Source of the DNA: Dehalococcoidia bacterium | Lineage (GTDB): Bacteria; Chloroflexota; Dehalococcoidia; Plut-88900 | DNA: 64,000 bases | Direction of reading: 5' to 3' | Assembly: GCA_965249275.1 (NCBI GenBank) | Contig: CBDFLQ010000005.1 | Span: forward strand, 224,001-288,000 | Shown: positions 1 to 64,000 of the stretch, one piece after another | How the letters are laid out: the number at the start of each line of letters is the position of its first letter | How positions within the stretch are numbered: position 1 is the first letter of the stretch | Program-made: the position numbers and the translations under genes | The notes under the pieces: model-generated | Databases searched by the model: none | Seen by the model: the letters and a program-made list of their open reading frames with translations, nothing else | Told to the model about the DNA's origin: nothing

Positions 1-193
1 CTCCGTCCTGCCATCTGCCTTCTTTGTCGGTACCTGCGAGTTGGTCAACGGTTCTTACGAACATAGGGTCACCTCCGGTTTGATTTTTCGTGTGGTATGG
101 GTCTGCCGTGAGTCGTTCAATTTAAAGCGATGATTCGGGTCGGGAAACTATATTAAGAAATATCCTCACTCACTATTCTGTCTCTAAGTTGCA

Positions 194-1366
194 TCAGCCT
201 TGACTAAACATTTGCTCTAAAACCCACGGATTTGCAGAATCCATTAGTAGTTTATCTATTCTCAAACGGTCTTCTTTGTGTAGCAATTGAAGTGAATCAG
301 GTGACATTGCAGCAACGCCAGAGGTTTCGCGCATCAACCTTTCCATGAAGCATACTCCAGAGGCATCCTCGGGCATTGATATCATTTCACTATAGCGAAG
401 TGCTTCCAGCAGATCACTAAAATGCTTTGATCCTTTGGTCCAAGAAACTACACTGATTTTGTGCAAATTGTCTTGCCCGGGCAACACGGTTACTGAGACA
501 TCCTGCTTATAAGTGAGGGAAGCAGCAAAATGCAGCGTTGATCGAAAGGACTGTACACATTTGTCGGCAATGGGTAACGGGCGGTCTCCATAAGAGCTTT
601 TCTTATACCAACTGATTCCCAGTCTTTTAGCAAGTTCATTTAAGCTTCTCTTTGTATTGAAGAACCTCCTCTTGTAGGTTATCCATACTGTGCGCGCCGC
701 TCGGTTTTGGTGCCTCATTGTCATTCTGTCCCAGTGGTTTAGGAATGATTCACCTTGAGGAATTAATGCTGTATCGTACAGAACAGCGCGATATCCAGCT
801 AGGAAACTGACACTATGGTCTGCGAAATCCAAGTCTTGGAGGTCTATCCTGTTGAACTGTTGATCATGTTGCTTACAAGCAAAAGTGCCAGTGCATGCTT
901 TGTCTATACCGATTGGCTGTGGTTCAAATACGGATGGATTTGACAAGTCTATCGGATGCTCCGGACTACTCTGCATGAATAGGTGAGTCCAGTTTTGAGG
1001 ACTCCAGTTGAATTCCAGTACCTTGCCAGAAATGTCTTTGAATAATCCCAGGACATTTCGTTTCGAGATGGCGTGACAGTTAACCGCCGGTTCAGAACAG
1101 AGTTTTCCATCCTCGTTAATCACGAACAAGCAATGACCACGATAATTCTGAAATGAGCTTCTTAATTGACCGAACCTTTTTGCTGCAACAGGTTTCTTAT
1201 CCTTAGGTACGTATGTATCTCTTCTTTTGTTTAGTCCCAATTCCCTGCTGTGCCTACTTTCTTGGCGGTTTATCTCTGATCCTTTATTGGAACCCTGTTT
1301 TTCATTTTTTCGAGATGAATCCTCATATACCAGCCATGAAAGGCTGGATGTGTTGTGCCGTCCCAT
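194..1366 (-). CDS. hypothetical protein with Cys/His motifs, lower GC than flanks
   Basis: 390-aa ORF with motifs HCLF..LC..NCHAIS and FACKQHD; start overlaps the upstream stop (TAATG); true start uncertain. Confidence 0.6.
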   Translation of the reverse strand: MGRHNTSSLSWLVYEDSSRKNEKQGSNKGSEINRQESRHSRELGLNKRRDTYVPKDKKPVAAKRFGQLRSSFQNYRGHCLFVINEDGKLCSEPAVNCHAISKRNVLGLFKDISGKVLEFNWSPQNWTHLFMQSSPEHPIDLSNPSVFEPQPIGIDKACTGTFACKQHDQQFNRIDLQDLDFADHSVSFLAGYRAVLYDTALIPQGESFLNHWDRMTMRHQNRAARTVWITYKRRFFNTKRSLNELAKRLGISWYKKSSYGDRPLPIADKCVQSFRSTLHFAASLTYKQDVSVTVLPGQDNLHKISVVSWTKGSKHFSDLLEALRYSEMISMPEDASGVCFMERLMRETSGVAAMSPDSLQLLHKEDRLRIDKLLMDSANPWVLEQMFSQG

Positions 1367-2565
1367 TAAGTGTCCTTGCTCAAAAACTCCAACGGCAGCT
1401 TGGACAGCAGTTCCAGCCCCGACTCCGTCATGACGAAAGTGTCAATGAGCCCCGCGGACCGGGCATCCTTGCCCCGAGAAAATATCTCGTAGTTGGTGAC
1501 AAATCCCGGCTGCATCGGCTCGTCGACGAACCCGCCACCCACGACACGCGTGTGCCCCACCCAGTCGGGTGGCAAAGAGAGGCCAACATCGTAGCCTCCG
1601 CGGTCCACCTCACCGGCCAGCCCTAAGGATGCGAGATATTCATCAATGTTCTTGCCGATAGCCGTGGGCGGGTCGCCGGGCTTGACCCGATCCTGGACGT
1701 AGGGGATGCTCTCCGCGAGGGCCTTCATGCGCTCGCTAGCCTTCTCGGTGGGCTCACCGAGACAAAAGAAGCGGCAAAGGTCGGCGTGGTAGCGATTGTA
1801 GACGCCACACACGTCGGCAAAGATAGTCTCCCCAGCCTCCAGGCGCATCCGGGTGGTGGGCTTGTGGGGCATACGGAACCCCTCCTTGCTGACGACGCAT
1901 CGGATGGCGGTTTCCTCGCCGCCGGCCTTGGCCATGGCGTACTGCATAGCGCCGTTGACCTCAAGCTCTGTAATACCGGGGGCGGCGGCTTCCAGCCCCG
2001 CCATGATTCCGATGTCGGCGATCTCGGCAGCCTTCCTCACACAGGCGACCTCCAGCGGCGACTTGGTGAGTCCCACGGTATCTACAATCCATGACCCGTC
2101 GACAACACGAGCCCCGGCTCCCGACATGCGCTCCTCCATAGCCTGCATCATCGCAGGCGAGGGTGCGTAGGCCCACTTTTCAATGCCGACGCAGCCGCCG
2201 AGCAGGCCTCGGTCTTTCATGGAGTCGATGACCGTTCCCAGCTGTGGCCCCATCGGGTGGAATGGGAAGGTAGCGTAGAAGACGGCCTCGTCGATGTAGC
2301 AGAAGTCGTTGACCATGCGCTCGTGGTAGGAGTCAAAGAAGAGAACCTTCTCGGAGTCGGCCCGGATGACGAGCCCCGTGGGCGAGGCATGGTAGAACCA
2401 GATTATGTCGAAACCCGTGAGGTAGGTGATGTTCCTGGGCGAGCTGACGTAGAGGACGTCGATCCCGCGGTCAACCATTCTCTGGCGCACCTTGGCTCGG
2501 CGGGCGTCATATTCGTCGTTGGGAAACACGGCCCCAAAGGTCCTTTCGTTGGGCAAGTCAGTCAT
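1366..2565 (-). CDS. Xaa-Pro peptidase / creatinase-like M24 family protein
   Basis: N-terminal NITYLTGF creatinase-like domain; KSPLEVACVRKAA; YNRYHADLCRFF; AAGGAG RBS. Confidence 0.85.
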   Translation of the reverse strand: MTDLPNERTFGAVFPNDEYDARRAKVRQRMVDRGIDVLYVSSPRNITYLTGFDIIWFYHASPTGLVIRADSEKVLFFDSYHERMVNDFCYIDEAVFYATFPFHPMGPQLGTVIDSMKDRGLLGGCVGIEKWAYAPSPAMMQAMEERMSGAGARVVDGSWIVDTVGLTKSPLEVACVRKAAEIADIGIMAGLEAAAPGITELEVNGAMQYAMAKAGGEETAIRCVVSKEGFRMPHKPTTRMRLEAGETIFADVCGVYNRYHADLCRFFCLGEPTEKASERMKALAESIPYVQDRVKPGDPPTAIGKNIDEYLASLGLAGEVDRGGYDVGLSLPPDWVGHTRVVGGGFVDEPMQPGFVTNYEIFSRGKDARSAGLIDTFVMTESGLELLSKLPLEFLSKDT

Positions 2566-2771
2566 TGTCGTCTCCTTATTAACTCACTTTGATGGCACTG
2601 GGTTATTCGAAGAATTCAAGAGAGTCTTCGAGGCTAACCAGGGTTAGGCCTCAGGCGAAAGAGAGCAAGGAATCATGGAACTTACAATACCGTCAGCCGA
2701 CCGCGCGGGGCAAGGGGGAGATGGCGCAGTGGCAGTGTTATCATTGTGCAGATGCTAAGGGATTCGCGAAA

Positions 2772-5312
2772 ATGAACGAAGCTACAGCACGGATAAAGAT
2801 CAACGGACTGCTTGAGAAGGCAGCTTGGCGTTTCTTCCCTGAAGGGGATAACCCTGCCAACATTCAGCTTGAGCCGGGAGTCGCGCTCAAGCCATCCGAC
2901 CTGGACCAAATTGGGAATGATTTTGAGAAAACAGAGAAGGGATTCATAGATTACCTTCTTCTGGATGAGCGTGGATTCCCCCTCGTTGTGCTCGAAGCCA
3001 AGTCAGAAAAGTTGCAGCCGCTGGCCGGAAAGGAGCAGGCCCGGAGATATGCCCGCTCCAAGAACTGCCGCTTCGTCATCCTATCCAATGGCATCCTGCA
3101 CTATTTCTGGGACTTGGAGCGGGGCAATCCCTACATAATCACCAAGTTCCCAAAGCCGGAGTCGGTTGCTGGGTACAGTAAGGTTAATCCCGACCCAAAG
3201 CGATTGATTGCCGAAAAGGTAGATGCCGACTACATCGTTCTCAGCCAGCGGCCCAACTACCTTTCCGAGGCAGCGTGGAAGAACGAGGCCGAGCGACAAA
3301 ACTTCATTAGCTCCAACAAGCTTCGCTTTCTCCGAGACTATCAGTCGAGGGCCGTCCATGCCCTTCAACGGGCCGTTAAGGACGGTAATGACCGCTTTCT
3401 GTTCGAAATGGCAACTGGCACCGGGAAGACGCTTACCGCCGCGGCCGTCATAAAGCTGTTCCTCCGCTCGGGCAATGCATACCGGGTCCTGTTCTTGGTG
3501 GACCGCCTTGAACTCGAGGTGCAGGCCCATAAGGTCTTCACTGACCTCCTATCGGCCGATTTCCAAACCGCCATATACAAGGAGAGGCGCGACGACTGGC
3601 GTTCGGCTGAGATCGTGGTCACCACCGTCCAATCCCTGCAATTCAACAACAAGTACCAGGCCCTCTTCTCTCCCACCGACTTCGACCTCGTGATTTCCGA
3701 CGAAGCCCACCGCTCCATCAGCGGCAACGCGCGAGGGGTGTTTGACTACTTCGTCGGCTATAAGCTTGGCCTCACTGCGACGCCCAAAGACTACTTGCGA
3801 GGATCCGACAAGACCGGTCCCAACGTCCGTGACCCGCGCGAGGTGGAGCGGAGGCTGCTGCTGGACACCTACCGCACATTCGGATGCGAAAGCGGTCAGC
3901 CAACCTTCAGGTACTCACTTCTTGATGGAGTCAAGGACGGATACCTCATCAACCCCACCGTAATAGACGCTCGGACCGAGGTGACTACACAACTCTTGGC
4001 AGAAGACGGCTTTGTAGTTTCTTCCACCGATGATACCGGCGAAGAGCATGAAGAGACTTTCAAGCAGCGGGAGTTCGAGAAGCGGTTCTTCTCCGATGCG
4101 ACTAACCAACTATTCTGCAAGACGTTCTTGGAGAACGCACTAAAAGACCCGGTAAGCGGAGAGATCGGCAAGTCCATCATCTTCGCTGTGAGCCAGAACC
4201 ACGCCGCCCGACTCACTCAGACCCTGAATGAGATCGCCGACGCCATGTTTCCGGGCAAATATCAGTCCGACTTCGCCGTTCAAGTCACCTCCCGAGTTCA
4301 GGACGCTCAGCAGTTCACAATCAATTTTGCCAACAACAATCTGATGGGCTCGGGCAACTTGCTGTCCTCATACCGCACCAGCAAGGCTCGGGTCTGCGTA
4401 ACCGTCGGCATGATGACCACGGGCTACGACTGCACGGATATCCTGAACCTTGGCATGTTCCGTCCCATCTTCTCCCCCACCGACTTCGTACAGATCAAGG
4501 GGCGGGGAACACGTAAGCATAACTTTCTTGAGCATCTGCATGATCCCGACGCCGCAGATGCCGTCGCCGACCCCGAAAAGACCACTTTCAAGCTCTTTGA
4601 CTTCTTTGCCAACTGCGAATACTTCGAGACCGAGTTTAACTACGACCAGGTAATCCAGTTGCCGCGGCCTCAACCTCGCAGTGACGGGGGTGGAAACGGA
4701 GGGGACGACCCGCCCCCGACGATCTTCAGTGGCTACGAGCATATGGGCGAGGACATCCTAAAGGAAATCAAGGAAGTGCAAATCGGGTCTGAGGGCATGA
4801 AAATCGACCGCATGTTTTTTGACCGGTTCGCGGACGCCGTCAAATCGGACGACGCTGTCAAAGAAGCAATCGAGGCCGGCCAGTGGGACCGGGTCATCGA
4901 CTACGTGAACCGGGAGGTCTTTGACAAGCCCGAGGAATACTACTCCCTGGAAAAGCTCCGTAGAGCCGCTTCCGTCGACCGCCGCCTCAGCCTGCGGGAA
5001 ATTCTTGAAAAGGTCTTCGACCTCATTCCCGCCTTCAAGTCCAAAGACGAACTGTTGGAAGAGGAGTTCAACAAGTTCGTTGCCGACCACAAGCCTGACC
5101 GCTCCGCTTCCATTCTCGCCATCAAGACCTTCTTCAAGGCGTATATCACCAACGGGATCACCCGAGAGGCTGTTGACAATAAGGAGTTCAACTGCCTGGC
5201 TACCAACGCCGCGTTTACTATGAAAGACTATAGGGCGGTCCCCGAAAAATACCAGGAGCTCGTTCCAGAATACATCAAGGACTACGTCCCACTGAACCAG
5301 TTCGCAGCGTAA
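2772..5312 (+). CDS. hsdR: type I restriction enzyme R subunit (EcoEI-like)
   Basis: IDYLL..VLEAK nuclease motif, MATGTGKT Walker A, DEAHRS, LTATP, QIKGRGTR; start MNEATARIKIN chosen over the longer track ORF. Confidence 0.9.
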   Translation: MNEATARIKINGLLEKAAWRFFPEGDNPANIQLEPGVALKPSDLDQIGNDFEKTEKGFIDYLLLDERGFPLVVLEAKSEKLQPLAGKEQARRYARSKNCRFVILSNGILHYFWDLERGNPYIITKFPKPESVAGYSKVNPDPKRLIAEKVDADYIVLSQRPNYLSEAAWKNEAERQNFISSNKLRFLRDYQSRAVHALQRAVKDGNDRFLFEMATGTGKTLTAAAVIKLFLRSGNAYRVLFLVDRLELEVQAHKVFTDLLSADFQTAIYKERRDDWRSAEIVVTTVQSLQFNNKYQALFSPTDFDLVISDEAHRSISGNARGVFDYFVGYKLGLTATPKDYLRGSDKTGPNVRDPREVERRLLLDTYRTFGCESGQPTFRYSLLDGVKDGYLINPTVIDARTEVTTQLLAEDGFVVSSTDDTGEEHEETFKQREFEKRFFSDATNQLFCKTFLENALKDPVSGEIGKSIIFAVSQNHAARLTQTLNEIADAMFPGKYQSDFAVQVTSRVQDAQQFTINFANNNLMGSGNLLSSYRTSKARVCVTVGMMTTGYDCTDILNLGMFRPIFSPTDFVQIKGRGTRKHNFLEHLHDPDAADAVADPEKTTFKLFDFFANCEYFETEFNYDQVIQLPRPQPRSDGGGNGGDDPPPTIFSGYEHMGEDILKEIKEVQIGSEGMKIDRMFFDRFADAVKSDDAVKEAIEAGQWDRVIDYVNREVFDKPEEYYSLEKLRRAASVDRRLSLREILEKVFDLIPAFKSKDELLEEEFNKFVADHKPDRSASILAIKTFFKAYITNGITREAVDNKEFNCLATNAAFTMKDYRAVPEKYQELVPEYIKDYVPLNQFAA

Positions 5313-5320
5313 ACCAGGTC

Positions 5321-7894
5321 ATGCTGGACTCAGACACCAAACGCCGCATAGATACGGCCCGGGACATCCTGGTGGGCAAGGTGCCCGACCCCAAGAGCCA
5401 GGTCGAGCAGATCACCATTGCCCTCATCTATAAGTTCATGGACGACATGGACGCCGAAAGCGAAGAGCTGGGCGGCAAGCGGACATTCTTCGCCGACGGG
5501 TTCGCAAGGTACGGCTGGGCCAAGCTCATGAGCCCCGGCATCGGAGGGCACGAGACGCTGAACCTCTACGCCGAGGCCATAACCAAGATGCCGGAGAACC
5601 CCGGCATTCCCCAACTCTTCCGGGAGATCTTCAACAACGCTTATCTTCCCTACCGGGACCCCGAGACCCTACGCTCCTTCCTGAAAGTTATTGACGGGTT
5701 CAGCTATGACCACTCGGAGCGGTTGGGCGACGCATTCGAGTATCTCCTCTCCGTCCTGGGCGCCCAGGGCGATGCCGGGCAGTTCCGCACCCCGCGCCAC
5801 ATCATAGACTTCATGGTCTCCGTCATAGACCCGAAGAAGGATGAAGTGGTGCTGGACCCCGCCTGCGGCACCGCCGGCTTCCTCATCTCATCATACAAGC
5901 ACATCCTGGTCTCCAACACCGGCGAAGACGGCAGCAGCACGCTAACTCCCGACGACAGGGGCCGGATGGCCTCCAACTTCAAGGGCTACGACATCTCTCC
6001 CGACATGGTGAGGCTATCCCTGGTAAACCTCTACCTCCACGGATTCGCCGCTCCCCAGATATACGAGTACGACACCCTGACCAGTGATGAGCGGTGGAAC
6101 AAGTACGCCGACGTAATCCTTGCCAACCCGCCCTTCATGTCTCCGAAGGGCGGCATCAGGCCGCACAACCGCTTCTCCATCCAGTCAAAGCGCAGCGAAG
6201 TCCTGTTCGTGGACTACATGGCGGAGCACCTAACCGCAAAGGGCAGGGCAGGCATCATAGTCCCCGAGGGGATAATATTCCAGAGTCAGAACGCCCACAA
6301 ACGGCTGCGCAAGATGCTGTTGGAGACATGCCTGGTGGCCGTAGTCTCCCTGCCGGCGGGCGTGTTCAAGCCTTACTCCGGGGTCAAGACCTCCATCCTG
6401 ATACTCGATAAATCACTGGCGCGAAGGACGGACAGCGTAGCCTTTTTCAAGGTGGAAAACGACGGCTTCGACCTCGGCGACCAGCGGCGTCCTATAGACG
6501 CGAACGACCTGCCACAGACGGCCCGTGCGGTCCGGGAATGGCTGGATGGCCTCCGGTCAGCGCAAGGGGCTATGGTGCGGGAAGAAAGCGCCGTCTACAC
6601 AGCCGGGCCCGGCGAGCATGGCATGACCGACCTGCAGGTCCTTATGGAGAGGGGGGCCGCTCTCTCGGCGAGCAAGGCGGAGATTGCCGCCGACGGGGAG
6701 TGCAATCTGAGCGGGCAGCGGTATCGAGAAAAGACTCTTCAGCATTTGTCAAAGTGGCCTATGGTGAAGGTCAGGAGCATCTGTAAAGAGATTCTCAGCG
6801 GAGGCACTCCGTCAACAAAAAACGAGGATTTCTGGTCAGGTTCTATCCCTTGGATTACAAGCGCCGATATTGTGGATATCAAGACTGCCATTCCACGCAG
6901 GCATATAACCAAGGACGCTATTGCAACTACGGCAACAAACCTGATTCCGAAGGGTAATGTGATAGTCGTTACGAGAGTCGGACTTGGGAAACTGTTCCGG
7001 AACAACTTTGACGTCTGCATAAGCCAGGATTCTCAGGGGCTGATACTTAAGGACTTGGCTGATGCTGACTACCTCGTACATGTACTGCAAAGAGCTGTCG
7101 TGGCATTTAAAGAGCTAGGCTAAGGCTCAACCATAAGGGGTGTAACCAAGAAGCAATTGGCGGACCTAAGCATTCCGCTCCCCCCGCTTCCCGTGCAACG
7201 GGAGATAGTGGAGGAGATAGAGGGGTATCAGAAGGTGATAGACGGGGCGAGGGGGGTGGTGGACAACTACCGGCCCCACATCTCGGTTGACCCGGACTGG
7301 CCACTGGTGCCAATCAAGTCAGTTGCGGATGTCGAAAGTGGATTTGGCTTCCCTATCGCTTTCCAAGGCAACCTCAATGAGGCTATTCCATTCCTTAAAG
7401 TCAGCGACATGAACTTACCAGGCAACGAGACGGTGATTACCTCTTGGAACAACTCAATCTCCAACGACGTTTTGAGGGAACTTAGGGCCAAGTCATTCCC
7501 CAGCGGGACTGTAATTTTCCCGAAGATCGGTGCCGCTATTGCTACTAACAAGAAACGTATCCTCAGTCTTGAGTCCACTTACGATAACAATGTAATGGGC
7601 ATAGTTCCCAATACGCAAAAGCTGTTATCGCGCTTCTTGTACAATTGGTTGATTGGATTTGACCTGTCCCATTGGGCTAGTGACAGTCAACCGCCATCAA
7701 TGAGAAAGACGATGGTTGAGCGGCACAACATTCCCTTCCCACCCCTCCCCACCCAACAAGCCATCGTCGCCGAGATCGAAGCTGAGCAAGAGCTTGTCAA
7801 CGCCAACCGGGAACTGATAGCCCGCTTTGAAAAGAAGATTCTGGGCGTGATTGACCGGGTGTGGGGAGCGTCCTCCCCCGGCATTCCCGAGTAA
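5321..7894 (+). pseudogene. hsdM: type I RM N6-methyltransferase fused to specificity domains (HsdM-HsdS), interrupted by in-frame TAA at 7121-7123
   Basis: GQFRTP, DPACGTAGF, NPPF; then TRD1 (SGGTPS), IPLPPLPVQREIV and TRD2; ORFs 5321..7123 and 7157..7894 share one frame (ELG*GSTIRGVTKK). Confidence 0.8.
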
Positions 7895-7919
7895 TCGGGC
7901 CGTAGGCTCGCCTCGGCGA

Positions 7920-7962
7920 GTGACATCTCCCCTTGACCCGATAAGAACATATGTTGTATATT
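7920..7962 (+). promoter_or_regulatory. sigma70 promoter with LexA-like box (same promoter module as the dispersed cassettes)
   Basis: GTGACA..CCCC-TTGACC(7933-38)-N6-GAACATATGTTG(7945-56)-TATATT(7957-62). Confidence 0.65.
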
Positions 7963-8050
7963 CCCACCCATGACCACCTCTCTCCAACTCACCTTTCGTC
8001 CTGCCCCTTCGGCCCCGCGAAAAACTTTCGCGAACCTTCTAGGCGTCATT

Positions 8051-8140
8051 CAATCAAAACAGCTACGAATTCAATCAACCTTCAATCAAGTTCAATCGAC
8101 TTTCAATCAAGACCAATCATCCTCCAATCAATCGTCAATC
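8051..8140 (+). repeat. phased CAATC array (~10.5-bp period)
   Basis: CAATC at 8051, 8072, 8083, 8093, 8104, 8114, 8125, 8136 (plus an off-phase copy at 8129). Confidence 0.8.
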
Positions 8141-8155
8141 AAAGGGACGGCTCGC

Positions 8156-9454
8156 CTAAAGAGTCTTCCGCCAGTCCGCCGAGTCCCCCTCCTGGAAGCG
8201 GGTGAAACGGAAGGGGTGAAGATCGACGCTTGGTGTCTCTCCCATGACAAGCTGAGACATAACCAGCCCAGCCCCGGGGCCCATGGCGATCCCGTGGCCG
8301 CTCATCCCCGTGGCGAAGTAGAACCCCTTCACGCCGGGGACCTCCCCCAGAACAGGCGTAGCATCAGGGCTGGCGTCTATCCTGCCCGCCCACGTCCGCT
8401 GTATGCCCAGATCTCCAACCGAGGGCAGCAGCTTTCTCAAATGGCTAATCGACTGCTCGACAAACCGGCCATTGGGCTCAGGCTCAACCCCGACAGTGTG
8501 TGCGAAGGGGTGGGCTTTGGCCGGGGAGCCGGGCAGTGCCCTCAGCACATCATCGAACAGTTCCTTGCCGACGTGAACATTCATCGTCTTCTTCACCCGC
8601 AGAAAGTTGCGTATGAAAAGCCCGAAATTTTGCAAGGATTGAAGATCGACGTAGTAGTCTGACCTCGTGCCGTTCGATATGTAGAAGGTCCCGTCCCGCT
8701 TCTGCCGAAAAGTCACGTCCGGGGTCATCACCGTGCAGTGGGAGATAATGTCGGTGGGCTCGGTGCAGACGACGGTGCCTTTCACCACCCGCTGGGGCAG
8801 GTGAACTCCCACCATCCGCCCAACCTTCGATGCCCAGGCCCCCGCCGCGCAAACAACCTTATCCGTTTCAATTCGACCCTTGTCGGTGACGACGGCTTTA
8901 ACGGCGCCACCCTCCACTTCTAACCCTTCCACAGCGCGCCCGGTGTGTAGAGCGACCCCACTTTCTCTAGCGGCCCAGGCTATCGCCTCGGTTGCGCGGC
9001 GGGGCTCGGTCTGGCCGTCGGAGGGAGTGTGGATTCCACCAACGAACGGTCCCTCGAGCGCGGGTATCTCGCGCTTAACTTCGTCCCTGGTTAGGACCCT
9101 GGTGTCGAGACCCAAGACTCGGGCCTCCCGGGCCCAGTCCTCGAAGTGAGAGAGGTCCTCTTCCGTGTAGGCCAGCTTGAGGGACCCTTCCTCAATCCAT
9201 TCAACGTCCGCGCCTATTTCGTCGGTGAGCCCCGACCAAAGGCCCTTGGAGAACGTGACAAGGGGAAGCTCTCTCGGGTTCCGACCCTGCTGCCTGACCC
9301 AGCCCCAGGCTCGGCTGGACTGCTCGCCTGCTACCTCACCCTTCTCCACGATTGCAACTTTCACGCCTCTCTTGGCGAGGTAATACGCCGTGCAGCACCC
9401 GACAATCCCCGCCCCGATGATGACCACGTCGGCTTTGGAATCGTTAGTTGTCAT
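8156..9454 (-). CDS. FAD-dependent oxidoreductase, DAO/D-amino acid oxidase family
   Basis: VIIGAGIVG, EQSSRAWG, TGMSGHGIAMGP; GAGGAGG RBS before MTTND. Confidence 0.9.
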   Translation of the reverse strand: MTTNDSKADVVIIGAGIVGCCTAYYLAKRGVKVAIVEKGEVAGEQSSRAWGWVRQQGRNPRELPLVTFSKGLWSGLTDEIGADVEWIEEGSLKLAYTEEDLSHFEDWAREARVLGLDTRVLTRDEVKREIPALEGPFVGGIHTPSDGQTEPRRATEAIAWAARESGVALHTGRAVEGLEVEGGAVKAVVTDKGRIETDKVVCAAGAWASKVGRMVGVHLPQRVVKGTVVCTEPTDIISHCTVMTPDVTFRQKRDGTFYISNGTRSDYYVDLQSLQNFGLFIRNFLRVKKTMNVHVGKELFDDVLRALPGSPAKAHPFAHTVGVEPEPNGRFVEQSISHLRKLLPSVGDLGIQRTWAGRIDASPDATPVLGEVPGVKGFYFATGMSGHGIAMGPGAGLVMSQLVMGETPSVDLHPFRFTRFQEGDSADWRKTL

Positions 9455-9513
9455 AGCCTCCTCGGGCCCGGGCTGGTTGTCCATACATCAGCCGCAACGA
9501 TTTGGAGAGCAAT

Positions 9514-9590
9514 TGGTACCCCCAACGGGATTCGAACCCGTGATCTCCGCCTTGAAAGGGCGGTGTCCTTGGCCGCTAGACGATGGGGGC
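9514..9590 (-). tRNA. tRNA-Glu (anticodon TTC)
   Basis: GCCCCCA acceptor stem, CCGCC-CTTTCAA-GGCGG anticodon arm, GGTTCGAATCC T-arm, encoded CCA. Confidence 0.95.
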
Positions 9591-9709
9591 GCGCGAAAAC
9601 CGGTCGGCTGAAAATCGCCCGCCGTATGAAAACACACGCAAGGTCCAGTTGCAACCGGGGAGGGGGCGCTGTCCTTGTGAATCAAGCGGGCATGGCCTAT
9701 CATCCACCT

Positions 9710-9925
9710 ATGCGGGGTCACGAATTCGTCGACCGCCTGCGCAGGATTGGCAAGGCGAGAGGCGTCGATATCTTTGTGAATCCGGAGCAGGGCAAAGGAA
9801 GGCATGTAACTCTTTACTTTGGTGGCCGCTTTACGACTTTCTAAGCCCCTCGTAAGGAAATTGGCCCCGGCCTTCTATCAGCCATGATCCGCCAGCTAGG
9901 TCTTACTCGCCAAGATTTCCGGTAG
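9710..9925 (+). pseudogene. hicA: HicA-family toxin with in-frame TAA at 9842-9844
   Basis: MRGHEF...GKGRHVTLYFG..TTF*APRKEIGPGLLSAMIRQLGL; directly upstream of hicB. Confidence 0.75.
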
Positions 9926-9945
9926 TCAACAAGGACAATATAGCG

Positions 9946-10383
9946 ATGCGTTTTGTTTATCCTGCACGACTGCGGCGTGCCTCCGCCGATGAGATAGTTG
10001 TCTCCTTCCGGGACCTCCCCGAGTGCCTGACCTCCGGCAGGGACGAAGCTGAAGCCCTGTTCGAGGCTCAGGACGCCCTCGAAGAGGCTATCGCAGGCCG
10101 CATTGACGATGCCGAGTGTATCCCCATACCGAGCCCCAGGAAGAACGGAGAACGGCTGGTAGCCGTACCCACCGCTACAGCCGCCAAAGCCGCCCTTGCC
10201 CTTGCGCTACGGGACAGCGGTCTCTCTCATGCCGAGTTCGCCAAACTTTTCCGCACCGACGAGGAGTCCGTCCGTCGAATGCTCGACCCGCGGCACCGTA
10301 CATCATCTGACCGAATCGGGAAAGCGCTCCATGCCCTGGGCCGACAAATCGCCCTAGAGCTTCGGGAACTGACTCCCGCCTAG
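9946..10383 (+). CDS. hicB: HicB-family antitoxin
   Basis: VSFRDLPECLTSG..EALFEAQDAL; C-terminal HTH. Confidence 0.9.
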   Translation: MRFVYPARLRRASADEIVVSFRDLPECLTSGRDEAEALFEAQDALEEAIAGRIDDAECIPIPSPRKNGERLVAVPTATAAKAALALALRDSGLSHAEFAKLFRTDEESVRRMLDPRHRTSSDRIGKALHALGRQIALELRELTPA

Positions 10384-11411
10384 GGGAACAGGGCAAGGGA
10401 TTCGAGTCCCATCTCCTCGGGATACCCGGCCATCACGTTCATGTTCTGGATTGCCTGACCTGCCGCGCCCTTGACCAGATTGTCGATGCAGCTGACCACC
10501 ATCACCCGCCCCGTCCGAAGGTCGAGGGTTGGATATACCAGGCAATAGTTGTTACCCCAAGTCTGCTTGGTCTGAGGTGGCGCATCCACGACCCTGACAA
10601 AAGGCTCGCCCGCGTAGAATTCTCGATATAGTCCTGTTAACTGCTCCCTGCCCTTCTCATCGACCGAAATGGAGGTGCCCGAAAGGGTGGCGTAGCAGGA
10701 GCTCAAGATTCCCCGGGTCATGGGTATCAGGTGTGGTAGGAAGGTGATCTGAGCATCGAGACTGGAGTCCAGCAGCGACACCTCCTGCACGATTTCCGGC
10801 AAGTGCCTGTGCCCGTCTATCCCGTAGGCCTTGACGTTCTCGTTCACCTCGGAAAAGTGGGTGTTCAGGCTGAGACCCCTCCCCGCCCCCGACACCCCGG
10901 ACTTGCTGTCTATGATTAAGACTGGCTGGACAAGCTTCTCCTTTATCAGCGGGGCAAGACCGAGAATCGCCGAGGTCGGGAAGCAGCCGGGGTTGGCAAC
11001 CAACCGGGCTGACTCAATCTCCGATCGATAGAGCTCGGTGAGACCGTAGACCGCCTCCTCCTGAAGCGCGGCGCTTGCGTGGGGGGTTTTGTACCACTCC
11101 TCGTACTCGGCAGGAGAGCGTAGACGGAAGTCGGCGCTAAGGTCCACGACCCGCGAGCGGTCCTCCACTAAGGGCACGACCCTTTCGCCACTGGACTTGT
11201 GGGGCAGGGCAGAGAAGACCATCTCCTCCCCATTTGGCTCGGCTTCGATAACCAGATCGATGTCGGAAAGATGGGGGAACACTTCTCCCAGCTTTTGTCC
11301 CTGGGCGCTGCGGCCCGTGATCGAGGTAAGCTCGATTTCGGGGTGGTTGTGAAGCAGCCGGGCCAGCTCGGCCCCCGCGTAGCCGGTTACGTTTAGAATT
11401 GCAGTCTTCAA
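10380..11411 (-). CDS. argC: N-acetyl-gamma-glutamyl-phosphate reductase
   Basis: TGYAGAEL, VANPGCFPT, SGVSGAG, DNLVKGAAGQAIQNMN. Confidence 0.95.
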   Translation of the reverse strand: MKTAILNVTGYAGAELARLLHNHPEIELTSITGRSAQGQKLGEVFPHLSDIDLVIEAEPNGEEMVFSALPHKSSGERVVPLVEDRSRVVDLSADFRLRSPAEYEEWYKTPHASAALQEEAVYGLTELYRSEIESARLVANPGCFPTSAILGLAPLIKEKLVQPVLIIDSKSGVSGAGRGLSLNTHFSEVNENVKAYGIDGHRHLPEIVQEVSLLDSSLDAQITFLPHLIPMTRGILSSCYATLSGTSISVDEKGREQLTGLYREFYAGEPFVRVVDAPPQTKQTWGNNYCLVYPTLDLRTGRVMVVSCIDNLVKGAAGQAIQNMNVMAGYPEEMGLESLALFP

Positions 11412-11483
11412 CTCAGCATCTCCCTAGGCTAAGGAAAGAGGCTACAGTCTGACAATATCCGGTGGGGAAATCAAGGCAGTGTA

Positions 11484-12201
11484 CTCGTTCGGTAGATTAG
11501 TGACACACTGGCCTTTTCTTCAGTTGTGGGGGTTCGGTTTCAGTTCTGTCTGTTAGGTTTTGGGTTGGCGATGAAAGACGCTTGCTGGATTCGGCTCCCT
11601 ATCTTTAGATAATGCGGGCTAGGAGGCGTCCCGGGAACGTGGGGACGGGGCTCCGCCGCCGCCTAGACCTGGAAGTATGGTCGGACATACGGGTCCGTCA
11701 TCCGTCATAGGCTCCAATGAAGGTTGGCTGCGCTGTCCGCCGTAGGCGGATGCAGGAAGGGGAAAGTCCAGGGTCAGTTCCCCTCGCAGGAGTACGGGGT
11801 ATCCAGTTCGCCGCCTGTATCCAGGAGCCGGGAGTGGCGGACAGTCCAGTTTTATTTGAGGAAGCGGACGGAGAGCCGAGCGGGCCTCGGCTACGGGCCG
11901 CCCCGTTCCGCTCCATGGGACGAGAGCTCCGAAAGGAGCCATAGGGACAATTACGGTCCAGGGCGTCTTCCATCGCCTGGGGTCAGGGAAGGGGGCGCGG
12001 GGCCCGGTAAGAGGAGATGGCGGCGTTTGCTTGAGCCGCGGGCCCCGTGTATGGGCCGTTGGGATGGGCTTGGACGTTGAGTCCTCGTTGTGGGCCGGGT
12101 GGGCTTCCCTGGGTGTTGGTTTCCTCCTTAAGGTGGGTGTCGGGTCTAGACTGGTCCAATAATAGAACATGTGTCTTATGAAGTCAAGGGGGTGATGTCA
12201 C
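11484..12201 (-). ncRNA. dispersed cassette copy A (putative SOS-regulated structured ncRNA)
   Basis: promoter TTGACT(12182-87)/TATTAT(12159-64); conserved leader; stem 11567-11581/11963-11977; tail motif CTACCGAACGAG. Confidence 0.6.
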
Positions 12202-12338
12202 CCCTCTATGTGAACGGGATCAGCTACTATCCTCACCATGACACCATCTTATGTGTCACCAATCTTTGTGAATGCCTTGACAGATATGGACTAGTGTTTT
12301 ATTCTGCGCCGCAGGATTTTTTCTAACAAGGTTAGCAC

Positions 12339-14648
12339 ATGCCTCACGTCCTGCGAGCGTCCTACACGTTTGGAATCTTCGCCATCATCGGGATTGCCCT
12401 GTTCTTTGCAGTCGGAGTCTTTGCCGACGACCATAATCCCGTGGACCTCTACCCTTCCGTTTCATGGGAGGGGGAGGAGATCACCCAGCCGGTTGTCGGG
12501 GAGTTCCTAACGGCAGCCCTGGTTGCCAAAGACCCGACCGGCATGTCCTGGCAGTGGGCCCGCTCCCAAGATGGAGAGGGCGGATGGGAGGACATTGAGG
12601 CTGCAACCTCTACGAAGTACATCCCCACCAATGATGACGTAGGGCGCTACCTCCGGGCAACAGTCTCCTATACCGATGGAGACGGCAACACCCAGAGTGC
12701 AGAGGCAAGCACCACCGATCAGGTGGTGCTAGAGAGGAGTGGTGTCCGCTGCCCATGGTGCGAACCTGAGCCGATATGGACGGCGACCTCCGTGCCCACT
12801 AATACACCCGTGCCCACTAATACACCCGTGCCCACCAGTACACCCGTGCCCACCAATACACCTTTACCCACCTCGAACCCTGACCCGTGTGACAGCACCA
12901 GGCACGCTCACGATTGCCACCCAGGGTACGAGACGCCAACACCGCAGCCGACATCCACGGCCGACCCATGTGACAGTACCAGGCACGCTCACGATTGCCA
13001 TCCAGGGTACGAGACGCCAACACCGCAGCCGACATCCACGGCCGACCCATGTGACAGCACCAGGCACGCCCACGATTGTCACCCGGACTATGAGACACCC
13101 ACTCCCACACCGACTCCCACACCCACTCCCACACCGACTCCCACACCGACTCCCACGCCTACTCCCACGATCATGCCTTGTGCAAATTGCCCCACCCCGA
13201 CCCCTATTCCGACCGCCACGCCAACGACAACCCCATCTCCAACGCCTGACCCGGACGAGGAGGAAGAGACCGACGACAGCGAGCCGACGGGCGATTGCGC
13301 CGTGGCGATAGCCGCAAGTAGGTGGAGTGACTATAACACCGCGGCCCTTGAGGATGAGTGTGGCGTCCTGCTTGCCATCAGTGATGCCTCCCGGGGGTCC
13401 TCCAGCCTCAACTGGACGGGCGACTCGTCCTTTGACAGGTGGACTGGGGTGTCGGTCAGTTTCGTGAGCGATGTGCCCCGGATAATTGGCATCTACCTGA
13501 GCAACCGGGGGCTGGAGGGACAACTGCCCTTCCAGTATGGCCAACTCCGTCAACTCACGACTCTGTATCTGGATGGCAACAACTACTCGGGGGCTGTCCC
13601 GTACGAGATCAGTTCCCTGCCCAATCTTCTCTTCCTTAACCTGGCGGGGAACGCCCTCACCGGTAACATACCGGTCCCAAGTTCACGGACCATCCAGCTC
13701 CTCATGCTTTCCAACAACCAGTTCAGCGGGTCGATCCCGGGATCCCTGGGTACGAAAGTGTCCCTGCGACTCCTCGACCTCTCGAACAACAACCTGACGG
13801 GGTCAATCCCCTCGGAGCTGACACAGTTGGCAGACACGTTGATGAGCCTGCGGATCGCCGGCAACAACTTCAGCGGGTGCGTGCCACATGCCATAGCTCT
13901 GGCCTTGGGACAGATTCGCAACCATGACCTTGGACATCTCAACATACAGGTCTGCTACGCAGACATCATCGAGTCCCCGGGGCACGCAGCAAACTGCTTT
14001 AGTCTCGTGTCTTGGTCGAGCGGCCAGGGGGTCAGTGAAACCGTAAGGCTGACCTCCCCCAGCGGGTACGACCACGAGTTCCACGTCGAATCGTATGGAT
14101 CCAACGGCGTCCTCCTAAGCCGTCAATGCCTGCAAGCCCGATTCGTGGGGGTTTCGACACCCGGGGCCCAAAGGCTTGAGTGGGGCGGGACCGTACACTA
14201 CGTCCCGCCGAGGTTCTTCACGCTGTCCCTTAGTGAAATAACGAACCTTAATGCGAGTAGTTTCCGTGCTTCTCTCAACAATGACCTGCCCGCAGGCGCT
14301 GACTCGCAGGTCCTGTCCGTCGATACCTCCTGTACCCAATGTAGAGGAGGCAATGCCCAGCCTACACTTGGTCACTGGGTTGACTTGAAGCACAATAGTT
14401 ACATGATGGCAGTGTATGGGTACTATACGTTTACAGTAGGCAACGTTAGCCAGACATTGAGGGCGTCTCACGAGTGGTCGCTGGAACCGCCCCACACCAT
14501 CCCGACCCACTGGGGCAACCCCCTGCTCACTGCCGCAGAGCAAGCTATTGCGAACCAAGCGTGGGAGCTGGCTACCTACGCAATTCATCTGGGGTTTGAT
14601 GCATTGGTCGCCGAATTGCAAGAGCAGTATGAGGACTGGATTAATTAG
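12339..14648 (+). CDS. secreted/surface protein: Ig-like N-terminus, Pro/Thr linkers, Cys/His repeats, LRR domain
   Basis: signal-like N-terminus; WQW..DVGRYLRATVSYTD; LxLxxNxLxGxIP repeats. Confidence 0.85.
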   Translation: MPHVLRASYTFGIFAIIGIALFFAVGVFADDHNPVDLYPSVSWEGEEITQPVVGEFLTAALVAKDPTGMSWQWARSQDGEGGWEDIEAATSTKYIPTNDDVGRYLRATVSYTDGDGNTQSAEASTTDQVVLERSGVRCPWCEPEPIWTATSVPTNTPVPTNTPVPTSTPVPTNTPLPTSNPDPCDSTRHAHDCHPGYETPTPQPTSTADPCDSTRHAHDCHPGYETPTPQPTSTADPCDSTRHAHDCHPDYETPTPTPTPTPTPTPTPTPTPTPTPTIMPCANCPTPTPIPTATPTTTPSPTPDPDEEEETDDSEPTGDCAVAIAASRWSDYNTAALEDECGVLLAISDASRGSSSLNWTGDSSFDRWTGVSVSFVSDVPRIIGIYLSNRGLEGQLPFQYGQLRQLTTLYLDGNNYSGAVPYEISSLPNLLFLNLAGNALTGNIPVPSSRTIQLLMLSNNQFSGSIPGSLGTKVSLRLLDLSNNNLTGSIPSELTQLADTLMSLRIAGNNFSGCVPHAIALALGQIRNHDLGHLNIQVCYADIIESPGHAANCFSLVSWSSGQGVSETVRLTSPSGYDHEFHVESYGSNGVLLSRQCLQARFVGVSTPGAQRLEWGGTVHYVPPRFFTLSLSEITNLNASSFRASLNNDLPAGADSQVLSVDTSCTQCRGGNAQPTLGHWVDLKHNSYMMAVYGYYTFTVGNVSQTLRASHEWSLEPPHTIPTHWGNPLLTAAEQAIANQAWELATYAIHLGFDALVAELQEQYEDWIN
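12882..13102 (+). repeat. 81-bp coding tandem repeat x3 (DPCDSTRHAHDCHPxYETPTP)
   Basis: units start at 12882, 12963, 13044. Confidence 0.9.
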
Positions 14649-14660
14649 AGAGAGGAACCC

Positions 14661-15338
14661 ATGAAGAAAAAAGCCCTTCTGCTTATGGCGGCATTAGCCA
14701 TGGTGGTGGTAATGTCCTGCTCTACGCGTTTGGGGGCCCAGGATCTACGGGTCCAGGCCTGTCAAAGCGCCGAGGCGCTTACGGACTTCGATGTGGAGTC
14801 AACGGTAACGAATTACGAGGACGGGAAGGTGGTCATGACAGCCACGGCTGTTCTCCAGGTCGATGCTCCTAACTGGCACAGAGTGGACTCCGACGAAGAG
14901 GGGGTTAAGCGAGGCGAGTTCCTGTTGTATGAGGGCGACCTGTACTGGCAACAAGGAGATGAGGGGTGGACAAAAGTCGGAGATGAGTCCACCCAGGAAG
15001 GCCAGGACGAACTGCGCTTCCCCATCGGCCCTACCTCGATCTGCCCAACGCTGACTGCCTTCAGCTATGACGCTGACGAGAAACTGGGCGAGGAAACGAG
15101 CAAGCGGTTCTCCGCCCCATCACTAACCGGGCAGGAGTGGGGAGATGACGCCCCGACGAACTCCCCTTACCAGGCGAACTTTATCATCTGGATAGATTTC
15201 GATGGGTACATAGTCAAGTCGCAGTGGGACTTTATTTACCCTTCCACCATGTGGGATGAGCCAACACCGGACCGCTACATCAGGGTTACCAGTGTGCATT
15301 CAGGGCACGGTGAACCCAACATCCTGCCGACGCCATAA
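14661..15338 (+). CDS. lipoprotein of unknown function
   Basis: MKKK + hydrophobic stretch + VMSC lipobox-like; GAGGA RBS. Confidence 0.75.
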   Translation: MKKKALLLMAALAMVVVMSCSTRLGAQDLRVQACQSAEALTDFDVESTVTNYEDGKVVMTATAVLQVDAPNWHRVDSDEEGVKRGEFLLYEGDLYWQQGDEGWTKVGDESTQEGQDELRFPIGPTSICPTLTAFSYDADEKLGEETSKRFSAPSLTGQEWGDDAPTNSPYQANFIIWIDFDGYIVKSQWDFIYPSTMWDEPTPDRYIRVTSVHSGHGEPNILPTP

Positions 15339-15340
15339 AG

Positions 15341-15631
15341 ATGGACAGGAAGTACATCTGGCCGTTGGTCCTGTTCGTAGCCCTACCTGCCGTAACGGCC
15401 TTGGCATTCCAAGTAATGGAGGTGGCCTTCTTTAGATCGCTGCTCAGAGATTTGCTGGGGATTCCACGATACCTTTACATTGAGTGGGTCTTTGCGCTCA
15501 TCTTCATTGCCGTCTACCTGCGTCTGATCCTGAGGCCGCCCAGCCCGATATTCCGTCCACTTGCGGGCATTGGGCTGACCCTGCTGATAATCCGCACGGC
15601 ATGGGCGGACACCCGGCCGGCCACACGATAG
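15341..15631 (+). CDS. small membrane protein (about 3 TM)
   Basis: starts 3 nt after the previous stop; three hydrophobic segments. Confidence 0.6.
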   Translation: MDRKYIWPLVLFVALPAVTALAFQVMEVAFFRSLLRDLLGIPRYLYIEWVFALIFIAVYLRLILRPPSPIFRPLAGIGLTLLIIRTAWADTRPATR

Positions 15632-15968
15632 ACTCCCGGACCCCAGTGTGGACACCGGCGCGGTCGGGGTGATCGGACTATCGTTGGAGAAGCGGGCTCC
15701 GCTCCGGGTTGCCCTAAGCGCCCTGGAAGACCGAATCGCCGAGAACCTCTCTAGGCCGAACGGCCAATAAATGTCCGCGCCCGCCCTCCGTGCCACGACA
15801 CTTCGGGCAGGGTCTTCGCGATGAAATTTCCCAGGGGGATATTGATAGTAGAATGCGACAGGCAAAGCTTTAGATTTGGGAAGGGAGGGCGCGAATATTT
15901 AACAGTTGGTTATGAAGTAACGAGGAGTCGTTAGCACTACACTGGCCTTTTGGCCGGACTATGAGGTA

Positions 15969-17420
15969 ATGAAATTGATTGATGGATCGAATCGGACTTT
16001 CCGGGGCGCCAAGAAACAAAGGATGGCCCTGGGTCTCCTAAGTATATTTCTAGTACTGGTCATGGTGGCCGCGGCCTGCGGAGAGGCGGCTACGCCAACC
16101 CCGGCGCCCCCAACGTCGGCCCCCGCTACGGCGGTTCCCGCTACCGCAGTGCCTCCCACCTCGGCGCCCGACACTTCGGAGCCCGACACTTCGGAACCGG
16201 CCACCGCAATGCCCGAGCCCGCAGCGACAACTGCGCCTGCCCCGGCAGCGACTGCCACGTCTCAGCCACCCACTGCCGTTCCCGAGCCGGAAATAACCCT
16301 CAGACCTATTTCTGAATGGACTCCGGAGAACCCAGCGACCCTGGAGGAGATAGAAGCTGAATTAGAGAAGCGCAGAGGTGAGACCTTCACCTTCGTATCT
16401 GCAGGCGGTGCATACCAGGCGGCCGAAAGGCAGGCATGGCTGGACCCGTTGCGGGAGAAGTTCGGCCTTGTGATAATCGAGGATAGTCCAGAGCCGAGCG
16501 TAGCCCAAACGCGATCTAATGCGGAGACCGGCAACATCGTGTATGACATAATACCCATGGGCGGCGCCAACGCTGCTGCCCTTCTCAAAACCGATAGCTT
16601 GGGACAGTACGATCGGGCTATCGTGGATGACAGAGATCTGCTGGACATCTTTACGGCACAGGGACCGTACCTTGCTGGCGGAGCGATCACCTGGTCTACA
16701 GTTCTTGCCTATAACACGGATGTCTACCCTGGGGATACCGGACCCAAGAGTTGGGCCGACTTCTTTGATCTGGAGCGATTCCCCGGCCGTCGCGCTCTGC
16801 GGAATGCGGTCGCCTACGGGGGACAGTTGCAGATCCAGAGACTGGCCCGAGAACCCGAGTTGCTGAGCGGCCAAGAAGGAAGGCGGTCGGTCGCTACACC
16901 TACTCAGGAGGAGATGATAGAAGACTTCGCATGGTTTGACGAATGGACCGATGAGGCAGGAAGCGACATCGTTTACTGGTCATTGGGCTCTGAGTGCCCC
17001 GAGTTTCTAATAGCCGGTGAAGTTGACATGTGCTCCGCCTGGAACGGCAGAATATTCGATGCCGCCCAGACGGGGGCGCCCATAGCGGTCTGCTGGGAGT
17101 GCGGATTCATGACGGGGATTTCCGCCTATACAGTAGCGAAGGGCCTCAAAGAGCAGGACCCGGAGCGGTACGAGCTAGTCAACTTAGTTATCGCCTGGAT
17201 CACGTTCCCCGAAAACAACGTGAGAATATCCCAGTTCATCACCTACGGTCCCGGTAACAGGAAATCATTCGCATTCATGGATGACCCGGCCTACGATCTA
17301 GTCCGGGACGAGCTGCCCACCTCGGGTTCAAACATCTCGTACGCCATACTATGGGATGAGACCTGGTTCGCAGCCAACTCGGACTGGGCCAGCGAACAGT
17401 TCGAACAAGCGATCCAATAG
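15969..17420 (+). CDS. ABC-type solute-binding lipoprotein (PotD/PotF-like)
   Basis: AAAC lipobox, P/T linker, GGAYQ, LAYNTD..PKSWADFFD..FPGRR, AWNGR. Confidence 0.85.
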   Translation: MKLIDGSNRTFRGAKKQRMALGLLSIFLVLVMVAAACGEAATPTPAPPTSAPATAVPATAVPPTSAPDTSEPDTSEPATAMPEPAATTAPAPAATATSQPPTAVPEPEITLRPISEWTPENPATLEEIEAELEKRRGETFTFVSAGGAYQAAERQAWLDPLREKFGLVIIEDSPEPSVAQTRSNAETGNIVYDIIPMGGANAAALLKTDSLGQYDRAIVDDRDLLDIFTAQGPYLAGGAITWSTVLAYNTDVYPGDTGPKSWADFFDLERFPGRRALRNAVAYGGQLQIQRLAREPELLSGQEGRRSVATPTQEEMIEDFAWFDEWTDEAGSDIVYWSLGSECPEFLIAGEVDMCSAWNGRIFDAAQTGAPIAVCWECGFMTGISAYTVAKGLKEQDPERYELVNLVIAWITFPENNVRISQFITYGPGNRKSFAFMDDPAYDLVRDELPTSGSNISYAILWDETWFAANSDWASEQFEQAIQ

Positions 17421-17492
17421 TGGGAGTGTGCCGGGGGCCAAGGACCGCGGCCTTTAGCTAACAGCATCCCGTAACGGCCTGCACATACAAAT

Positions 17493-17530
17493 GAGGCCCC
17501 CGGCCCTGAACATTCAGGGTCGGGGGCTTC
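17493..17530. terminator. long hairpin between convergent genes
   Basis: GAGGCCCCCGGCCCTGAA-CA-TTCAGGGTCGGGGGCTTC; related hairpin at 35712. Confidence 0.65.
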
Positions 17531-17655
17531 AGCTTTATCCCGGGTTGATCAAGAGTTCCCTAGAGGGGCTCTTGGACTGGTCCACTTGCGGTTGCTTTGT
17601 GGGCAACCCTCTCCCCTGGCCGGGTGAGAAGGAGCAATAAGAACAATTGGGGAGT

Positions 17656-18390
17656 CTATTTGCCTTTGCGCCGTAGCTCGCTGGAAGGGCACTGGTCCTC
17701 CAGGACACACAAGTCGCAAAGGGGCCTCTGCGCCTTACATACCTGCCTGCCGTGAGCGATGATGTAGATGTGCGCCCCGAGTACGTCATCGGGCGGGACC
17801 TTAGCCTCCAGAATGTCATGGGCGTCGTCCGCCGACACTTTGGCCCCGATCAGATTCAGCCGTTTCGCCACCCTGTGGACGTGGGTGTCGACGATCATCG
17901 CAGGCATGCCGAGGGAGAAGAGCAGAACACACCCCACCGTCTTGGGCCCGACCCCCGGCAGTTCCAGCAGCCACTTCTTCGCCTCTGCCAGCGGCATTTC
18001 GGCCAGGAAGGAGAGGTCCCAGGAGCCGTTTCGCTCAAGCACAGCAGAAAGAATTTCCTGGAGTCTCGGGGCCTTGACCTTGGCCAGCCCTCCTATCCTG
18101 ATCGAGTCGGCTAGCGCCTCGATGTCGGCATTCAGCACGTCCTCCCAGGTCGGGAAGGTCTCCGTCAGCTTGGCAAAGGCCCGGTAGGAGTTGATGTCCG
18201 AGGTGTGCTGGGAAAGTACAGTGAAAATGAGCTCCGACAACGGGTCGTAGGGGCGAGGAGCGGTAGGCGGGCCATAGACGGGGCCCAGCCTCGCCATCAG
18301 CTCTGCAATTGGGATGTGCTTTACGGTGCGGCCCCTCAAGGGGGATGGTCTGCGGCGTCGGGCCGGGGGCTTGGTCTTTGGTGTAGGCAT
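17656..18390 (-). CDS. nth: endonuclease III (HhH-GPD) family glycosylase
   Basis: LSQHTSD, LPGVGPKT, VDTHVHR, C-x6-C-x2-C-x5-C. Confidence 0.9.
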   Translation of the reverse strand: MPTPKTKPPARRRRPSPLRGRTVKHIPIAELMARLGPVYGPPTAPRPYDPLSELIFTVLSQHTSDINSYRAFAKLTETFPTWEDVLNADIEALADSIRIGGLAKVKAPRLQEILSAVLERNGSWDLSFLAEMPLAEAKKWLLELPGVGPKTVGCVLLFSLGMPAMIVDTHVHRVAKRLNLIGAKVSADDAHDILEAKVPPDDVLGAHIYIIAHGRQVCKAQRPLCDLCVLEDQCPSSELRRKGK

Positions 18391-18922
18391 ATGTCAACAA
18401 ACCTGGACTATAGTCCACTCTATTCTACCGCTTGAGCGTTGGACTATCGAAGCATTACTAAAGGGTAGGCAGTCGCGATGCAGGTCGTCAAAGCTAATGG
18501 AACCAAGCCCCCTCGGCTAGTTCAAGCTTATCGCTGACTCTGCAGCGTTCGCCTGCGACCTCCTCCCACCGTCATTCCCGACCACGATCGGGAATCCAGG
18601 GTCGGGAGTCCGCCAAAATACGAACGGACAATAGGCCAATTGTGACATGGGCCTATTGCCTCGACCCCACACCACCACCCTATAATGGCGTATGTCCTTC
18701 CTCTTCCTTATCACTGTACCCTCCACCCAAGGGAACCGCGGAAAGTTTTCCCTCATATCAATCAAACAGGCACGGTTTTTTGATAGTCTCAATCAAATGC
18801 CCTATTTATGACAAGCAACTGCTCCCGTTCATCGAACGCTTACATCCTCTGGTCTAGAAACCCCAGACCCTGTTAAACTGCCTTTCCTGTCATTTGAAGT
18901 TCGACCCTCCGGAGGGAGCCCC

Positions 18923-20290
18923 ATGCCCGACCTGCGTGACCAGATATCCGAAGCCCTGAAGGGTCACGGCGCCGACTACGTGGAGGTCCGTATAGAGGAA
19001 GGGGAGTCGACACGGCTGCTGTATAGGGGCAGAGAGCTGGAAGACGTGGGCATGACCACCAGCCTGGGAGGAAACGTCCGGGCGCTGGTGAACGGAGGAT
19101 GGGGGTTCGTCAGCTTCAACAATATCGAAGGTCTGAAAGATCGGGTGGAGAACGCGGTGCGGCAGGCAAGGCTGGTCGGGCACGAGAAGAGCGAGTTGGC
19201 AGGCGTCGACCCCATCGTTGACATCGTTGGACCACAATTGGATAAAGACCCTCGCTCCTTGACACTGGCTCAGAAGAAAGACCTGATGGACCAGTACAAC
19301 GGCATCATGTGGGAGGTTGAGGGCATACAGACAACGCTGATAGGGTACGGGGACGGCCACAAGCGGGTAGTCTTCGCCAGTTCGGAAGGTACCTACATAG
19401 AGCAGCAGAGAGTCGACGTGAGCCTGCGATTGTCGGCTACGGCACGGGACGGGGCGGAAGTGCAGCAGGCCGGCGTCAGTCTGGGCAGCAACGGTAACTT
19501 CTCCGTGGTGGAAGGACTTCACCAGCAGTCCCGTGACATAGCAGAGAAGGCAGTGAGCCTGCTATCGGCGCCCAAGGTCCGAGGCGGCGAGTACACCGTA
19601 ATCCTCGACCCCGTACTGGCTGGGGTTTTCACCCACGAGGCCTTTGGCCACCTCTCCGAGTCTGACCACGTCTACGAGAACGACCGGCTCAAAGAGGTAA
19701 TGGTCCTCGGGCGGCAGTTCGGGGGCGAACACCTGAACATAGTGGATGGGGCTGCCGTCCCGGGCCTGAGGGGCAGCTATAAGTACGATGACGAGGGCGT
19801 CCCTGCAACTCGGTCGTACCTGATCAAGGAGGGGGAACTGGTGGGTCGGCTCCACTCCCGGGAGACGGCGGGCAAGATGGGCGAGCCCCTCTCCGGCAAC
19901 GCCCGTGCCATCGACTTCAGATTCGAACCCATAGTTCGAATGACAAACACGTTCATCGAGCCCGGCTCCACAACGTTCGAAGAGATGATCTCCGACGTGA
20001 AAGAGGGCGTGTATGCCTGCGACTGGTATGGCGGCATGACCAGCATGGAGATGTTCACCTTCTCAGCCCGGGAGGCGTATATGATCCGGGATGGGAAAGT
20101 CGCCGAGCTTTTACGCCCTGTGACCCTTTCTGGCAACGTCTTCGAGACCCTTAAGAACCTGGACGCTGTAGGCAACGACTTGGACATGAACCAGGGCGGC
20201 GGCTGTGGAAAGGGCGGGCAATCACCGTTGCCGGTGTCGAACGGCAGCCCACACATACGAATAGCAAAATGCCTGGTTGGAGGCGCGTAG
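18923..20290 (+). CDS. tldD: TldD metalloprotease
   Basis: HEAFGHLSE, DDEG, RMTNT, GCGK. Confidence 0.92.
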   Translation: MPDLRDQISEALKGHGADYVEVRIEEGESTRLLYRGRELEDVGMTTSLGGNVRALVNGGWGFVSFNNIEGLKDRVENAVRQARLVGHEKSELAGVDPIVDIVGPQLDKDPRSLTLAQKKDLMDQYNGIMWEVEGIQTTLIGYGDGHKRVVFASSEGTYIEQQRVDVSLRLSATARDGAEVQQAGVSLGSNGNFSVVEGLHQQSRDIAEKAVSLLSAPKVRGGEYTVILDPVLAGVFTHEAFGHLSESDHVYENDRLKEVMVLGRQFGGEHLNIVDGAAVPGLRGSYKYDDEGVPATRSYLIKEGELVGRLHSRETAGKMGEPLSGNARAIDFRFEPIVRMTNTFIEPGSTTFEEMISDVKEGVYACDWYGGMTSMEMFTFSAREAYMIRDGKVAELLRPVTLSGNVFETLKNLDAVGNDLDMNQGGGCGKGGQSPLPVSNGSPHIRIAKCLVGGA

Positions 20291-21598
20291 TTGGAAGAGA
20301 TTTTAAAGGCGGCCCTTAAGGTCGCAGACGCCGCTGACCTGTTCTGGGTGGAGAGCCGCTCCACCCCCGTAGCTTTCGAATCGAACCGTCTGAAGCATCT
20401 CCAGACCAAAGAGTCCCGGGGAGTGGGGCTGAGGATTATCAAGGACGGTCGCATCGGCTTCTCCGCCACCAACCGGATGGAGGACGTCGACGGCATAGTA
20501 GGCAGGGCCTTGGAGGTATCTCCCTATGGCGCCAGGGCTGAATTCAGCCTACCCACAACTGCCGAGCACCCCCAGGTTCCGACCTACGACCCCGAAGTTC
20601 CGCAGGTATCCATCGAGAAGATGGTCGAACTGTCTCAGGCCATGGTGGAGGGCGTCCTTGCCGACCATCCGGACGTGCTGTGTGACGCGGGCGTCTCGCA
20701 GTCTGTGGTCAAAGTGAGGATACTGAACAGCAAGGGGCTGGACGCTTCATACGAGAAGACGGTTTTCTCCCTGGGATTGGGAGGCACCCTCGTGCGGGGC
20801 ACTGACATGCTCTTCGTCGGAGACGGAGAGAGTTCATGCCGGCCCATAACTGACGCCTCGGAGATCGTGGCCCGCGTCACGGGCCAGCTGGACCAGGCTC
20901 ATGATATGGCCGAGGTCACCACGGGCAGCTTCCCAGTGGTATTCACCCCCGACGCAGTCGCCGGTCTGCTCCTATCTCCCCTCCTGGTTGGCTTCAACGG
21001 GAAGACCGTGCTGCAGGGCTCTTCCCCACTCGTGGGAAGGCTCGGCGAAAAGATTATCGATGAGCGTTTCTCCCTATATGACGACGGCACTATCGCCTAC
21101 CGCCCCGGGAGCCGTCCCTGGGACGATGAGGGGATACCCACCAGGATAACGCCCCTAATCGAGCATGGTGTAGCCCGAAACTTCATCTACGACCTCAAGA
21201 CGGCTGCCCAGGCGGGAGCAGAGTCCACGGGGAACGCTTCCCGCGGTGCGGGGTCACTTCCTTCCCCTTCCACGAGCGTTATTTCCATCGCCGAAGGCGA
21301 CATGTCCTTCGAAGACATGGTCGCAGACATGAAAGAGGGCCTCGTCGTCGAGCGGTTCCTGGGCGCTGGGCAGACCAACATATTGGCCGGCGATTTCAGT
21401 GGCAACGTCCTGCTGGGCTATAAAGTTGAAAACGGGCGCATGGTGGGCCGAGTTAAGAACAGTATGCTCTCCGGCAACGTATACGAAACGCTCAACAACC
21501 TGATAGCTATCGGCAGCGAGGCGAGGTGGCGGGGTGGCTCACTCCGGACACCACACCTCTATTGCAGTAACGTATCGGTGGCCAAGACGGAAGGGTAG
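20291..21598 (+). CDS. pmbA: PmbA/TldE protein
   Basis: adjacent to tldD; DDEG, GNA, GDFS; lacks HExxH. Confidence 0.88.
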   Translation: MEEILKAALKVADAADLFWVESRSTPVAFESNRLKHLQTKESRGVGLRIIKDGRIGFSATNRMEDVDGIVGRALEVSPYGARAEFSLPTTAEHPQVPTYDPEVPQVSIEKMVELSQAMVEGVLADHPDVLCDAGVSQSVVKVRILNSKGLDASYEKTVFSLGLGGTLVRGTDMLFVGDGESSCRPITDASEIVARVTGQLDQAHDMAEVTTGSFPVVFTPDAVAGLLLSPLLVGFNGKTVLQGSSPLVGRLGEKIIDERFSLYDDGTIAYRPGSRPWDDEGIPTRITPLIEHGVARNFIYDLKTAAQAGAESTGNASRGAGSLPSPSTSVISIAEGDMSFEDMVADMKEGLVVERFLGAGQTNILAGDFSGNVLLGYKVENGRMVGRVKNSMLSGNVYETLNNLIAIGSEARWRGGSLRTPHLYCSNVSVAKTEG

Positions 21599-21695
21599 AC
21601 GCAAGAAACGAATCAATACAGTTCTGCAAATAATTGACCACAATATGCGGCATACCTAAAATCTAGTCAGGAGTAGACCTACGAGCAACGAATCC

Positions 21696-22121
21696 ATGAA
21701 GATCGCCTACCCGGTTTCCGCCGGGGGTGTCGTCTATCGGCAGAACGGGGATGGGGTTCAGATCGCACTATGTGGGCATGTCCGCCCCACCAGTTGGCGA
21801 TTGCCCAAGGGTACCCCGGACCCCGGTGAGACCCGGGAAGAGACGGCCCTGCGGGAGACGCGGGAAGAGACCGGCCTTGAAGTTGCAATAGAAGAACAGC
21901 TGGGGAGCGTAACCTACTGGTTCGTGGCCTCCGGTGTTCGAAATCACAAGACCGTCCATTTCTATCTGATGCGGGCCACAGGAGGGTCGACGGACCTGCA
22001 CGATCCCGAGTTTGACGTCGTAAGGTGGTTCGACTCAGATGAAGCACAGAAGGCGTTGACTTACAAGAACGAAGAGAAAGTAGTGGCCGAGGCGCTCGGC
22101 AAGATCAGGGACCGGCAGTGA
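21696..22121 (+). CDS. NUDIX hydrolase
   Basis: LPKG..PGET..TALRETREETG Nudix box. Confidence 0.92.
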   Translation: MKIAYPVSAGGVVYRQNGDGVQIALCGHVRPTSWRLPKGTPDPGETREETALRETREETGLEVAIEEQLGSVTYWFVASGVRNHKTVHFYLMRATGGSTDLHDPEFDVVRWFDSDEAQKALTYKNEEKVVAEALGKIRDRQ

Positions 22122-22699
22122 TATTACGCGGCGACAAGGTGGTGCTTAGGGAGAAGAGGCTGGAAGACGCCTACCAAGACTACCTCTGGCGCACCGATGA
22201 TGAGCTGGCCCGCCTGGACGCCACGCTGCCTTTACAGACTCGCTTCACCAGCTACAGGGCTTTCTACACCGACGAGTTGCAGTTTCCACAGCCCTTCAAG
22301 TACAAGTTCGCAATCGACAGCCTGAAGGGCAGACATATAGGCAACTGCATGTACTATGACCTTGATCCTGACAGGGCCCAGGCCGAGGTGGGCATCATGA
22401 TCGGGGACAAGGACTATTGGGGGCATGGCTACGGCGCCGACGCCGTTCGCATACTGGTCAAGTACCTGTTCAACGTGGAGGGCTTGAGGACCGTATATCT
22501 TCACACGCTGGAATGGAACGTGAGAGCGCAGCGCTCCTTCGAAAAGTGCGGGTTCATGGCCCGGGACAAGGTTAGGAGAGACGGCAAGACCTTCATCTTC
22601 ATGGAGCTATCCAGGGCCAGGTGGGAGAGGCTCCCGATTTTGATTAACGGGCAGGCTGAGGCTGAGCCGTACTCAGTGGTCCGGGAACCTCATTCCTGA
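22118..22699 (+). CDS. GNAT acetyltransferase (RimJ/RimL-like)
   Basis: YWGHGYG, NVRAQRSFEKCGF. Confidence 0.9.
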   Translation: MILRGDKVVLREKRLEDAYQDYLWRTDDELARLDATLPLQTRFTSYRAFYTDELQFPQPFKYKFAIDSLKGRHIGNCMYYDLDPDRAQAEVGIMIGDKDYWGHGYGADAVRILVKYLFNVEGLRTVYLHTLEWNVRAQRSFEKCGFMARDKVRRDGKTFIFMELSRARWERLPILINGQAEAEPYSVVREPHS

Positions 22700-22725
22700 T
22701 TTAGCCCAAAAACAGGTTAAAAAAC

Positions 22726-22759
22726 GAGGGGCCGCCGGTTATCTAACCGGCGGCCCCTT
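22726..22759. terminator. bidirectional intrinsic terminator
   Basis: AGGGGCCGCCGGTTA-TC-TAACCGGCGGCCCCT flanked by A/T tracts between convergent genes. Confidence 0.75.
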
Positions 22760-22791
22760 AGTTTTCATTCGGGGCTTTATGGATACGAAGC

Positions 22792-23715
22792 CTACTTCCT
22801 GGGAGGCTGGGGTGGGCCGGGGTTAACCAGGTCCTCACCGATGGCTACCGGGAACTCACGAGCGATCTCGTCGAAAGTCCAGCGGCCCGACTGCTTGTAC
22901 AGGTCTTTCACCTCGTCGGGGTGGCTCATCAGGCCAACGAATCCACCAGCAACGTGGAGGATTTCGCCATTGAAGTTCTGGGCCTGGTCGGTGCAGAGGA
23001 AGGCCACTGCTGGAGCTACGCCCTCGGGCGGGTCCAGCCTCTCGTCTTCGGCACCGCCCTGACCTGCTGCGGCGCGGATCTCTCGAGCTTTTCTGACCTC
23101 TTCGGTCAGCGTCATTCGGGTGGCGGCTGAGGGAGAGATTCCGTTGCAGGTGACGCCGTACTTGCCCAGGTCCTGGGATACGCAGCGCACTATACCGGCA
23201 ATTCCATCCTTGGCCGCGCCGTAGTTGGCCTGCCCGGAGTTACCGAACAGCCCCGACGTGGAGCTGAAGCAGACTATGCGTCCGCCTCTCTGCTGTCTCA
23301 TCAAAATGGATGCGTGCTTTATGCACGTAAAGGTCCCCTTCAGGTGGACGGCTATAACGTCGTCCCATTCCTGCTCTGTCATGTTGAAAACCATCCGGTC
23401 CCTGAGGATTCCAGCCACGCAGACCAGGATGTCGACCTTGCCGAAGTTGTCGACGCAGGTCTGGATGATGCTCTCGCCGCCTTCCATGGTGGCGACGGAA
23501 TCGTAGCAGGCGACGGCCTCGCCACCGTTCTTCTTAATCTCAGCGACGACCTCGTCTGCAGGGCTCTGGGAGGCCCCAGACCCGTCAACCTCGCCGCCAA
23601 GGTCATTCACTACTACCTTGGCGCCTTCTGCGGCCAGAAGCAGCGCAATGCCACGGCCAATACCGCGGCCCGAGCCGGTTACGACGGCCGCTTTCCCTTT
23701 AAGTGTGTCTGTCAT
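22792..23715 (-). CDS. SDR oxidoreductase (3-hydroxyacyl-CoA dehydrogenase/MFE-like)
   Basis: TGSGRGIG, VNDLG, AGILRD, NYGAAK. Confidence 0.9.
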   Translation of the reverse strand: MTDTLKGKAAVVTGSGRGIGRGIALLLAAEGAKVVVNDLGGEVDGSGASQSPADEVVAEIKKNGGEAVACYDSVATMEGGESIIQTCVDNFGKVDILVCVAGILRDRMVFNMTEQEWDDVIAVHLKGTFTCIKHASILMRQQRGGRIVCFSSTSGLFGNSGQANYGAAKDGIAGIVRCVSQDLGKYGVTCNGISPSAATRMTLTEEVRKAREIRAAAGQGGAEDERLDPPEGVAPAVAFLCTDQAQNFNGEILHVAGGFVGLMSHPDEVKDLYKQSGRWTFDEIAREFPVAIGEDLVNPGPPQPPRK

Positions 23716-23752
23716 TCCGTTCTCCCTGATGTTCTAGAATTTAGCGTCCGTC

Positions 23753-24667
23753 CTACGAGGCTTTCCCTACGTACTGGTTCTTCACCTTCTTACCGAAGGA
23801 ATTGGGGATAGCCTCCAGAAGCTCGTCGACGCTCCAGAGTCCATCCTTGGAAATTGCTCCGATGATTCTCGGCTGGGAGACCAGGGAGATCAGCCTGCCC
23901 CTGACGGAGAAGGTCTGACCGTTGACGTTGGCCGCCTTGTCGCTGGCGAGGTAGCAGAGGAAGGGAGCTATGTCCTCGGGATCCTGGGGCTCGTCGGAGA
24001 ACTCTTCGGGGAGGCCTGCGGCCTGGCGGATTTCCCGGGCTTTACGCACTTCTTCGGTCAGAGTCATGCGGGTGTCGGCGGACGGGAGTATGGAGTTGGC
24101 AGTCACGCCGTACTTGCCCAAGTCCCGGGCCACGACCTTGGTCAGACCGGCGATGCCGGACTTGGCCGCACCGTAGTTGGTCTGGCCGGTAGTGCCCATA
24201 ACACCACTGCTGGACGAGAAGGTGATGATCCTTCCGCCGCGTTGCTGCCTCATCAGAATCGATGCGTGCTTCACGCACGTGAAGGTACCCTTCAGGTGAA
24301 CGGCTATGACGTCGTCCCATTCCTGTTCGGTCATGTTAAAGACCATACGATCTCTAAGGATTCCGGCGACGGTAACCAGAATGTCGATCTTTCCGAAGTT
24401 GTCGACGCAACTCTGGATGATGTGCTCGCCGCCTTCCATCGTGGCAACGGTGTCGTAGCAAGCGATGGCGTTGCCGCCTGCTGCCTTTATCTCATTGACG
24501 ACTTCATCGGCAGGGCCTTGGTCTCCGCCGGAGCCGTCAAGGGCTGCGCCGAGGTCCGCGACCACTACGCTAGCGCCGTGGGCTGCCAACGCTTTGGCTA
24601 CACCGCGGCCGATACCCCTTCCACCACCAGTCACCACCGCTGCTTTTCCTTCTAAAGGTTGGGCCAT
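23753..24667 (-). CDS. SDR oxidoreductase, close paralog of the adjacent gene
   Basis: TGGGRGIG, AGILRD, NYGAAK. Confidence 0.9.
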   Translation of the reverse strand: MAQPLEGKAAVVTGGGRGIGRGVAKALAAHGASVVVADLGAALDGSGGDQGPADEVVNEIKAAGGNAIACYDTVATMEGGEHIIQSCVDNFGKIDILVTVAGILRDRMVFNMTEQEWDDVIAVHLKGTFTCVKHASILMRQQRGGRIITFSSSSGVMGTTGQTNYGAAKSGIAGLTKVVARDLGKYGVTANSILPSADTRMTLTEEVRKAREIRQAAGLPEEFSDEPQDPEDIAPFLCYLASDKAANVNGQTFSVRGRLISLVSQPRIIGAISKDGLWSVDELLEAIPNSFGKKVKNQYVGKAS

Positions 24668-24775
24668 ATTTTCCTCCTGCTCCCCATTCAGGGGCGGCCT
24701 GACGGCCGGTTTGGATCTATCTCTACTTATTTAATCCGATTCATAATTCGGGGTCGGGTATAAACCCGGTGCGCT

Positions 24776-25204
24776 CTAGCCTTTGGAAGGAAGAGCCACG
24801 GTGGCCTTGCCGGGGGTGGTGGCTTTGCCTTCGTTGTTCTCACCCCAGATCTCGCACTCTACAAGATTCTCGCCGCCTTCGACTGACTTACCGACGACCT
24901 TCCCCTTGATGTACATGGGTACGCCGGGGACGTCCATGCCTCGGTACTGGCAGCTGAGCTTCTTGAGCACGCCTTCATCGCCGATCCAGTCGGTTACGAC
25001 CTGGCCGAGCCATGCGTTCTTGAGAGCTCCGTGGATGATGGGGCCCGGGAGTTCGTTGCCGATTGCGTAGTCCTTGTCGTAGTGGATCTCGTAGAAGTCG
25101 CCCGATGCGCCGGCGTACTGGACCAGCTGCCGGGGGGTGGGGTTCTTCTCAAGGGTGGGGATTTCCATACCCTCGGTCACATCTTCAAAATAAACCTGTC
25201 CCAT
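24776..25204 (-). CDS. MaoC-family (HadB-like) dehydratase
   Basis: YAGASGDFYEIHYD..IIHG hydratase-2 motif. Confidence 0.88.
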   Translation of the reverse strand: MGQVYFEDVTEGMEIPTLEKNPTPRQLVQYAGASGDFYEIHYDKDYAIGNELPGPIIHGALKNAWLGQVVTDWIGDEGVLKKLSCQYRGMDVPGVPMYIKGKVVGKSVEGGENLVECEIWGENNEGKATTPGKATVALPSKG

Positions 25205-25253
25205 GCTCTTTCCTCCTGGTGTTCAGCCTTGCCCTAGATAGGTCTTCGATATT

Positions 25254-25670
25254 CTAGTAGTAGATGCCCGTGTCACGGCGGGTAGCGACCATCTCCCCAT
25301 CTTGGTTGGTGAAGGATATTTCCTTGACCTGGAAGGTCATCGTGCCCAGGCGGCCCTCTTTTTTGAAGACATTTGCAACCTTCGAAACTACGGTGATCTG
25401 GTCGCCGGGCTTGATAGCCTTGAAGTATTCGTACTCACTGCCACCGTCGAGCACCCGCTCATCGGGGTTACGGGGCTGGCTCTCGTCCTCATCACTGGGA
25501 ATGAAGGCCCGGTTGAATGTAGGGGGGACGGAGACGCCCTGCCAGAGGTGGTTATCGTCACCAATAGCCTCGGCAAACCGTTTAATGTGACCCTTCTCGA
25601 CGTCGTAGGTAACTGGGGAAGTCGCCTTGCCCAAATCCTTGATCATACGCTCGTAAATGGCATCGCTCAT
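25254..25670 (-). CDS. MaoC N-terminal-type hotdog protein (HadA/C-like)
   Basis: VEKGHIKRFAEAIGD, PPTF, LDGGSEYEY. Confidence 0.85.
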   Translation of the reverse strand: MSDAIYERMIKDLGKATSPVTYDVEKGHIKRFAEAIGDDNHLWQGVSVPPTFNRAFIPSDEDESQPRNPDERVLDGGSEYEYFKAIKPGDQITVVSKVANVFKKEGRLGTMTFQVKEISFTNQDGEMVATRRDTGIYY

Positions 25671-25692
25671 TTTGGCAACCTCTCGAAAATGG

Positions 25693-26115
25693 CTAGTAAC
25701 TAATGTTTACGGTCTTCTCGGTAGCGACCAGCTCACCGCGCTGGTTGACGAAGGAATTCTGCCGAGTCTCTATCAGCATGGCCCCCAGCCTGCCATGCTT
25801 CTCGCTAAAATCGATAATCTGCTGGGTGACGGTGATGGTATCTCCGGGGCGGACAGGGACGGAATATTCCCACTCGCTGCCACCGTCCAAGCCTCGGGAG
25901 AAGGGCATTTCGAGCTCTTCCAGCTCGTTGGGGATGCACATACGGAGGAAGGTGGGTGGGGTCACCATATCCTCGCCGATCCATCTGGGGTTTGAGTCCC
26001 CAATGGCCTCCACGAACCGTTTCAAGTGCCCCTTCTCCACGTCATAGTGGGCAGGGGCGGAAGAGACGCCTACGGCGTTCTTCATCGCCTCAGAGATCAA
26101 GGGTTTATCTGTCAC
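25693..26115 (-). CDS. MaoC N-terminal-type hotdog protein (HadA/C-like)
   Basis: VEKGHLKRFVEAIGD, PPTF, LDGGSEWEY. Confidence 0.85.
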   Translation of the reverse strand: MTDKPLISEAMKNAVGVSSAPAHYDVEKGHLKRFVEAIGDSNPRWIGEDMVTPPTFLRMCIPNELEELEMPFSRGLDGGSEWEYSVPVRPGDTITVTQQIIDFSEKHGRLGAMLIETRQNSFVNQRGELVATEKTVNISY

Positions 26116-26282
26116 GTACTCCCCTAAGTGGGCCGAGAATCTTATACACTCAAGGCCGCCGGCGCGTCCCTCCGTTGCTTAGAATCCTCCAACGGTACAT
26201 TGTAGGGCGCAAACCGGCGCGAAGTGTACATTACCGGTATTTTAGTGTCAAGATTTGGGGTAGTGGGCGGGTGGGGACACCG

Positions 26283-26313
26283 CCCCAGATTCCTCGCAGG
26301 GCATCGGAATGAC
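26283..26313. repeat. REP-like palindrome family 1
   Basis: CCCCAGATTCCTCGC..GGC.TCGGAATGAC; also at 39372, 48130, 48336, 57683, 58487. Confidence 0.8.
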
Positions 26314-26330
26314 AGGGGGAGGGGGTGGGT

Positions 26331-27040
26331 TATTCAGTTGTGTGGTTTCGGGTTCCGTTCTATTTGTTGGGGTGGTTGGCGATGGAAGACGCTGGCTGGA
26401 CGCTGCCCCCGTTCCTGTGCTTCGGGTGCTCCGACGCCCTGGAGCAAGGCCGCCGGCCCGCTTTTGCCGCTGCTGCGGCCTGTGGCCCTGTATACGCTGG
26501 ACGTGGGCAGGGACCATCAGGGCCACCAAGTCCGAGCCCGACTCCGGGGGGTTGGCTGCACCGCTATAGGGCGGCAAGGAGGCCCGTCCAGCGTCCGATG
26601 CCGGGCCTCTTGCAGGCGTAATGTGTCCAAGTTTGCCGGTGCGACCCGGAGCGCGTAGACCACCGGCTCCCGGCTTGATTAAGCGGACGGTGTACCGAGA
26701 GGGCCTCGGCGCCGGGCCTATCCGACCGCTATTCCGCTTGAAGGAGCGGCATCTCCGTTAGGAGCCTCACATGGAACGATAGCGAACCAGGGCGTCTTTC
26801 CATCGCCTGGGGGGTAGGGAAGGGTGCACGGGACCCGTGGGGATGAGGAGATGGCGGCGTTTGCTTGAGCCGAGGCCGGGCAATGCCGACCTACGGGATG
26901 GGCTTGGACGTTGAGTCCTCGGGTGGGTCGGGTGGGCTTCCCTGGGTTTTTGGTTCCTCCTTGAGATAGTTAGGTTGGTGTTCGAACGGTGGGGATAATA
27001 GCACGGATGTTCATAACGGGTCAAGGGGTTGATGTCACAC
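26331..27040 (-). ncRNA. dispersed cassette copy B
   Basis: TTGACC(27019-24)-GAACATCCGTGC-TATTAT(26995-27000); leader; stem 26378-26392/26792-26807. Confidence 0.6.
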
Positions 27041-27121
27041 TTTGAGGGGTGGGGAATGTAGAATACTGGGAGTAAGCGCGCGGCCGGTCTGGTGGCGTGC
27101 CGCCAGACCGAAGGAGATAAA

Positions 27122-27793
27122 TTGAAAGAAAGATTCAGCGATCATTTAAGGAGTCTAGGCAGCTCGATCTGGGAGGCCCAGCATAACCATCCATTTGTCA
27201 CGGGGGTCGGGGACGGGACCCTGGAGATTGAAAGGTTGAAGTTCTGGGTGCGGCAGGACTACTTGTACCTGATCGACTATGCCAGAGTCTATAACCTGGC
27301 CGCGTCCAAGGCCCCGGACCCCGAGCTTTCCGGCTGGCTCACCTTCCACGCCGACTTCACTCTAAACAAAGAGATGGCCCTGCATCGCTCCTACGCCCGT
27401 GACTTCGGAATAGGGGAGGAGGAGCTGGTGGCCGAGCAGAAGTCTCCAACATGCCAGGCATACACGGACTTCCTGATGCGTACGGCCGCCGTCGAACCCT
27501 TCGAGGCGATCATTGCTGCTCTTCTCCCCTGTTTCTGGGGCTACTACGAGATGGGCAAGTCCCTGGAAGAGCGTGGGTCTCCTGACAACGAGCTATATGT
27601 GAGGTGGATAGAGCAGTACACGGACCCAGGATACGGTGAGGAGGTGCGGAAATGCCGGGAGTTGACGGACCGGCTGGGCAAGGAAGCGTCCGCATCAACG
27701 GTAGCCCTGATGGAAGAGGCATTCGTGACCAGCAGCCGGTACGAATACCTATTCTGGGAGATGTGCTACAGTATGGAAAGATGGCCGGTGTAA
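27122..27793 (+). CDS. tenA: thiaminase II / TenA (Cys type)
   Basis: HPFV, QDYLYL, EMALH, LLPCFWGY, EYLFW; TTG start after GGAG. Confidence 0.9.
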   Translation: MKERFSDHLRSLGSSIWEAQHNHPFVTGVGDGTLEIERLKFWVRQDYLYLIDYARVYNLAASKAPDPELSGWLTFHADFTLNKEMALHRSYARDFGIGEEELVAEQKSPTCQAYTDFLMRTAAVEPFEAIIAALLPCFWGYYEMGKSLEERGSPDNELYVRWIEQYTDPGYGEEVRKCRELTDRLGKEASASTVALMEEAFVTSSRYEYLFWEMCYSMERWPV

Positions 27794-27794
27794 A

Positions 27795-29594
27795 TTACAG
27801 GCCATCGGCCGTGGGCAGGGTCCGGACGATGGGTGTGTACCAGTAGGTCTGCCGCATCCGCACCATGTCCTTGACCCTGCCGGAGGTCGTAGGTCTATCT
27901 ACGCCGGGGCTCTGAAGCGTCGACACGGTGAGCGTTACCACCTCCGGGCGGTCCTCCGAGGCTACAGCCTCTCGGCGGAGCCCACCGTCGCCTTGCTTGT
28001 CGAACACACCGCTCCGACCTATGTAATCGCCTCCGCACCGGTTGGCGAAAGCGACGAAGGCATTGTTCTCCTCGCTGCGGGAGCGGAGCAGGTGCCAATG
28101 CACATCATTGGCTTCCCTGAGGATGGGCTCTTCAAATGGAACATCAGTGGACCCCAGGCTCGTTACCCGGGGATATTTGAGGGCCGCAGGCACGCATATC
28201 AAATCGGCGCCCTTGACGCCGAAGGCCCTCGCCGCCTCTGGGAACATGGCGTCGTGCCCCACCATCAACCCAACCCGACCAGCAGGGACATCGAACACGG
28301 GGAACCCGCCGTCTCCAGGCGAGGCCCATGCTCGGTCATCCATCGACAGGTGCACCTTACGGTAGTTTCCAACCAGTCCTTCCGGGCCGACCAGCAAGGC
28401 CGTGTTGTACATGCGCCCCGAGTCCCGCTCGACGACGCTGGTTACCACAAAGGCGTCGTTGTCTCGGGCCAATGCGGTCAGCAGCTTCACCGAATCACTA
28501 TCACGTAGAACTTCTGCCAGGGTGCGGGCCTGGGACTCAGTGGTTACAGGGCCGGATAGAGCGAGTTCAGGCAACACCAGGACTTCGAAGGGCGTGTCCA
28601 GGCCGTCAATCATTTGCCGGAGTGCTGCGAGGGTCTCCTTCCGAGTTCCCAGACTCCCTTCCATCTGGCAGACGGCGATAGTGGACTCCTTCCCTGCCGG
28701 AAGTCCATCCTGCCCGTAGAGGCTGAAATATTCGTCGGGGTTGAATAGGTAGGTGTTGAGGACCGAGTCGGAGTAGTGAGTCGGGCGCCGTTCGAGCAGC
28801 TTGTCTCCGGTCTCGTTGGCAGCGAACTTCTTGTCCCGGGCCTTGGCAATATCGATGTATCCATAAACGATTCCGTTCCCCGTGTCCCGGTAGGACTGTA
28901 TGGCTCCGTCGGGGTCGATGACGGCGCTGCCCCCGGAGAACTCCACCGTGCGTTCGTTGCCCCAGCGGTCGGCGGCCACGAGGTAGACTCCGTTTTCAAA
29001 GGCGCGGGTTATCCAGGCCGGGGCGGGCGCCTTTTCGAGAAGCCAGTTGGTGGGAAAGCAGATCACGTCGGCGCCGCGCAAGGCGAGAACTCGCGCCGTT
29101 TCCGGGAAGGATGCATCCATGCAGATGAGACCGCCCAGGTTTCCGAGCTCCGTCCGAAATACAGGTAAATCCAGGTCCCCGTCCTTGGCCCAGGTGTTTT
29201 CGGAGATGAAGGAGTGGGTCTTGCGGTACTTTCCGACCACACCCTCCGGCCCGACCAACGCCAGCGAGTTGTAGTAGATGTCCGTCTCGGGGTCGACTTC
29301 CGGCATGCCTACTACGATGTAGCAGCCGTACCGAGCCGCCAGTTCCCCGAACCTCGCCGTCGTGGGGCCGGGAATGGGCTCGACGTAGGGGGCGATCTCA
29401 GCGCGGTCGAAGAAGCAATAAGCGGTTGTGGCCATTTCGACGAGTACGATGAGCTTGGCGTCGTTCTTCGCTGCCTCTTCCACCATCTCCAATTGCTCCA
29501 GCAGATTTCTCTCCTTTTCGAATAGGGTGGGGGCGTACTGGATGGCGGCGGCTTTGTAGACCGGGGTCTGGGGGAGGGGCTGATTATTGGGCAT
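27795..29594 (-). CDS. two-domain carbon-nitrogen hydrolase (nitrilase superfamily)
   Basis: domain 1 E/K/C triad (VEM, YRKTH, ICMD); domain 2 has PEL, YRKVH but VGHD. Confidence 0.88.
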   Translation of the reverse strand: MPNNQPLPQTPVYKAAAIQYAPTLFEKERNLLEQLEMVEEAAKNDAKLIVLVEMATTAYCFFDRAEIAPYVEPIPGPTTARFGELAARYGCYIVVGMPEVDPETDIYYNSLALVGPEGVVGKYRKTHSFISENTWAKDGDLDLPVFRTELGNLGGLICMDASFPETARVLALRGADVICFPTNWLLEKAPAPAWITRAFENGVYLVAADRWGNERTVEFSGGSAVIDPDGAIQSYRDTGNGIVYGYIDIAKARDKKFAANETGDKLLERRPTHYSDSVLNTYLFNPDEYFSLYGQDGLPAGKESTIAVCQMEGSLGTRKETLAALRQMIDGLDTPFEVLVLPELALSGPVTTESQARTLAEVLRDSDSVKLLTALARDNDAFVVTSVVERDSGRMYNTALLVGPEGLVGNYRKVHLSMDDRAWASPGDGGFPVFDVPAGRVGLMVGHDAMFPEAARAFGVKGADLICVPAALKYPRVTSLGSTDVPFEEPILREANDVHWHLLRSRSEENNAFVAFANRCGGDYIGRSGVFDKQGDGGLRREAVASEDRPEVVTLTVSTLQSPGVDRPTTSGRVKDMVRMRQTYWYTPIVRTLPTADGL

Positions 29595-29667
29595 TGGGAT
29601 GCTCCTGGCGGTTAGGGGATCGATGAGAGGCGATGTACGCGATTATTGTATCCGAGAATGCTACAGG

Positions 29668-31539
29668 CTAGCGGATAGGGCTGGGGATGTTGCCACAGGA
29701 AACCGGCGGGTCACTCACCTGATCCGTGCCGCTCACGACTACAACGTAGGACGGGCTAAACTGGAAGAACTGAGCGGGTGTGTCCACCATACTTATGGAC
29801 TTGCCGTCAACGATGTCAAAAAGGAGATACTCGAACTGGCCGCTGGGCTCCCCACCTTCGGAGGGGCAGCTGCCCCGGCGGATGGCAGCGGCGAAGGGCC
29901 CGGGGCCCGCATCATGGAGGGTGACCGTGACCCTGGTCCACCAGTGGATCTGGACAAGGTGCAGGGCACCGTTCAGGCCCCCCTCTCCCACGGCGACCAT
30001 GTCCGCGGAGCTTGCCGTTTTAGCTATTCTCTCGTCGCCCGTCCATTCCTCGGGGAGGGGCGGTGCGGCGCACAGTTGCAGGCCGGCGGCCTGAAAGTCT
30101 CTATCCGGGATATCCGCCAAATCATGGGGGATGCATCCCGTAAAGCGATTACCGCTGAGGGACAGCGACTGCATATGGGAGAGGCGGCCCAGTTCCGACG
30201 GTATCTCTCCGCTTAAGTGGTTATTGTCAAGGTTTAATCCAGCGAGGTAGGCAAGACTACCCAATTGCGGTGGTATCTCTCCGCTCAAATCATTCTCGCT
30301 GAGGTTCAGCCACTCCAGGTTGGAGAGGCGGCCCAGTTCCGACGGTATCTCTCCGCTCAACTCGTTCCCGTTGAAGGACAGCCACCTCAGGAGGGAGAGG
30401 CGACCCAGTTCCGACGGTATCTCCCCGCTCAACTCGTTCCCGAAGAGGGAGAGCGATTGCAGTTTGGAGAGAGTCCCCAGTTCCGGTGGTATTTCTCCAC
30501 TCAACTCGTTCCTGCTAAGGTGCAGCCGCTCCAGGCGGGAGAGACTGCCCAGTTCCGGCGGTATTTCTCCACTCAACTCGTTCCTGTGTAGATCCAGCCG
30601 CTCCAGGCGGGAGAGGCGACCCAGTTCCGACGGTATCTCTCCACTCAACTTGTTCCCGTGGAGGTACAGCGATTGCAGATTGGAGGGGCCTCCCAGTTCC
30701 GGTGGTATCCCTCCGCTCAACTTGTTCGTGTGGAGGCCCAGCCCTTGCAGATTGGAGAGGCCACCGAGTTCAGACGGTATTTCTCCGCTCAACTCGTTCT
30801 CGCTGAGGGACAGCGATTGTAGATTGGAGAGAGCCCCCAGTTCCGGCGGTATTTCTCCGCTCAACTCGTTCTCGCTGAGGGACAGCACCCTCAGTAGGGA
30901 GAGGCGGCCCAGTTCCGACGGTATCTCCCCACTCAACTTGTTCGTGTGGAGGCCCAGCGATTGCAGATTAGGGAGACCCCCGAGTTCCGACGGTATCTCC
31001 CCGCTCAAATGGTTCCTGCTGAGGTCCAGCAATTGCAGATTGGAAAGACTGCCTAGCTCCAGTGGTATTTTCCCTCTCATCCCATTAAGAAAAAAGTCCA
31101 TCTCAGTGATGCGGCCGCTTTCATCGGTGGTGATTCCAGACCATTGGCCGATAGGCGCATCGGTCAGCCAGTTATTGTTATCGCGCCAGTTCTGGCCGTT
31201 AGTGGCGTGATAGAGGGCAACTAGGGCCTCCCTGTCGGTGGCTGGGGATTGGGCCGGGACAGGGATGGGTGTTGGGGTCGGTGTAGGCGTGGGAGTTGAA
31301 GCAGGTGTCGGGACTGGCGTAGACGTGGGAGCAGGGGCAAGCGTTGGGGTAGGTGTAGGCATGGGAGTTGGGGCAGGCGTTGGGGCAGGCGTTGGGGTTG
31401 ACGTAGGCATGGGAGCAGGGGTAAGCGTTGGGGACGGTGACAGTGTGGGCGTCGGGGTTGACGCATCGGAACAGGCGGAGACCAATATCAAAAGGAGTAT
31501 TGCGGTTGCACTGAGCGGTCCTAAGATCGGCGCTGGCAT
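29668..31539 (-). CDS. LRR lipoprotein (24-aa plant-type LRRs) with P/T linker
   Basis: VSAC lipobox; [10 protein letters not shown] cap; ~13 LxxLxLxxNxLSGEIPxELG units (72-bp repeats, ~30130-31090). Confidence 0.92.
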
Positions 31540-31784
31540 TCCCCACCTCCAGCAAACGGGCCATCCATGGATTCTGGCGCTATCAGCTTACCTTCTGTAA
31601 CGACATGACAGGGCATTTCGTTCCTGTGGTGTGAGGCCCGTCACGGCTCGTTCGGCTCACCACGAACGGATTCTCGTTGAGGGTAGGCGCCGGGGGACAG
31701 AGTGTCCAGGGTAGAGTCGGGATATATACTATCACTGATCCCAAGGGATGGTGGCCTGAAACATTGGATTTGAAGGGAAAGGGC

Positions 31785-32198
31785 ATGGCTGAGACAGTAG
31801 CGATACCTGCTAGAAAAGAGTTCCCGAGGATTCTGCAACACACCCTGGAGCTTACGGGCAAAAAGGTGTCGGCGGAGAGTGTCGGGAAGCTCTACAAGAT
31901 ATTCAAGACGCTGCGCTGGGATTTCCCGGACTACGAGATGTCGGCGTACACGGTGCTGGACGCTGAAGGCGCTTTCGGGTATGCAGAGTCGATTGAGGGA
32001 GCGCCGGACGCACGGATAACTATGGACGCGGAGCGGCTGCACCAGGTGGTCTATGGTCGGGGGAACATGGCAAAGATGTTCCTTTCGGGGCAGATCAAGC
32101 TGAAGGGTGTGCCGATGTACAAACTGATGAGGTTCGTTCCCTTGCTGGGGCCTTTTCTGGACAGCTACCGGGAGGCGTGCGAGGAGGCATCCAGGTAA
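31785..32198 (+). CDS. SCP2 sterol-binding-domain protein
   Basis: PDARITMD..FLSGQIKLKG. Confidence 0.7.
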   Translation: MAETVAIPARKEFPRILQHTLELTGKKVSAESVGKLYKIFKTLRWDFPDYEMSAYTVLDAEGAFGYAESIEGAPDARITMDAERLHQVVYGRGNMAKMFLSGQIKLKGVPMYKLMRFVPLLGPFLDSYREACEEASR

Positions 32199-32287
32199 TG
32201 TTAATCTAGCCGCACCCTGTGGACAGTCAACGAGGGCAGGCCATATAATGAGCCATCCTCATCGGTGACGGCGGTGCCCCAACTACA

Positions 32288-33181
32288 ATGACAGAAGCCT
32301 CTACTAAACACGTCTCGACTTCCAGCACCCCTGCCAAAGCATCCGTGGCCGATGACCACCACGAGATCCCCCGACTCACCGTCGGGGAGATGGGCAGCCT
32401 GACCCAGACCATCCGCCGCCACATCGTTCGTATGACCGCGGCTGCGGGAAGCGGCCACCCCGGCGGCTCTCTATCGTCGGTCGAAATACTGACAAGCCTC
32501 TATTTCAAAGTTCTGCGGCACGATCCTCGGGACCCGGACTGGCCGGGACGCGACAGATTCATCCTGAGCAAGGGCCACTGCACCCCGGTCCTCTATTCCA
32601 CACTGGCTGAAGCGGGATACTTCCCCGTAGAGGAACTGGCGACCTTCCGGCAGGTGGACAGCCGACTGCATGGCCATTGCCACAACACCACGCCGGGCGT
32701 CGAGCAGTGCTCGGGGTCCCTGGGGCAAGGGCTCTCAGTAGGGGTGGGGATAGCGTTGGCTGGACGGCTGGACAACAGCCCGCACAACGTCTACGTGCTA
32801 CTAGGGGATGGGGAATGTGACGAGGGACAGATATGGGAAGCGGCCATGGCTGCCTCGCACTTCGGGCTGGACAACATTACGGTCATAGTAGACCGGAACG
32901 GCATCCAGAACGACCGGTGGACTCACGAGGTCATGAACCTGGAGCCCTTGTCCGACAAATGGCGGGCATTCGGTTGGGACGTGCATGAGGTTAACGGACA
33001 CGATCTTGGCCAGATGATGGAGGCCTTAAGCAACGCTTCGCAAAGGGACGGGCAACGGCACGCCATCATAGCTGCTACGGTGAAGGGTAAGGGCGTCAGC
33101 TTCATGGAGAACAACCCCGCCTTCCACGGTAAATCTCCCAACCCTGACGAGCTGCGGCTCGCGCTTGAGGAGCTGGCCTGA
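32288..33181 (+). CDS. transketolase N-terminal subunit
   Basis: SGHPGGSLS, DRFILSKGH, GSLGQG, GDGE TPP motif. Confidence 0.93.
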   Translation: MTEASTKHVSTSSTPAKASVADDHHEIPRLTVGEMGSLTQTIRRHIVRMTAAAGSGHPGGSLSSVEILTSLYFKVLRHDPRDPDWPGRDRFILSKGHCTPVLYSTLAEAGYFPVEELATFRQVDSRLHGHCHNTTPGVEQCSGSLGQGLSVGVGIALAGRLDNSPHNVYVLLGDGECDEGQIWEAAMAASHFGLDNITVIVDRNGIQNDRWTHEVMNLEPLSDKWRAFGWDVHEVNGHDLGQMMEALSNASQRDGQRHAIIAATVKGKGVSFMENNPAFHGKSPNPDELRLALEELA

Positions 33182-33185
33182 CACC

Positions 33186-34133
33186 TTGGTTACGAAAGTC
33201 GCCACCCGGGAAGCATTTGGCAAGACCTTAGTCGAACTGGGGCATGGCAACCCAAATATAGTCGTCATCGGCGGGGACCTGAACAAGTCCACCATGACCA
33301 CTCTCTTCGCTAAGGAGTTCCCGGACAGGTTCTTCGACTGCGGGGCGGCAGAGCAGAACATGATGGGGATCGCCTCGGGGCTGGCGGCTTCCGGGAAAAT
33401 CCCGTTTGCGAGCACCTTCGCTGTGTTTGGCTCGGGGCGGCCTTTCGACCAGATTAGGATATCGATAGCCCAGGCGCGGGCCAATGTGAAGATAGTAGTG
33501 ACTCACGCCGGGATTATCACGGGCCCAGACGGTATGTCGGCGCACGGGATTGAGGATTTAGCCCTGATGTGTTCCCTGGTGGGGTTCACGGTGGTCGTGC
33601 CCGCCGATGCGGCGGAGACAGTGCAGGCGGTGCGAGCCATGGCCGATATGGACGGGCCCTGCTACCTGCGGCTCAGTCGCCCTGCGACGCCCATAGTCTG
33701 CCCGGAAGACTACCAGTTCCAAATCGGCAAGGCGACGGTATTCAGGCCGGGGAACGACGTCACCATCATGGCCACGGGCATAATGGTGGCAATGGCCCTG
33801 GAAGCTGCAGAGAACTTGGCCCGGGAATCCATCAAGGCCCGAGTACTTAACGTGTCGACGCTCAAGCCGTTTGATTTGGAGACGGTGGTGCAGTGTGCTC
33901 GGGAGACGGGGGCGGTTGTGACGGCGGAAGAGCACCTGAGGCACGGGGGTCTGGGAAGTATTGTGGCCGAGGCGTTGGGGGAGCACTGCCCCGTGCCCAT
34001 GTCCGTTGTGGCAATCGACGATGTCTACAGCCCTTCCGGGGAGGCAGAGGAGCTATTGAAAATGCGGGGCCTTACCCCCGAACGGATAGCTGACGCGGCC
34101 AAAAGCGTAGTTACAAGAAGGAAATCGCTCTAG
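33186..34133 (+). CDS. transketolase C-terminal subunit
   Basis: ATREAFG, AEQNM, GPDGMSAH, EEH..GGLG. Confidence 0.93.
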   Translation: MVTKVATREAFGKTLVELGHGNPNIVVIGGDLNKSTMTTLFAKEFPDRFFDCGAAEQNMMGIASGLAASGKIPFASTFAVFGSGRPFDQIRISIAQARANVKIVVTHAGIITGPDGMSAHGIEDLALMCSLVGFTVVVPADAAETVQAVRAMADMDGPCYLRLSRPATPIVCPEDYQFQIGKATVFRPGNDVTIMATGIMVAMALEAAENLARESIKARVLNVSTLKPFDLETVVQCARETGAVVTAEEHLRHGGLGSIVAEALGEHCPVPMSVVAIDDVYSPSGEAEELLKMRGLTPERIADAAKSVVTRRKSL

Positions 34134-34308
34134 CTAAACAATAATCTTGGAAAAGAACAACTCAGGGAATGTGGGGACGCAGTGTAGGGTAGATGATGCT
34201 TCATGTTGGGAGAGGAGGGCAGTGTATGGAAGTCTATCGGCCAGAGGGGAGTAAGTAGGGACCGTGAGCACGGGAGACTGGCTTACGGTCAGATGGGGAG
34301 GGAGTCGA

Positions 34309-35652
34309 ATGAGAAATGAAGCAAAGAGAACAGTCCGAAAGGTAAAGGTACGAAGGACTGCCCTGGGTTTTCTGACCATCCTGCTGGTCTTGGTTTTGGC
34401 AGTTGCGGGCTGTGGCGAGGCGGCAACTGCTACGCCCGAGCCCGCTGTGCCAACGGCGGCGCCCCAACCCACTGCAACGACACCACCCTCCGAGCCGGCG
34501 ACTGCCGAGCCCGACGAGCCAGAGACAGCAATTAGACCTTTGTCCGAATGGACCGTGGAGAACCCCGCCACCCTGGAGGAGATAGAGGCGGAACTGGAGA
34601 AGCACAGGGGTGAGACCCTCTCGTTCATATCCGAAGGCGGTGCATTTCAGGCAGCCATAAGACGGGCATGGTTGGACCCTATGCGGGAGAAATTCGGGCT
34701 GGAGATAGTTGAGGAAAGCCCGGGGCCAGGCATAGCCAGAGTTCGAACCCAAGCCGAAACCGGAAACATTTCGTGGGACATAATAGACTTGGGTACCGAC
34801 CAAGTAGCTGCCCTGCTAAAAACAGATAGCCTGGGCGAATACGATCCTGCAATTGTAGACGCCAGGGACCTCCTGGACATTGTTACGGCGCCAGGGCCAT
34901 ACATCGCCGGAGGGGGCATCACATGGTCCACTATTCTTGCCTACAACACAGATGTCTACCCGGGAGATACCGGCCCTAAGAACTGGGCTGACTTCTTCGA
35001 TCTGGAGAATTTCCCAGGCCGTCGCTCCCTACGGAACGAGGTCTCCTACGGGGGACAAATTCAAATCCAAAGATTGGCCCGCAATCCCGAATTGCTGAAC
35101 ACTCCGGAAGGAAAGCGTGAAGTTGCCACGCCCTCTCGGGAGCAGATGGAAGAAGACTTCGCCTGGTTTAAAGAGTGGACCAAAGAAGCAGGCAACGATG
35201 TCATATATTGGGACACGGGCTCCCAATGCCCGGAGTTTCTGATATCGGGTGAAGTCGACATGTGCACCGCCTGGAACGGCAGGATATTTGATGCCCAACA
35301 GACGGGAGCACCACTGAGGATCTGCTGGGAGTGCGGATTCATGACGGGCACAGGCGGATGGACTATAGCGAAGGGCCTAAAGGAGCAAGACCCGGTAAGG
35401 TACGAATTGGCAAATCTCGTGGTTGCCTGGGCGACCTTTCCGCAGAACAACGTGAGGATGGCCCAGTTCATCACTTACGGTCCCATTAACAAGAAATCAT
35501 TCGTGTACATGGATGCCCCGGAGTACGACGCCGTACGGGATGAGCTGCCTACATCGGGGGCAAACATCCCTTATTCTATTCTGTGGGACGAAATCTGGCT
35601 TGGGGAAAACCTGGACTGGGCCAACGAGCAGTACATAACAGCAACCCAGTAA
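34309..35652 (+). CDS. ABC-type solute-binding lipoprotein (paralog of 15969..17420)
   Basis: AGC lipobox; shared ENPATLEEIEAELEK, LAYNTDVYPGDTGPK, CWECGF. Confidence 0.85.
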   Translation: MRNEAKRTVRKVKVRRTALGFLTILLVLVLAVAGCGEAATATPEPAVPTAAPQPTATTPPSEPATAEPDEPETAIRPLSEWTVENPATLEEIEAELEKHRGETLSFISEGGAFQAAIRRAWLDPMREKFGLEIVEESPGPGIARVRTQAETGNISWDIIDLGTDQVAALLKTDSLGEYDPAIVDARDLLDIVTAPGPYIAGGGITWSTILAYNTDVYPGDTGPKNWADFFDLENFPGRRSLRNEVSYGGQIQIQRLARNPELLNTPEGKREVATPSREQMEEDFAWFKEWTKEAGNDVIYWDTGSQCPEFLISGEVDMCTAWNGRIFDAQQTGAPLRICWECGFMTGTGGWTIAKGLKEQDPVRYELANLVVAWATFPQNNVRMAQFITYGPINKKSFVYMDAPEYDAVRDELPTSGANIPYSILWDEIWLGENLDWANEQYITATQ

Positions 35653-35711
35653 CAGTTCTTGAGCCGGAGGTTGAGGCCTGCGGCTTCTCGTAGCGGCCTA
35701 CTCTTGATCGA

Positions 35712-35747
35712 GAGGCCCCGGAACTGAATATTCAGTTCCGGGGCCTC
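35712..35747. terminator. perfect hairpin after the SBP gene
   Basis: GAGGCCCCGGAACTGAATATTCAGTTCCGGGGCCTC. Confidence 0.65.
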
Positions 35748-35865
35748 ACCTTGTCCTTCAGTTAAAGCCTTGGCCGACAGTGCCATGACATTGCTATCGT
35801 ATGACGCATTTGACAAGCCTCGTCTGCGGATAGTAACGTGGAAAGCACAAAGAAATAGACCACAA

Positions 35866-36212
35866 AGACAGTGAACGGGAATAGTAAGCCTCAAGCGGGG
35901 GCCAGAGAGTCGGGTTAGGTGTGAGCCGACCCCAGTGCAGAGGTTGAATGGGCCCGGGAGTCGCCAACCGAAACCCCGGTGTGAACCAGGAAAGTAGGCT
36001 TGGCCGGAGAGGGCACCGTTATCAGGGCCCAGGGTATCTCGTCGGGAGGCATCAGCGCCTTCCGGTGGACGTACCTGATCGAGATGTAGTCGGCTGACAA
36101 CCCCAAACGCCCCTTCTGCCGGGAGGATGGGTGAGTCAAACGGGTTGGGGCCGATCAAATTAGGGTGGCACCGCGAGAAACCCCCTCGCCCCTAAGGGCG
36201 AAGGGGTTTTTT
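35866..36212 (+). promoter_or_regulatory. T-box riboswitch, Trp specifier, with terminator
   Basis: GA motif/AGTA, AGAGA and GGTGTGA apical loops, GAA-TGG specifier (35946-51), AGGGTGGCACCGCG (36162-75), hairpin plus T6. Confidence 0.92.
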
Positions 36213-36232
36213 ATGTCCGAGAGGATTGTGCC

Positions 36233-37705
36233 ATGACGAGCATAGCAATAAGCAGATACACGCCAGACCTGGCTACCCTGGAAGGGCTTTCCAGCCAGGG
36301 AAACCTTGTCCCTGTATACAGGGAGATAGACGCCGATCTGGAGACTCCGGTCTCCGCCTACCTGAAAGTCGCCAGGGGGGACTATTCCTTCCTATTGGAA
36401 AGCGTAGAGGGTGGGGAAAGGCTAGCGCGGTACAGTTTCATCGGGACGGAGCCCTACAAGCGGGTTGTTACCGGGCCGGGCCAGACCGACGGAGACGTGG
36501 ACCCTTTGAAGCTTGTCCAGGAAGAGATCGAGAGATCGTCGGTTGTAAGCGTACCGGGCCTGCCTCGGTTCCACGGTGGGGCTGTCGGGTACCTGAGCTA
36601 CGAGGCGATGCATCACTATGAGGATGTACCGTCGCCGGAAGTCGACACCCTGGGCCTGCCCGAGGCGCTCTTCATGTTCGCCGACACTCTGCTAGTCTTC
36701 GACCATGTAAAGCACAGCATCAAGGTCGTTTCCCATGTCCGGCTGGACGGCGGGGATACATCGTCGGCCTACCAGCAGGCCGTAGACAAGATAGACAAGT
36801 TGGTGGAGAGGCTTCGGCAACCCATAGAGCCTGCCCTGGCCGCTCTTCGGGGTGGGCCCTCGACCTCCTACCCAACCGAATCCAACCTGACCCAGGAGCA
36901 GCACGAAGCGAATGTAAGTGCAGCCAAGGATTACATCCGGGCCGGGGACATCATCCAGGCCGTCCTGTCGCAGAGGTTCTCCCGCAAGACCGACGTCCAC
37001 CCGTTCAACATCTACCGAACCCTCAGGACGGTGAACCCGTCTCCCTACATGTTCTACTTGAACATGGGCAGTTTCCAGCTGGTTGGGGCCTCGCCGGAGG
37101 TACTGGTGCGGGAGGAGGAAGGGCAACTGGACTACCGTCCCCTCGCTGGGACCAGGCCCCGGGGGAAGGACGACGAGGAGGACCTGGCCTTGGAGCGGGA
37201 CATGACGAACGACGAAAAGGACCGGGCCGAGCACATAATGCTCCTGGACCTGGGTCGGAACGACATTGGGCGGGTGAGCATACCGGGCACCGTGCAGGTA
37301 ACCGAGCTCATGGAAGTAGAACGGTACTCCCACGTCATGCACCTTGTATCCCACGTCCAGGGACGGCTGAGGCCCGACATATCCCCCTACGATGCTGTCT
37401 GGTCATGCTTCCCCGCTGGCACCGTTTCCGGTGCGCCCAAGCTCCGGGCTATGGAGATCATCGCCGAGCTGGAACCTGACAAGAGGGGCCCCTATGCCGG
37501 GTCTGTTGGGTACTTCAGTTTTTCGGGCAACATGGACACATGCATAACCCTCAGGACGATAGTGTTCAGCAACGGCGTGGCCCACTTCCAGTCCGGGAGC
37601 GGCATTGTTGCCGACAGCGTGCCCTATTCGGAGTACATGGAGACGGTCCACAAGTCCATGGCCATCAGGAGGGCAATCGATGAGGCTGAGGCCAGGTCGT
37701 GGTAG
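36233..37705 (+). CDS. trpE: anthranilate synthase component I
   Basis: LETPVSAY, LLESVEGG, NPSPYM, AEHIMLLDLGRND, GTVSGAPK. Confidence 0.95.
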   Translation: MTSIAISRYTPDLATLEGLSSQGNLVPVYREIDADLETPVSAYLKVARGDYSFLLESVEGGERLARYSFIGTEPYKRVVTGPGQTDGDVDPLKLVQEEIERSSVVSVPGLPRFHGGAVGYLSYEAMHHYEDVPSPEVDTLGLPEALFMFADTLLVFDHVKHSIKVVSHVRLDGGDTSSAYQQAVDKIDKLVERLRQPIEPALAALRGGPSTSYPTESNLTQEQHEANVSAAKDYIRAGDIIQAVLSQRFSRKTDVHPFNIYRTLRTVNPSPYMFYLNMGSFQLVGASPEVLVREEEGQLDYRPLAGTRPRGKDDEEDLALERDMTNDEKDRAEHIMLLDLGRNDIGRVSIPGTVQVTELMEVERYSHVMHLVSHVQGRLRPDISPYDAVWSCFPAGTVSGAPKLRAMEIIAELEPDKRGPYAGSVGYFSFSGNMDTCITLRTIVFSNGVAHFQSGSGIVADSVPYSEYMETVHKSMAIRRAIDEAEARSW

Positions 37706-37736
37706 TATTTGACCGGTCATTAGGAGTACGCCGCAT

Positions 37737-38498
37737 ATGAAACTCGAGGGTAGAGCAGCGATAGTCACCGGAGGCAACCGGGGCATAGGCAGAGCCATTG
37801 CACTGGAGTTTGCCCGGCAGGGCGCCGACGTGGCGTTTAACTACCGGGGCGATGAGGCATCGGCGAAGGCTACTGCGTCGGAGATCGAGGCGTTGGGACG
37901 CAAGACCTTGGCTCGGCAGACCGATGTTACCGACAACGCTGCCGTCGAAAGCATGGTGGCAGAGGCCATCGACCTGTTCGGTGCTGTGGACATTCTGGTG
38001 TGCAATGCAGGGGTGGCGTCTCGAGGGAGCCACTTGGGAGAGACCGAGGCCCGCGAGATGCGTCGGTTGCTGGACGTGCACCTGTTCGGCGCTCTTCACT
38101 TCGCAAGGGCTCTGCTACCGTACATGAGGGACCAGGAGCGAAGCGACGTCCATTTCATTTCATCCACGTCACCCTTCAGGAGCGAGGCGGGGCACGGGCC
38201 CTATGCGACGGCCAAAGCGTGCGTGGAATCCCTGGCGATGACCATGGCGAAGGATGAACGTCAGCACGGGGTGCGGGTCAACGTGATTGCCCCGGGCCTG
38301 GTAGAGACGGAGATGGGCAAGCGGCTTGTAAAGGCCACCCAGGGAGTCGATGACATAAAAGATATTTACCCGGAATATCCGTTCGGGAGGGTGTGCCAGC
38401 CGGAGGATATAGCCAAGCTGTCGGTGTTCTTGGCGTCGGAAGACGGGGGCTATGTCTCGGGGCACGTGATCCACCTGGACGGAGGAATGTCCCGCTAA
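37737..38498 (+). CDS. SDR oxidoreductase 1
   Basis: TGGNRGIG, NAG, YATAK. Confidence 0.9.
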   Translation: MKLEGRAAIVTGGNRGIGRAIALEFARQGADVAFNYRGDEASAKATASEIEALGRKTLARQTDVTDNAAVESMVAEAIDLFGAVDILVCNAGVASRGSHLGETEAREMRRLLDVHLFGALHFARALLPYMRDQERSDVHFISSTSPFRSEAGHGPYATAKACVESLAMTMAKDERQHGVRVNVIAPGLVETEMGKRLVKATQGVDDIKDIYPEYPFGRVCQPEDIAKLSVFLASEDGGYVSGHVIHLDGGMSR

Positions 38499-38522
38499 AA
38501 GAAGACTAAGAGGAGACAGACT

Positions 38523-39329
38523 ATGGAACTAGAGGGAAGGGTTGCGCTGATAACGGGGGCGTCTCGGGGCATAGGGCAGGGGATCGCCAAATCCATGGCC
38601 GAGGCCGGGGCCAACATAGTAGTCAACTACCAGCGAAACAAGGCAGGAGCGGAGCAGACTGCCAGCGACGTCGAAGCGCTGGGCGCCAAGGCGCTCGTGT
38701 ATCAGGCCAACGTAAAAAACCTCAATGAGGTGCGGGCGATGGTGGACAAGAGCGTAGAGACCTTCGGCACGGTGGACATTCTGATCAACAATGCGGGCCA
38801 GCACTATTCGAAGTCGGTCATTGCGGATGATGCTTTAGACGTGTTCCACGACGTAGTCGGGACGCACATTAACGGGTCTTTCTACTGCACCCAGGCGGTG
38901 CTGCCTCACATGATGAAGAAGAAGAGGGGAGACATCCACTTCATCAGCTCTCTGGCCACCAAGCAGCTGTGGGCGGACGAGTGGGCTTACGCCAGCGCAA
39001 AGGCCTGGATGAACACTTTCGTGATGACCAGCGCCAAGGAACTCAGCTTGCACGGGATCCGGGTCAACGCCATTGCGCCCACCATCGTGGAGTCGGATAT
39101 GGGCCTGAAACTGGTCATGGACTGGGCACAGACGGACGACCCGCGGAACCTGGACGGCATAGTACCATTCGACCGGTTGATCCAGCCCCACGACGTGGGG
39201 AACATGTGCACATGGCTATGCAGCGACAAGGCCAGCCATGTCTCCGGTCAGGTGATCTACCTGGACTGCGGCATCGGGCCGGCTTCGCTCCGGGACTTCG
39301 TCACTCCTGAGGCTCGGGCGCAGAGATAG
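38523..39329 (+). CDS. SDR oxidoreductase 2
   Basis: TGASRGIG, NNAG, YASAK. Confidence 0.9.
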   Translation: MELEGRVALITGASRGIGQGIAKSMAEAGANIVVNYQRNKAGAEQTASDVEALGAKALVYQANVKNLNEVRAMVDKSVETFGTVDILINNAGQHYSKSVIADDALDVFHDVVGTHINGSFYCTQAVLPHMMKKKRGDIHFISSLATKQLWADEWAYASAKAWMNTFVMTSAKELSLHGIRVNAIAPTIVESDMGLKLVMDWAQTDDPRNLDGIVPFDRLIQPHDVGNMCTWLCSDKASHVSGQVIYLDCGIGPASLRDFVTPEARAQR

Positions 39330-39397
39330 GATATGTCAGTAGGAGAATTGTTGCTCGATACCGCATCCCCGCCCCAGATTCCTCGCGGGGCCTCGGA

Positions 39398-40222
39398 ATG
39401 ACAGTTAATGAAAGCTCGCTGGAGGGCCGGGTCGCGCTTGTCACCGGCGGGTCCAGGGGAATCGGCAGGGCCATAGCTTTGGCTATGGCCAAGGCCGGCG
39501 CCGACGTGATGGTCAATTATGTCAGCGATGAAGAGTCGGCCAGCAAAACGGCGGACGAGATAAGGACGCTGGGCAGAAAGGCTATGACCTTCCAGGCTGA
39601 CGTGGCGGATGCTGATGCCGTCAAGGCGATGGCAGGGGAAGCGGTGGAGGGGTTGGGCAAGGTCGACATCCTGGTATGCAACGCGGGCATCATACGTCGG
39701 GACAGCCACGTCTACGAAGCCGACCTTGAGGAGTTCCGAGAGGTTATAGAAAACCACATTATGGGCGCGTTTAACTGCGTCCAGGCCGTATTGCCGAACA
39801 TGCGGCAGCAGCCTCGGGGGGACATTCAGCTTATCTCTTCGACAAACGTACGGATGCTGCCCCTGGGCCTGACCTCCTACAACGTCGCCAAGGCAGGTGT
39901 AGAAGTGATGGGTCGGGTTCTTTCCAAGGAGGAGAGGGAGCACGGGATCAGGGTGAACGTTATCGGTCCGACGACCACCGAGACGGACATGGCATCGGGA
40001 CTGCTGCAAAGATACGGCTTCTCCAGCTTCCGCGAGGTAGATCCGTACATGCCCTTCGGTCGTATGGCCCAGCCTAGCGACACGGCCAACTTGTGCGCCT
40101 TCCTCGCCTCAGAGGCCGGAGGACATATCTCCGGGCAGATCATCTATGTAGACGCATCGCAGGACAGAAAGCCGACGCAGGAGTTCTTTTCGTCGGCGGC
40201 GGGACAGAGGAGTGGGATATGA
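39398..40222 (+). CDS. SDR oxidoreductase 3
   Basis: TGGSRGIG, NAG, YNVAK; ATG lies inside a REP element. Confidence 0.88.
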   Translation: MTVNESSLEGRVALVTGGSRGIGRAIALAMAKAGADVMVNYVSDEESASKTADEIRTLGRKAMTFQADVADADAVKAMAGEAVEGLGKVDILVCNAGIIRRDSHVYEADLEEFREVIENHIMGAFNCVQAVLPNMRQQPRGDIQLISSTNVRMLPLGLTSYNVAKAGVEVMGRVLSKEEREHGIRVNVIGPTTTETDMASGLLQRYGFSSFREVDPYMPFGRMAQPSDTANLCAFLASEAGGHISGQIIYVDASQDRKPTQEFFSSAAGQRSGI

Positions 40223-41025
40223 GAGTTGAAGGGCGGGTTGCGCTCGTTACAGGAGCATCCCGAGGAATCGGGGCGGGGATAGCGAGGTGCATGGCGCAGG
40301 AAGGCGCAGCGGTAGTGGTGAACTACGTGCAGTCGGAGGCGCTGGCGAATCAGGTGGTGAAGGAAATCCGGGACGGCGGCGGGAGCGCTATCGCAATTCA
40401 AGCCGACGTTGGGAACTATGCACAGGTGAAGTCGATGGTGGAGCGCTCGATTGCCGAGTTCGGCAAGGTGGACATACTGGTTAACAATGCCGGCATAGCG
40501 GGGCCGTCGGTTCCGATGGCCGACGTAACGCCTGAAGAGTTCGAGGAGGTGGTGAGGAACCACCTGATCGGGTCTTTCAACTGCACCCAATGCCTGCTGC
40601 ATCACATGCGGGGCCTTGGGCGGGGAGACGTGATCTTCATCTCGTCACGGCAGACATCCTTCTATCCGCCAAACTCGTCGCCGTACAACGCGGCAAAGGG
40701 TGGAATGGACGGCTTGGCCCAAGGGTTGGCTAAGGAGGAGCGCTACAACGGGATCCGGGTGAACGTAGTTGCCCCGGGCCTGGTGCCGACGGACATCCTG
40801 ATGAAAGATTTAATGGCGACCACGGGCAAGGACAGCGTAGAGGAAGTTGACAAGGTTATGCCCTTCGGGCGGATGCTTCGGCCGGAGGACATTGGTAATT
40901 TGTGCACGTTCCTCGCCTCCGAACAGGGGAGCCACATTTCCGGGGAAGTGATCTACGTGCGAGGGGCAGTCGGGGGAGAGCCGCCGTCTTTCTACGTGAA
41001 CGGGCCGAAGCCTTATTACGCTTAA
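40219..41025 (+). CDS. SDR oxidoreductase 4
   Basis: MRVEGRVAL, NNAG, YNAAK; ATGA overlap with SDR3. Confidence 0.9.
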   Translation: MRVEGRVALVTGASRGIGAGIARCMAQEGAAVVVNYVQSEALANQVVKEIRDGGGSAIAIQADVGNYAQVKSMVERSIAEFGKVDILVNNAGIAGPSVPMADVTPEEFEEVVRNHLIGSFNCTQCLLHHMRGLGRGDVIFISSRQTSFYPPNSSPYNAAKGGMDGLAQGLAKEERYNGIRVNVVAPGLVPTDILMKDLMATTGKDSVEEVDKVMPFGRMLRPEDIGNLCTFLASEQGSHISGEVIYVRGAVGGEPPSFYVNGPKPYYA

Positions 41026-41073
41026 TAGGCCACCCAAGTCTTTAGGTACACGAGTACAGAATAAAGAGGACAC

Positions 41074-41871
41074 ATGAGACTGGAAGGAAGAGTTGCAATA
41101 GTCAGCGGCGGATCCAGGGGCATTGGGACGGGGATAGCGAAGTGCATGGCCCGGGAAGGGGCGTCGGTGGTGGTGAACTACTTCAAGTCCGAGGGGCCAG
41201 CGCATGACGTGGTGCGGAACATCGAGGCGGTTGGCGGGACCGCTGTGGCAATAAAAGCGGACGTGGGGGATTACGGCGAGGTGGAGTCCATGGTGGAGGA
41301 GACGGTCTCCAAGTTCGGGAAACTCGACATCATGGTAGCGAATGCCGGGACCAAGGGGCACGGGAAGGCGCTCATAGAGCTTACCCACGACGAATTCGCT
41401 TACACGATCCGGAACCACCTGATGGGGGCCTTCAATTGCTCCCGGGCGGCCCTTCCCCACCTTAGGAATGGCGTGAGGGGAGACCTAATACTCATCTCCT
41501 CCCGAAGCACGGACATGCTGATGGCCAACGACTCTGACTACAACGCAGCCAAGGCGGCTATCGACGCCCTAGCCAAGGGAGTGGCCAAGGAAGAGCGCTA
41601 TCACGGGGTGCGGGTGAACGCGGTTAACCCTGGGCTCGTGCCTACGGACATGGCCTGGGGAGGCATTTCCCGGACCACGGGAATGGACACGTTCGAGGAA
41701 GTGGACAAGGGGATGCCGCTGGGGAGGATGGTCAGAGCGGAGGATATAGGGAATCTGTGCGTCTTCCTGGCATCGGAGGAGGGGAGTCACATATCGGGCG
41801 AGGTTATATACGTGCGGGCGGCGGTCGGGGCGGAGCTTCCGCCCAACTATCTGCCGAGTTCGGAGGCTTAG
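41074..41871 (+). CDS. SDR oxidoreductase 5
   Basis: SGGSRGIG, NAG, YNAAK. Confidence 0.9.
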   Translation: MRLEGRVAIVSGGSRGIGTGIAKCMAREGASVVVNYFKSEGPAHDVVRNIEAVGGTAVAIKADVGDYGEVESMVEETVSKFGKLDIMVANAGTKGHGKALIELTHDEFAYTIRNHLMGAFNCSRAALPHLRNGVRGDLILISSRSTDMLMANDSDYNAAKAAIDALAKGVAKEERYHGVRVNAVNPGLVPTDMAWGGISRTTGMDTFEEVDKGMPLGRMVRAEDIGNLCVFLASEEGSHISGEVIYVRAAVGAELPPNYLPSSEA

Positions 41872-41878
41872 CCAGGCA

Positions 41879-42460
41879 ATGTTAGCCCTGATAGACAACT
41901 ACGACAGCTTCACCTACAACCTCTACCAGTACCTTTGCGAGCTGGGGCAGGAAGTGGAGGTGGTCCGGAACGACAAGACCACTATCGAGGAGATAGCGGG
42001 TTGGCACCCTGAGCGGATCATCGTGTCACCGGGGCCCTGCACTCCCAAAGAGGCCGGGATTTCGGTAGACGTGATCCGGCATTTCGGGCCATTGCTTCCA
42101 GTGCTGGGCGTGTGTCTAGGGCACCAGTGCATCGGGGCGGCGTATGGAGGGGTGGTTGGGTATGCGGGGGAGATAATGCACGGCAAGTCGTCGACGATCC
42201 ATCACGATGGCAAGGGTATGTACCAGGGACTGCCAAACCCCTTCGAGGCCATTCGCTACCACTCCCTGGCAATCCAGCAAGAGGATTTCCCCGATTGCCT
42301 GGACGTTACCGCCCGGACTGACAACGGGATAATCATGGGGGTGCGTCACAAGGAATACAGCGTAGAGGGTTTCCAGGCCCACCCGGAGTCGATAATGACG
42401 CCCGATGGCAAGAACCTGCTCAGGAATTTCCTGGGGCAGGAAATTAGGGTTCCCGCATAA
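41879..42460 (+). CDS. trpG: anthranilate synthase component II
   Basis: IDNYDSFTYNL, SPGP, GVCLGHQ, HPES. Confidence 0.95.
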   Translation: MLALIDNYDSFTYNLYQYLCELGQEVEVVRNDKTTIEEIAGWHPERIIVSPGPCTPKEAGISVDVIRHFGPLLPVLGVCLGHQCIGAAYGGVVGYAGEIMHGKSSTIHHDGKGMYQGLPNPFEAIRYHSLAIQQEDFPDCLDVTARTDNGIIMGVRHKEYSVEGFQAHPESIMTPDGKNLLRNFLGQEIRVPA

Positions 42461-42464
42461 GCTG

Positions 42465-43478
42465 ATGATCAGAGAAGCCATCGAGAAGCTGATAAGGGGC
42501 GCGGACCTCACACAGGAGGAAGCAGCCCAGGTCATGGAAGAAATCATGACCGGAGAGGCCACGCCGGCCCAATTCGGGGCATTCGTCATCGGGCTGAGAC
42601 TAAAGGGCGAGACGGTGGATGAGATGACAGGCCTCGCGGCGGTGATGCGGGACAAGTCGCTTAAGGTCGACTTCAGCGGCCCGTCTGTCGACACCTGTGG
42701 CACGGGCGGCGACGACCTGGGCACGTTCAACATCTCCACAGCGGCGGCATTTGTGGTCGCCGGTGCGGGGATCGCCGTAGCCAAGCACGGGAACCGGGCT
42801 ATGACATCCAAGAGCGGCAGCGCAGACGTGCTCGAGAAGCAGGGGGTCAAGATAGACCTGGGGCCGGAGGGTGTGAAGCGGTGCATGGAAGAGGTGGGAA
42901 TTGGGTTTATGTTCGCGCCCCGCTTTCATCCCGCTATGAAGTTTGCCGTACAGCCAAGGAGGGAGATCGGGGTCAGGACGGTGTTCAACATCCTGGGCCC
43001 CCTGACCAATCCCGCGGGTGCCGAGGCTCAGGTGCTGGGCGTGCCCACAGACTCGGTGGGAGAGAAGATGGTACAGGTGCTACAAAGAATGGGCTCGGAG
43101 CGGGCTATTGTGGTGCACGCCGAGGACGGGTTGGATGAGATTTCCCTGAACAGCAAGACGAGCGTTTGGGAGCTTACTGACGGGGAAATCAGGCAATACA
43201 CGATCTCACCGGAAGACTTAGGCCTCGCGCCCGCCTCGCTTGAATCTCTAGCGGGGGGCTCGGTGGATGAGAACGCGGAGATAATGACGGATGTGCTGAG
43301 GGGGGCGTCAGGACCGCGGAGGGACGTGGTAGTGGCAAACGCCGCCGGGGGAATTGTTGCAGGGGGCAAGGCAGCCGACCTCCGGGAAGGCGTGCAAATA
43401 GCCCAGGAGTCCATCGACAGCGGTCGGGCTATGGAGAAGCTGGAACTGCTCAGGAAAGTCAGCCAAGGGCTGGAGTAA
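42465..43478 (+). CDS. trpD: anthranilate phosphoribosyltransferase
   Basis: DTCGTGGD, NIST, KHGNR, SGSADVLE. Confidence 0.95.
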   Translation: MIREAIEKLIRGADLTQEEAAQVMEEIMTGEATPAQFGAFVIGLRLKGETVDEMTGLAAVMRDKSLKVDFSGPSVDTCGTGGDDLGTFNISTAAAFVVAGAGIAVAKHGNRAMTSKSGSADVLEKQGVKIDLGPEGVKRCMEEVGIGFMFAPRFHPAMKFAVQPRREIGVRTVFNILGPLTNPAGAEAQVLGVPTDSVGEKMVQVLQRMGSERAIVVHAEDGLDEISLNSKTSVWELTDGEIRQYTISPEDLGLAPASLESLAGGSVDENAEIMTDVLRGASGPRRDVVVANAAGGIVAGGKAADLREGVQIAQESIDSGRAMEKLELLRKVSQGLE

Positions 43479-43506
43479 GCCGAGGCGGAAAGCTACTAGC
43501 GGGATC

Positions 43507-44328
43507 ATGGGCAAGACCGGAACAATACTCGACAAGATAGTGGCAGTGAAGCGCCTGGACCTGGAACGGGCCAAGGCTGAGATGTCGCGCTCGGTACTTG
43601 AGGAACGGGCCTTGGTGCAGAGTCCTCCCCGGTCCCTGATCGGGGCATTGCAATCGGAGGGAGTTGCTCTGATTGCCGAGGTTAAGAAGGCCTCTCCGTC
43701 CCGCGGGCTTTTGGCCCCGGACTTCGACCCGGTGGCCCTCGCCCGAACCTACGCGGAGAACGGCGCTGCCGCCATATCCGTGCTGACAGAGACACCACAC
43801 TTTCAGGGTCGGTTGGAATTCTTAAGGGAGATACGAGAAGATTTGGGCAATGGCTGTCCTCCCCTTCTGAGAAAAGACTTTATCTTCGACGGGTACCAGG
43901 TCTGGGAGGCTCGGGCCTGGGGAGCCGACGCAATACTTCTGATAGCGTCCATATTGGAGGAAGATGAGATGGGAGACCTGTTGGCAGCAGCACAATGCTT
44001 GGGCATGGACGCCCTCGTCGAGGCGCACACGGAGGGCGAGGTGAAGGCTGCACTTTCGGCGGGAGCGTCCCTTATCGGGATCAACAATCGGGACTTGGCC
44101 ACATTCGAGGTGGACCTGGATACGACCCGGAAGCTCAGGCCACTGGTCCCGGCGGAGAAGGTAGTGGTGGCTGAGAGCGGGATCTTCACGCGGGACGATG
44201 TGGCTATGGTGTCTGAGTGGGGTGTGGATGCGGTGCTAGTCGGGGAGGGGTTGGTGAAGTCGGGGGACGTGGGAGCGAAAGTGAGAGAGTTGGCCGCGGC
44301 GCACCTGGAGAGAGTTCCTCGTGACTAA
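43507..44328 (+). CDS. trpC: indole-3-glycerol phosphate synthase
   Basis: IAEVKKASPS, LRKDFI, GINNRDL, AESGI. Confidence 0.95.
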   Translation: MGKTGTILDKIVAVKRLDLERAKAEMSRSVLEERALVQSPPRSLIGALQSEGVALIAEVKKASPSRGLLAPDFDPVALARTYAENGAAAISVLTETPHFQGRLEFLREIREDLGNGCPPLLRKDFIFDGYQVWEARAWGADAILLIASILEEDEMGDLLAAAQCLGMDALVEAHTEGEVKAALSAGASLIGINNRDLATFEVDLDTTRKLRPLVPAEKVVVAESGIFTRDDVAMVSEWGVDAVLVGEGLVKSGDVGAKVRELAAAHLERVPRD

Positions 44329-45022
44329 GTTCAAAGTGTGCGGTCTCAGACAGGGTGAAGACGGACAGGTTGCTATCCGCGAGGGAGCAGGCTTTATAGG
44401 GCTGATCTTTGCCCCCAGCAAGAGGCAGCTAACGGCGGACGAGGCTCGGGAGATCCTGGGCATGGCTCGATCCGAACAAACCTCAGCAGACCGGCAACCG
44501 GAGGCCGTGGGTGTTTTCGTAAATGCCCCAGCGGACGAGGTCAACCGGATAGCCGATTACTGCGGTCTGGACAGATTGCAACTACACGGGGATGAGTCCT
44601 TGGAATATTGTTCAGCCATAGAAAAGCCCATCCTTAAGGTTGTGAGGATCGAGGCTGGGGCGAGGGGAGACGACCTTCTATCCGCCCTGGAGGATGAGCT
44701 TGGGGCAATAATTGCCGCCGGGCACACGCCGATGCTCGATACCGTGTCCAAGGGGCCGTACTACGGCGGCACCGGCCAGCCGTTCGACTGGGCTGTCGCG
44801 GCTGAGCTGGCGGAGAAGTTCGACTTTGTGCTGTCCGGAGGGCTGAACCCCGATAACGTGGCTAAGGCAATCGAGCAAGTGCGGCCCTGGGCAGTCGATG
44901 TGTCGAGCGGCGTGGAGACGGACGGAATGAAGGACCCGGAGAAGATAAAGGCCTTTGCACGGGCCGTCGTCCGTGCCGACAAAGCTATTACCAGAGGTCG
45001 GCCAGTCCCGAAACCAGCATGA
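44321..45022 (+). CDS. trpF: phosphoribosylanthranilate isomerase
   Basis: KVCGL, QLHGDE, GGTG..FDW, DVSSGVE. Confidence 0.95.
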
Positions 45023-46236
45023 CTACTTCCCGCTCCTCTTCAACATACGCCTACCCCGATGAGTCAGGGCGCTATGGCGACTTCGGGGGCAAGTTCATCC
45101 CCGAGACGCTGATGCCCGCTCTGGATGAGCTGGAAGAAGAGTACCGAGCTGCGCGGGCCGATCCCGCATTCGGGGCCCGGGTAGCCGACCTTTCGGCCAA
45201 CTACGCGGGCCGCCCGACGGCTCTCTACCTGGCCGAGACCCTTACGACGCAGGCCGGGGGCACGAAGATATACCTGAAGAGGGAAGACCTGGCCCATACC
45301 GGCGCACACAAGATCAACAACGTCCTTGGGCAGGGGCTCCTGGCGCAAAGGATGGGCAAGCGGCGTATCATCGCAGAGACGGGGGCTGGGCAGCATGGGG
45401 TGGCGTCGGCGACCATCTGCGCCATGCTCGGGCTGGAATGTATCGTTTATATGGGTGAAAAGGACATCCAACGGCAGGCGCTGAACGTGTTCAGGATGAA
45501 GCTGCTGGGAGCGGAGGTGGTGAGCGTTAAGTCGGGGAGTATGACGCTGAAGGATGCGATCAACGAGGCGATCCGGGACTGGGTGACCAACGTGCGCACA
45601 ACACACTATCTGCTCGGGAGCGTGGTCGGGCCGCACCCGTACCCGATGATGGTGCGGGACTTCCAGTCGGTGATAGGCAGGGAGGCGCGGCAGCAGATGT
45701 TGGACGCGGAAGGTCGGCTGCCGGACTACGCTGTCGCCTGTGTGGGAGGAGGCAGCAACGCCATGGGCTTGTTTCACCCTTTCATTGGTGATGAGAAAGT
45801 ACAGTTGGTGGGCGTGGAGGCGGCGGGTGAAGGGATAGAAAGTGGACATCACGCCTCGTCCCTGGGACACGGCAGACCGGGAGTACTGCACGGGTCGAAT
45901 TCGTACTTGCTGCAAGATGCCCACGGACAGGTGATGGAAGCGCACAGCATATCGGCGGGGCTGGACTATCCGGGGGTCGGGCCCGAACACAGCCATCTGA
46001 AGTCTACGGGCAGGGCTTCCTATGTGTCGGTGACCGACGATCAGGCCCTGGAGGGTTTCCATTTGCTGAGCCGCTCCGAGGGCATAATACCGGCCTTGGA
46101 ATCCTCACACGCGGTGTACCACGCTGTGGAGCTAGCCAAGACCCTCAGCAAGGACCAAATAGTCCTGGTGAACCTGTCGGGGCGGGGGGACAAGGACATA
46201 GATACGGTGGCGCAGGCCACGGGGGTGAGGATTTAG
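45019..46236 (+). CDS. trpB: tryptophan synthase beta chain (TrpB1 type)
   Basis: [37 protein letters not shown]. Confidence 0.97.
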
Positions 46237-46276
46237 GGGGCGGCTAATTGGCGCGGGGCAAAAACCTATAGGTACT

Positions 46277-46564
46277 CTAGACCTGAGCCTTGCGATCAAT
46301 CTCGGCCTTAGTTGCACGGTAGCTTGACTCCAGGTTAAGCCAGACTTGGGCTTTCAATCCGAGGACATTCTCCAAGGCGAGGGCTGATTCTCGGGTTATG
46401 GTTGTCTCGCCCGCAATGATGCCGTCGACAATTTCTACGGCGCACTCGAGACTTGAAGCTAATTCCGAGGGAGTCATTCTCCGGGCTTCTAGCTCTTCAG
46501 CCAGTAATTCTCCGGGGGGAATCGCTATATTGGAGCGCAAGCGGACTTTCTTCTCAGTCGCCAT
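46277..46564 (-). CDS. higA: HigA antitoxin
   Basis: PPGELLAEEL HTH, WLNLESSY. Confidence 0.88.
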   Translation of the reverse strand: MATEKKVRLRSNIAIPPGELLAEELEARRMTPSELASSLECAVEIVDGIIAGETTITRESALALENVLGLKAQVWLNLESSYRATKAEIDRKAQV

Positions 46565-46850
46565 AGTGTCTTGAAACCTCTACTACCCGGACTTCGTTAA
46601 CCGCCTCTTTTTCGACAATGAGTCGCCATCTATCGTGAATCGTTATCGCGAATTGGCCTGCCCGATTACCTCGTAGCGGGTGTAACCTGAGCGATCTGGC
46701 ATCATATAAGTCTTCCAAACGTTCGGTAGCATATAACAACTCTATCCTACCGACATATTTGCGTCCAGCTATATCGCCCCATGTGCGCCTTGCATGGTCT
46801 AAGTCTTCGAAACATCTTTGTAATTTGGCGGTTGAAAACCTGACTTCCAT
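46554..46850 (-). CDS. higB: HigB (RelE-like) toxin
   Basis: LHPLRGNRAGQFAI..WRLI; toxin precedes antitoxin; palindrome GGTGGCAC-N4-GTGTCACC upstream. Confidence 0.85.
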   Translation of the reverse strand: MEVRFSTAKLQRCFEDLDHARRTWGDIAGRKYVGRIELLYATERLEDLYDARSLRLHPLRGNRAGQFAITIHDRWRLIVEKEAVNEVRVVEVSRHYGD

Positions 46851-47031
46851 GACGGAGCTTTTAACATTGAGAAGGTGGCACCATAGTGTCACCATCTCTT
46901 AGTAAGCGAGACATTGTGATCGATACGGTGGCTCAGGCAATGGACGGAAAGACCCCTTTGGAGACCCTACAATCCCTCTAATTCTGTCAACGAATTACCT
47001 GACATCTACAGGAATGACGGAGGGGGCGGGT

Positions 47032-48100
47032 CTCGTTCCGTTTGAGTATTCAGTTGTGTGGGGTGAGGGTGGGGTTATTTGTCAGACGGGGACGGCTCCT
47101 TTCGGTGGTGGAGGGAAGGCGACCAGCCAGTCGGCCATACGTGGGAGGGAATGGGTTCACGCTTCCCGTAGGCGGACTTGCGACAGCCCAGGTTGAGCGG
47201 CAAAAGGGGATGGATTCCGGCTCGGGGGCCGGAAGGATGGAGTAAAGGGGCGGGAATGACGGAACGGGAGGGGGAGGGGATGGAAGGTCCCGGACGGTTG
47301 CGCAGGAAGACGGCGACGCCTGTACCGATGCGTGTTGTCCGCCACAGCGGATGTTCCACATTGGCGCCGGCTTTGCGACAGCCCCGTGCTTCTGAGAGGA
47401 TGTGGAGGAGACGCGAGGGAATCTCGGTGTGGGGCAGTCTCGACCACCAGAAGTGCCCGGCCATACGGAGATATGGGGGCGTGGACTCTCTGCCGTCGCT
47501 GTGTGGCATGGCCTCTCCGAGGGCAACGACGGTGGAGTCCGGTGAGGGGGAATTGCGCTCGGCCACTCGGAGGGGTGGTGGGAGCGGTGACTGACTGCCG
47601 TCGCCGGGTGAAAGGGGGTCTCCGAGAGGGACGACGGTGTAGTCCTGCAAGGGCGTGATGGCCCTTAGCCTGAGCCCGGGATATTTGGGCTCCTTGGATG
47701 CGCCGAGGGCGGATCCACTGCGCCCGGTGAGAGGGGCGCCTATCCGGCAGTTGCCTTTGGAAAGGGCAAGCCGTTTTTTGTCCGGGAACCTTCCATAGCC
47801 GGTCACGTAGACCGGGAGGGACAGTGATTGATCGCTGCGGAGGCGGAGGCGATGGGCCTTGGGGCAGCGCTTGTAGTGGGGGATGTGTAGTGGGACGGTG
47901 GGTGGAAAGGGGCAGGTGAAGAGGCGCGTGCCGGAAGCCGTGCGGTGCCATACCGTTCGGTTGCAACGGGGCCTATGAAGGCTGGTGCGACTCATGGGAC
48001 TCCTTTAGTCCTTTTCCTTATTAGGGCCGACGTTGGGAGTCGGGCCTGAGGGGCAATATAGTACATGTGTTCAAGGCAAGTCAAGGGGTTAGTGTCACAT
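47032..48100 (-). ncRNA. dispersed cassette copy E (long divergent variant)
   Basis: TTGACT(48079-84)-GAACACATGTAC-TATATT(48055-60); stem 47280-47295/47780-47796; tail TTCAGTTGTG at ~47049. Confidence 0.5.
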
Positions 48101-48120
48101 TTGAGGGCGGGATGGGGAGG

Positions 48121-48545
48121 GAAGCCCCGCCCCAGATTCCTCGCGGGGCCTCGGAATGACGGGGGAGAAGGGGGTGGGTGGGTGGGGAGGGGTGTGACGG
48201 ATTGGTGGGGCGTGGGCCGCCCCCCGCTCGACCCTTCGAGTGCCTCAGGGTGAGCGGCCCCACGCCGCGGGATGGATTCGTGCCTCGGCGCTGGCATGAC
48301 GGAGTAAAGGGAGGGAGAGGGGACTGGACCCCACTCCCCAGATTCCTCGCGGGGTCTCGGAATGACAGTGTAAACGACCTCGCTTGGGAGTCAGGATAAC
48401 CACGACGGATTGGTAGTGCAGGGCCACCCCTCGCTCGACCCTTCGACATTGCTCAGGGTGAGCGGCCCCGTCCCTAGGGATGCCCTCGCCCCTACGCCGC
48501 GGGATGAATTCCGGCTCTCGGGGGCCGGAATGACGGAGGGGAGTG
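48121..48545. repeat. mosaic cluster of REP-like palindromes
   Basis: family 1 at 48130 and 48336; GCTCGACCCTTCGA..CTCAGGGTGAGCGG at ~48221 and ~48430; (G/A)ATTCCGG..CCGGAATGAC at ~48506. Confidence 0.8.
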
Positions 48546-48554
48546 GGGAGGGGT

Positions 48555-51452
<2,898 letters not shown>

Positions 51453-51536
51453 GGAATGCAGTCACCTAAACTAAGGGGGTCCGGGAGGCCGACGACAATT
51501 TTAGCATCGGGGTGGGGGGAGGGGAAAGGGTGTGTG

Positions 51537-52437
51537 CTCGTTCGGTAGATTAGTGACACACCGGGTTTTTATTCAGTTGTGGGGGGTGGGGTTTGATTGT
51601 TTTGGGGTTTCAGGCACGAGTTTGATTGTTTAAGGGGCGGGAAGGGAACCCTCACCCCCTTGATCCCCCTCTCCCTTAGGGCCTTCAAGGGAGAGGGGGA
51701 GAGAAGAACAGAGGCAGAGGTTGGCGCAGAAGCGCCAACCTCTGCCTCTAGTTCAATACTGGGGAGGGGATGACGGTGGGGAAGGAGTTGTTCAGTTGTT
51801 GGGTTTCGTTTTCCATTTTGTCTGTTGGGAAGGGGTAGGCGATGGAAGGTCCGGGACTCTTATGCAGGGGCGGGAGGCCGGCCTGCTCATCCCACTTGTG
51901 TTTTGTGAAGGCGGTACAGGGTGGAGAAAATCTCCCAGTGTGGGGGTTCCCCGTCCACCAGAAGGGCTCGATGGCCCTTGGAGCCCCGGGTTGCGGGGCT
52001 CATCCGATTCGCCGGCAAGTTCAATGCCGACCACGTAGTGCGCCCTGCAAGAAAGGCGCTGCATCTTTCGGCTGTTATGGCCCATCTCTTCGGCCCTTCC
52101 ATTAGGAGGGCCTGTGCCGGATAAAGAGGGGCTACATCGGCTGCGATGGCCCTTCCCTCAGGAGGGCCTGTGCCGGGTTGAGTCCAGGACATCTTCCATC
52201 GCCTGGGGATCAGGGAAGGGGCACGGGACCCGATGGGGATGAGGAGATGGCGACTGTCGCTTGTGCCGCGGGCCCCGTGTATGGGCCGTTGGGATGGGCT
52301 TAGACGTTGAGTCCTCGGGGCCGGGGCTGGTGTTCCCCCTGGGTTTTTGGTTCCTCCTTAAGGTAGTTAGGGTGATGTTCGAACGGTGAGGATAATAGCA
52401 CGGAAGTTCTGGTCAGGTCAAGGGGGTGGTGTCACAC
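51537..52437 (-). ncRNA. dispersed cassette copy C (tail duplicated around an inserted palindromic module)
   Basis: TTGACC(52416-21)-GAACTTCCGTGC-TATTAT(52392-97); stem 51837-51859/52180-52204; tail motif identical to copy A at 51537-51561. Confidence 0.6.
51644..51772. repeat. ~130-bp two-hairpin module (second copy 63738-63868)
   Basis: GGGAACCCTCACCCCCTTGATCCCCCTCTCCCTT..AAGGGAGAGGGGGA followed by a perfect 18-bp hairpin. Confidence 0.8.
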
Positions 52438-52506
52438 TTTTTGGGGGGAGGGGAAAGGTGGGTGAAGTTCGATAGAGATGGTCGGTGGGGGTTCATTTCT
52501 ACAATC

Positions 52507-52761
52507 TCATGGACGTTGAACGGATCTCAGCCAACAACCTTCCGGAACATCAACCGAGTGTAGTGGAGAGGGAGGCGATATATGCAACCCCCCCTTTTCC
52601 ATTTCTTCCATCCAGTCCTGCATAGCGTCCCTGGCGTTGATCAGAGCATCTTCGACTGTGTAGCCCATGGCGACGCAGCCGGGGAGGTCGGGGAAGACAA
52701 CTCCGTAGGCGCCTTCACGACCATCCATGAGAGCAGGATAAGTTATGGGCCCAGCTTCCAT
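52507..52761 (-). CDS. orphan HicB-like antitoxin domain
   Basis: YGVVFPDLPGCVAMGYTVEDALINARDA; AGGAGG RBS; no hicA seen. Confidence 0.8.
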   Translation of the reverse strand: MEAGPITYPALMDGREGAYGVVFPDLPGCVAMGYTVEDALINARDAMQDWMEEMEKGGLHISPPSPLHSVDVPEGCWLRSVQRP

Positions 52762-53002
52762 ATACAAACCTCCTATGATTTGTGGGACTTTGAGGACGAT
52801 ATTCTGATTGCATTCGTGCCTGTATCCTTGAACTTCGCAAGAATTTTCGTGGGGGCCGGGGTGGGGAGGCGGTTGAAGAGGAACGGGAAAAAGAGGTACA
52901 TGGGAATGGGATATTATAGGTGAGGGGTTCGGGGGTGGGTCAATGGGCCGGTGTCACACGGGACAGGGCGTTGCAGGTTAGACGAAAGACAAGGGGAGAA
53001 GC

Positions 53003-54154
53003 ATGAAAAACGGCGTGAAGGTATTTGATGCGGACATGCACATCATGGAGGACCTGAAGTTCGTGGAGTATATGGACCCGGAGTACCGGGACCGGGGCCC
53101 GAAAGCTGCCCCTGTCGACGAAAGCTTCCCGGACTTCACGGGGTCTACTCTAGAAGGGAAAGCGTTGTCGGGGCCCGCGCACATCTATCCCACCCCCGAG
53201 ATGAGACCGGGAGCAGCCTTGTCCAGACGCTCCTTTGCCGAAGGCATGGCCAAATATGTCGAGGGCCGGGCCGACGGGTTTGGGCCCAAGTCACAGATGC
53301 TGGCCCTGGATACCGAGGGGATAGACATCGCGGCACTCTATCCTTCTTCCACGATATTGAGCTTTCCCACACCCAAAACCGACGGCCTCGATCCGAAGCT
53401 GTCGGCGGCGATATGCCGGGGTTACAACGACTGGCTGACGGACTTCTGCTCGATAGACAGCGCGAGGTTGAAGGGTGTCGCGGCTACGCCTATTCATGAC
53501 GTGGAGGAGTCGGTGATCGAGATCAATCGGGCGGTGAAAGAAAACTCGATGGTCGCGGCATACATACGGCCCAACGTGATAAACGGCCGCAACCTTCACG
53601 ATGCCTACTACGATCCTCTCTATTCGACGCTGGAAGAGCTGAATATCCCGCTGGTGGTACACGAAGGAACGGCGGGCGGGCCGCCGGGCGCCGACCAGCG
53701 GTTCCTGGGCAACTGGGTGATGATGCACATGGCCGCTCATCCGCTGGAGCAGATGCTTGGCAGCGAGAGCATAGTGGTGGGAGGGGTGCTGGAGAGGCAC
53801 CCGAAGCTTAGAGTTGCGTTTCTGGAGTGCGGGTGCAGCTGGCTGGTCTACTGGCTGTGGAGACTGGACGAGGAGCTGGAAGCGTGGGGCTGGCACGAGG
53901 TGCCGTGGTTGAAGAAGAAGCCCAGCGAATATTTCATGGAGCAGTGCTGGGTGTCGATGGAAGGGGACGAGCCGGGGGCAAAGTACTACGTGGAGATGCG
54001 TGGGAATGACAGGCTGCTATGGGCGTCGGACTATCCTCACCCGGATGCCGGTTACCCGAATGCGACAGAGGAGTTCCTGGGTTTGGACGCGATATCCGAG
54101 GAGACAAAGAGGAAGGTGCTGTGGGACAACCCGATGGCGTTTTACGGGTTTTAG
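53003..54154 (+). CDS. amidohydrolase family 2 protein
   Basis: DADMH, GGVLERHPKL..LECG, WASDYPH. Confidence 0.9.
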   Translation: MKNGVKVFDADMHIMEDLKFVEYMDPEYRDRGPKAAPVDESFPDFTGSTLEGKALSGPAHIYPTPEMRPGAALSRRSFAEGMAKYVEGRADGFGPKSQMLALDTEGIDIAALYPSSTILSFPTPKTDGLDPKLSAAICRGYNDWLTDFCSIDSARLKGVAATPIHDVEESVIEINRAVKENSMVAAYIRPNVINGRNLHDAYYDPLYSTLEELNIPLVVHEGTAGGPPGADQRFLGNWVMMHMAAHPLEQMLGSESIVVGGVLERHPKLRVAFLECGCSWLVYWLWRLDEELEAWGWHEVPWLKKKPSEYFMEQCWVSMEGDEPGAKYYVEMRGNDRLLWASDYPHPDAGYPNATEEFLGLDAISEETKRKVLWDNPMAFYGF

Positions 54155-54232
54155 GGGGGAGCTTCAGGAACCTAGAAGTTAAAACGCGGAATTGATGATC
54201 ATGCCCTTACAAACGTCTACAGGACACCGAAA

Positions 54233-56155
54233 ATGAAAATAAGCACGATATTAAACCAGATAGATGCCGGAGCCATCGCACTACCGGTATTTCAGAGAGG
54301 TTACGTCTGGAATCGAGACCAAGTGAGAGGGTTGATGACATCCCTTTATAAGCGGCATCCTGTCGGCAGCCTGCTTACGTGGATCACTCGAACTGAAAAT
54401 GCAGATGCAAGGGGGGAGGGCCCTTTGCAGGCGGGATACGTAAAGCTGATTTTAGATGGACAGCAGCGTATAACCTCCCTATACGGAATTGACCGAGGAC
54501 ACGCGCCCCCCTTCTTTGAGGGAAACCCCGCGACGTTTACCGGTTTGTATTTCAACTTCATTAAGGAGGAATTCCAGTTCTACGCACCCATCCGGATGAG
54601 TCAGGAGGTCGGTTGGGTCAGCGTGACAGAGTTAATGCAAAAGAGCATAGACCCCTTTATTGAGATAATTCAGGCCGATCCGAGCCTTGCAGGCCAATTA
54701 GGAACATACATTGGAAGACTGAACAAGATTTTCACTATTGGCGACATTGAACTACACGCTGAAGACGTTACGGGCGAGGATAAATCCGTGGACGACGTAG
54801 TGGAGATATTCAATCGAGTCAACAGCGGTGGCACAAAACTGACCAAAGGTGACCTCGCACTGGCAAAGATATGCGCAGCCTGGCCAGATGCCCGCAAAGA
54901 AATGAACGCCCGACTGGACAAATGGGGGAAAGCCGGATTCTATTTCAGTCTCGATTGGCTTCTTCGTTGTGTAAATAGCCTAGTCACAGGGGAGGCTCTC
55001 TTTGCAGCTCTCGACAAAGTCAGCGCCGTAGCCATTCAAGAAGGGTTGAAGAGGAGTGAAAAACATATCGACTATTTGCTCAACTTGATTGCATCAAGGC
55101 TCGGTCTTGACCACAGCCGCGTCCTCAAGAGCGTTTTTGCTTTCCCGTTGATGATTAAATATCTGGACAAAAGGGGTGGAACCTTAGCCAATCACAAGGA
55201 GCGAGACCGGTTGTTGTACTGGTACATTCACACTCTGCTGTGGGGTCGCTATTCCACTTCCACCGAAACAGTATTGAATCAAGACCTGGAAGCCATTGAG
55301 AATATAGAAGGAGGTCTCGATAGACTTGTGGCGGGGCTTCGCCGGGATAGGGGCGACCTCACAGTTACACCTGTTGATTTCGATCAATGGAGCATGGGAT
55401 CCCGCTTTTACCCGCTGCTTTACATGCTAACGCGGGTTAGTCATGCGAGGGATTGGGATACCGGAATCGAGTTATCCAGCAATCTACTGGGCATACACAG
55501 CAATCTCGAGTTGCACCATATTTTCCCTAAGGCAAGGCTGTATGAAGCGGGGTACGCCAAAGCCGAGGTGAACGCTTTAGCGAACTTCACTTTCTTGACC
55601 AAGGAAACCAACCTTAAGGTATGGGCCAGGTATCCTTCCGAATACATACCGGCCTTCCTCGAACAGTATCCCGGCGCAATTGAGTCTCACTGGATACCAA
55701 TGGACCCGGAGCTTTGGGAAATCGAAAACTACCCCAAGTTCCTGGAAGCAAGGCGAGCATTGCTGGCGAATGCTACTAACGACCTCCTTCGCGGTCTATA
55801 TGAAGGATCAGCGCCGGAAGGCGTTGTCGTTCCGATGGGAGGAATTGCGGGTAAGGAAGAAGAGCAAGTGCTCCTCGACATCAATATATGGATCAGTGAA
55901 CTAGGCCTTCCCGAAGGTGAATTCGGCTACGAAGTTACAGACATGGCAACCGGCGAACTGCTGGCGACTCTAGATCTGGCATGGCCGAACGGTATGCAGG
56001 AAGGATACAGTCAACCGGTAGCCTTGCTGATCGACGAGCCTGAAGAAGTGTGGCACCGCGCTAGCCACGCCGGATTTCGCGCATTCACGGATGTGGAATC
56101 CATTAAAGCCTACGTGGACGATGAAATCTTGAGAGTGAAAGAGTCAGCGGCGTAA
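54233..56155 (+). CDS. GmrSD-like modification-dependent restriction protein (DUF262 + HNH-like)
   Basis: PVFQRGYVW, LDGQQR, FNRVNSGG, LHHIFP..ANF; lower GC. Confidence 0.85.
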   Translation: MKISTILNQIDAGAIALPVFQRGYVWNRDQVRGLMTSLYKRHPVGSLLTWITRTENADARGEGPLQAGYVKLILDGQQRITSLYGIDRGHAPPFFEGNPATFTGLYFNFIKEEFQFYAPIRMSQEVGWVSVTELMQKSIDPFIEIIQADPSLAGQLGTYIGRLNKIFTIGDIELHAEDVTGEDKSVDDVVEIFNRVNSGGTKLTKGDLALAKICAAWPDARKEMNARLDKWGKAGFYFSLDWLLRCVNSLVTGEALFAALDKVSAVAIQEGLKRSEKHIDYLLNLIASRLGLDHSRVLKSVFAFPLMIKYLDKRGGTLANHKERDRLLYWYIHTLLWGRYSTSTETVLNQDLEAIENIEGGLDRLVAGLRRDRGDLTVTPVDFDQWSMGSRFYPLLYMLTRVSHARDWDTGIELSSNLLGIHSNLELHHIFPKARLYEAGYAKAEVNALANFTFLTKETNLKVWARYPSEYIPAFLEQYPGAIESHWIPMDPELWEIENYPKFLEARRALLANATNDLLRGLYEGSAPEGVVVPMGGIAGKEEEQVLLDINIWISELGLPEGEFGYEVTDMATGELLATLDLAWPNGMQEGYSQPVALLIDEPEEVWHRASHAGFRAFTDVESIKAYVDDEILRVKESAA

Positions 56156-56187
56156 GGGTCTTTGCCCCTAACTAGCCCTGTTGTCGA

Positions 56188-57495
56188 CTAAAGCTTGAGC
56201 AGGGACTCCAGCCTTTTGCGGGCGCGGGTGGGGCCTACTACTGTTAGGTTGAGTTTTTCGGTGCGGAGGAGGGTATCGGTGACGCGGCGGACGTCCTCCA
56301 GGGTGACGGCGTCGACGCGGCGGACGACTTCGTCGATCATCAGGACCTGGCCGGTGACCATCTCCTGGGCGCCAAACCAACCGGCCACGCTACGGGTGTC
56401 CTCGGTGCGGAGGAGCAGGCGGCCTTTGACCAGCTCTTTGGACTTTTCGAGCTCAGACTCGGTGATGCCCTCTTTGAGCTTCTGAAGCTCGTTCATTATG
56501 CCGGCGAGGGTCTCGTTGGTGCGGGAGGGGTCGACGCCCGCGGCTACGCAGAGAGTGCCGCAGTCCAGGTAGTGGTTGTTGTAGCTGTAAACATTGTAGG
56601 TCAACCCCCGGTTCTCCCTCAACTCAACGAAGAGCCGGCTGCTCATGCCATCTCCGAGGACGACGTTCAGAAGGTCAAGCGCGTAGCGGTCCGGGTGGTT
56701 GACGGCCAGGCCCCTGACGGCGAGGCTCAAGTGGACCTGCTCAATCTTCCGGTACTCGACGTGCAGCCTCGGGGAGTTCTGATCGTCGGGGGCTGGGGTA
56801 AAGGTGCGAGGCTCGACGGGCTGCCAACCGTTCAGGCGGGAGGCAAGGGCCTCGACAACCTCGTCATGGTCCACTGCCCCTGCGACGGAGACCACCGTGT
56901 TGTTCGGCGAGTAGTGGGCGGTGAAGTAATTTAGGAGCTGGTCACGGGTGATGGAGTTAATCGAGTCTCGGGTCCCGCCGATGTCCCTTCCCAAGGGGTG
57001 ATCGGGCCAGACGATCTGGTCGAGCAGTACCTCCCCCCACTGGTTGGGGGCGTCCTTGACCATGTTCAGTTCTTCGAGGATGACGCGTCGTTCTTTCTCG
57101 ATGTCCTCGGAGTCGAAGCGGGAGTTGCGGAGCATGTCGACGAGGAGGTCAAGGGCCTCGGGAAAGTGGGGAAGGGCAACCTTGGCCCAGTAGGTGGTTA
57201 CTTCCTGGTCGGTGCTGCCATTGAGAGAGCCACCTACGCCCTCGACGGGCTCGGATATCTGCTGAGGCAGGCGCCGCTTCTCTGTTCCCTTAAAGCAAAG
57301 GTGCTCGATGAAGTGGGAGATGCCAGCTTCGTTGTCGGCTTCGTATCGGGACCCGGTGCCAACGAGGATTATCATGCTCGCCGAGCGGGTGTGGGGCATG
57401 TTGCAGGTTATGATCCTCAGACCCGAGTCCAGGGTGGTCTTTCGGTAGGTCTGGTCGGCGACGGAGGGGGCGGTTTGAGTTTCAGCCAAGGGCAT
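56188..57495 (-). CDS. M16 family peptidase
   Basis: HFIEH inverzincin motif, GMSSRLF..LRE. Confidence 0.92.
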   Translation of the reverse strand: MPLAETQTAPSVADQTYRKTTLDSGLRIITCNMPHTRSASMIILVGTGSRYEADNEAGISHFIEHLCFKGTEKRRLPQQISEPVEGVGGSLNGSTDQEVTTYWAKVALPHFPEALDLLVDMLRNSRFDSEDIEKERRVILEELNMVKDAPNQWGEVLLDQIVWPDHPLGRDIGGTRDSINSITRDQLLNYFTAHYSPNNTVVSVAGAVDHDEVVEALASRLNGWQPVEPRTFTPAPDDQNSPRLHVEYRKIEQVHLSLAVRGLAVNHPDRYALDLLNVVLGDGMSSRLFVELRENRGLTYNVYSYNNHYLDCGTLCVAAGVDPSRTNETLAGIMNELQKLKEGITESELEKSKELVKGRLLLRTEDTRSVAGWFGAQEMVTGQVLMIDEVVRRVDAVTLEDVRRVTDTLLRTEKLNLTVVGPTRARKRLESLLKL

Positions 57496-57559
57496 CTAGG
57501 AACCTCCAGAAGTGTGCCGAGGCACGGGTCCGCGGGAATGGTGGGGGCGGATTTACCAT

Positions 57560-57715
57560 CGTGGGCCACCCCCCGCTCGACCCTTCGACGGGGCTCAGGG
57601 TGAGCGGCCCTGTCACGGGGAATGGGATCACCCTCACTCTAGCCCCCTCCCATCGAGGGAGAGGGAACAGGAGGGAGCCCCGCCCCAGATCCCTCGCAGG
57701 GCCTCGGGATGACAG
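57560..57715. repeat. REP-like mosaic cluster
   Basis: family 2 at ~57569, CCCTCAC..CTCCC..GGGAGAGGG at 57631, family 1 at 57683. Confidence 0.78.
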
Positions 57716-57734
57716 GGACGACAGGGCGCCGGGA

Positions 57735-58373
57735 TCAAGAGTCCCAGGAGACGTGGCCGTGGATGTCGTCAGGGTGGGAGCGTGACTTGAAGCCGGCGTG
57801 GAGGCGTTTGCCCTCACTGAGGATGCCTTCTTCACCGTGGCCCGGGTAGATGTTTGTGTCGTCGTCCAGGACGAGGAGTTTGCTCTCGACATTACCGAGA
57901 AGTTGCTGGAAGTTCTCGGGGCTGGTGGTGTAGCCGGGACCACCGGGGAAAAGGGTGTCGCCGCTGAAAAGGTGCTTGCCCCAGATAAGGGAAGTTGCGC
58001 CGGGGGTGTGGCCGGGGTTGTGGATGGTCCTGAATGTGATATTCCCGAAGGAGAAGGCACCCTCGTCTTCCAAGTGCTTATCAGCCTTGACGGGAAGCTC
58101 GCCTTCGTCGTCAGGGTGGACTACCAGAGGCACGCCGAGGGCGTCCTTGAGGGTCTGGGCGCCATCGATGTGGTCGAAGTGGGTGTGAGTGAATAGTACG
58201 GCCTGGACGTTGGTGTCCTTGGCCTGATCGAGGACGCGCTCGGGCTCGGCGGGGGCGTCGATGATTACGCTCTCGTTGGTCTTGGGACAGACGACGAGGT
58301 AAGCGTTGTTTTCGTAGTCGCCAGTGACGATCTTCCTGATCTCGATATCTTCGTCCTTGTGCAGTACGGCCAT
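57735..58373 (-). CDS. MBL-fold metallo-hydrolase (glyoxalase II-like)
   Basis: THTHFDH, PGHT, GDTLF, PGHG. Confidence 0.92.
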   Translation of the reverse strand: MAVLHKDEDIEIRKIVTGDYENNAYLVVCPKTNESVIIDAPAEPERVLDQAKDTNVQAVLFTHTHFDHIDGAQTLKDALGVPLVVHPDDEGELPVKADKHLEDEGAFSFGNITFRTIHNPGHTPGATSLIWGKHLFSGDTLFPGGPGYTTSPENFQQLLGNVESKLLVLDDDTNIYPGHGEEGILSEGKRLHAGFKSRSHPDDIHGHVSWDS

Positions 58374-58486
58374 GATGTCCTCCAGAGGCGGCGTGTGCGG
58401 TGGTCAAGGGGTGGTGGTTGTGGGAGAAAGCTTAGCAAATGGGGGGTGGGGGTGCAATGGGGTAGAGGGGTGGGGACAACCCCCAG

Positions 58487-58826
58487 CCCCAGATTCCTCG
58501 CGGGGCTTCGGAATGACAGAGAACGAGACGCCAGAGGGGTTGAGCGGATTTGACGTATTGGCAGTGCGGGGCCACCCCCCGCTCGACCCTTCGACTTGGC
58601 TCAGGGTGAGCGGCCCCTCACAGGGAGGGCGACCACGGGTGTTGCCTGTAGGGCGGAGAGGTGCGTTGGGAGCCAGGATTCCCGATCGGGGGCCGGAACT
58701 ACGGAAGGGTGGGGGTTAAGCGGATTTGACGTATTGGCAGTGCGGGGCCGCCCGCCGCTCGACCCTTCGATTTGGCTCAGGGTGAGCGGCCCCTCCCCAC
58801 GGGATGGATTCCCGATCGGGGCGGGG
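58487..58826. repeat. REP-like cluster with an ~80-bp direct duplication
   Basis: GCGGATTTGACGTATTGGCAGTGCGGGGCC..CTCAGGGTGAGCGGCCCC at ~58544 and ~58720. Confidence 0.8.
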
Positions 58827-58827
58827 G

Positions 58828-59796
58828 TTAGAGGAGGGGGGCGACCTTGTTGGCCATGAGGTCCATCTGGTGCATGAGGGTGTCGTGGGGTTCGACGCCG
58901 TGGCGGACGAAGTCAAAGACGAAGTGGTCGAGTCCCGCGTCCAGGTAGTTTGAAATGCGCTCGGCGCTCTGTTCCGGTGAGCCGGCAACGGTGACGCTGG
59001 TCGTGTCCACGGCGTACTCCAGGTCCATGAGGCCCGAGAAGTATTCTTCGATCTCGGAGTCCGACATTTCTCTGCCATCGGTGACTGTGGAGTAGATCCA
59101 GGCGCTGACCTTGGCCCTCCGGCCCCATTTGCCGATGGGGGCTTCGCCGAGGCGAGGAAGGTATACGTCGCTTAGCTCGTCGAAGGTGGGCCAAGGTGGA
59201 TTGATGTACTCGCAGTAGCGTGCGGCGCGTGGGATGGACACTGAGCGGCCACCCCACCAGATGGGTGGATAGGGCTTCTGGACGGGTTTCGGCTCCATGG
59301 AAACGCCGTTTAGCTTGTAGAACTGGCCGTCGTAGGTGACTTCGTCCTCGGTCCAGAGGCGGGTAATGATTTCGAGCTGCTCGTCGGCGATGGCGCCACG
59401 TTTCCGTCGGTCGGCGCCCACGGCGTGGAAGGCTTCATCGACCATGCCAAGGCACATCCCTACTATGACCCTGCCGTTGGATATGACGTCCAGACTGGCG
59501 AAATACTTGGCCCAGTCAAAGGGAGGGAGATAGGGGAGGGGAATGGAATCGACGGCAATCCTGATTTTGGAAGTGGCAGCAATGATGGCGGGAAGGAGGA
59601 CACGGGCGTCGAGGATGCTCTTGTTGCCGAAGCGGCCAAAGGGGCCAGCGTCGGGGATGGCGTTCATCAGGGGGACGTTGACGGAGTAGAAGCCGAGCTT
59701 CTCGGCGTACTGGGCGGCCTCCACAACCTCGGTCATGGTCGGGGGTTTGCGGCCCCACGGGAAGACGGCGACGCTGAAGTGGTCCATGATGGGCAT
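58828..59796 (-). CDS. LLM-class flavin-dependent oxidoreductase
   Basis: LDVISNGRV, PKPVQKPYPPIWWGG. Confidence 0.9.
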   Translation of the reverse strand: MPIMDHFSVAVFPWGRKPPTMTEVVEAAQYAEKLGFYSVNVPLMNAIPDAGPFGRFGNKSILDARVLLPAIIAATSKIRIAVDSIPLPYLPPFDWAKYFASLDVISNGRVIVGMCLGMVDEAFHAVGADRRKRGAIADEQLEIITRLWTEDEVTYDGQFYKLNGVSMEPKPVQKPYPPIWWGGRSVSIPRAARYCEYINPPWPTFDELSDVYLPRLGEAPIGKWGRRAKVSAWIYSTVTDGREMSDSEIEEYFSGLMDLEYAVDTTSVTVAGSPEQSAERISNYLDAGLDHFVFDFVRHGVEPHDTLMHQMDLMANKVAPLL

Positions 59797-59954
59797 GTGG
59801 ATTTGCCTCCGGGCTTGTTTATTAGGGGGAGTATATCAGGAGGGATGGAATGGGACGCGTGAGTGGTATGAAGAAGTTCAGGGATACTGTGAGAGTAAGT
59901 GTTATGATCTGGCGACCGAATTTTGAATTGTTCATGTATTTCGAAAGGTGAAAA

Positions 59955-60293
59955 ATGGGAAAGTACGTAGCGCTCTATTACTCATCGCCTGAGGTTATGG
60001 AGTCGATGAAGAATGCCTCTCCGGAGGACATGCAGGAAGGCATTAAGTCCTGGATGGCCTGGGGCCAAAAGTGCGGGGACGGCATCGTCGACTTTGGCTC
60101 GCCGCTAGGGGGTGGGATGAAAGTTGGGAAGTCGAGAAGCTCGCCGAGCGGCAGCGGTGTGATGATGTACTCGATTTTGCAGGCGGAGAGTATGGAAGGG
60201 GCGCTGGCCCTTGTGCAGGACCACCCGCACTTGAGTTGGCCGGGCGACGGCGAGATCGAAGTTTACGAGTGCATGAATCTCCCGCCTATGTAG
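59955..60293 (+). CDS. YciI-like small protein
   Basis: WMAW..DFGSPL..YSILQAES..HPH. Confidence 0.75.
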   Translation: MGKYVALYYSSPEVMESMKNASPEDMQEGIKSWMAWGQKCGDGIVDFGSPLGGGMKVGKSRSSPSGSGVMMYSILQAESMEGALALVQDHPHLSWPGDGEIEVYECMNLPPM

Positions 60294-60377
60294 GAGCGCG
60301 CTCCGAAGTCCTACCTCAACACATTCAGGGCCCTCTTAGTTACTCCGCGGGCTCGTGTCCCATCCCCCCTGAATAAA

Positions 60378-60414
60378 GAAACGTGGGAAACTGCTAAGCA
60401 GTTTCCCACGTTTC
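60378..60414. terminator. 17-bp perfect hairpin between convergent genes
   Basis: GAAACGTGGGAAACTGC-TAA-GCAGTTTCCCACGTTTC. Confidence 0.75.
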
Positions 60415-60448
60415 ATATATTTAAGAGCGGCAAGGCCCTTCGCACCTG

Positions 60449-62884
60449 CTAAGCCACTATATTCACCAGCCGACCCGGTACGTAGACGACTTTCCGAGGG
60501 CCGTTCTTCATGAAGGCCCTTATTCGCTCGCTGGATAGGGCTATTTTCTTCGCCTCTTCCTCGGTGATGCCCGCCGAGACGGTCACCCGGTCTCTGACCT
60601 TGCCGTTGACCTGCACAACGAGGGTGACCTCTTCCTCTGCGGCGAGGGCATCGTCCCATTGGGGGAAGGGTTGATTGTGAATGCTGTATTCGTAGTCTTT
60701 TGCGGCCCACAACTCCTCGGAGAGGTGGGGGGCGGTTGGGGCGAGCATCAGCAACAACGCCCTTATCGACTCTCTCCAAGTCTCCCCGTCCACCGACCCT
60801 TCATCCAGGGCTCGGGCGAGGTGGTTGGTGAACTCCATCAGCGAGGCTAGTGCAGTGTTGAAATGGAACCGATCCAGGTCCTGGTGCACCTTCCTGGTTG
60901 TCTTGTGCAGCATGTGAATCGTCTGCTTCGACGACTTACCCTGCCTCAATTCCGGGTCGTCACGTTCCGCCAGATCCCAGACCCGGTTGTACCAACGCAC
61001 TATCCCGTTTATCCCCTGGTCGACCCACTCTCCACCCTGGTCCCACGGCCCGATGAACATCAGGTATCCGCGAACGACGTCGGCGCCTACGGTGTCGACG
61101 TACTCATCTGGCGTGATGACGTTGCCCCGGGACTTACTCATCTTCTGCCTGTCGCTGATGATAATGCCCTGGTTGTAGAGCCTGACGAAGGGCTCGTCGA
61201 AGTCCAGCAAGCCGATATCCCGCAGGGCCTTGACGAAGAAGCGGGCGTAGAGGAGGTGCATTACCGCGTGCTCGGCGCCGCCGGTGTACTGGTCGACGGG
61301 CAGCCAGTGCTTGATCTCCTCGGGTTTGAAAGCCGAGTCCCCGGAGTTGGGGGAAGCGTACTTTAAGAAGTACCAGGAGGAGCACATGAATGTGTCCATG
61401 GTGTCGGTCTCCCGGCGAGCCGGGCCTCCACACTCGGGGCAGGTCGTATTCACAAACTCTTCGTGGAAGGTGAGAGGAGACTCTCCCGTGGGCCTGAACT
61501 CGGCGTCCTCCGGTAGCAGCACCGGAAGTTGGTCCTCGGGGATGGGGACTATGCCACAAGCATTGCAGTAGACCATGGGTATCGGGGCTCCCCAATACCG
61601 CTGGCGGGATATGAGCCAATCACGGATACGGTAAGAGACTGTGCCGCCACCGATGCCCTGCTCCTCCAAGGCTCTTGTAACCGCCTGCTTCCCATCTTCA
61701 TTCCCAAGGCCCACGAACTGTCCTGAGTTGACCATCTCGCCGGATCCCGTATAGGCCTCCACAAGGTCCTCGCCGCTCCATCCAGGCGGAGCGATTACCG
61801 TCCTTATGGGCAGGTCATATTTCTTGGCGTAGGCGAAGTCCCGGGTGTCGTGGGCGGGGACGCCCATGACGGCACCAGTGCCGTAGGTGAGGAGTGCGTA
61901 GTCGGCGATGAAGATGGGGACCTTCTCGCCGTTCAGCCGGTTGGTGCAGTAGGCTCCGATGAATACTCCCGTCTTCTCCTTGTCCGTAGCAAGCCGCTCA
62001 ATCTCGGAGCGCCGCCTCGTTTCCTCGACGTAGGCTTGCACCTCTTCCTTTTTGTCAGGAGTAGTGAGCTGGGCAACAAGCGGATGCTCTGGGGCGAGAA
62101 CCATGAAAGTCACGCCGAACACGGTGTCGGGGCGGGTGGTGAAGACCCGTATTTCTTTTTCTTCCAGCCCATACTCCTCGATGCTGAATGAGATCTCGGC
62201 ACCCTGGCTGCGGCCAATCCAGTTGGACTGCATTGTATTTATGCGGTCGGGCCACTGGATGCTGCTGAAGTCGAGGAGTTCGTCGGCGTACTTTGTGATC
62301 CTGAAGAACCACTGCTCGAGGTCTCTCCTGGTCACCGAGGCACTACAACGCTCGCAGGTACCGTCGGGGAGGACTTGCTCGTTTGCTAGGGTGGTCTGGC
62401 AGGTCGGGCACCAATTGGCCGGGGCCTTGTTCCGGTACGCGAGCCCTGCGTGGAACAGCTTGAGGAAAAGCCACTGAGTCCACTTGTAGTAATCTGGCAG
62501 GGATGTCACGACCTCACGGTCCCAGTCGTATACAGCGCCGATACGCTTGAGCTGGCGGCGCATGTTCTCGACGTTGCGCATGGTCCACAAATGGGGATGA
62601 ATGCCGTTCTTGATGGCGGCATTCTCGGCCGGGAGTCCGAAGGCGTCGAAGCCCATGGGGTGGAGAACGTTGTAGCCCTGCATGCGCTTGAAACGGGCGT
62701 GGACGTCCGCGGGGGCCATGGCGTACCAGTGGCCGATGTGCAGGTTCCCGGAGGTGTACGGGAACATGGTCAGCTCATACCACTTGGGCTTGTCGGGGTC
62801 TTCCTGGACGCGGTACAGCCGGTCCTCAATCCACCTCTGCTGCCACTTGGTCTCTATTGCAGACGGGTCGTATCTGAGGGGCAT
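60449..62884 (-). CDS. leuS: leucine--tRNA ligase
   Basis: HIGH, KMSKS, TTRPDT, DWLISRQRYWG. Confidence 0.98.
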   Translation of the reverse strand: MPLRYDPSAIETKWQQRWIEDRLYRVQEDPDKPKWYELTMFPYTSGNLHIGHWYAMAPADVHARFKRMQGYNVLHPMGFDAFGLPAENAAIKNGIHPHLWTMRNVENMRRQLKRIGAVYDWDREVVTSLPDYYKWTQWLFLKLFHAGLAYRNKAPANWCPTCQTTLANEQVLPDGTCERCSASVTRRDLEQWFFRITKYADELLDFSSIQWPDRINTMQSNWIGRSQGAEISFSIEEYGLEEKEIRVFTTRPDTVFGVTFMVLAPEHPLVAQLTTPDKKEEVQAYVEETRRRSEIERLATDKEKTGVFIGAYCTNRLNGEKVPIFIADYALLTYGTGAVMGVPAHDTRDFAYAKKYDLPIRTVIAPPGWSGEDLVEAYTGSGEMVNSGQFVGLGNEDGKQAVTRALEEQGIGGGTVSYRIRDWLISRQRYWGAPIPMVYCNACGIVPIPEDQLPVLLPEDAEFRPTGESPLTFHEEFVNTTCPECGGPARRETDTMDTFMCSSWYFLKYASPNSGDSAFKPEEIKHWLPVDQYTGGAEHAVMHLLYARFFVKALRDIGLLDFDEPFVRLYNQGIIISDRQKMSKSRGNVITPDEYVDTVGADVVRGYLMFIGPWDQGGEWVDQGINGIVRWYNRVWDLAERDDPELRQGKSSKQTIHMLHKTTRKVHQDLDRFHFNTALASLMEFTNHLARALDEGSVDGETWRESIRALLLMLAPTAPHLSEELWAAKDYEYSIHNQPFPQWDDALAAEEEVTLVVQVNGKVRDRVTVSAGITEEEAKKIALSSERIRAFMKNGPRKVVYVPGRLVNIVA

Positions 62885-62967
62885 TAAACTGTCCGTTCTC
62901 CTAAGTGCGAATCCTCCCGACAATCGCAAAAGCTACCACGGGGGGCGGGGGGGCGCAAGGATGGGCA

Positions 62968-63709
62968 CTCGGTCGGTAGGGTAGTGGCCACCGGGTTTTC
63001 TTCAGTCCTCCTGAGGCGGATCTTCGATTGTGGGGTTTGGGTTTTGGTTTCGGTTTGATTTGTTTGGGAGGGGGCAGGCGATGGAAGGTCCGGGACTAGA
63101 AACCAGGCCGGGGGTAGCTGCCGAGCCGTCGGCGCCGGGCTGGATTATCCCCACACGTTGCCGGCTGTGGTCAGGGTTGTGTGGGGCAGATCCCAAATCG
63201 TGAGCGGCACATGACCGGACCGCTGACGTGGAAGATGCCGCCTGAGGCGGTCTTTCAGAACCGGCGTCCCGGTGCATCCGCCGGGTAGACGGGTGGCAGG
63301 GACGGCGGGACAAACAAGGACACGAGGGCCTTGCTAAACCGGGGGTCGGTTGACCTACCGGGAAAACCGGCGCGCAATGGGCCGGGGTAAACGCACCCGA
63401 TGATGGGGGGCGTTGAATCGGCAGGGGCGTCCTTGGACGGGGCCTGCCGAGCAGAGTCTGTGGACATTCCATCGCCTGGAAGTAGGGGAAGGGATAGCCG
63501 GGGCCCTTGTAAAGAGGAGATGGCGGCGTTTGCTTGAGCCGCAGGCCGCGAGACGACCATTGGGATGGGCTGGGACGTTGAGTCCTCGGGTGGGTCGGGT
63601 GGGCTTCCCCCTAGGTTTTTGGTTCCTCCTTGAGATAGTTAGGGTGGTGTTCGAACGGTGGGGATAGTAGCACGGGTGTTCAGGTAGAGTCAAGGGGTTC
63701 GTGTCACAC
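62968..63709 (-). ncRNA. dispersed cassette copy D
   Basis: TTGACT(63688-93)-GAACACCCGTGC-TACTAT(63664-69); leader; stem 63075-63097/63455-63478. Confidence 0.6.
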
Positions 63710-63737
63710 TTGGGGGGACACCGCCCCAGCCCCACAG

Positions 63738-63896
63738 GGGAACCCTCACCCCCTTGATCCCCCTCTCCCTTAGGGCCATTAAGGGAGAGGGGGAAATAAG
63801 AATAGAGGTCCACGTGCGTGCCCTGCACGCACGTGGACCTCTAATTCAGTACTTGGGGGAGGGGGATGGATTCCCGATCGGGGTCGGGAATGACGG
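63738..63896. repeat. two-hairpin module plus REP (GGATTCCCGATCGGGGTCGGGAATGAC)
   Basis: matches 51644-51772; reverse-complement REP relative at 18571-18598. Confidence 0.78.
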
Positions 63897-64000
63897 GGAG
63901 TGGGGGAAGGTTGACGGGTGTCGGGGGTGGGGATAGGGTGGGGGGTTAGGGGCCATAAGCATAGGATATATGCTGGCCACAATAACTACCCATCACTCTA

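Follow-up and report, generated by a model that had tools for sequence, protein, structure and literature searches.

Correia elements of Neisseria, ERIC sequences and MITEs occur as dispersed intergenic copies with terminal inverted repeats and target-site duplications, lack a transposase of their own, carry a promoter able to act on neighbouring genes and give rise to structured transcripts. In plants, non-autonomous transposons carrying gene fragments are known as Pack-MULEs ('transduplication'), and the large ornate non-coding RNAs of bacteria, such as OLE, GOLLD, ROOL and HEARO, are represented in Rfam. Promoter-bearing miniature and non-autonomous transposons of bacteria have been reviewed (PMC10969869), and LexA-controlled promoters of mobile elements were described for integron integrases (PMC3108266) and for the phage GIL01 (PMC4551915).

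The five loci (A to E) in the window, i.e. the whole 64,000-nt stretch of DNA analysed here, presumably (at a probability of about 0.7) are members of a genus-restricted superfamily of non-autonomous DNA transposons of ~0.75 kb with a promoter and, in many copies, a core from a terminase-like operon. Rather than a novel RNA gene standing by itself, the family is a transposon of an unusual type. Similar to Correia elements, ERIC and MITEs it comprises many intergenic copies with terminal repeats, target duplication, a promoter and structured transcripts, and lacks a transposase. However, the present elements are five to seven times longer (~750 bp), their promoter is complete, internal and bears a candidate operator, they insert at the edge of a -35 hexamer, and their interior, which is apparently swapped between copies, is a folded RNA unit of 550 nt derived in part from a cellular or phage-type gene. 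We know of no autonomous insertion sequence matching these elements.

The layout common to the five minus-strand loci (Table 1) had been recognised in the original prediction, and its boundaries agree with ours to within a few bases. In the 5' to 3' direction an element starts with a terminal repeat and a near-consensus sigma-70-type promoter with a LexA-type palindrome in its spacer, continues with a 5' hairpin, an exposed AAGGAGGAA and a compactly folded leader of ~150 nt, and ends with a core of ~400 nt closed by a ~15-bp helix, an unstructured A/C-rich tail and a second terminal repeat. The leader is common to A, B, C and D, including every motif that had been quoted for it. The inverted repeat GGCGATGGAA..TTCCATCGCC proposed for these four was found in B, C and D, whereas A has TTTCATCGCC as its 3' arm, pairing being retained as G.U; the repeat ATGGAAGG..CCTTCCAT of E was present as proposed. 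All five tails contain a CACAACTGAA-like sequence, and CTACCGA(A/C)CGAG occurs in A, C and D.

Table 1. Coordinates of the five elements and their parts in the window.
Feature	Position	Strand	Details
Element A	11479-12221	-	ends: 5' GATCCCGTTCACATAGAGG, 3' CTACCGAACGAGTACAC
A promoter	-35 TTGACT 12186-12181; operator-like AAGACACATGTTCT 12176-12163; -10 TATTAT 12164-12159	-	
A interior	AAGGAGGAA 12129-12121; core arm-to-arm 11567-11977	-	class 3, group X
A tail	11480-11566	-	A/C-rich
Element B	about 26329-27040	-	core 26378-26807 (class 2, group X)
B promoter	-35 27024-27019; -10 27000-26995; AAGGAGGAA 26962-26954	-	spacer with GAACATCCGTGC
B tail		-	short, ends in CACAACTGAATAA, without 3' terminal repeat
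Element E	about 47031-48098	-	sister subfamily; promoter type as in A-D
E promoter	GTGACAC 48098-48092	-	spacer GAACACATGTAC; then own 5' UTR hairpin, SD, ATG
E ORF	47075-47995	-	306 aa
E arms	ATGGAAGG 47796-47789; CCTTCCAT 47287-47280	-	tail with CACACAACTGAA
Element C	51532-52437	-	upstream of uvrA; core 51838-52203 (class 7)
C promoter	from 52437	-	spacer GAACTTCCGTGC; 3' end ...CTACCGAACGAGCACAC
C tail	about 51640-51790	-	interrupted here by an unrelated small palindromic repeat
Element D	62963-63708	-	upstream of leuS; core 63077-63476 (class 1)
D promoter	from 63708	-	spacer GAACACCCGTGC; 3' end ...CTACCGACCGAGTGCCC
D tail		-	one CCGCCTCAGGAGGAC mini-insert

The expectation that many more copies exist genome-wide was borne out in the source genome (G000; 2.9 Mb, 87% complete), in which blastn detected 57 matches of the leader, 54 of them extending to the arm, and 84 matches of the promoter module. 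In total, copies with the A-D leader number about 54 in this genome, and those of the E type at least 12. The ~70 elements per genome are probably small mobile DNAs that combine a strong promoter, probably controlled by DNA damage, with a decayed piece of a phage-type packaging gene. In DNA searches the A-D-type leader was present in all eight genomes of the genus and in none of 32 genomes outside it.

The 5' end CCCGTTCACATAGAGGGGTGACA and the reverse-complemented 3' end CTCGTTCGGTAGATTAGTGACA share 16 of 23 positions in our own alignment, and both ends of these imperfect terminal inverted repeats occur together in 17 of the 54 copies, mostly spaced by ~730-890 bp (in two copies ~1.0 and ~1.2 kb). 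Identical 5-bp flanks were found in eight of the 17 (AGGGT, CGGAT (twice), CATTT, AGGTT, CCCCT, CCTAT, CAGCT) and flanks alike at four of five positions in three further copies, ends and duplications being defined for one of three promoter families. An empty site was identified in genome G005, where the flanks of the copy C6:177400-178151 are joined without a gap at 2473782/2473783 and AACCT occurs only once; the same copy in G000 has AACCT on either side. The copy at C6:461084 is missing from G003, and at the orthologous site of E the element is absent or different in G002 and G005. Element A is missing at the argC promoter in five of five relatives, a comparison confounded by a 6.2-kb indel whose edge coincides with the site. 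In 13 of 25 long-tail copies the duplicated bases are followed by exact TTGAC or TTGAT (counted by hand). The insertion site, of which 5 bp are duplicated, is the upstream edge of the host -35 hexamer, and the elements are oriented toward the host gene. Terminal inverted repeats, target duplications and the precise empty site support the earlier suggestion of a non-autonomous element, and a free-standing structured RNA gene family leaves the target duplications and empty sites unexplained.

It had been stated correctly that neither a transposase nor a reverse transcriptase lies nearby, and the elements nevertheless possess transposon ends and target duplications. No transposase was detected inside the elements or, in G000, between matching ends. 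Neither G000 nor the surroundings of seven full-length terminase-like genes in four genomes yielded a longer element with such ends, and the full-length genes examined are not flanked by terminal repeats. These searches revealed neither an autonomous partner nor a mobilising enzyme; the elements would be mobilised in trans by a separate enzyme. A retroelement or retron is not supported, the reverse transcriptase domain PF00078 giving no match in G000 (at 87% completeness). An integron-like or invertible cassette is not supported either, as no core-to-core match was obtained on the opposite strand and no recombinase adjoins the five loci.

Part of the cores could be traced to a gene encoding a terminase-like protein of 550 aa, of which residues 282-455 align to residues 34-242 of the E ORF (38% identity, E 4e-31). 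In tblastn searches this protein matched all nine E-type copies of the alignment as well as copies of the core classes 5, 6 and 7. The C core matches the gene in tblastn (E 7e-4) and nhmmer (E 1.7e-17 and 2.4e-15), the class-1 profile, to which D belongs, matches it across the whole core (nhmmer, E 4.9e-16), and the nhmmer profiles of classes 1, 5, 6 and 7 match it over the core with E-values of 1e-15 to 1e-56. Judged from these similarities, the cores of C, D and E are a decayed internal fragment of ~400 nt of a terminase-large-subunit-like gene, those of C and D descending in frame from the coding gene, and such variable cores do not represent free cargo. The arms of the closing helix correspond to the triplets that encode G-D-G-R and P-S-I-V in the terminase-like gene. 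The reverse scenario, in which the gene acquired an element insertion, is argued against by homologous residues in other genera.

The parent protein matches the ATPase and RNase-H-like nuclease domains of three PHROG terminase-large-subunit families (phrog_9 at residues 6-165, E 2.5e-4; phrog_5909 and phrog_5713 at residues 328-435, E 2.6e-6 and 3.8e-6). The Pfam family Terminase_6C matched the G200 homologue, but only below the cut-off (E 0.003, 18 bits vs 22.6), and NCBIfam and PDB sequence searches gave no match. The gene was detected in 199 of 301 Dehalococcoidia genomes at E <= 1e-20 (a tally that includes the unpublished genome G243) and appears to form, together with a gene for a small protein, a two-gene operon encoding a predicted terminase-large-subunit-like ATPase-nuclease that is conserved across Dehalococcoidia; no other phage genes were found beside it in the loci examined. 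The parent operons in G000 have the same GTGACAC..TTGAC..TATATT promoter as the elements. The promoter of the elements, and in many copies also the core, is probably derived from that operon. Pack-MULEs resemble the elements in containing a captured piece of a host gene that keeps its original frame in some copies and is transcribed. The present case differs in being bacterial, in the piece bringing its own regulated promoter and in a single source gene for the whole family. Our literature searches did not reveal a bacterial counterpart of gene-fragment-carrying transposons, and the family would represent bacterial transposons that took their interior from a single gene, still identifiable, after which it was remodelled into a folded RNA.

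As had been noted, the cores differ between copies; they fall into nine blastn classes of 12, 10, 10, 6, 5, 3, 2, 2 and 1 copies. Also the notion of an exchangeable core was upheld at orthologous loci: at the uvrA locus (C) G002 and G005 carry an element with other cores, the D locus holds a class-1 core in G002 and a class-6 core in G005, and the core class differs at the C6:461084 locus as well. Because orthologous loci differ in core class, cores have been exchanged or replaced; copies would recombine via the constant leader and tail, thereby swapping their cores. Element B is found at the orthologous site of G002 (92% identity) and in a diverged form in G005. The A/B-type cores (classes 2, 3, 4, 8 and 9) lack similarity to the terminase-like gene or to any other part of the genome, and B has neither a stop-free frame nor a source gene in the genome. 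Thus, an origin from a gene fragment covers only part of the family. The class-3 core (that of A) is 93% conserved among 22 copies in four genomes of four species, a value also stated for the A and B cores together, and this conservation of A/B-type cores exceeds the expectation of simple selfish decay. A core of ~400 nt with no detectable source is kept at 93% identity across species.

The elements could instead be multicopy, damage-induced genes of a functional large structured non-coding RNA, in which DNA mobility is incidental and each core class is an RNA module on a constant scaffold. This seems rather unlikely, although several observations argue for it. The leader helices covary: 95.1% of cells are paired (41-51% after sliding the partners), cells with double changes number 83 (3-11 when slid) and the observed score was reached by none of 500 shuffles, the leader structure being derived from the same alignment that was used for pair counting. 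The closing helix behaves as an RNA helix, both arms being present with at most two mismatches in 51 of the 54 leader copies, with pairing kept as G.U despite changes in 19 copies and broken in five, in four of these at the outermost pair. It was lengthened from ~6-10 bp in the parent gene to ~15 bp in the elements, the extension compensating between classes (GGUCC/GGACC vs GACGC/GCGUC). Within the predicted helices of the highly conserved class-3 core 57 one-sided changes leave standard pairing intact (almost always as G.U) and nine break it. Furthermore, RNA-library contigs from four studies span the class-3 core and extend into the leader (11563-11979 in A), strand, ends and level of the RNA not being shown by them and DNA being a possible contaminant of such libraries. 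Finally, A and B have no ORF.

On the other hand, the target duplications, terminal repeats and the precise empty site show transposition, every second core class consists of decayed coding sequence, and only one of 109 predicted class-3 pairs shows a double change, so that the core structure is unproven by covariation; the high identity may equally reflect recent spread or gene conversion. In accordance with the original prediction, no known RNA family was recognised: Rfam searches of the window at gathering thresholds gave T-box and tRNA only and nothing on the elements, and only chance matches below the threshold were obtained with copy B (E <= 10) and with nine class representatives (E <= 1). 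Similar to OLE, GOLLD, ROOL and HEARO, the elements encompass several hundred nt with many helices, and share with them an association with mobile or phage DNA and a sometimes multicopy occurrence, but they are without an Rfam match, are bounded by transposon ends and include several cores of decayed coding sequence. Of the long structured RNA proposed for these loci, the helices of the leader and core closure and the coverage by RNA libraries stand, whereas the cargo is not arbitrary RNA. As part of the present non-autonomous transposons the RNA folds would persist for transcript stability or propagation.

The original prediction had also held that no reading frame is conserved. This was wrong for E and only partly true for the C and D cores, given their in-frame descent and seven of 12 class-1 copies that are stop-free from the Shine-Dalgarno-like AAGGAGG (SD) to the core end. 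The ATG frame of E, preceded by a proper SD, contains no stop in nine of nine subfamily copies (the other two frames contain 30 and 24), and each of the eight indels upstream of the 3' arm has a length divisible by three. When the observed substitution spectrum was simulated, ~1-2 new stops were expected for each copy and 12.8 in total; none was seen. In addition, 385 predicted proteins in public data match the E ORF, and among the ~130 matches listed across the searched genomes most lack an internal stop (six have one or two). E is not non-coding in a simple sense. A family of truncated terminase paralogues, whose products may for example interfere with phage packaging and of which A-D would be pseudogenised members, is distinctly unlikely, however, as the median dN/dS of the E ORF is about 0.9, i.e. 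purifying selection on amino acids was not detected, and variation is equal across the three codon positions (0.167, 0.183, 0.158). AlphaFold2 predicted no secondary structure from 23 sequences (mean pLDDT 47.8, pTM 0.13), Pfam, PHROG and PADLOC gave no match, and the E ORF lacks both the ATPase domain and, of the nuclease domain, the C-terminal third. Moreover, indels of 1, 2 and 4 nt occur in the A-D leader, and its SD is not followed by a start codon. The E frame thus stays open without visible amino-acid constraint.

A wider proposal, which we regard as very unlikely, is that the LexA-type-controlled small protein and the terminase-like ATPase-nuclease form a machine acting on the elements: upon DNA damage the nuclease would cut the element ends and thereby move the elements or start packaging from ~70 sites. 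The proposal is based on every copy carrying the promoter region of the operon, with GTGACAC inverted at the 3' end, and many copies carrying a piece of the gene. The terminase-like nuclease shares the RNase-H-like fold with transposases. If true, transposition or gene transfer would here be carried out by a system derived from a terminase, with the conserved A/B cores as its RNA cofactors or recognition modules.

All five promoters consist of GTGACAY-N-CCCCTTGAC, an 18-nt spacer and TATTAT or TATATT. The spacer contains a GNAC-N4-GTNC palindrome at all five loci, its variants (GAAC-N4-GTGC, GTAC-N4-GTAC, AGAC-N4-GTTC, GTAC-N4-GTTC) matching GAAC-N4-GTTC, reportedly the LexA consensus of the group from work on Dehalococcoides LexA, at only six to seven of eight positions. 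The own site of lexA is GAACGCCCGTTC and adjoins its -10. The SOS-box-like module initially proposed is plausible as a candidate LexA-type operator in the element promoters, which LexA would bind. From its own promoter the element would express a structured, mostly untranslated RNA that, without a terminator, would run on toward the host gene. In integron integrases and GIL01 a LexA-type palindrome likewise overlaps the promoter of a unit that is mobile or derived from a phage; by comparison, the product of the present elements is mostly non-coding RNA instead of a recombinase or lytic operon, and their putative operator, recognised from sequence, has drifted to GTAC-N4-GTAC and GAAC-N4-GTGC. 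A regulated promoter copied ~70 times across a small genome, exactly before host promoters, offers a route to the rewiring of a stress regulon. It is extremely unlikely that the elements are primarily exapted regulatory cassettes, whose operator-promoter reads into the next gene and puts host genes under DNA-damage control: the insertion directly upstream of host -35 boxes, the inspected tails without a stem-plus-T-run terminator, an element before uvrA in all three species compared and the lack of a GAAC-N4-GTTC box between C and uvrA argue for it, but only one of the five genes downstream in the window (argC, a MaoC-type dehydratase gene, uvrA, leuS and a HigB-like toxin gene) is a repair gene, read-through is putative and the host promoters downstream of the elements are intact.

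The terminase-like operon, which is conserved across Dehalococcoidia, likewise has a candidate LexA-type operator. In three other genera the parent operon carries GAACGCATATTC, GAACATATGTAC or GAACATATGTGC, each matching GAAC-N4-GTTC at seven of eight positions; a -35 and a -10 were recognised around the box in G011 and G223, and in G200 the box abuts TATTAT.

The five minus-strand loci (A to E) recognised in the original prediction were found as described upon inspection of the sequence. Their promoter consists of GTGACAY-N-CCCCTTGAC, an 18-nt spacer containing the 12-nt palindrome-like sequence GNAC-N4-GTNC, and a terminal TATTAT or TATATT. In the loci A to D the promoter is followed by a common AAGGAGGAA and an approximately 165-nt leader, in which all of the previously quoted leader motifs are present, and then by GGCGATGGAA, a core of 366-430 nt of differing sequence and TTCCATCGCC (the 3' arm of A being TTTCATCGCC). 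Beyond the 3' arm lies an A/C-rich tail containing CACAACTGAA, and the 3' terminus of A, C and D reads ...GTGTCACTAATCTACCGAACGAGTACAC or a variant of GTGTCACTAATCTACCGAACGAGTACAC.

With blastn the leader was matched 57 times across the 2.9 Mb genome, and 54 of these matches extend completely to the arm; this frequency is far above the chance expectation. An own promoter is visible in 53 of these 54 copies, the remaining one being located at a contig end, both arms are present in 51, and the promoter module occurs 84 times across the genome. A search by DNA similarity detected the family in all eight genomes of the genus, with no detection in three further genera of the same taxonomic family and 29 further families of the class. 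Apparently “short” leader matches in the relatives turned out to be copies with a longer variable hairpin. The family is real and strongly non-random. The tails of many copies furthermore contain a unit of approximately 22 nt, GGAACATCCGCCTCTGGAGGA(C), in zero to three tandem repeats (e.g. in D, window 62990-63020), which was also found inserted in the leaders of C6:148095 and C6:41943 and in the E-type 5' UTR of C5:477228 (contig coordinates) and resembles a small insertion module or a hairpin prone to slippage.

Both element ends, 5' GATCCCGTTCACATAGAGG... and 3' ...CTACCGAACGAGTACAC, were recognised in 17 copies, in most of which approximately 730-890 bp separate them (in two the distance is near 1.0 and 1.2 kb), and together they form an imperfect inverted repeat. 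The five bases outside both ends are identical in eight of the 17 copies and match at four of five positions in three more; a duplicated region contains two of the eight, so that seven are independent. The element at C6:177400-178151 is present in the related genome G002 at 95% identity, whereas its flanks abut exactly in the relative G005, which reads ...GGTCAAACCT followed by ATGC... where the genome holding the window (G000) reads ...GGTCAAACCT, the element, AACCT and then GCTC.... This is one insertion with a 5-bp duplication. Another copy, at C6:461084, is absent from the relative G003.

Read in the direction of the element, the duplication has T as its last base and TGAC comes next, which places the element at the upstream edge of the -35 hexamer of the next gene; according to our own count 13 of 25 long-tail copies have an exact TTGAC or TTGAT there. 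Upstream of argC, the gene downstream of A, five relatives have kept the promoter GCCTTGATTT... and lack the element, and the same site borders a 6.2-kb indel. This 6.2-kb segment (window 11478-17660) comprises element A, the gene of a 769-aa leucine-rich-repeat protein and neighbouring genes; G005 carries about 40 bp and G002 about 2 kb of other sequence instead.

The original prediction had proposed either a multicopy structured RNA or a non-autonomous element. The latter reading is borne out by the terminal repeats, the 5-bp duplications and the exact empty site, and the family is best filed as promoter-bearing non-autonomous transposons instead of an undescribed family of free-standing RNA genes. 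The parts of the literature available to us on Dehalococcoidia MITEs, terminase-derived transposons, conserved Dehalococcoidia terminase genes and LexA boxes in MITEs contained nothing relevant.

No reverse transcriptase was found in the genome. The genome holds many insertion sequences, none of them with the element ends, and the full-length terminase-like genes examined lack the terminal repeats of the element at their borders. A 2.6-kb insert in a copy from G006, considered as a possible autonomous form, was rejected: it turned out to be an IS21-type element that has TTGAGCCA-repeat ends, lies on the opposite strand and is unrelated. A 1.3-kb rve-type insertion sequence often adjoining the elements was likewise rejected as a partner because it targets another small palindromic repeat and has no ends in common with them. 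It is present in eight copies at at least 99.5% identity and inserts into the repeat CCCTCTCCC..GGGAGAGGG..GGGGGTGAGGGT, one of two families of small palindromic repeats (the other being GTCATTCC..GGAATC..GGGGCGG) which both often occur directly beside or inside elements.

Locus E is a member of a sister subfamily, which numbers at least 12 copies and has the same promoter and tail, with its own 5' UTR, a Shine-Dalgarno-like sequence and an ATG. Residues 34-242 of its 306-aa ORF align to residues 282-455 of a 550-aa protein of a relative (38% identity, E 4e-31). This protein and its homologues match PHROGs terminase-large-subunit families in the ATPase part as well as in the nuclease part; the Pfam Terminase_6C match to a homologue was below the cut-off, NCBIfam and PDB sequence searches with the parent proteins gave no match, and PADLOC, run on the parent proteins and on the E ORF, returned a single marginal LmuB match (E 0.009). 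Two full-length copies of the parent gene were detected in G000, each preceded by a small ORF and by the GTGACAC..TTGAC..TATATT promoter that the elements also carry. The profiles of the core classes 1, 5, 6 and 7, to which the cores of D (class 1) and C (class 7) belong, match the parent gene along the entire core (E 4.9e-16 to 1.8e-56). The arms consist of coding sequence, GGCGATGGAAGG in one parent type encoding G-D-G-R and CCTTCCATCG(T)C encoding P-S-I-V. The remaining classes 2, 3, 4, 8 and 9 (A belonging to class 3, B to class 2) are related to one another and show no similarity to the parent gene or to other sequence of the genome; an nhmmer search for the source of the A and B cores gave matches only in known copies, and none in the terminase-derived classes or the parent gene. 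The family was probably put together out of the promoter of the terminase-like operon and a piece from its interior.

The parent gene was found in 199 of the 301 Dehalococcoidia genomes searched (a tally including the unpublished genome G243), representing 127 of 192 genera. It typically occurs as one copy per genome, with 46-58% identity; genomes of the genus studied here have several full-length copies each. The gene did not arrive recently. The operon encodes a small protein and the terminase-large-subunit-like ATPase-nuclease, with a candidate LexA-type operator in its promoter. No other phage genes were seen beside it at the loci examined, and one of the G000 copies adjoins rpmH-rnpA. The parent 5' UTR at G000:C7:110770-110800 (CCGAAACCAACTGAATTGCTGAAAAGACC) resembles the 3' tail of the element (CCGAAACCCCACAACTGAAGAAAAGGCC), a likeness that hints at a copied unit once arranged differently or at a motif with its own function.

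Regarding the operator, GAACGCCCGTTC adjoins the -10 of lexA and recA carries GAACACATATCC; the element spacers contain GAAC-N4-GTGC, GTAC-N4-GTAC, AGAC-N4-GTTC or GTAC-N4-GTTC. In three other genera the parent operon bears GAACGCATATTC, GAACATATGTAC or GAACATATGTGC beside or within a recognisable promoter, and this conservation of the palindrome across families argues for the candidate LexA-type operator being real. The GTGACAC motif was rejected as a family-specific mark because operator-less promoters at window 52957 (-) and 18642 (+) also have it, 6-8 nt upstream of their -35. The motif may serve promoters of the Dehalococcoidia bacterium studied in general as an upstream element.

The elements had no match in Rfam at either gathering or permissive thresholds. 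RNAalifold analysis of 47 leaders gave a long-range helix of CAGGGAAG with CUUCCCUG, replaced in one sub-lineage by GGGGGAA with UUCCCCC, as well as GAGGA with UCCUC and two hairpins in which the sequence is fully changed and the pairing kept. Of the leader cells 95.1% are paired (41-51% with slid partners), 83 are changed on both sides (3-11 with slid partners) and none of 500 shuffles attained the observed score, figures which are generous because the structure was derived from the same alignment. Changes in the arms keep a G.U pair in 19 copies and break the pair in five, in four of these at the outermost position, and the closing helix reaches approximately 15 bp, its extension varying by class in a compensating way. 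The class-3 core is 93% identical over 22 copies from four species and has long invariant runs; one of its 109 predicted pairs shows a double change, 57 one-sided cells keep a standard pair (nearly all G.U) and nine are broken, which at such identity is too little variation to judge covariation.

The class-3 core is covered, with 95-99% identity, by metatranscriptome contigs of four studies, and one contig of 489 nt spans the tail and the core and extends into a leader; such contigs are silent on the strand, ends and level of the RNA, and the libraries possibly contain DNA. Window 12668-16002 is without RNA-contig cover in all four runs, the missing cover being no evidence either way. The element family is probably transcribed and has RNA-level constraints.

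In the A to D leader no start codon follows the Shine-Dalgarno-like sequence and indels of 1, 2 and 4 nt occur; in A and B every frame contains stops. The ATG frame of the E subfamily has no stop in any of nine copies, the other frames having 30 and 24, and each of the eight indel events that precede the 3' arm has a length divisible by three. A simulation predicted about 12.8 new stops in total, none of which was observed. The codon positions are equally variable with a median dN/dS of 0.9, AlphaFold2 gave no fold for the E ORF (pLDDT 47.8) and searches against family libraries gave no match; the E family comprises 385 predicted proteins in public data. We read this as selection keeping the frame open in the E subfamily without selection on residues. 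The earlier statement that no reading frame is conserved is wrong for this subfamily, and the family is not wholly non-coding. In class 1, seven of 12 copies have a stop-free frame from the Shine-Dalgarno-like sequence to the core end, in some copies via indels summing to a multiple of three.

The nine core classes are independent of the three promoter families and of the tail variants. Locus D has a class 1 core in G000 and G002 and a class 6 core in G005. At locus C, upstream of uvrA, the core is of class 7 in G000 and of class 9 in G002, and G005 has the leader with a core outside all nine classes. The C6:461084 copy carries class 6 in G000; in G002 and G005 the leader and tail match and the core does not. 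These differences reflect either recombination of copies via their constant parts or repeated hits on the same target. Core inversion was rejected, as there were no opposite-strand core matches.

Coordinates of further features in and outside the window
Feature	Location	Strand	Remarks
T-box leader	window 35862-36196	+	100.7 bits, above Rfam gathering score; upstream of ORF 36233-37705
Gene downstream of E	window 46554-46895	-	HigB-like toxin Pfam match, E 3.3e-5, below cut-off
Small palindromic repeats (two families)	window 51640-51790, 63760-63880, 48130-48180, 26270-26320		many further sites genome-wide
Parent operon	G000:C7:110680-112617 and G000:C5:1-2360		outside the window; homologues in L084, L085, L086

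The small ORF at window 46277-46564, which is located next to the HigB-like gene, could be its partner.
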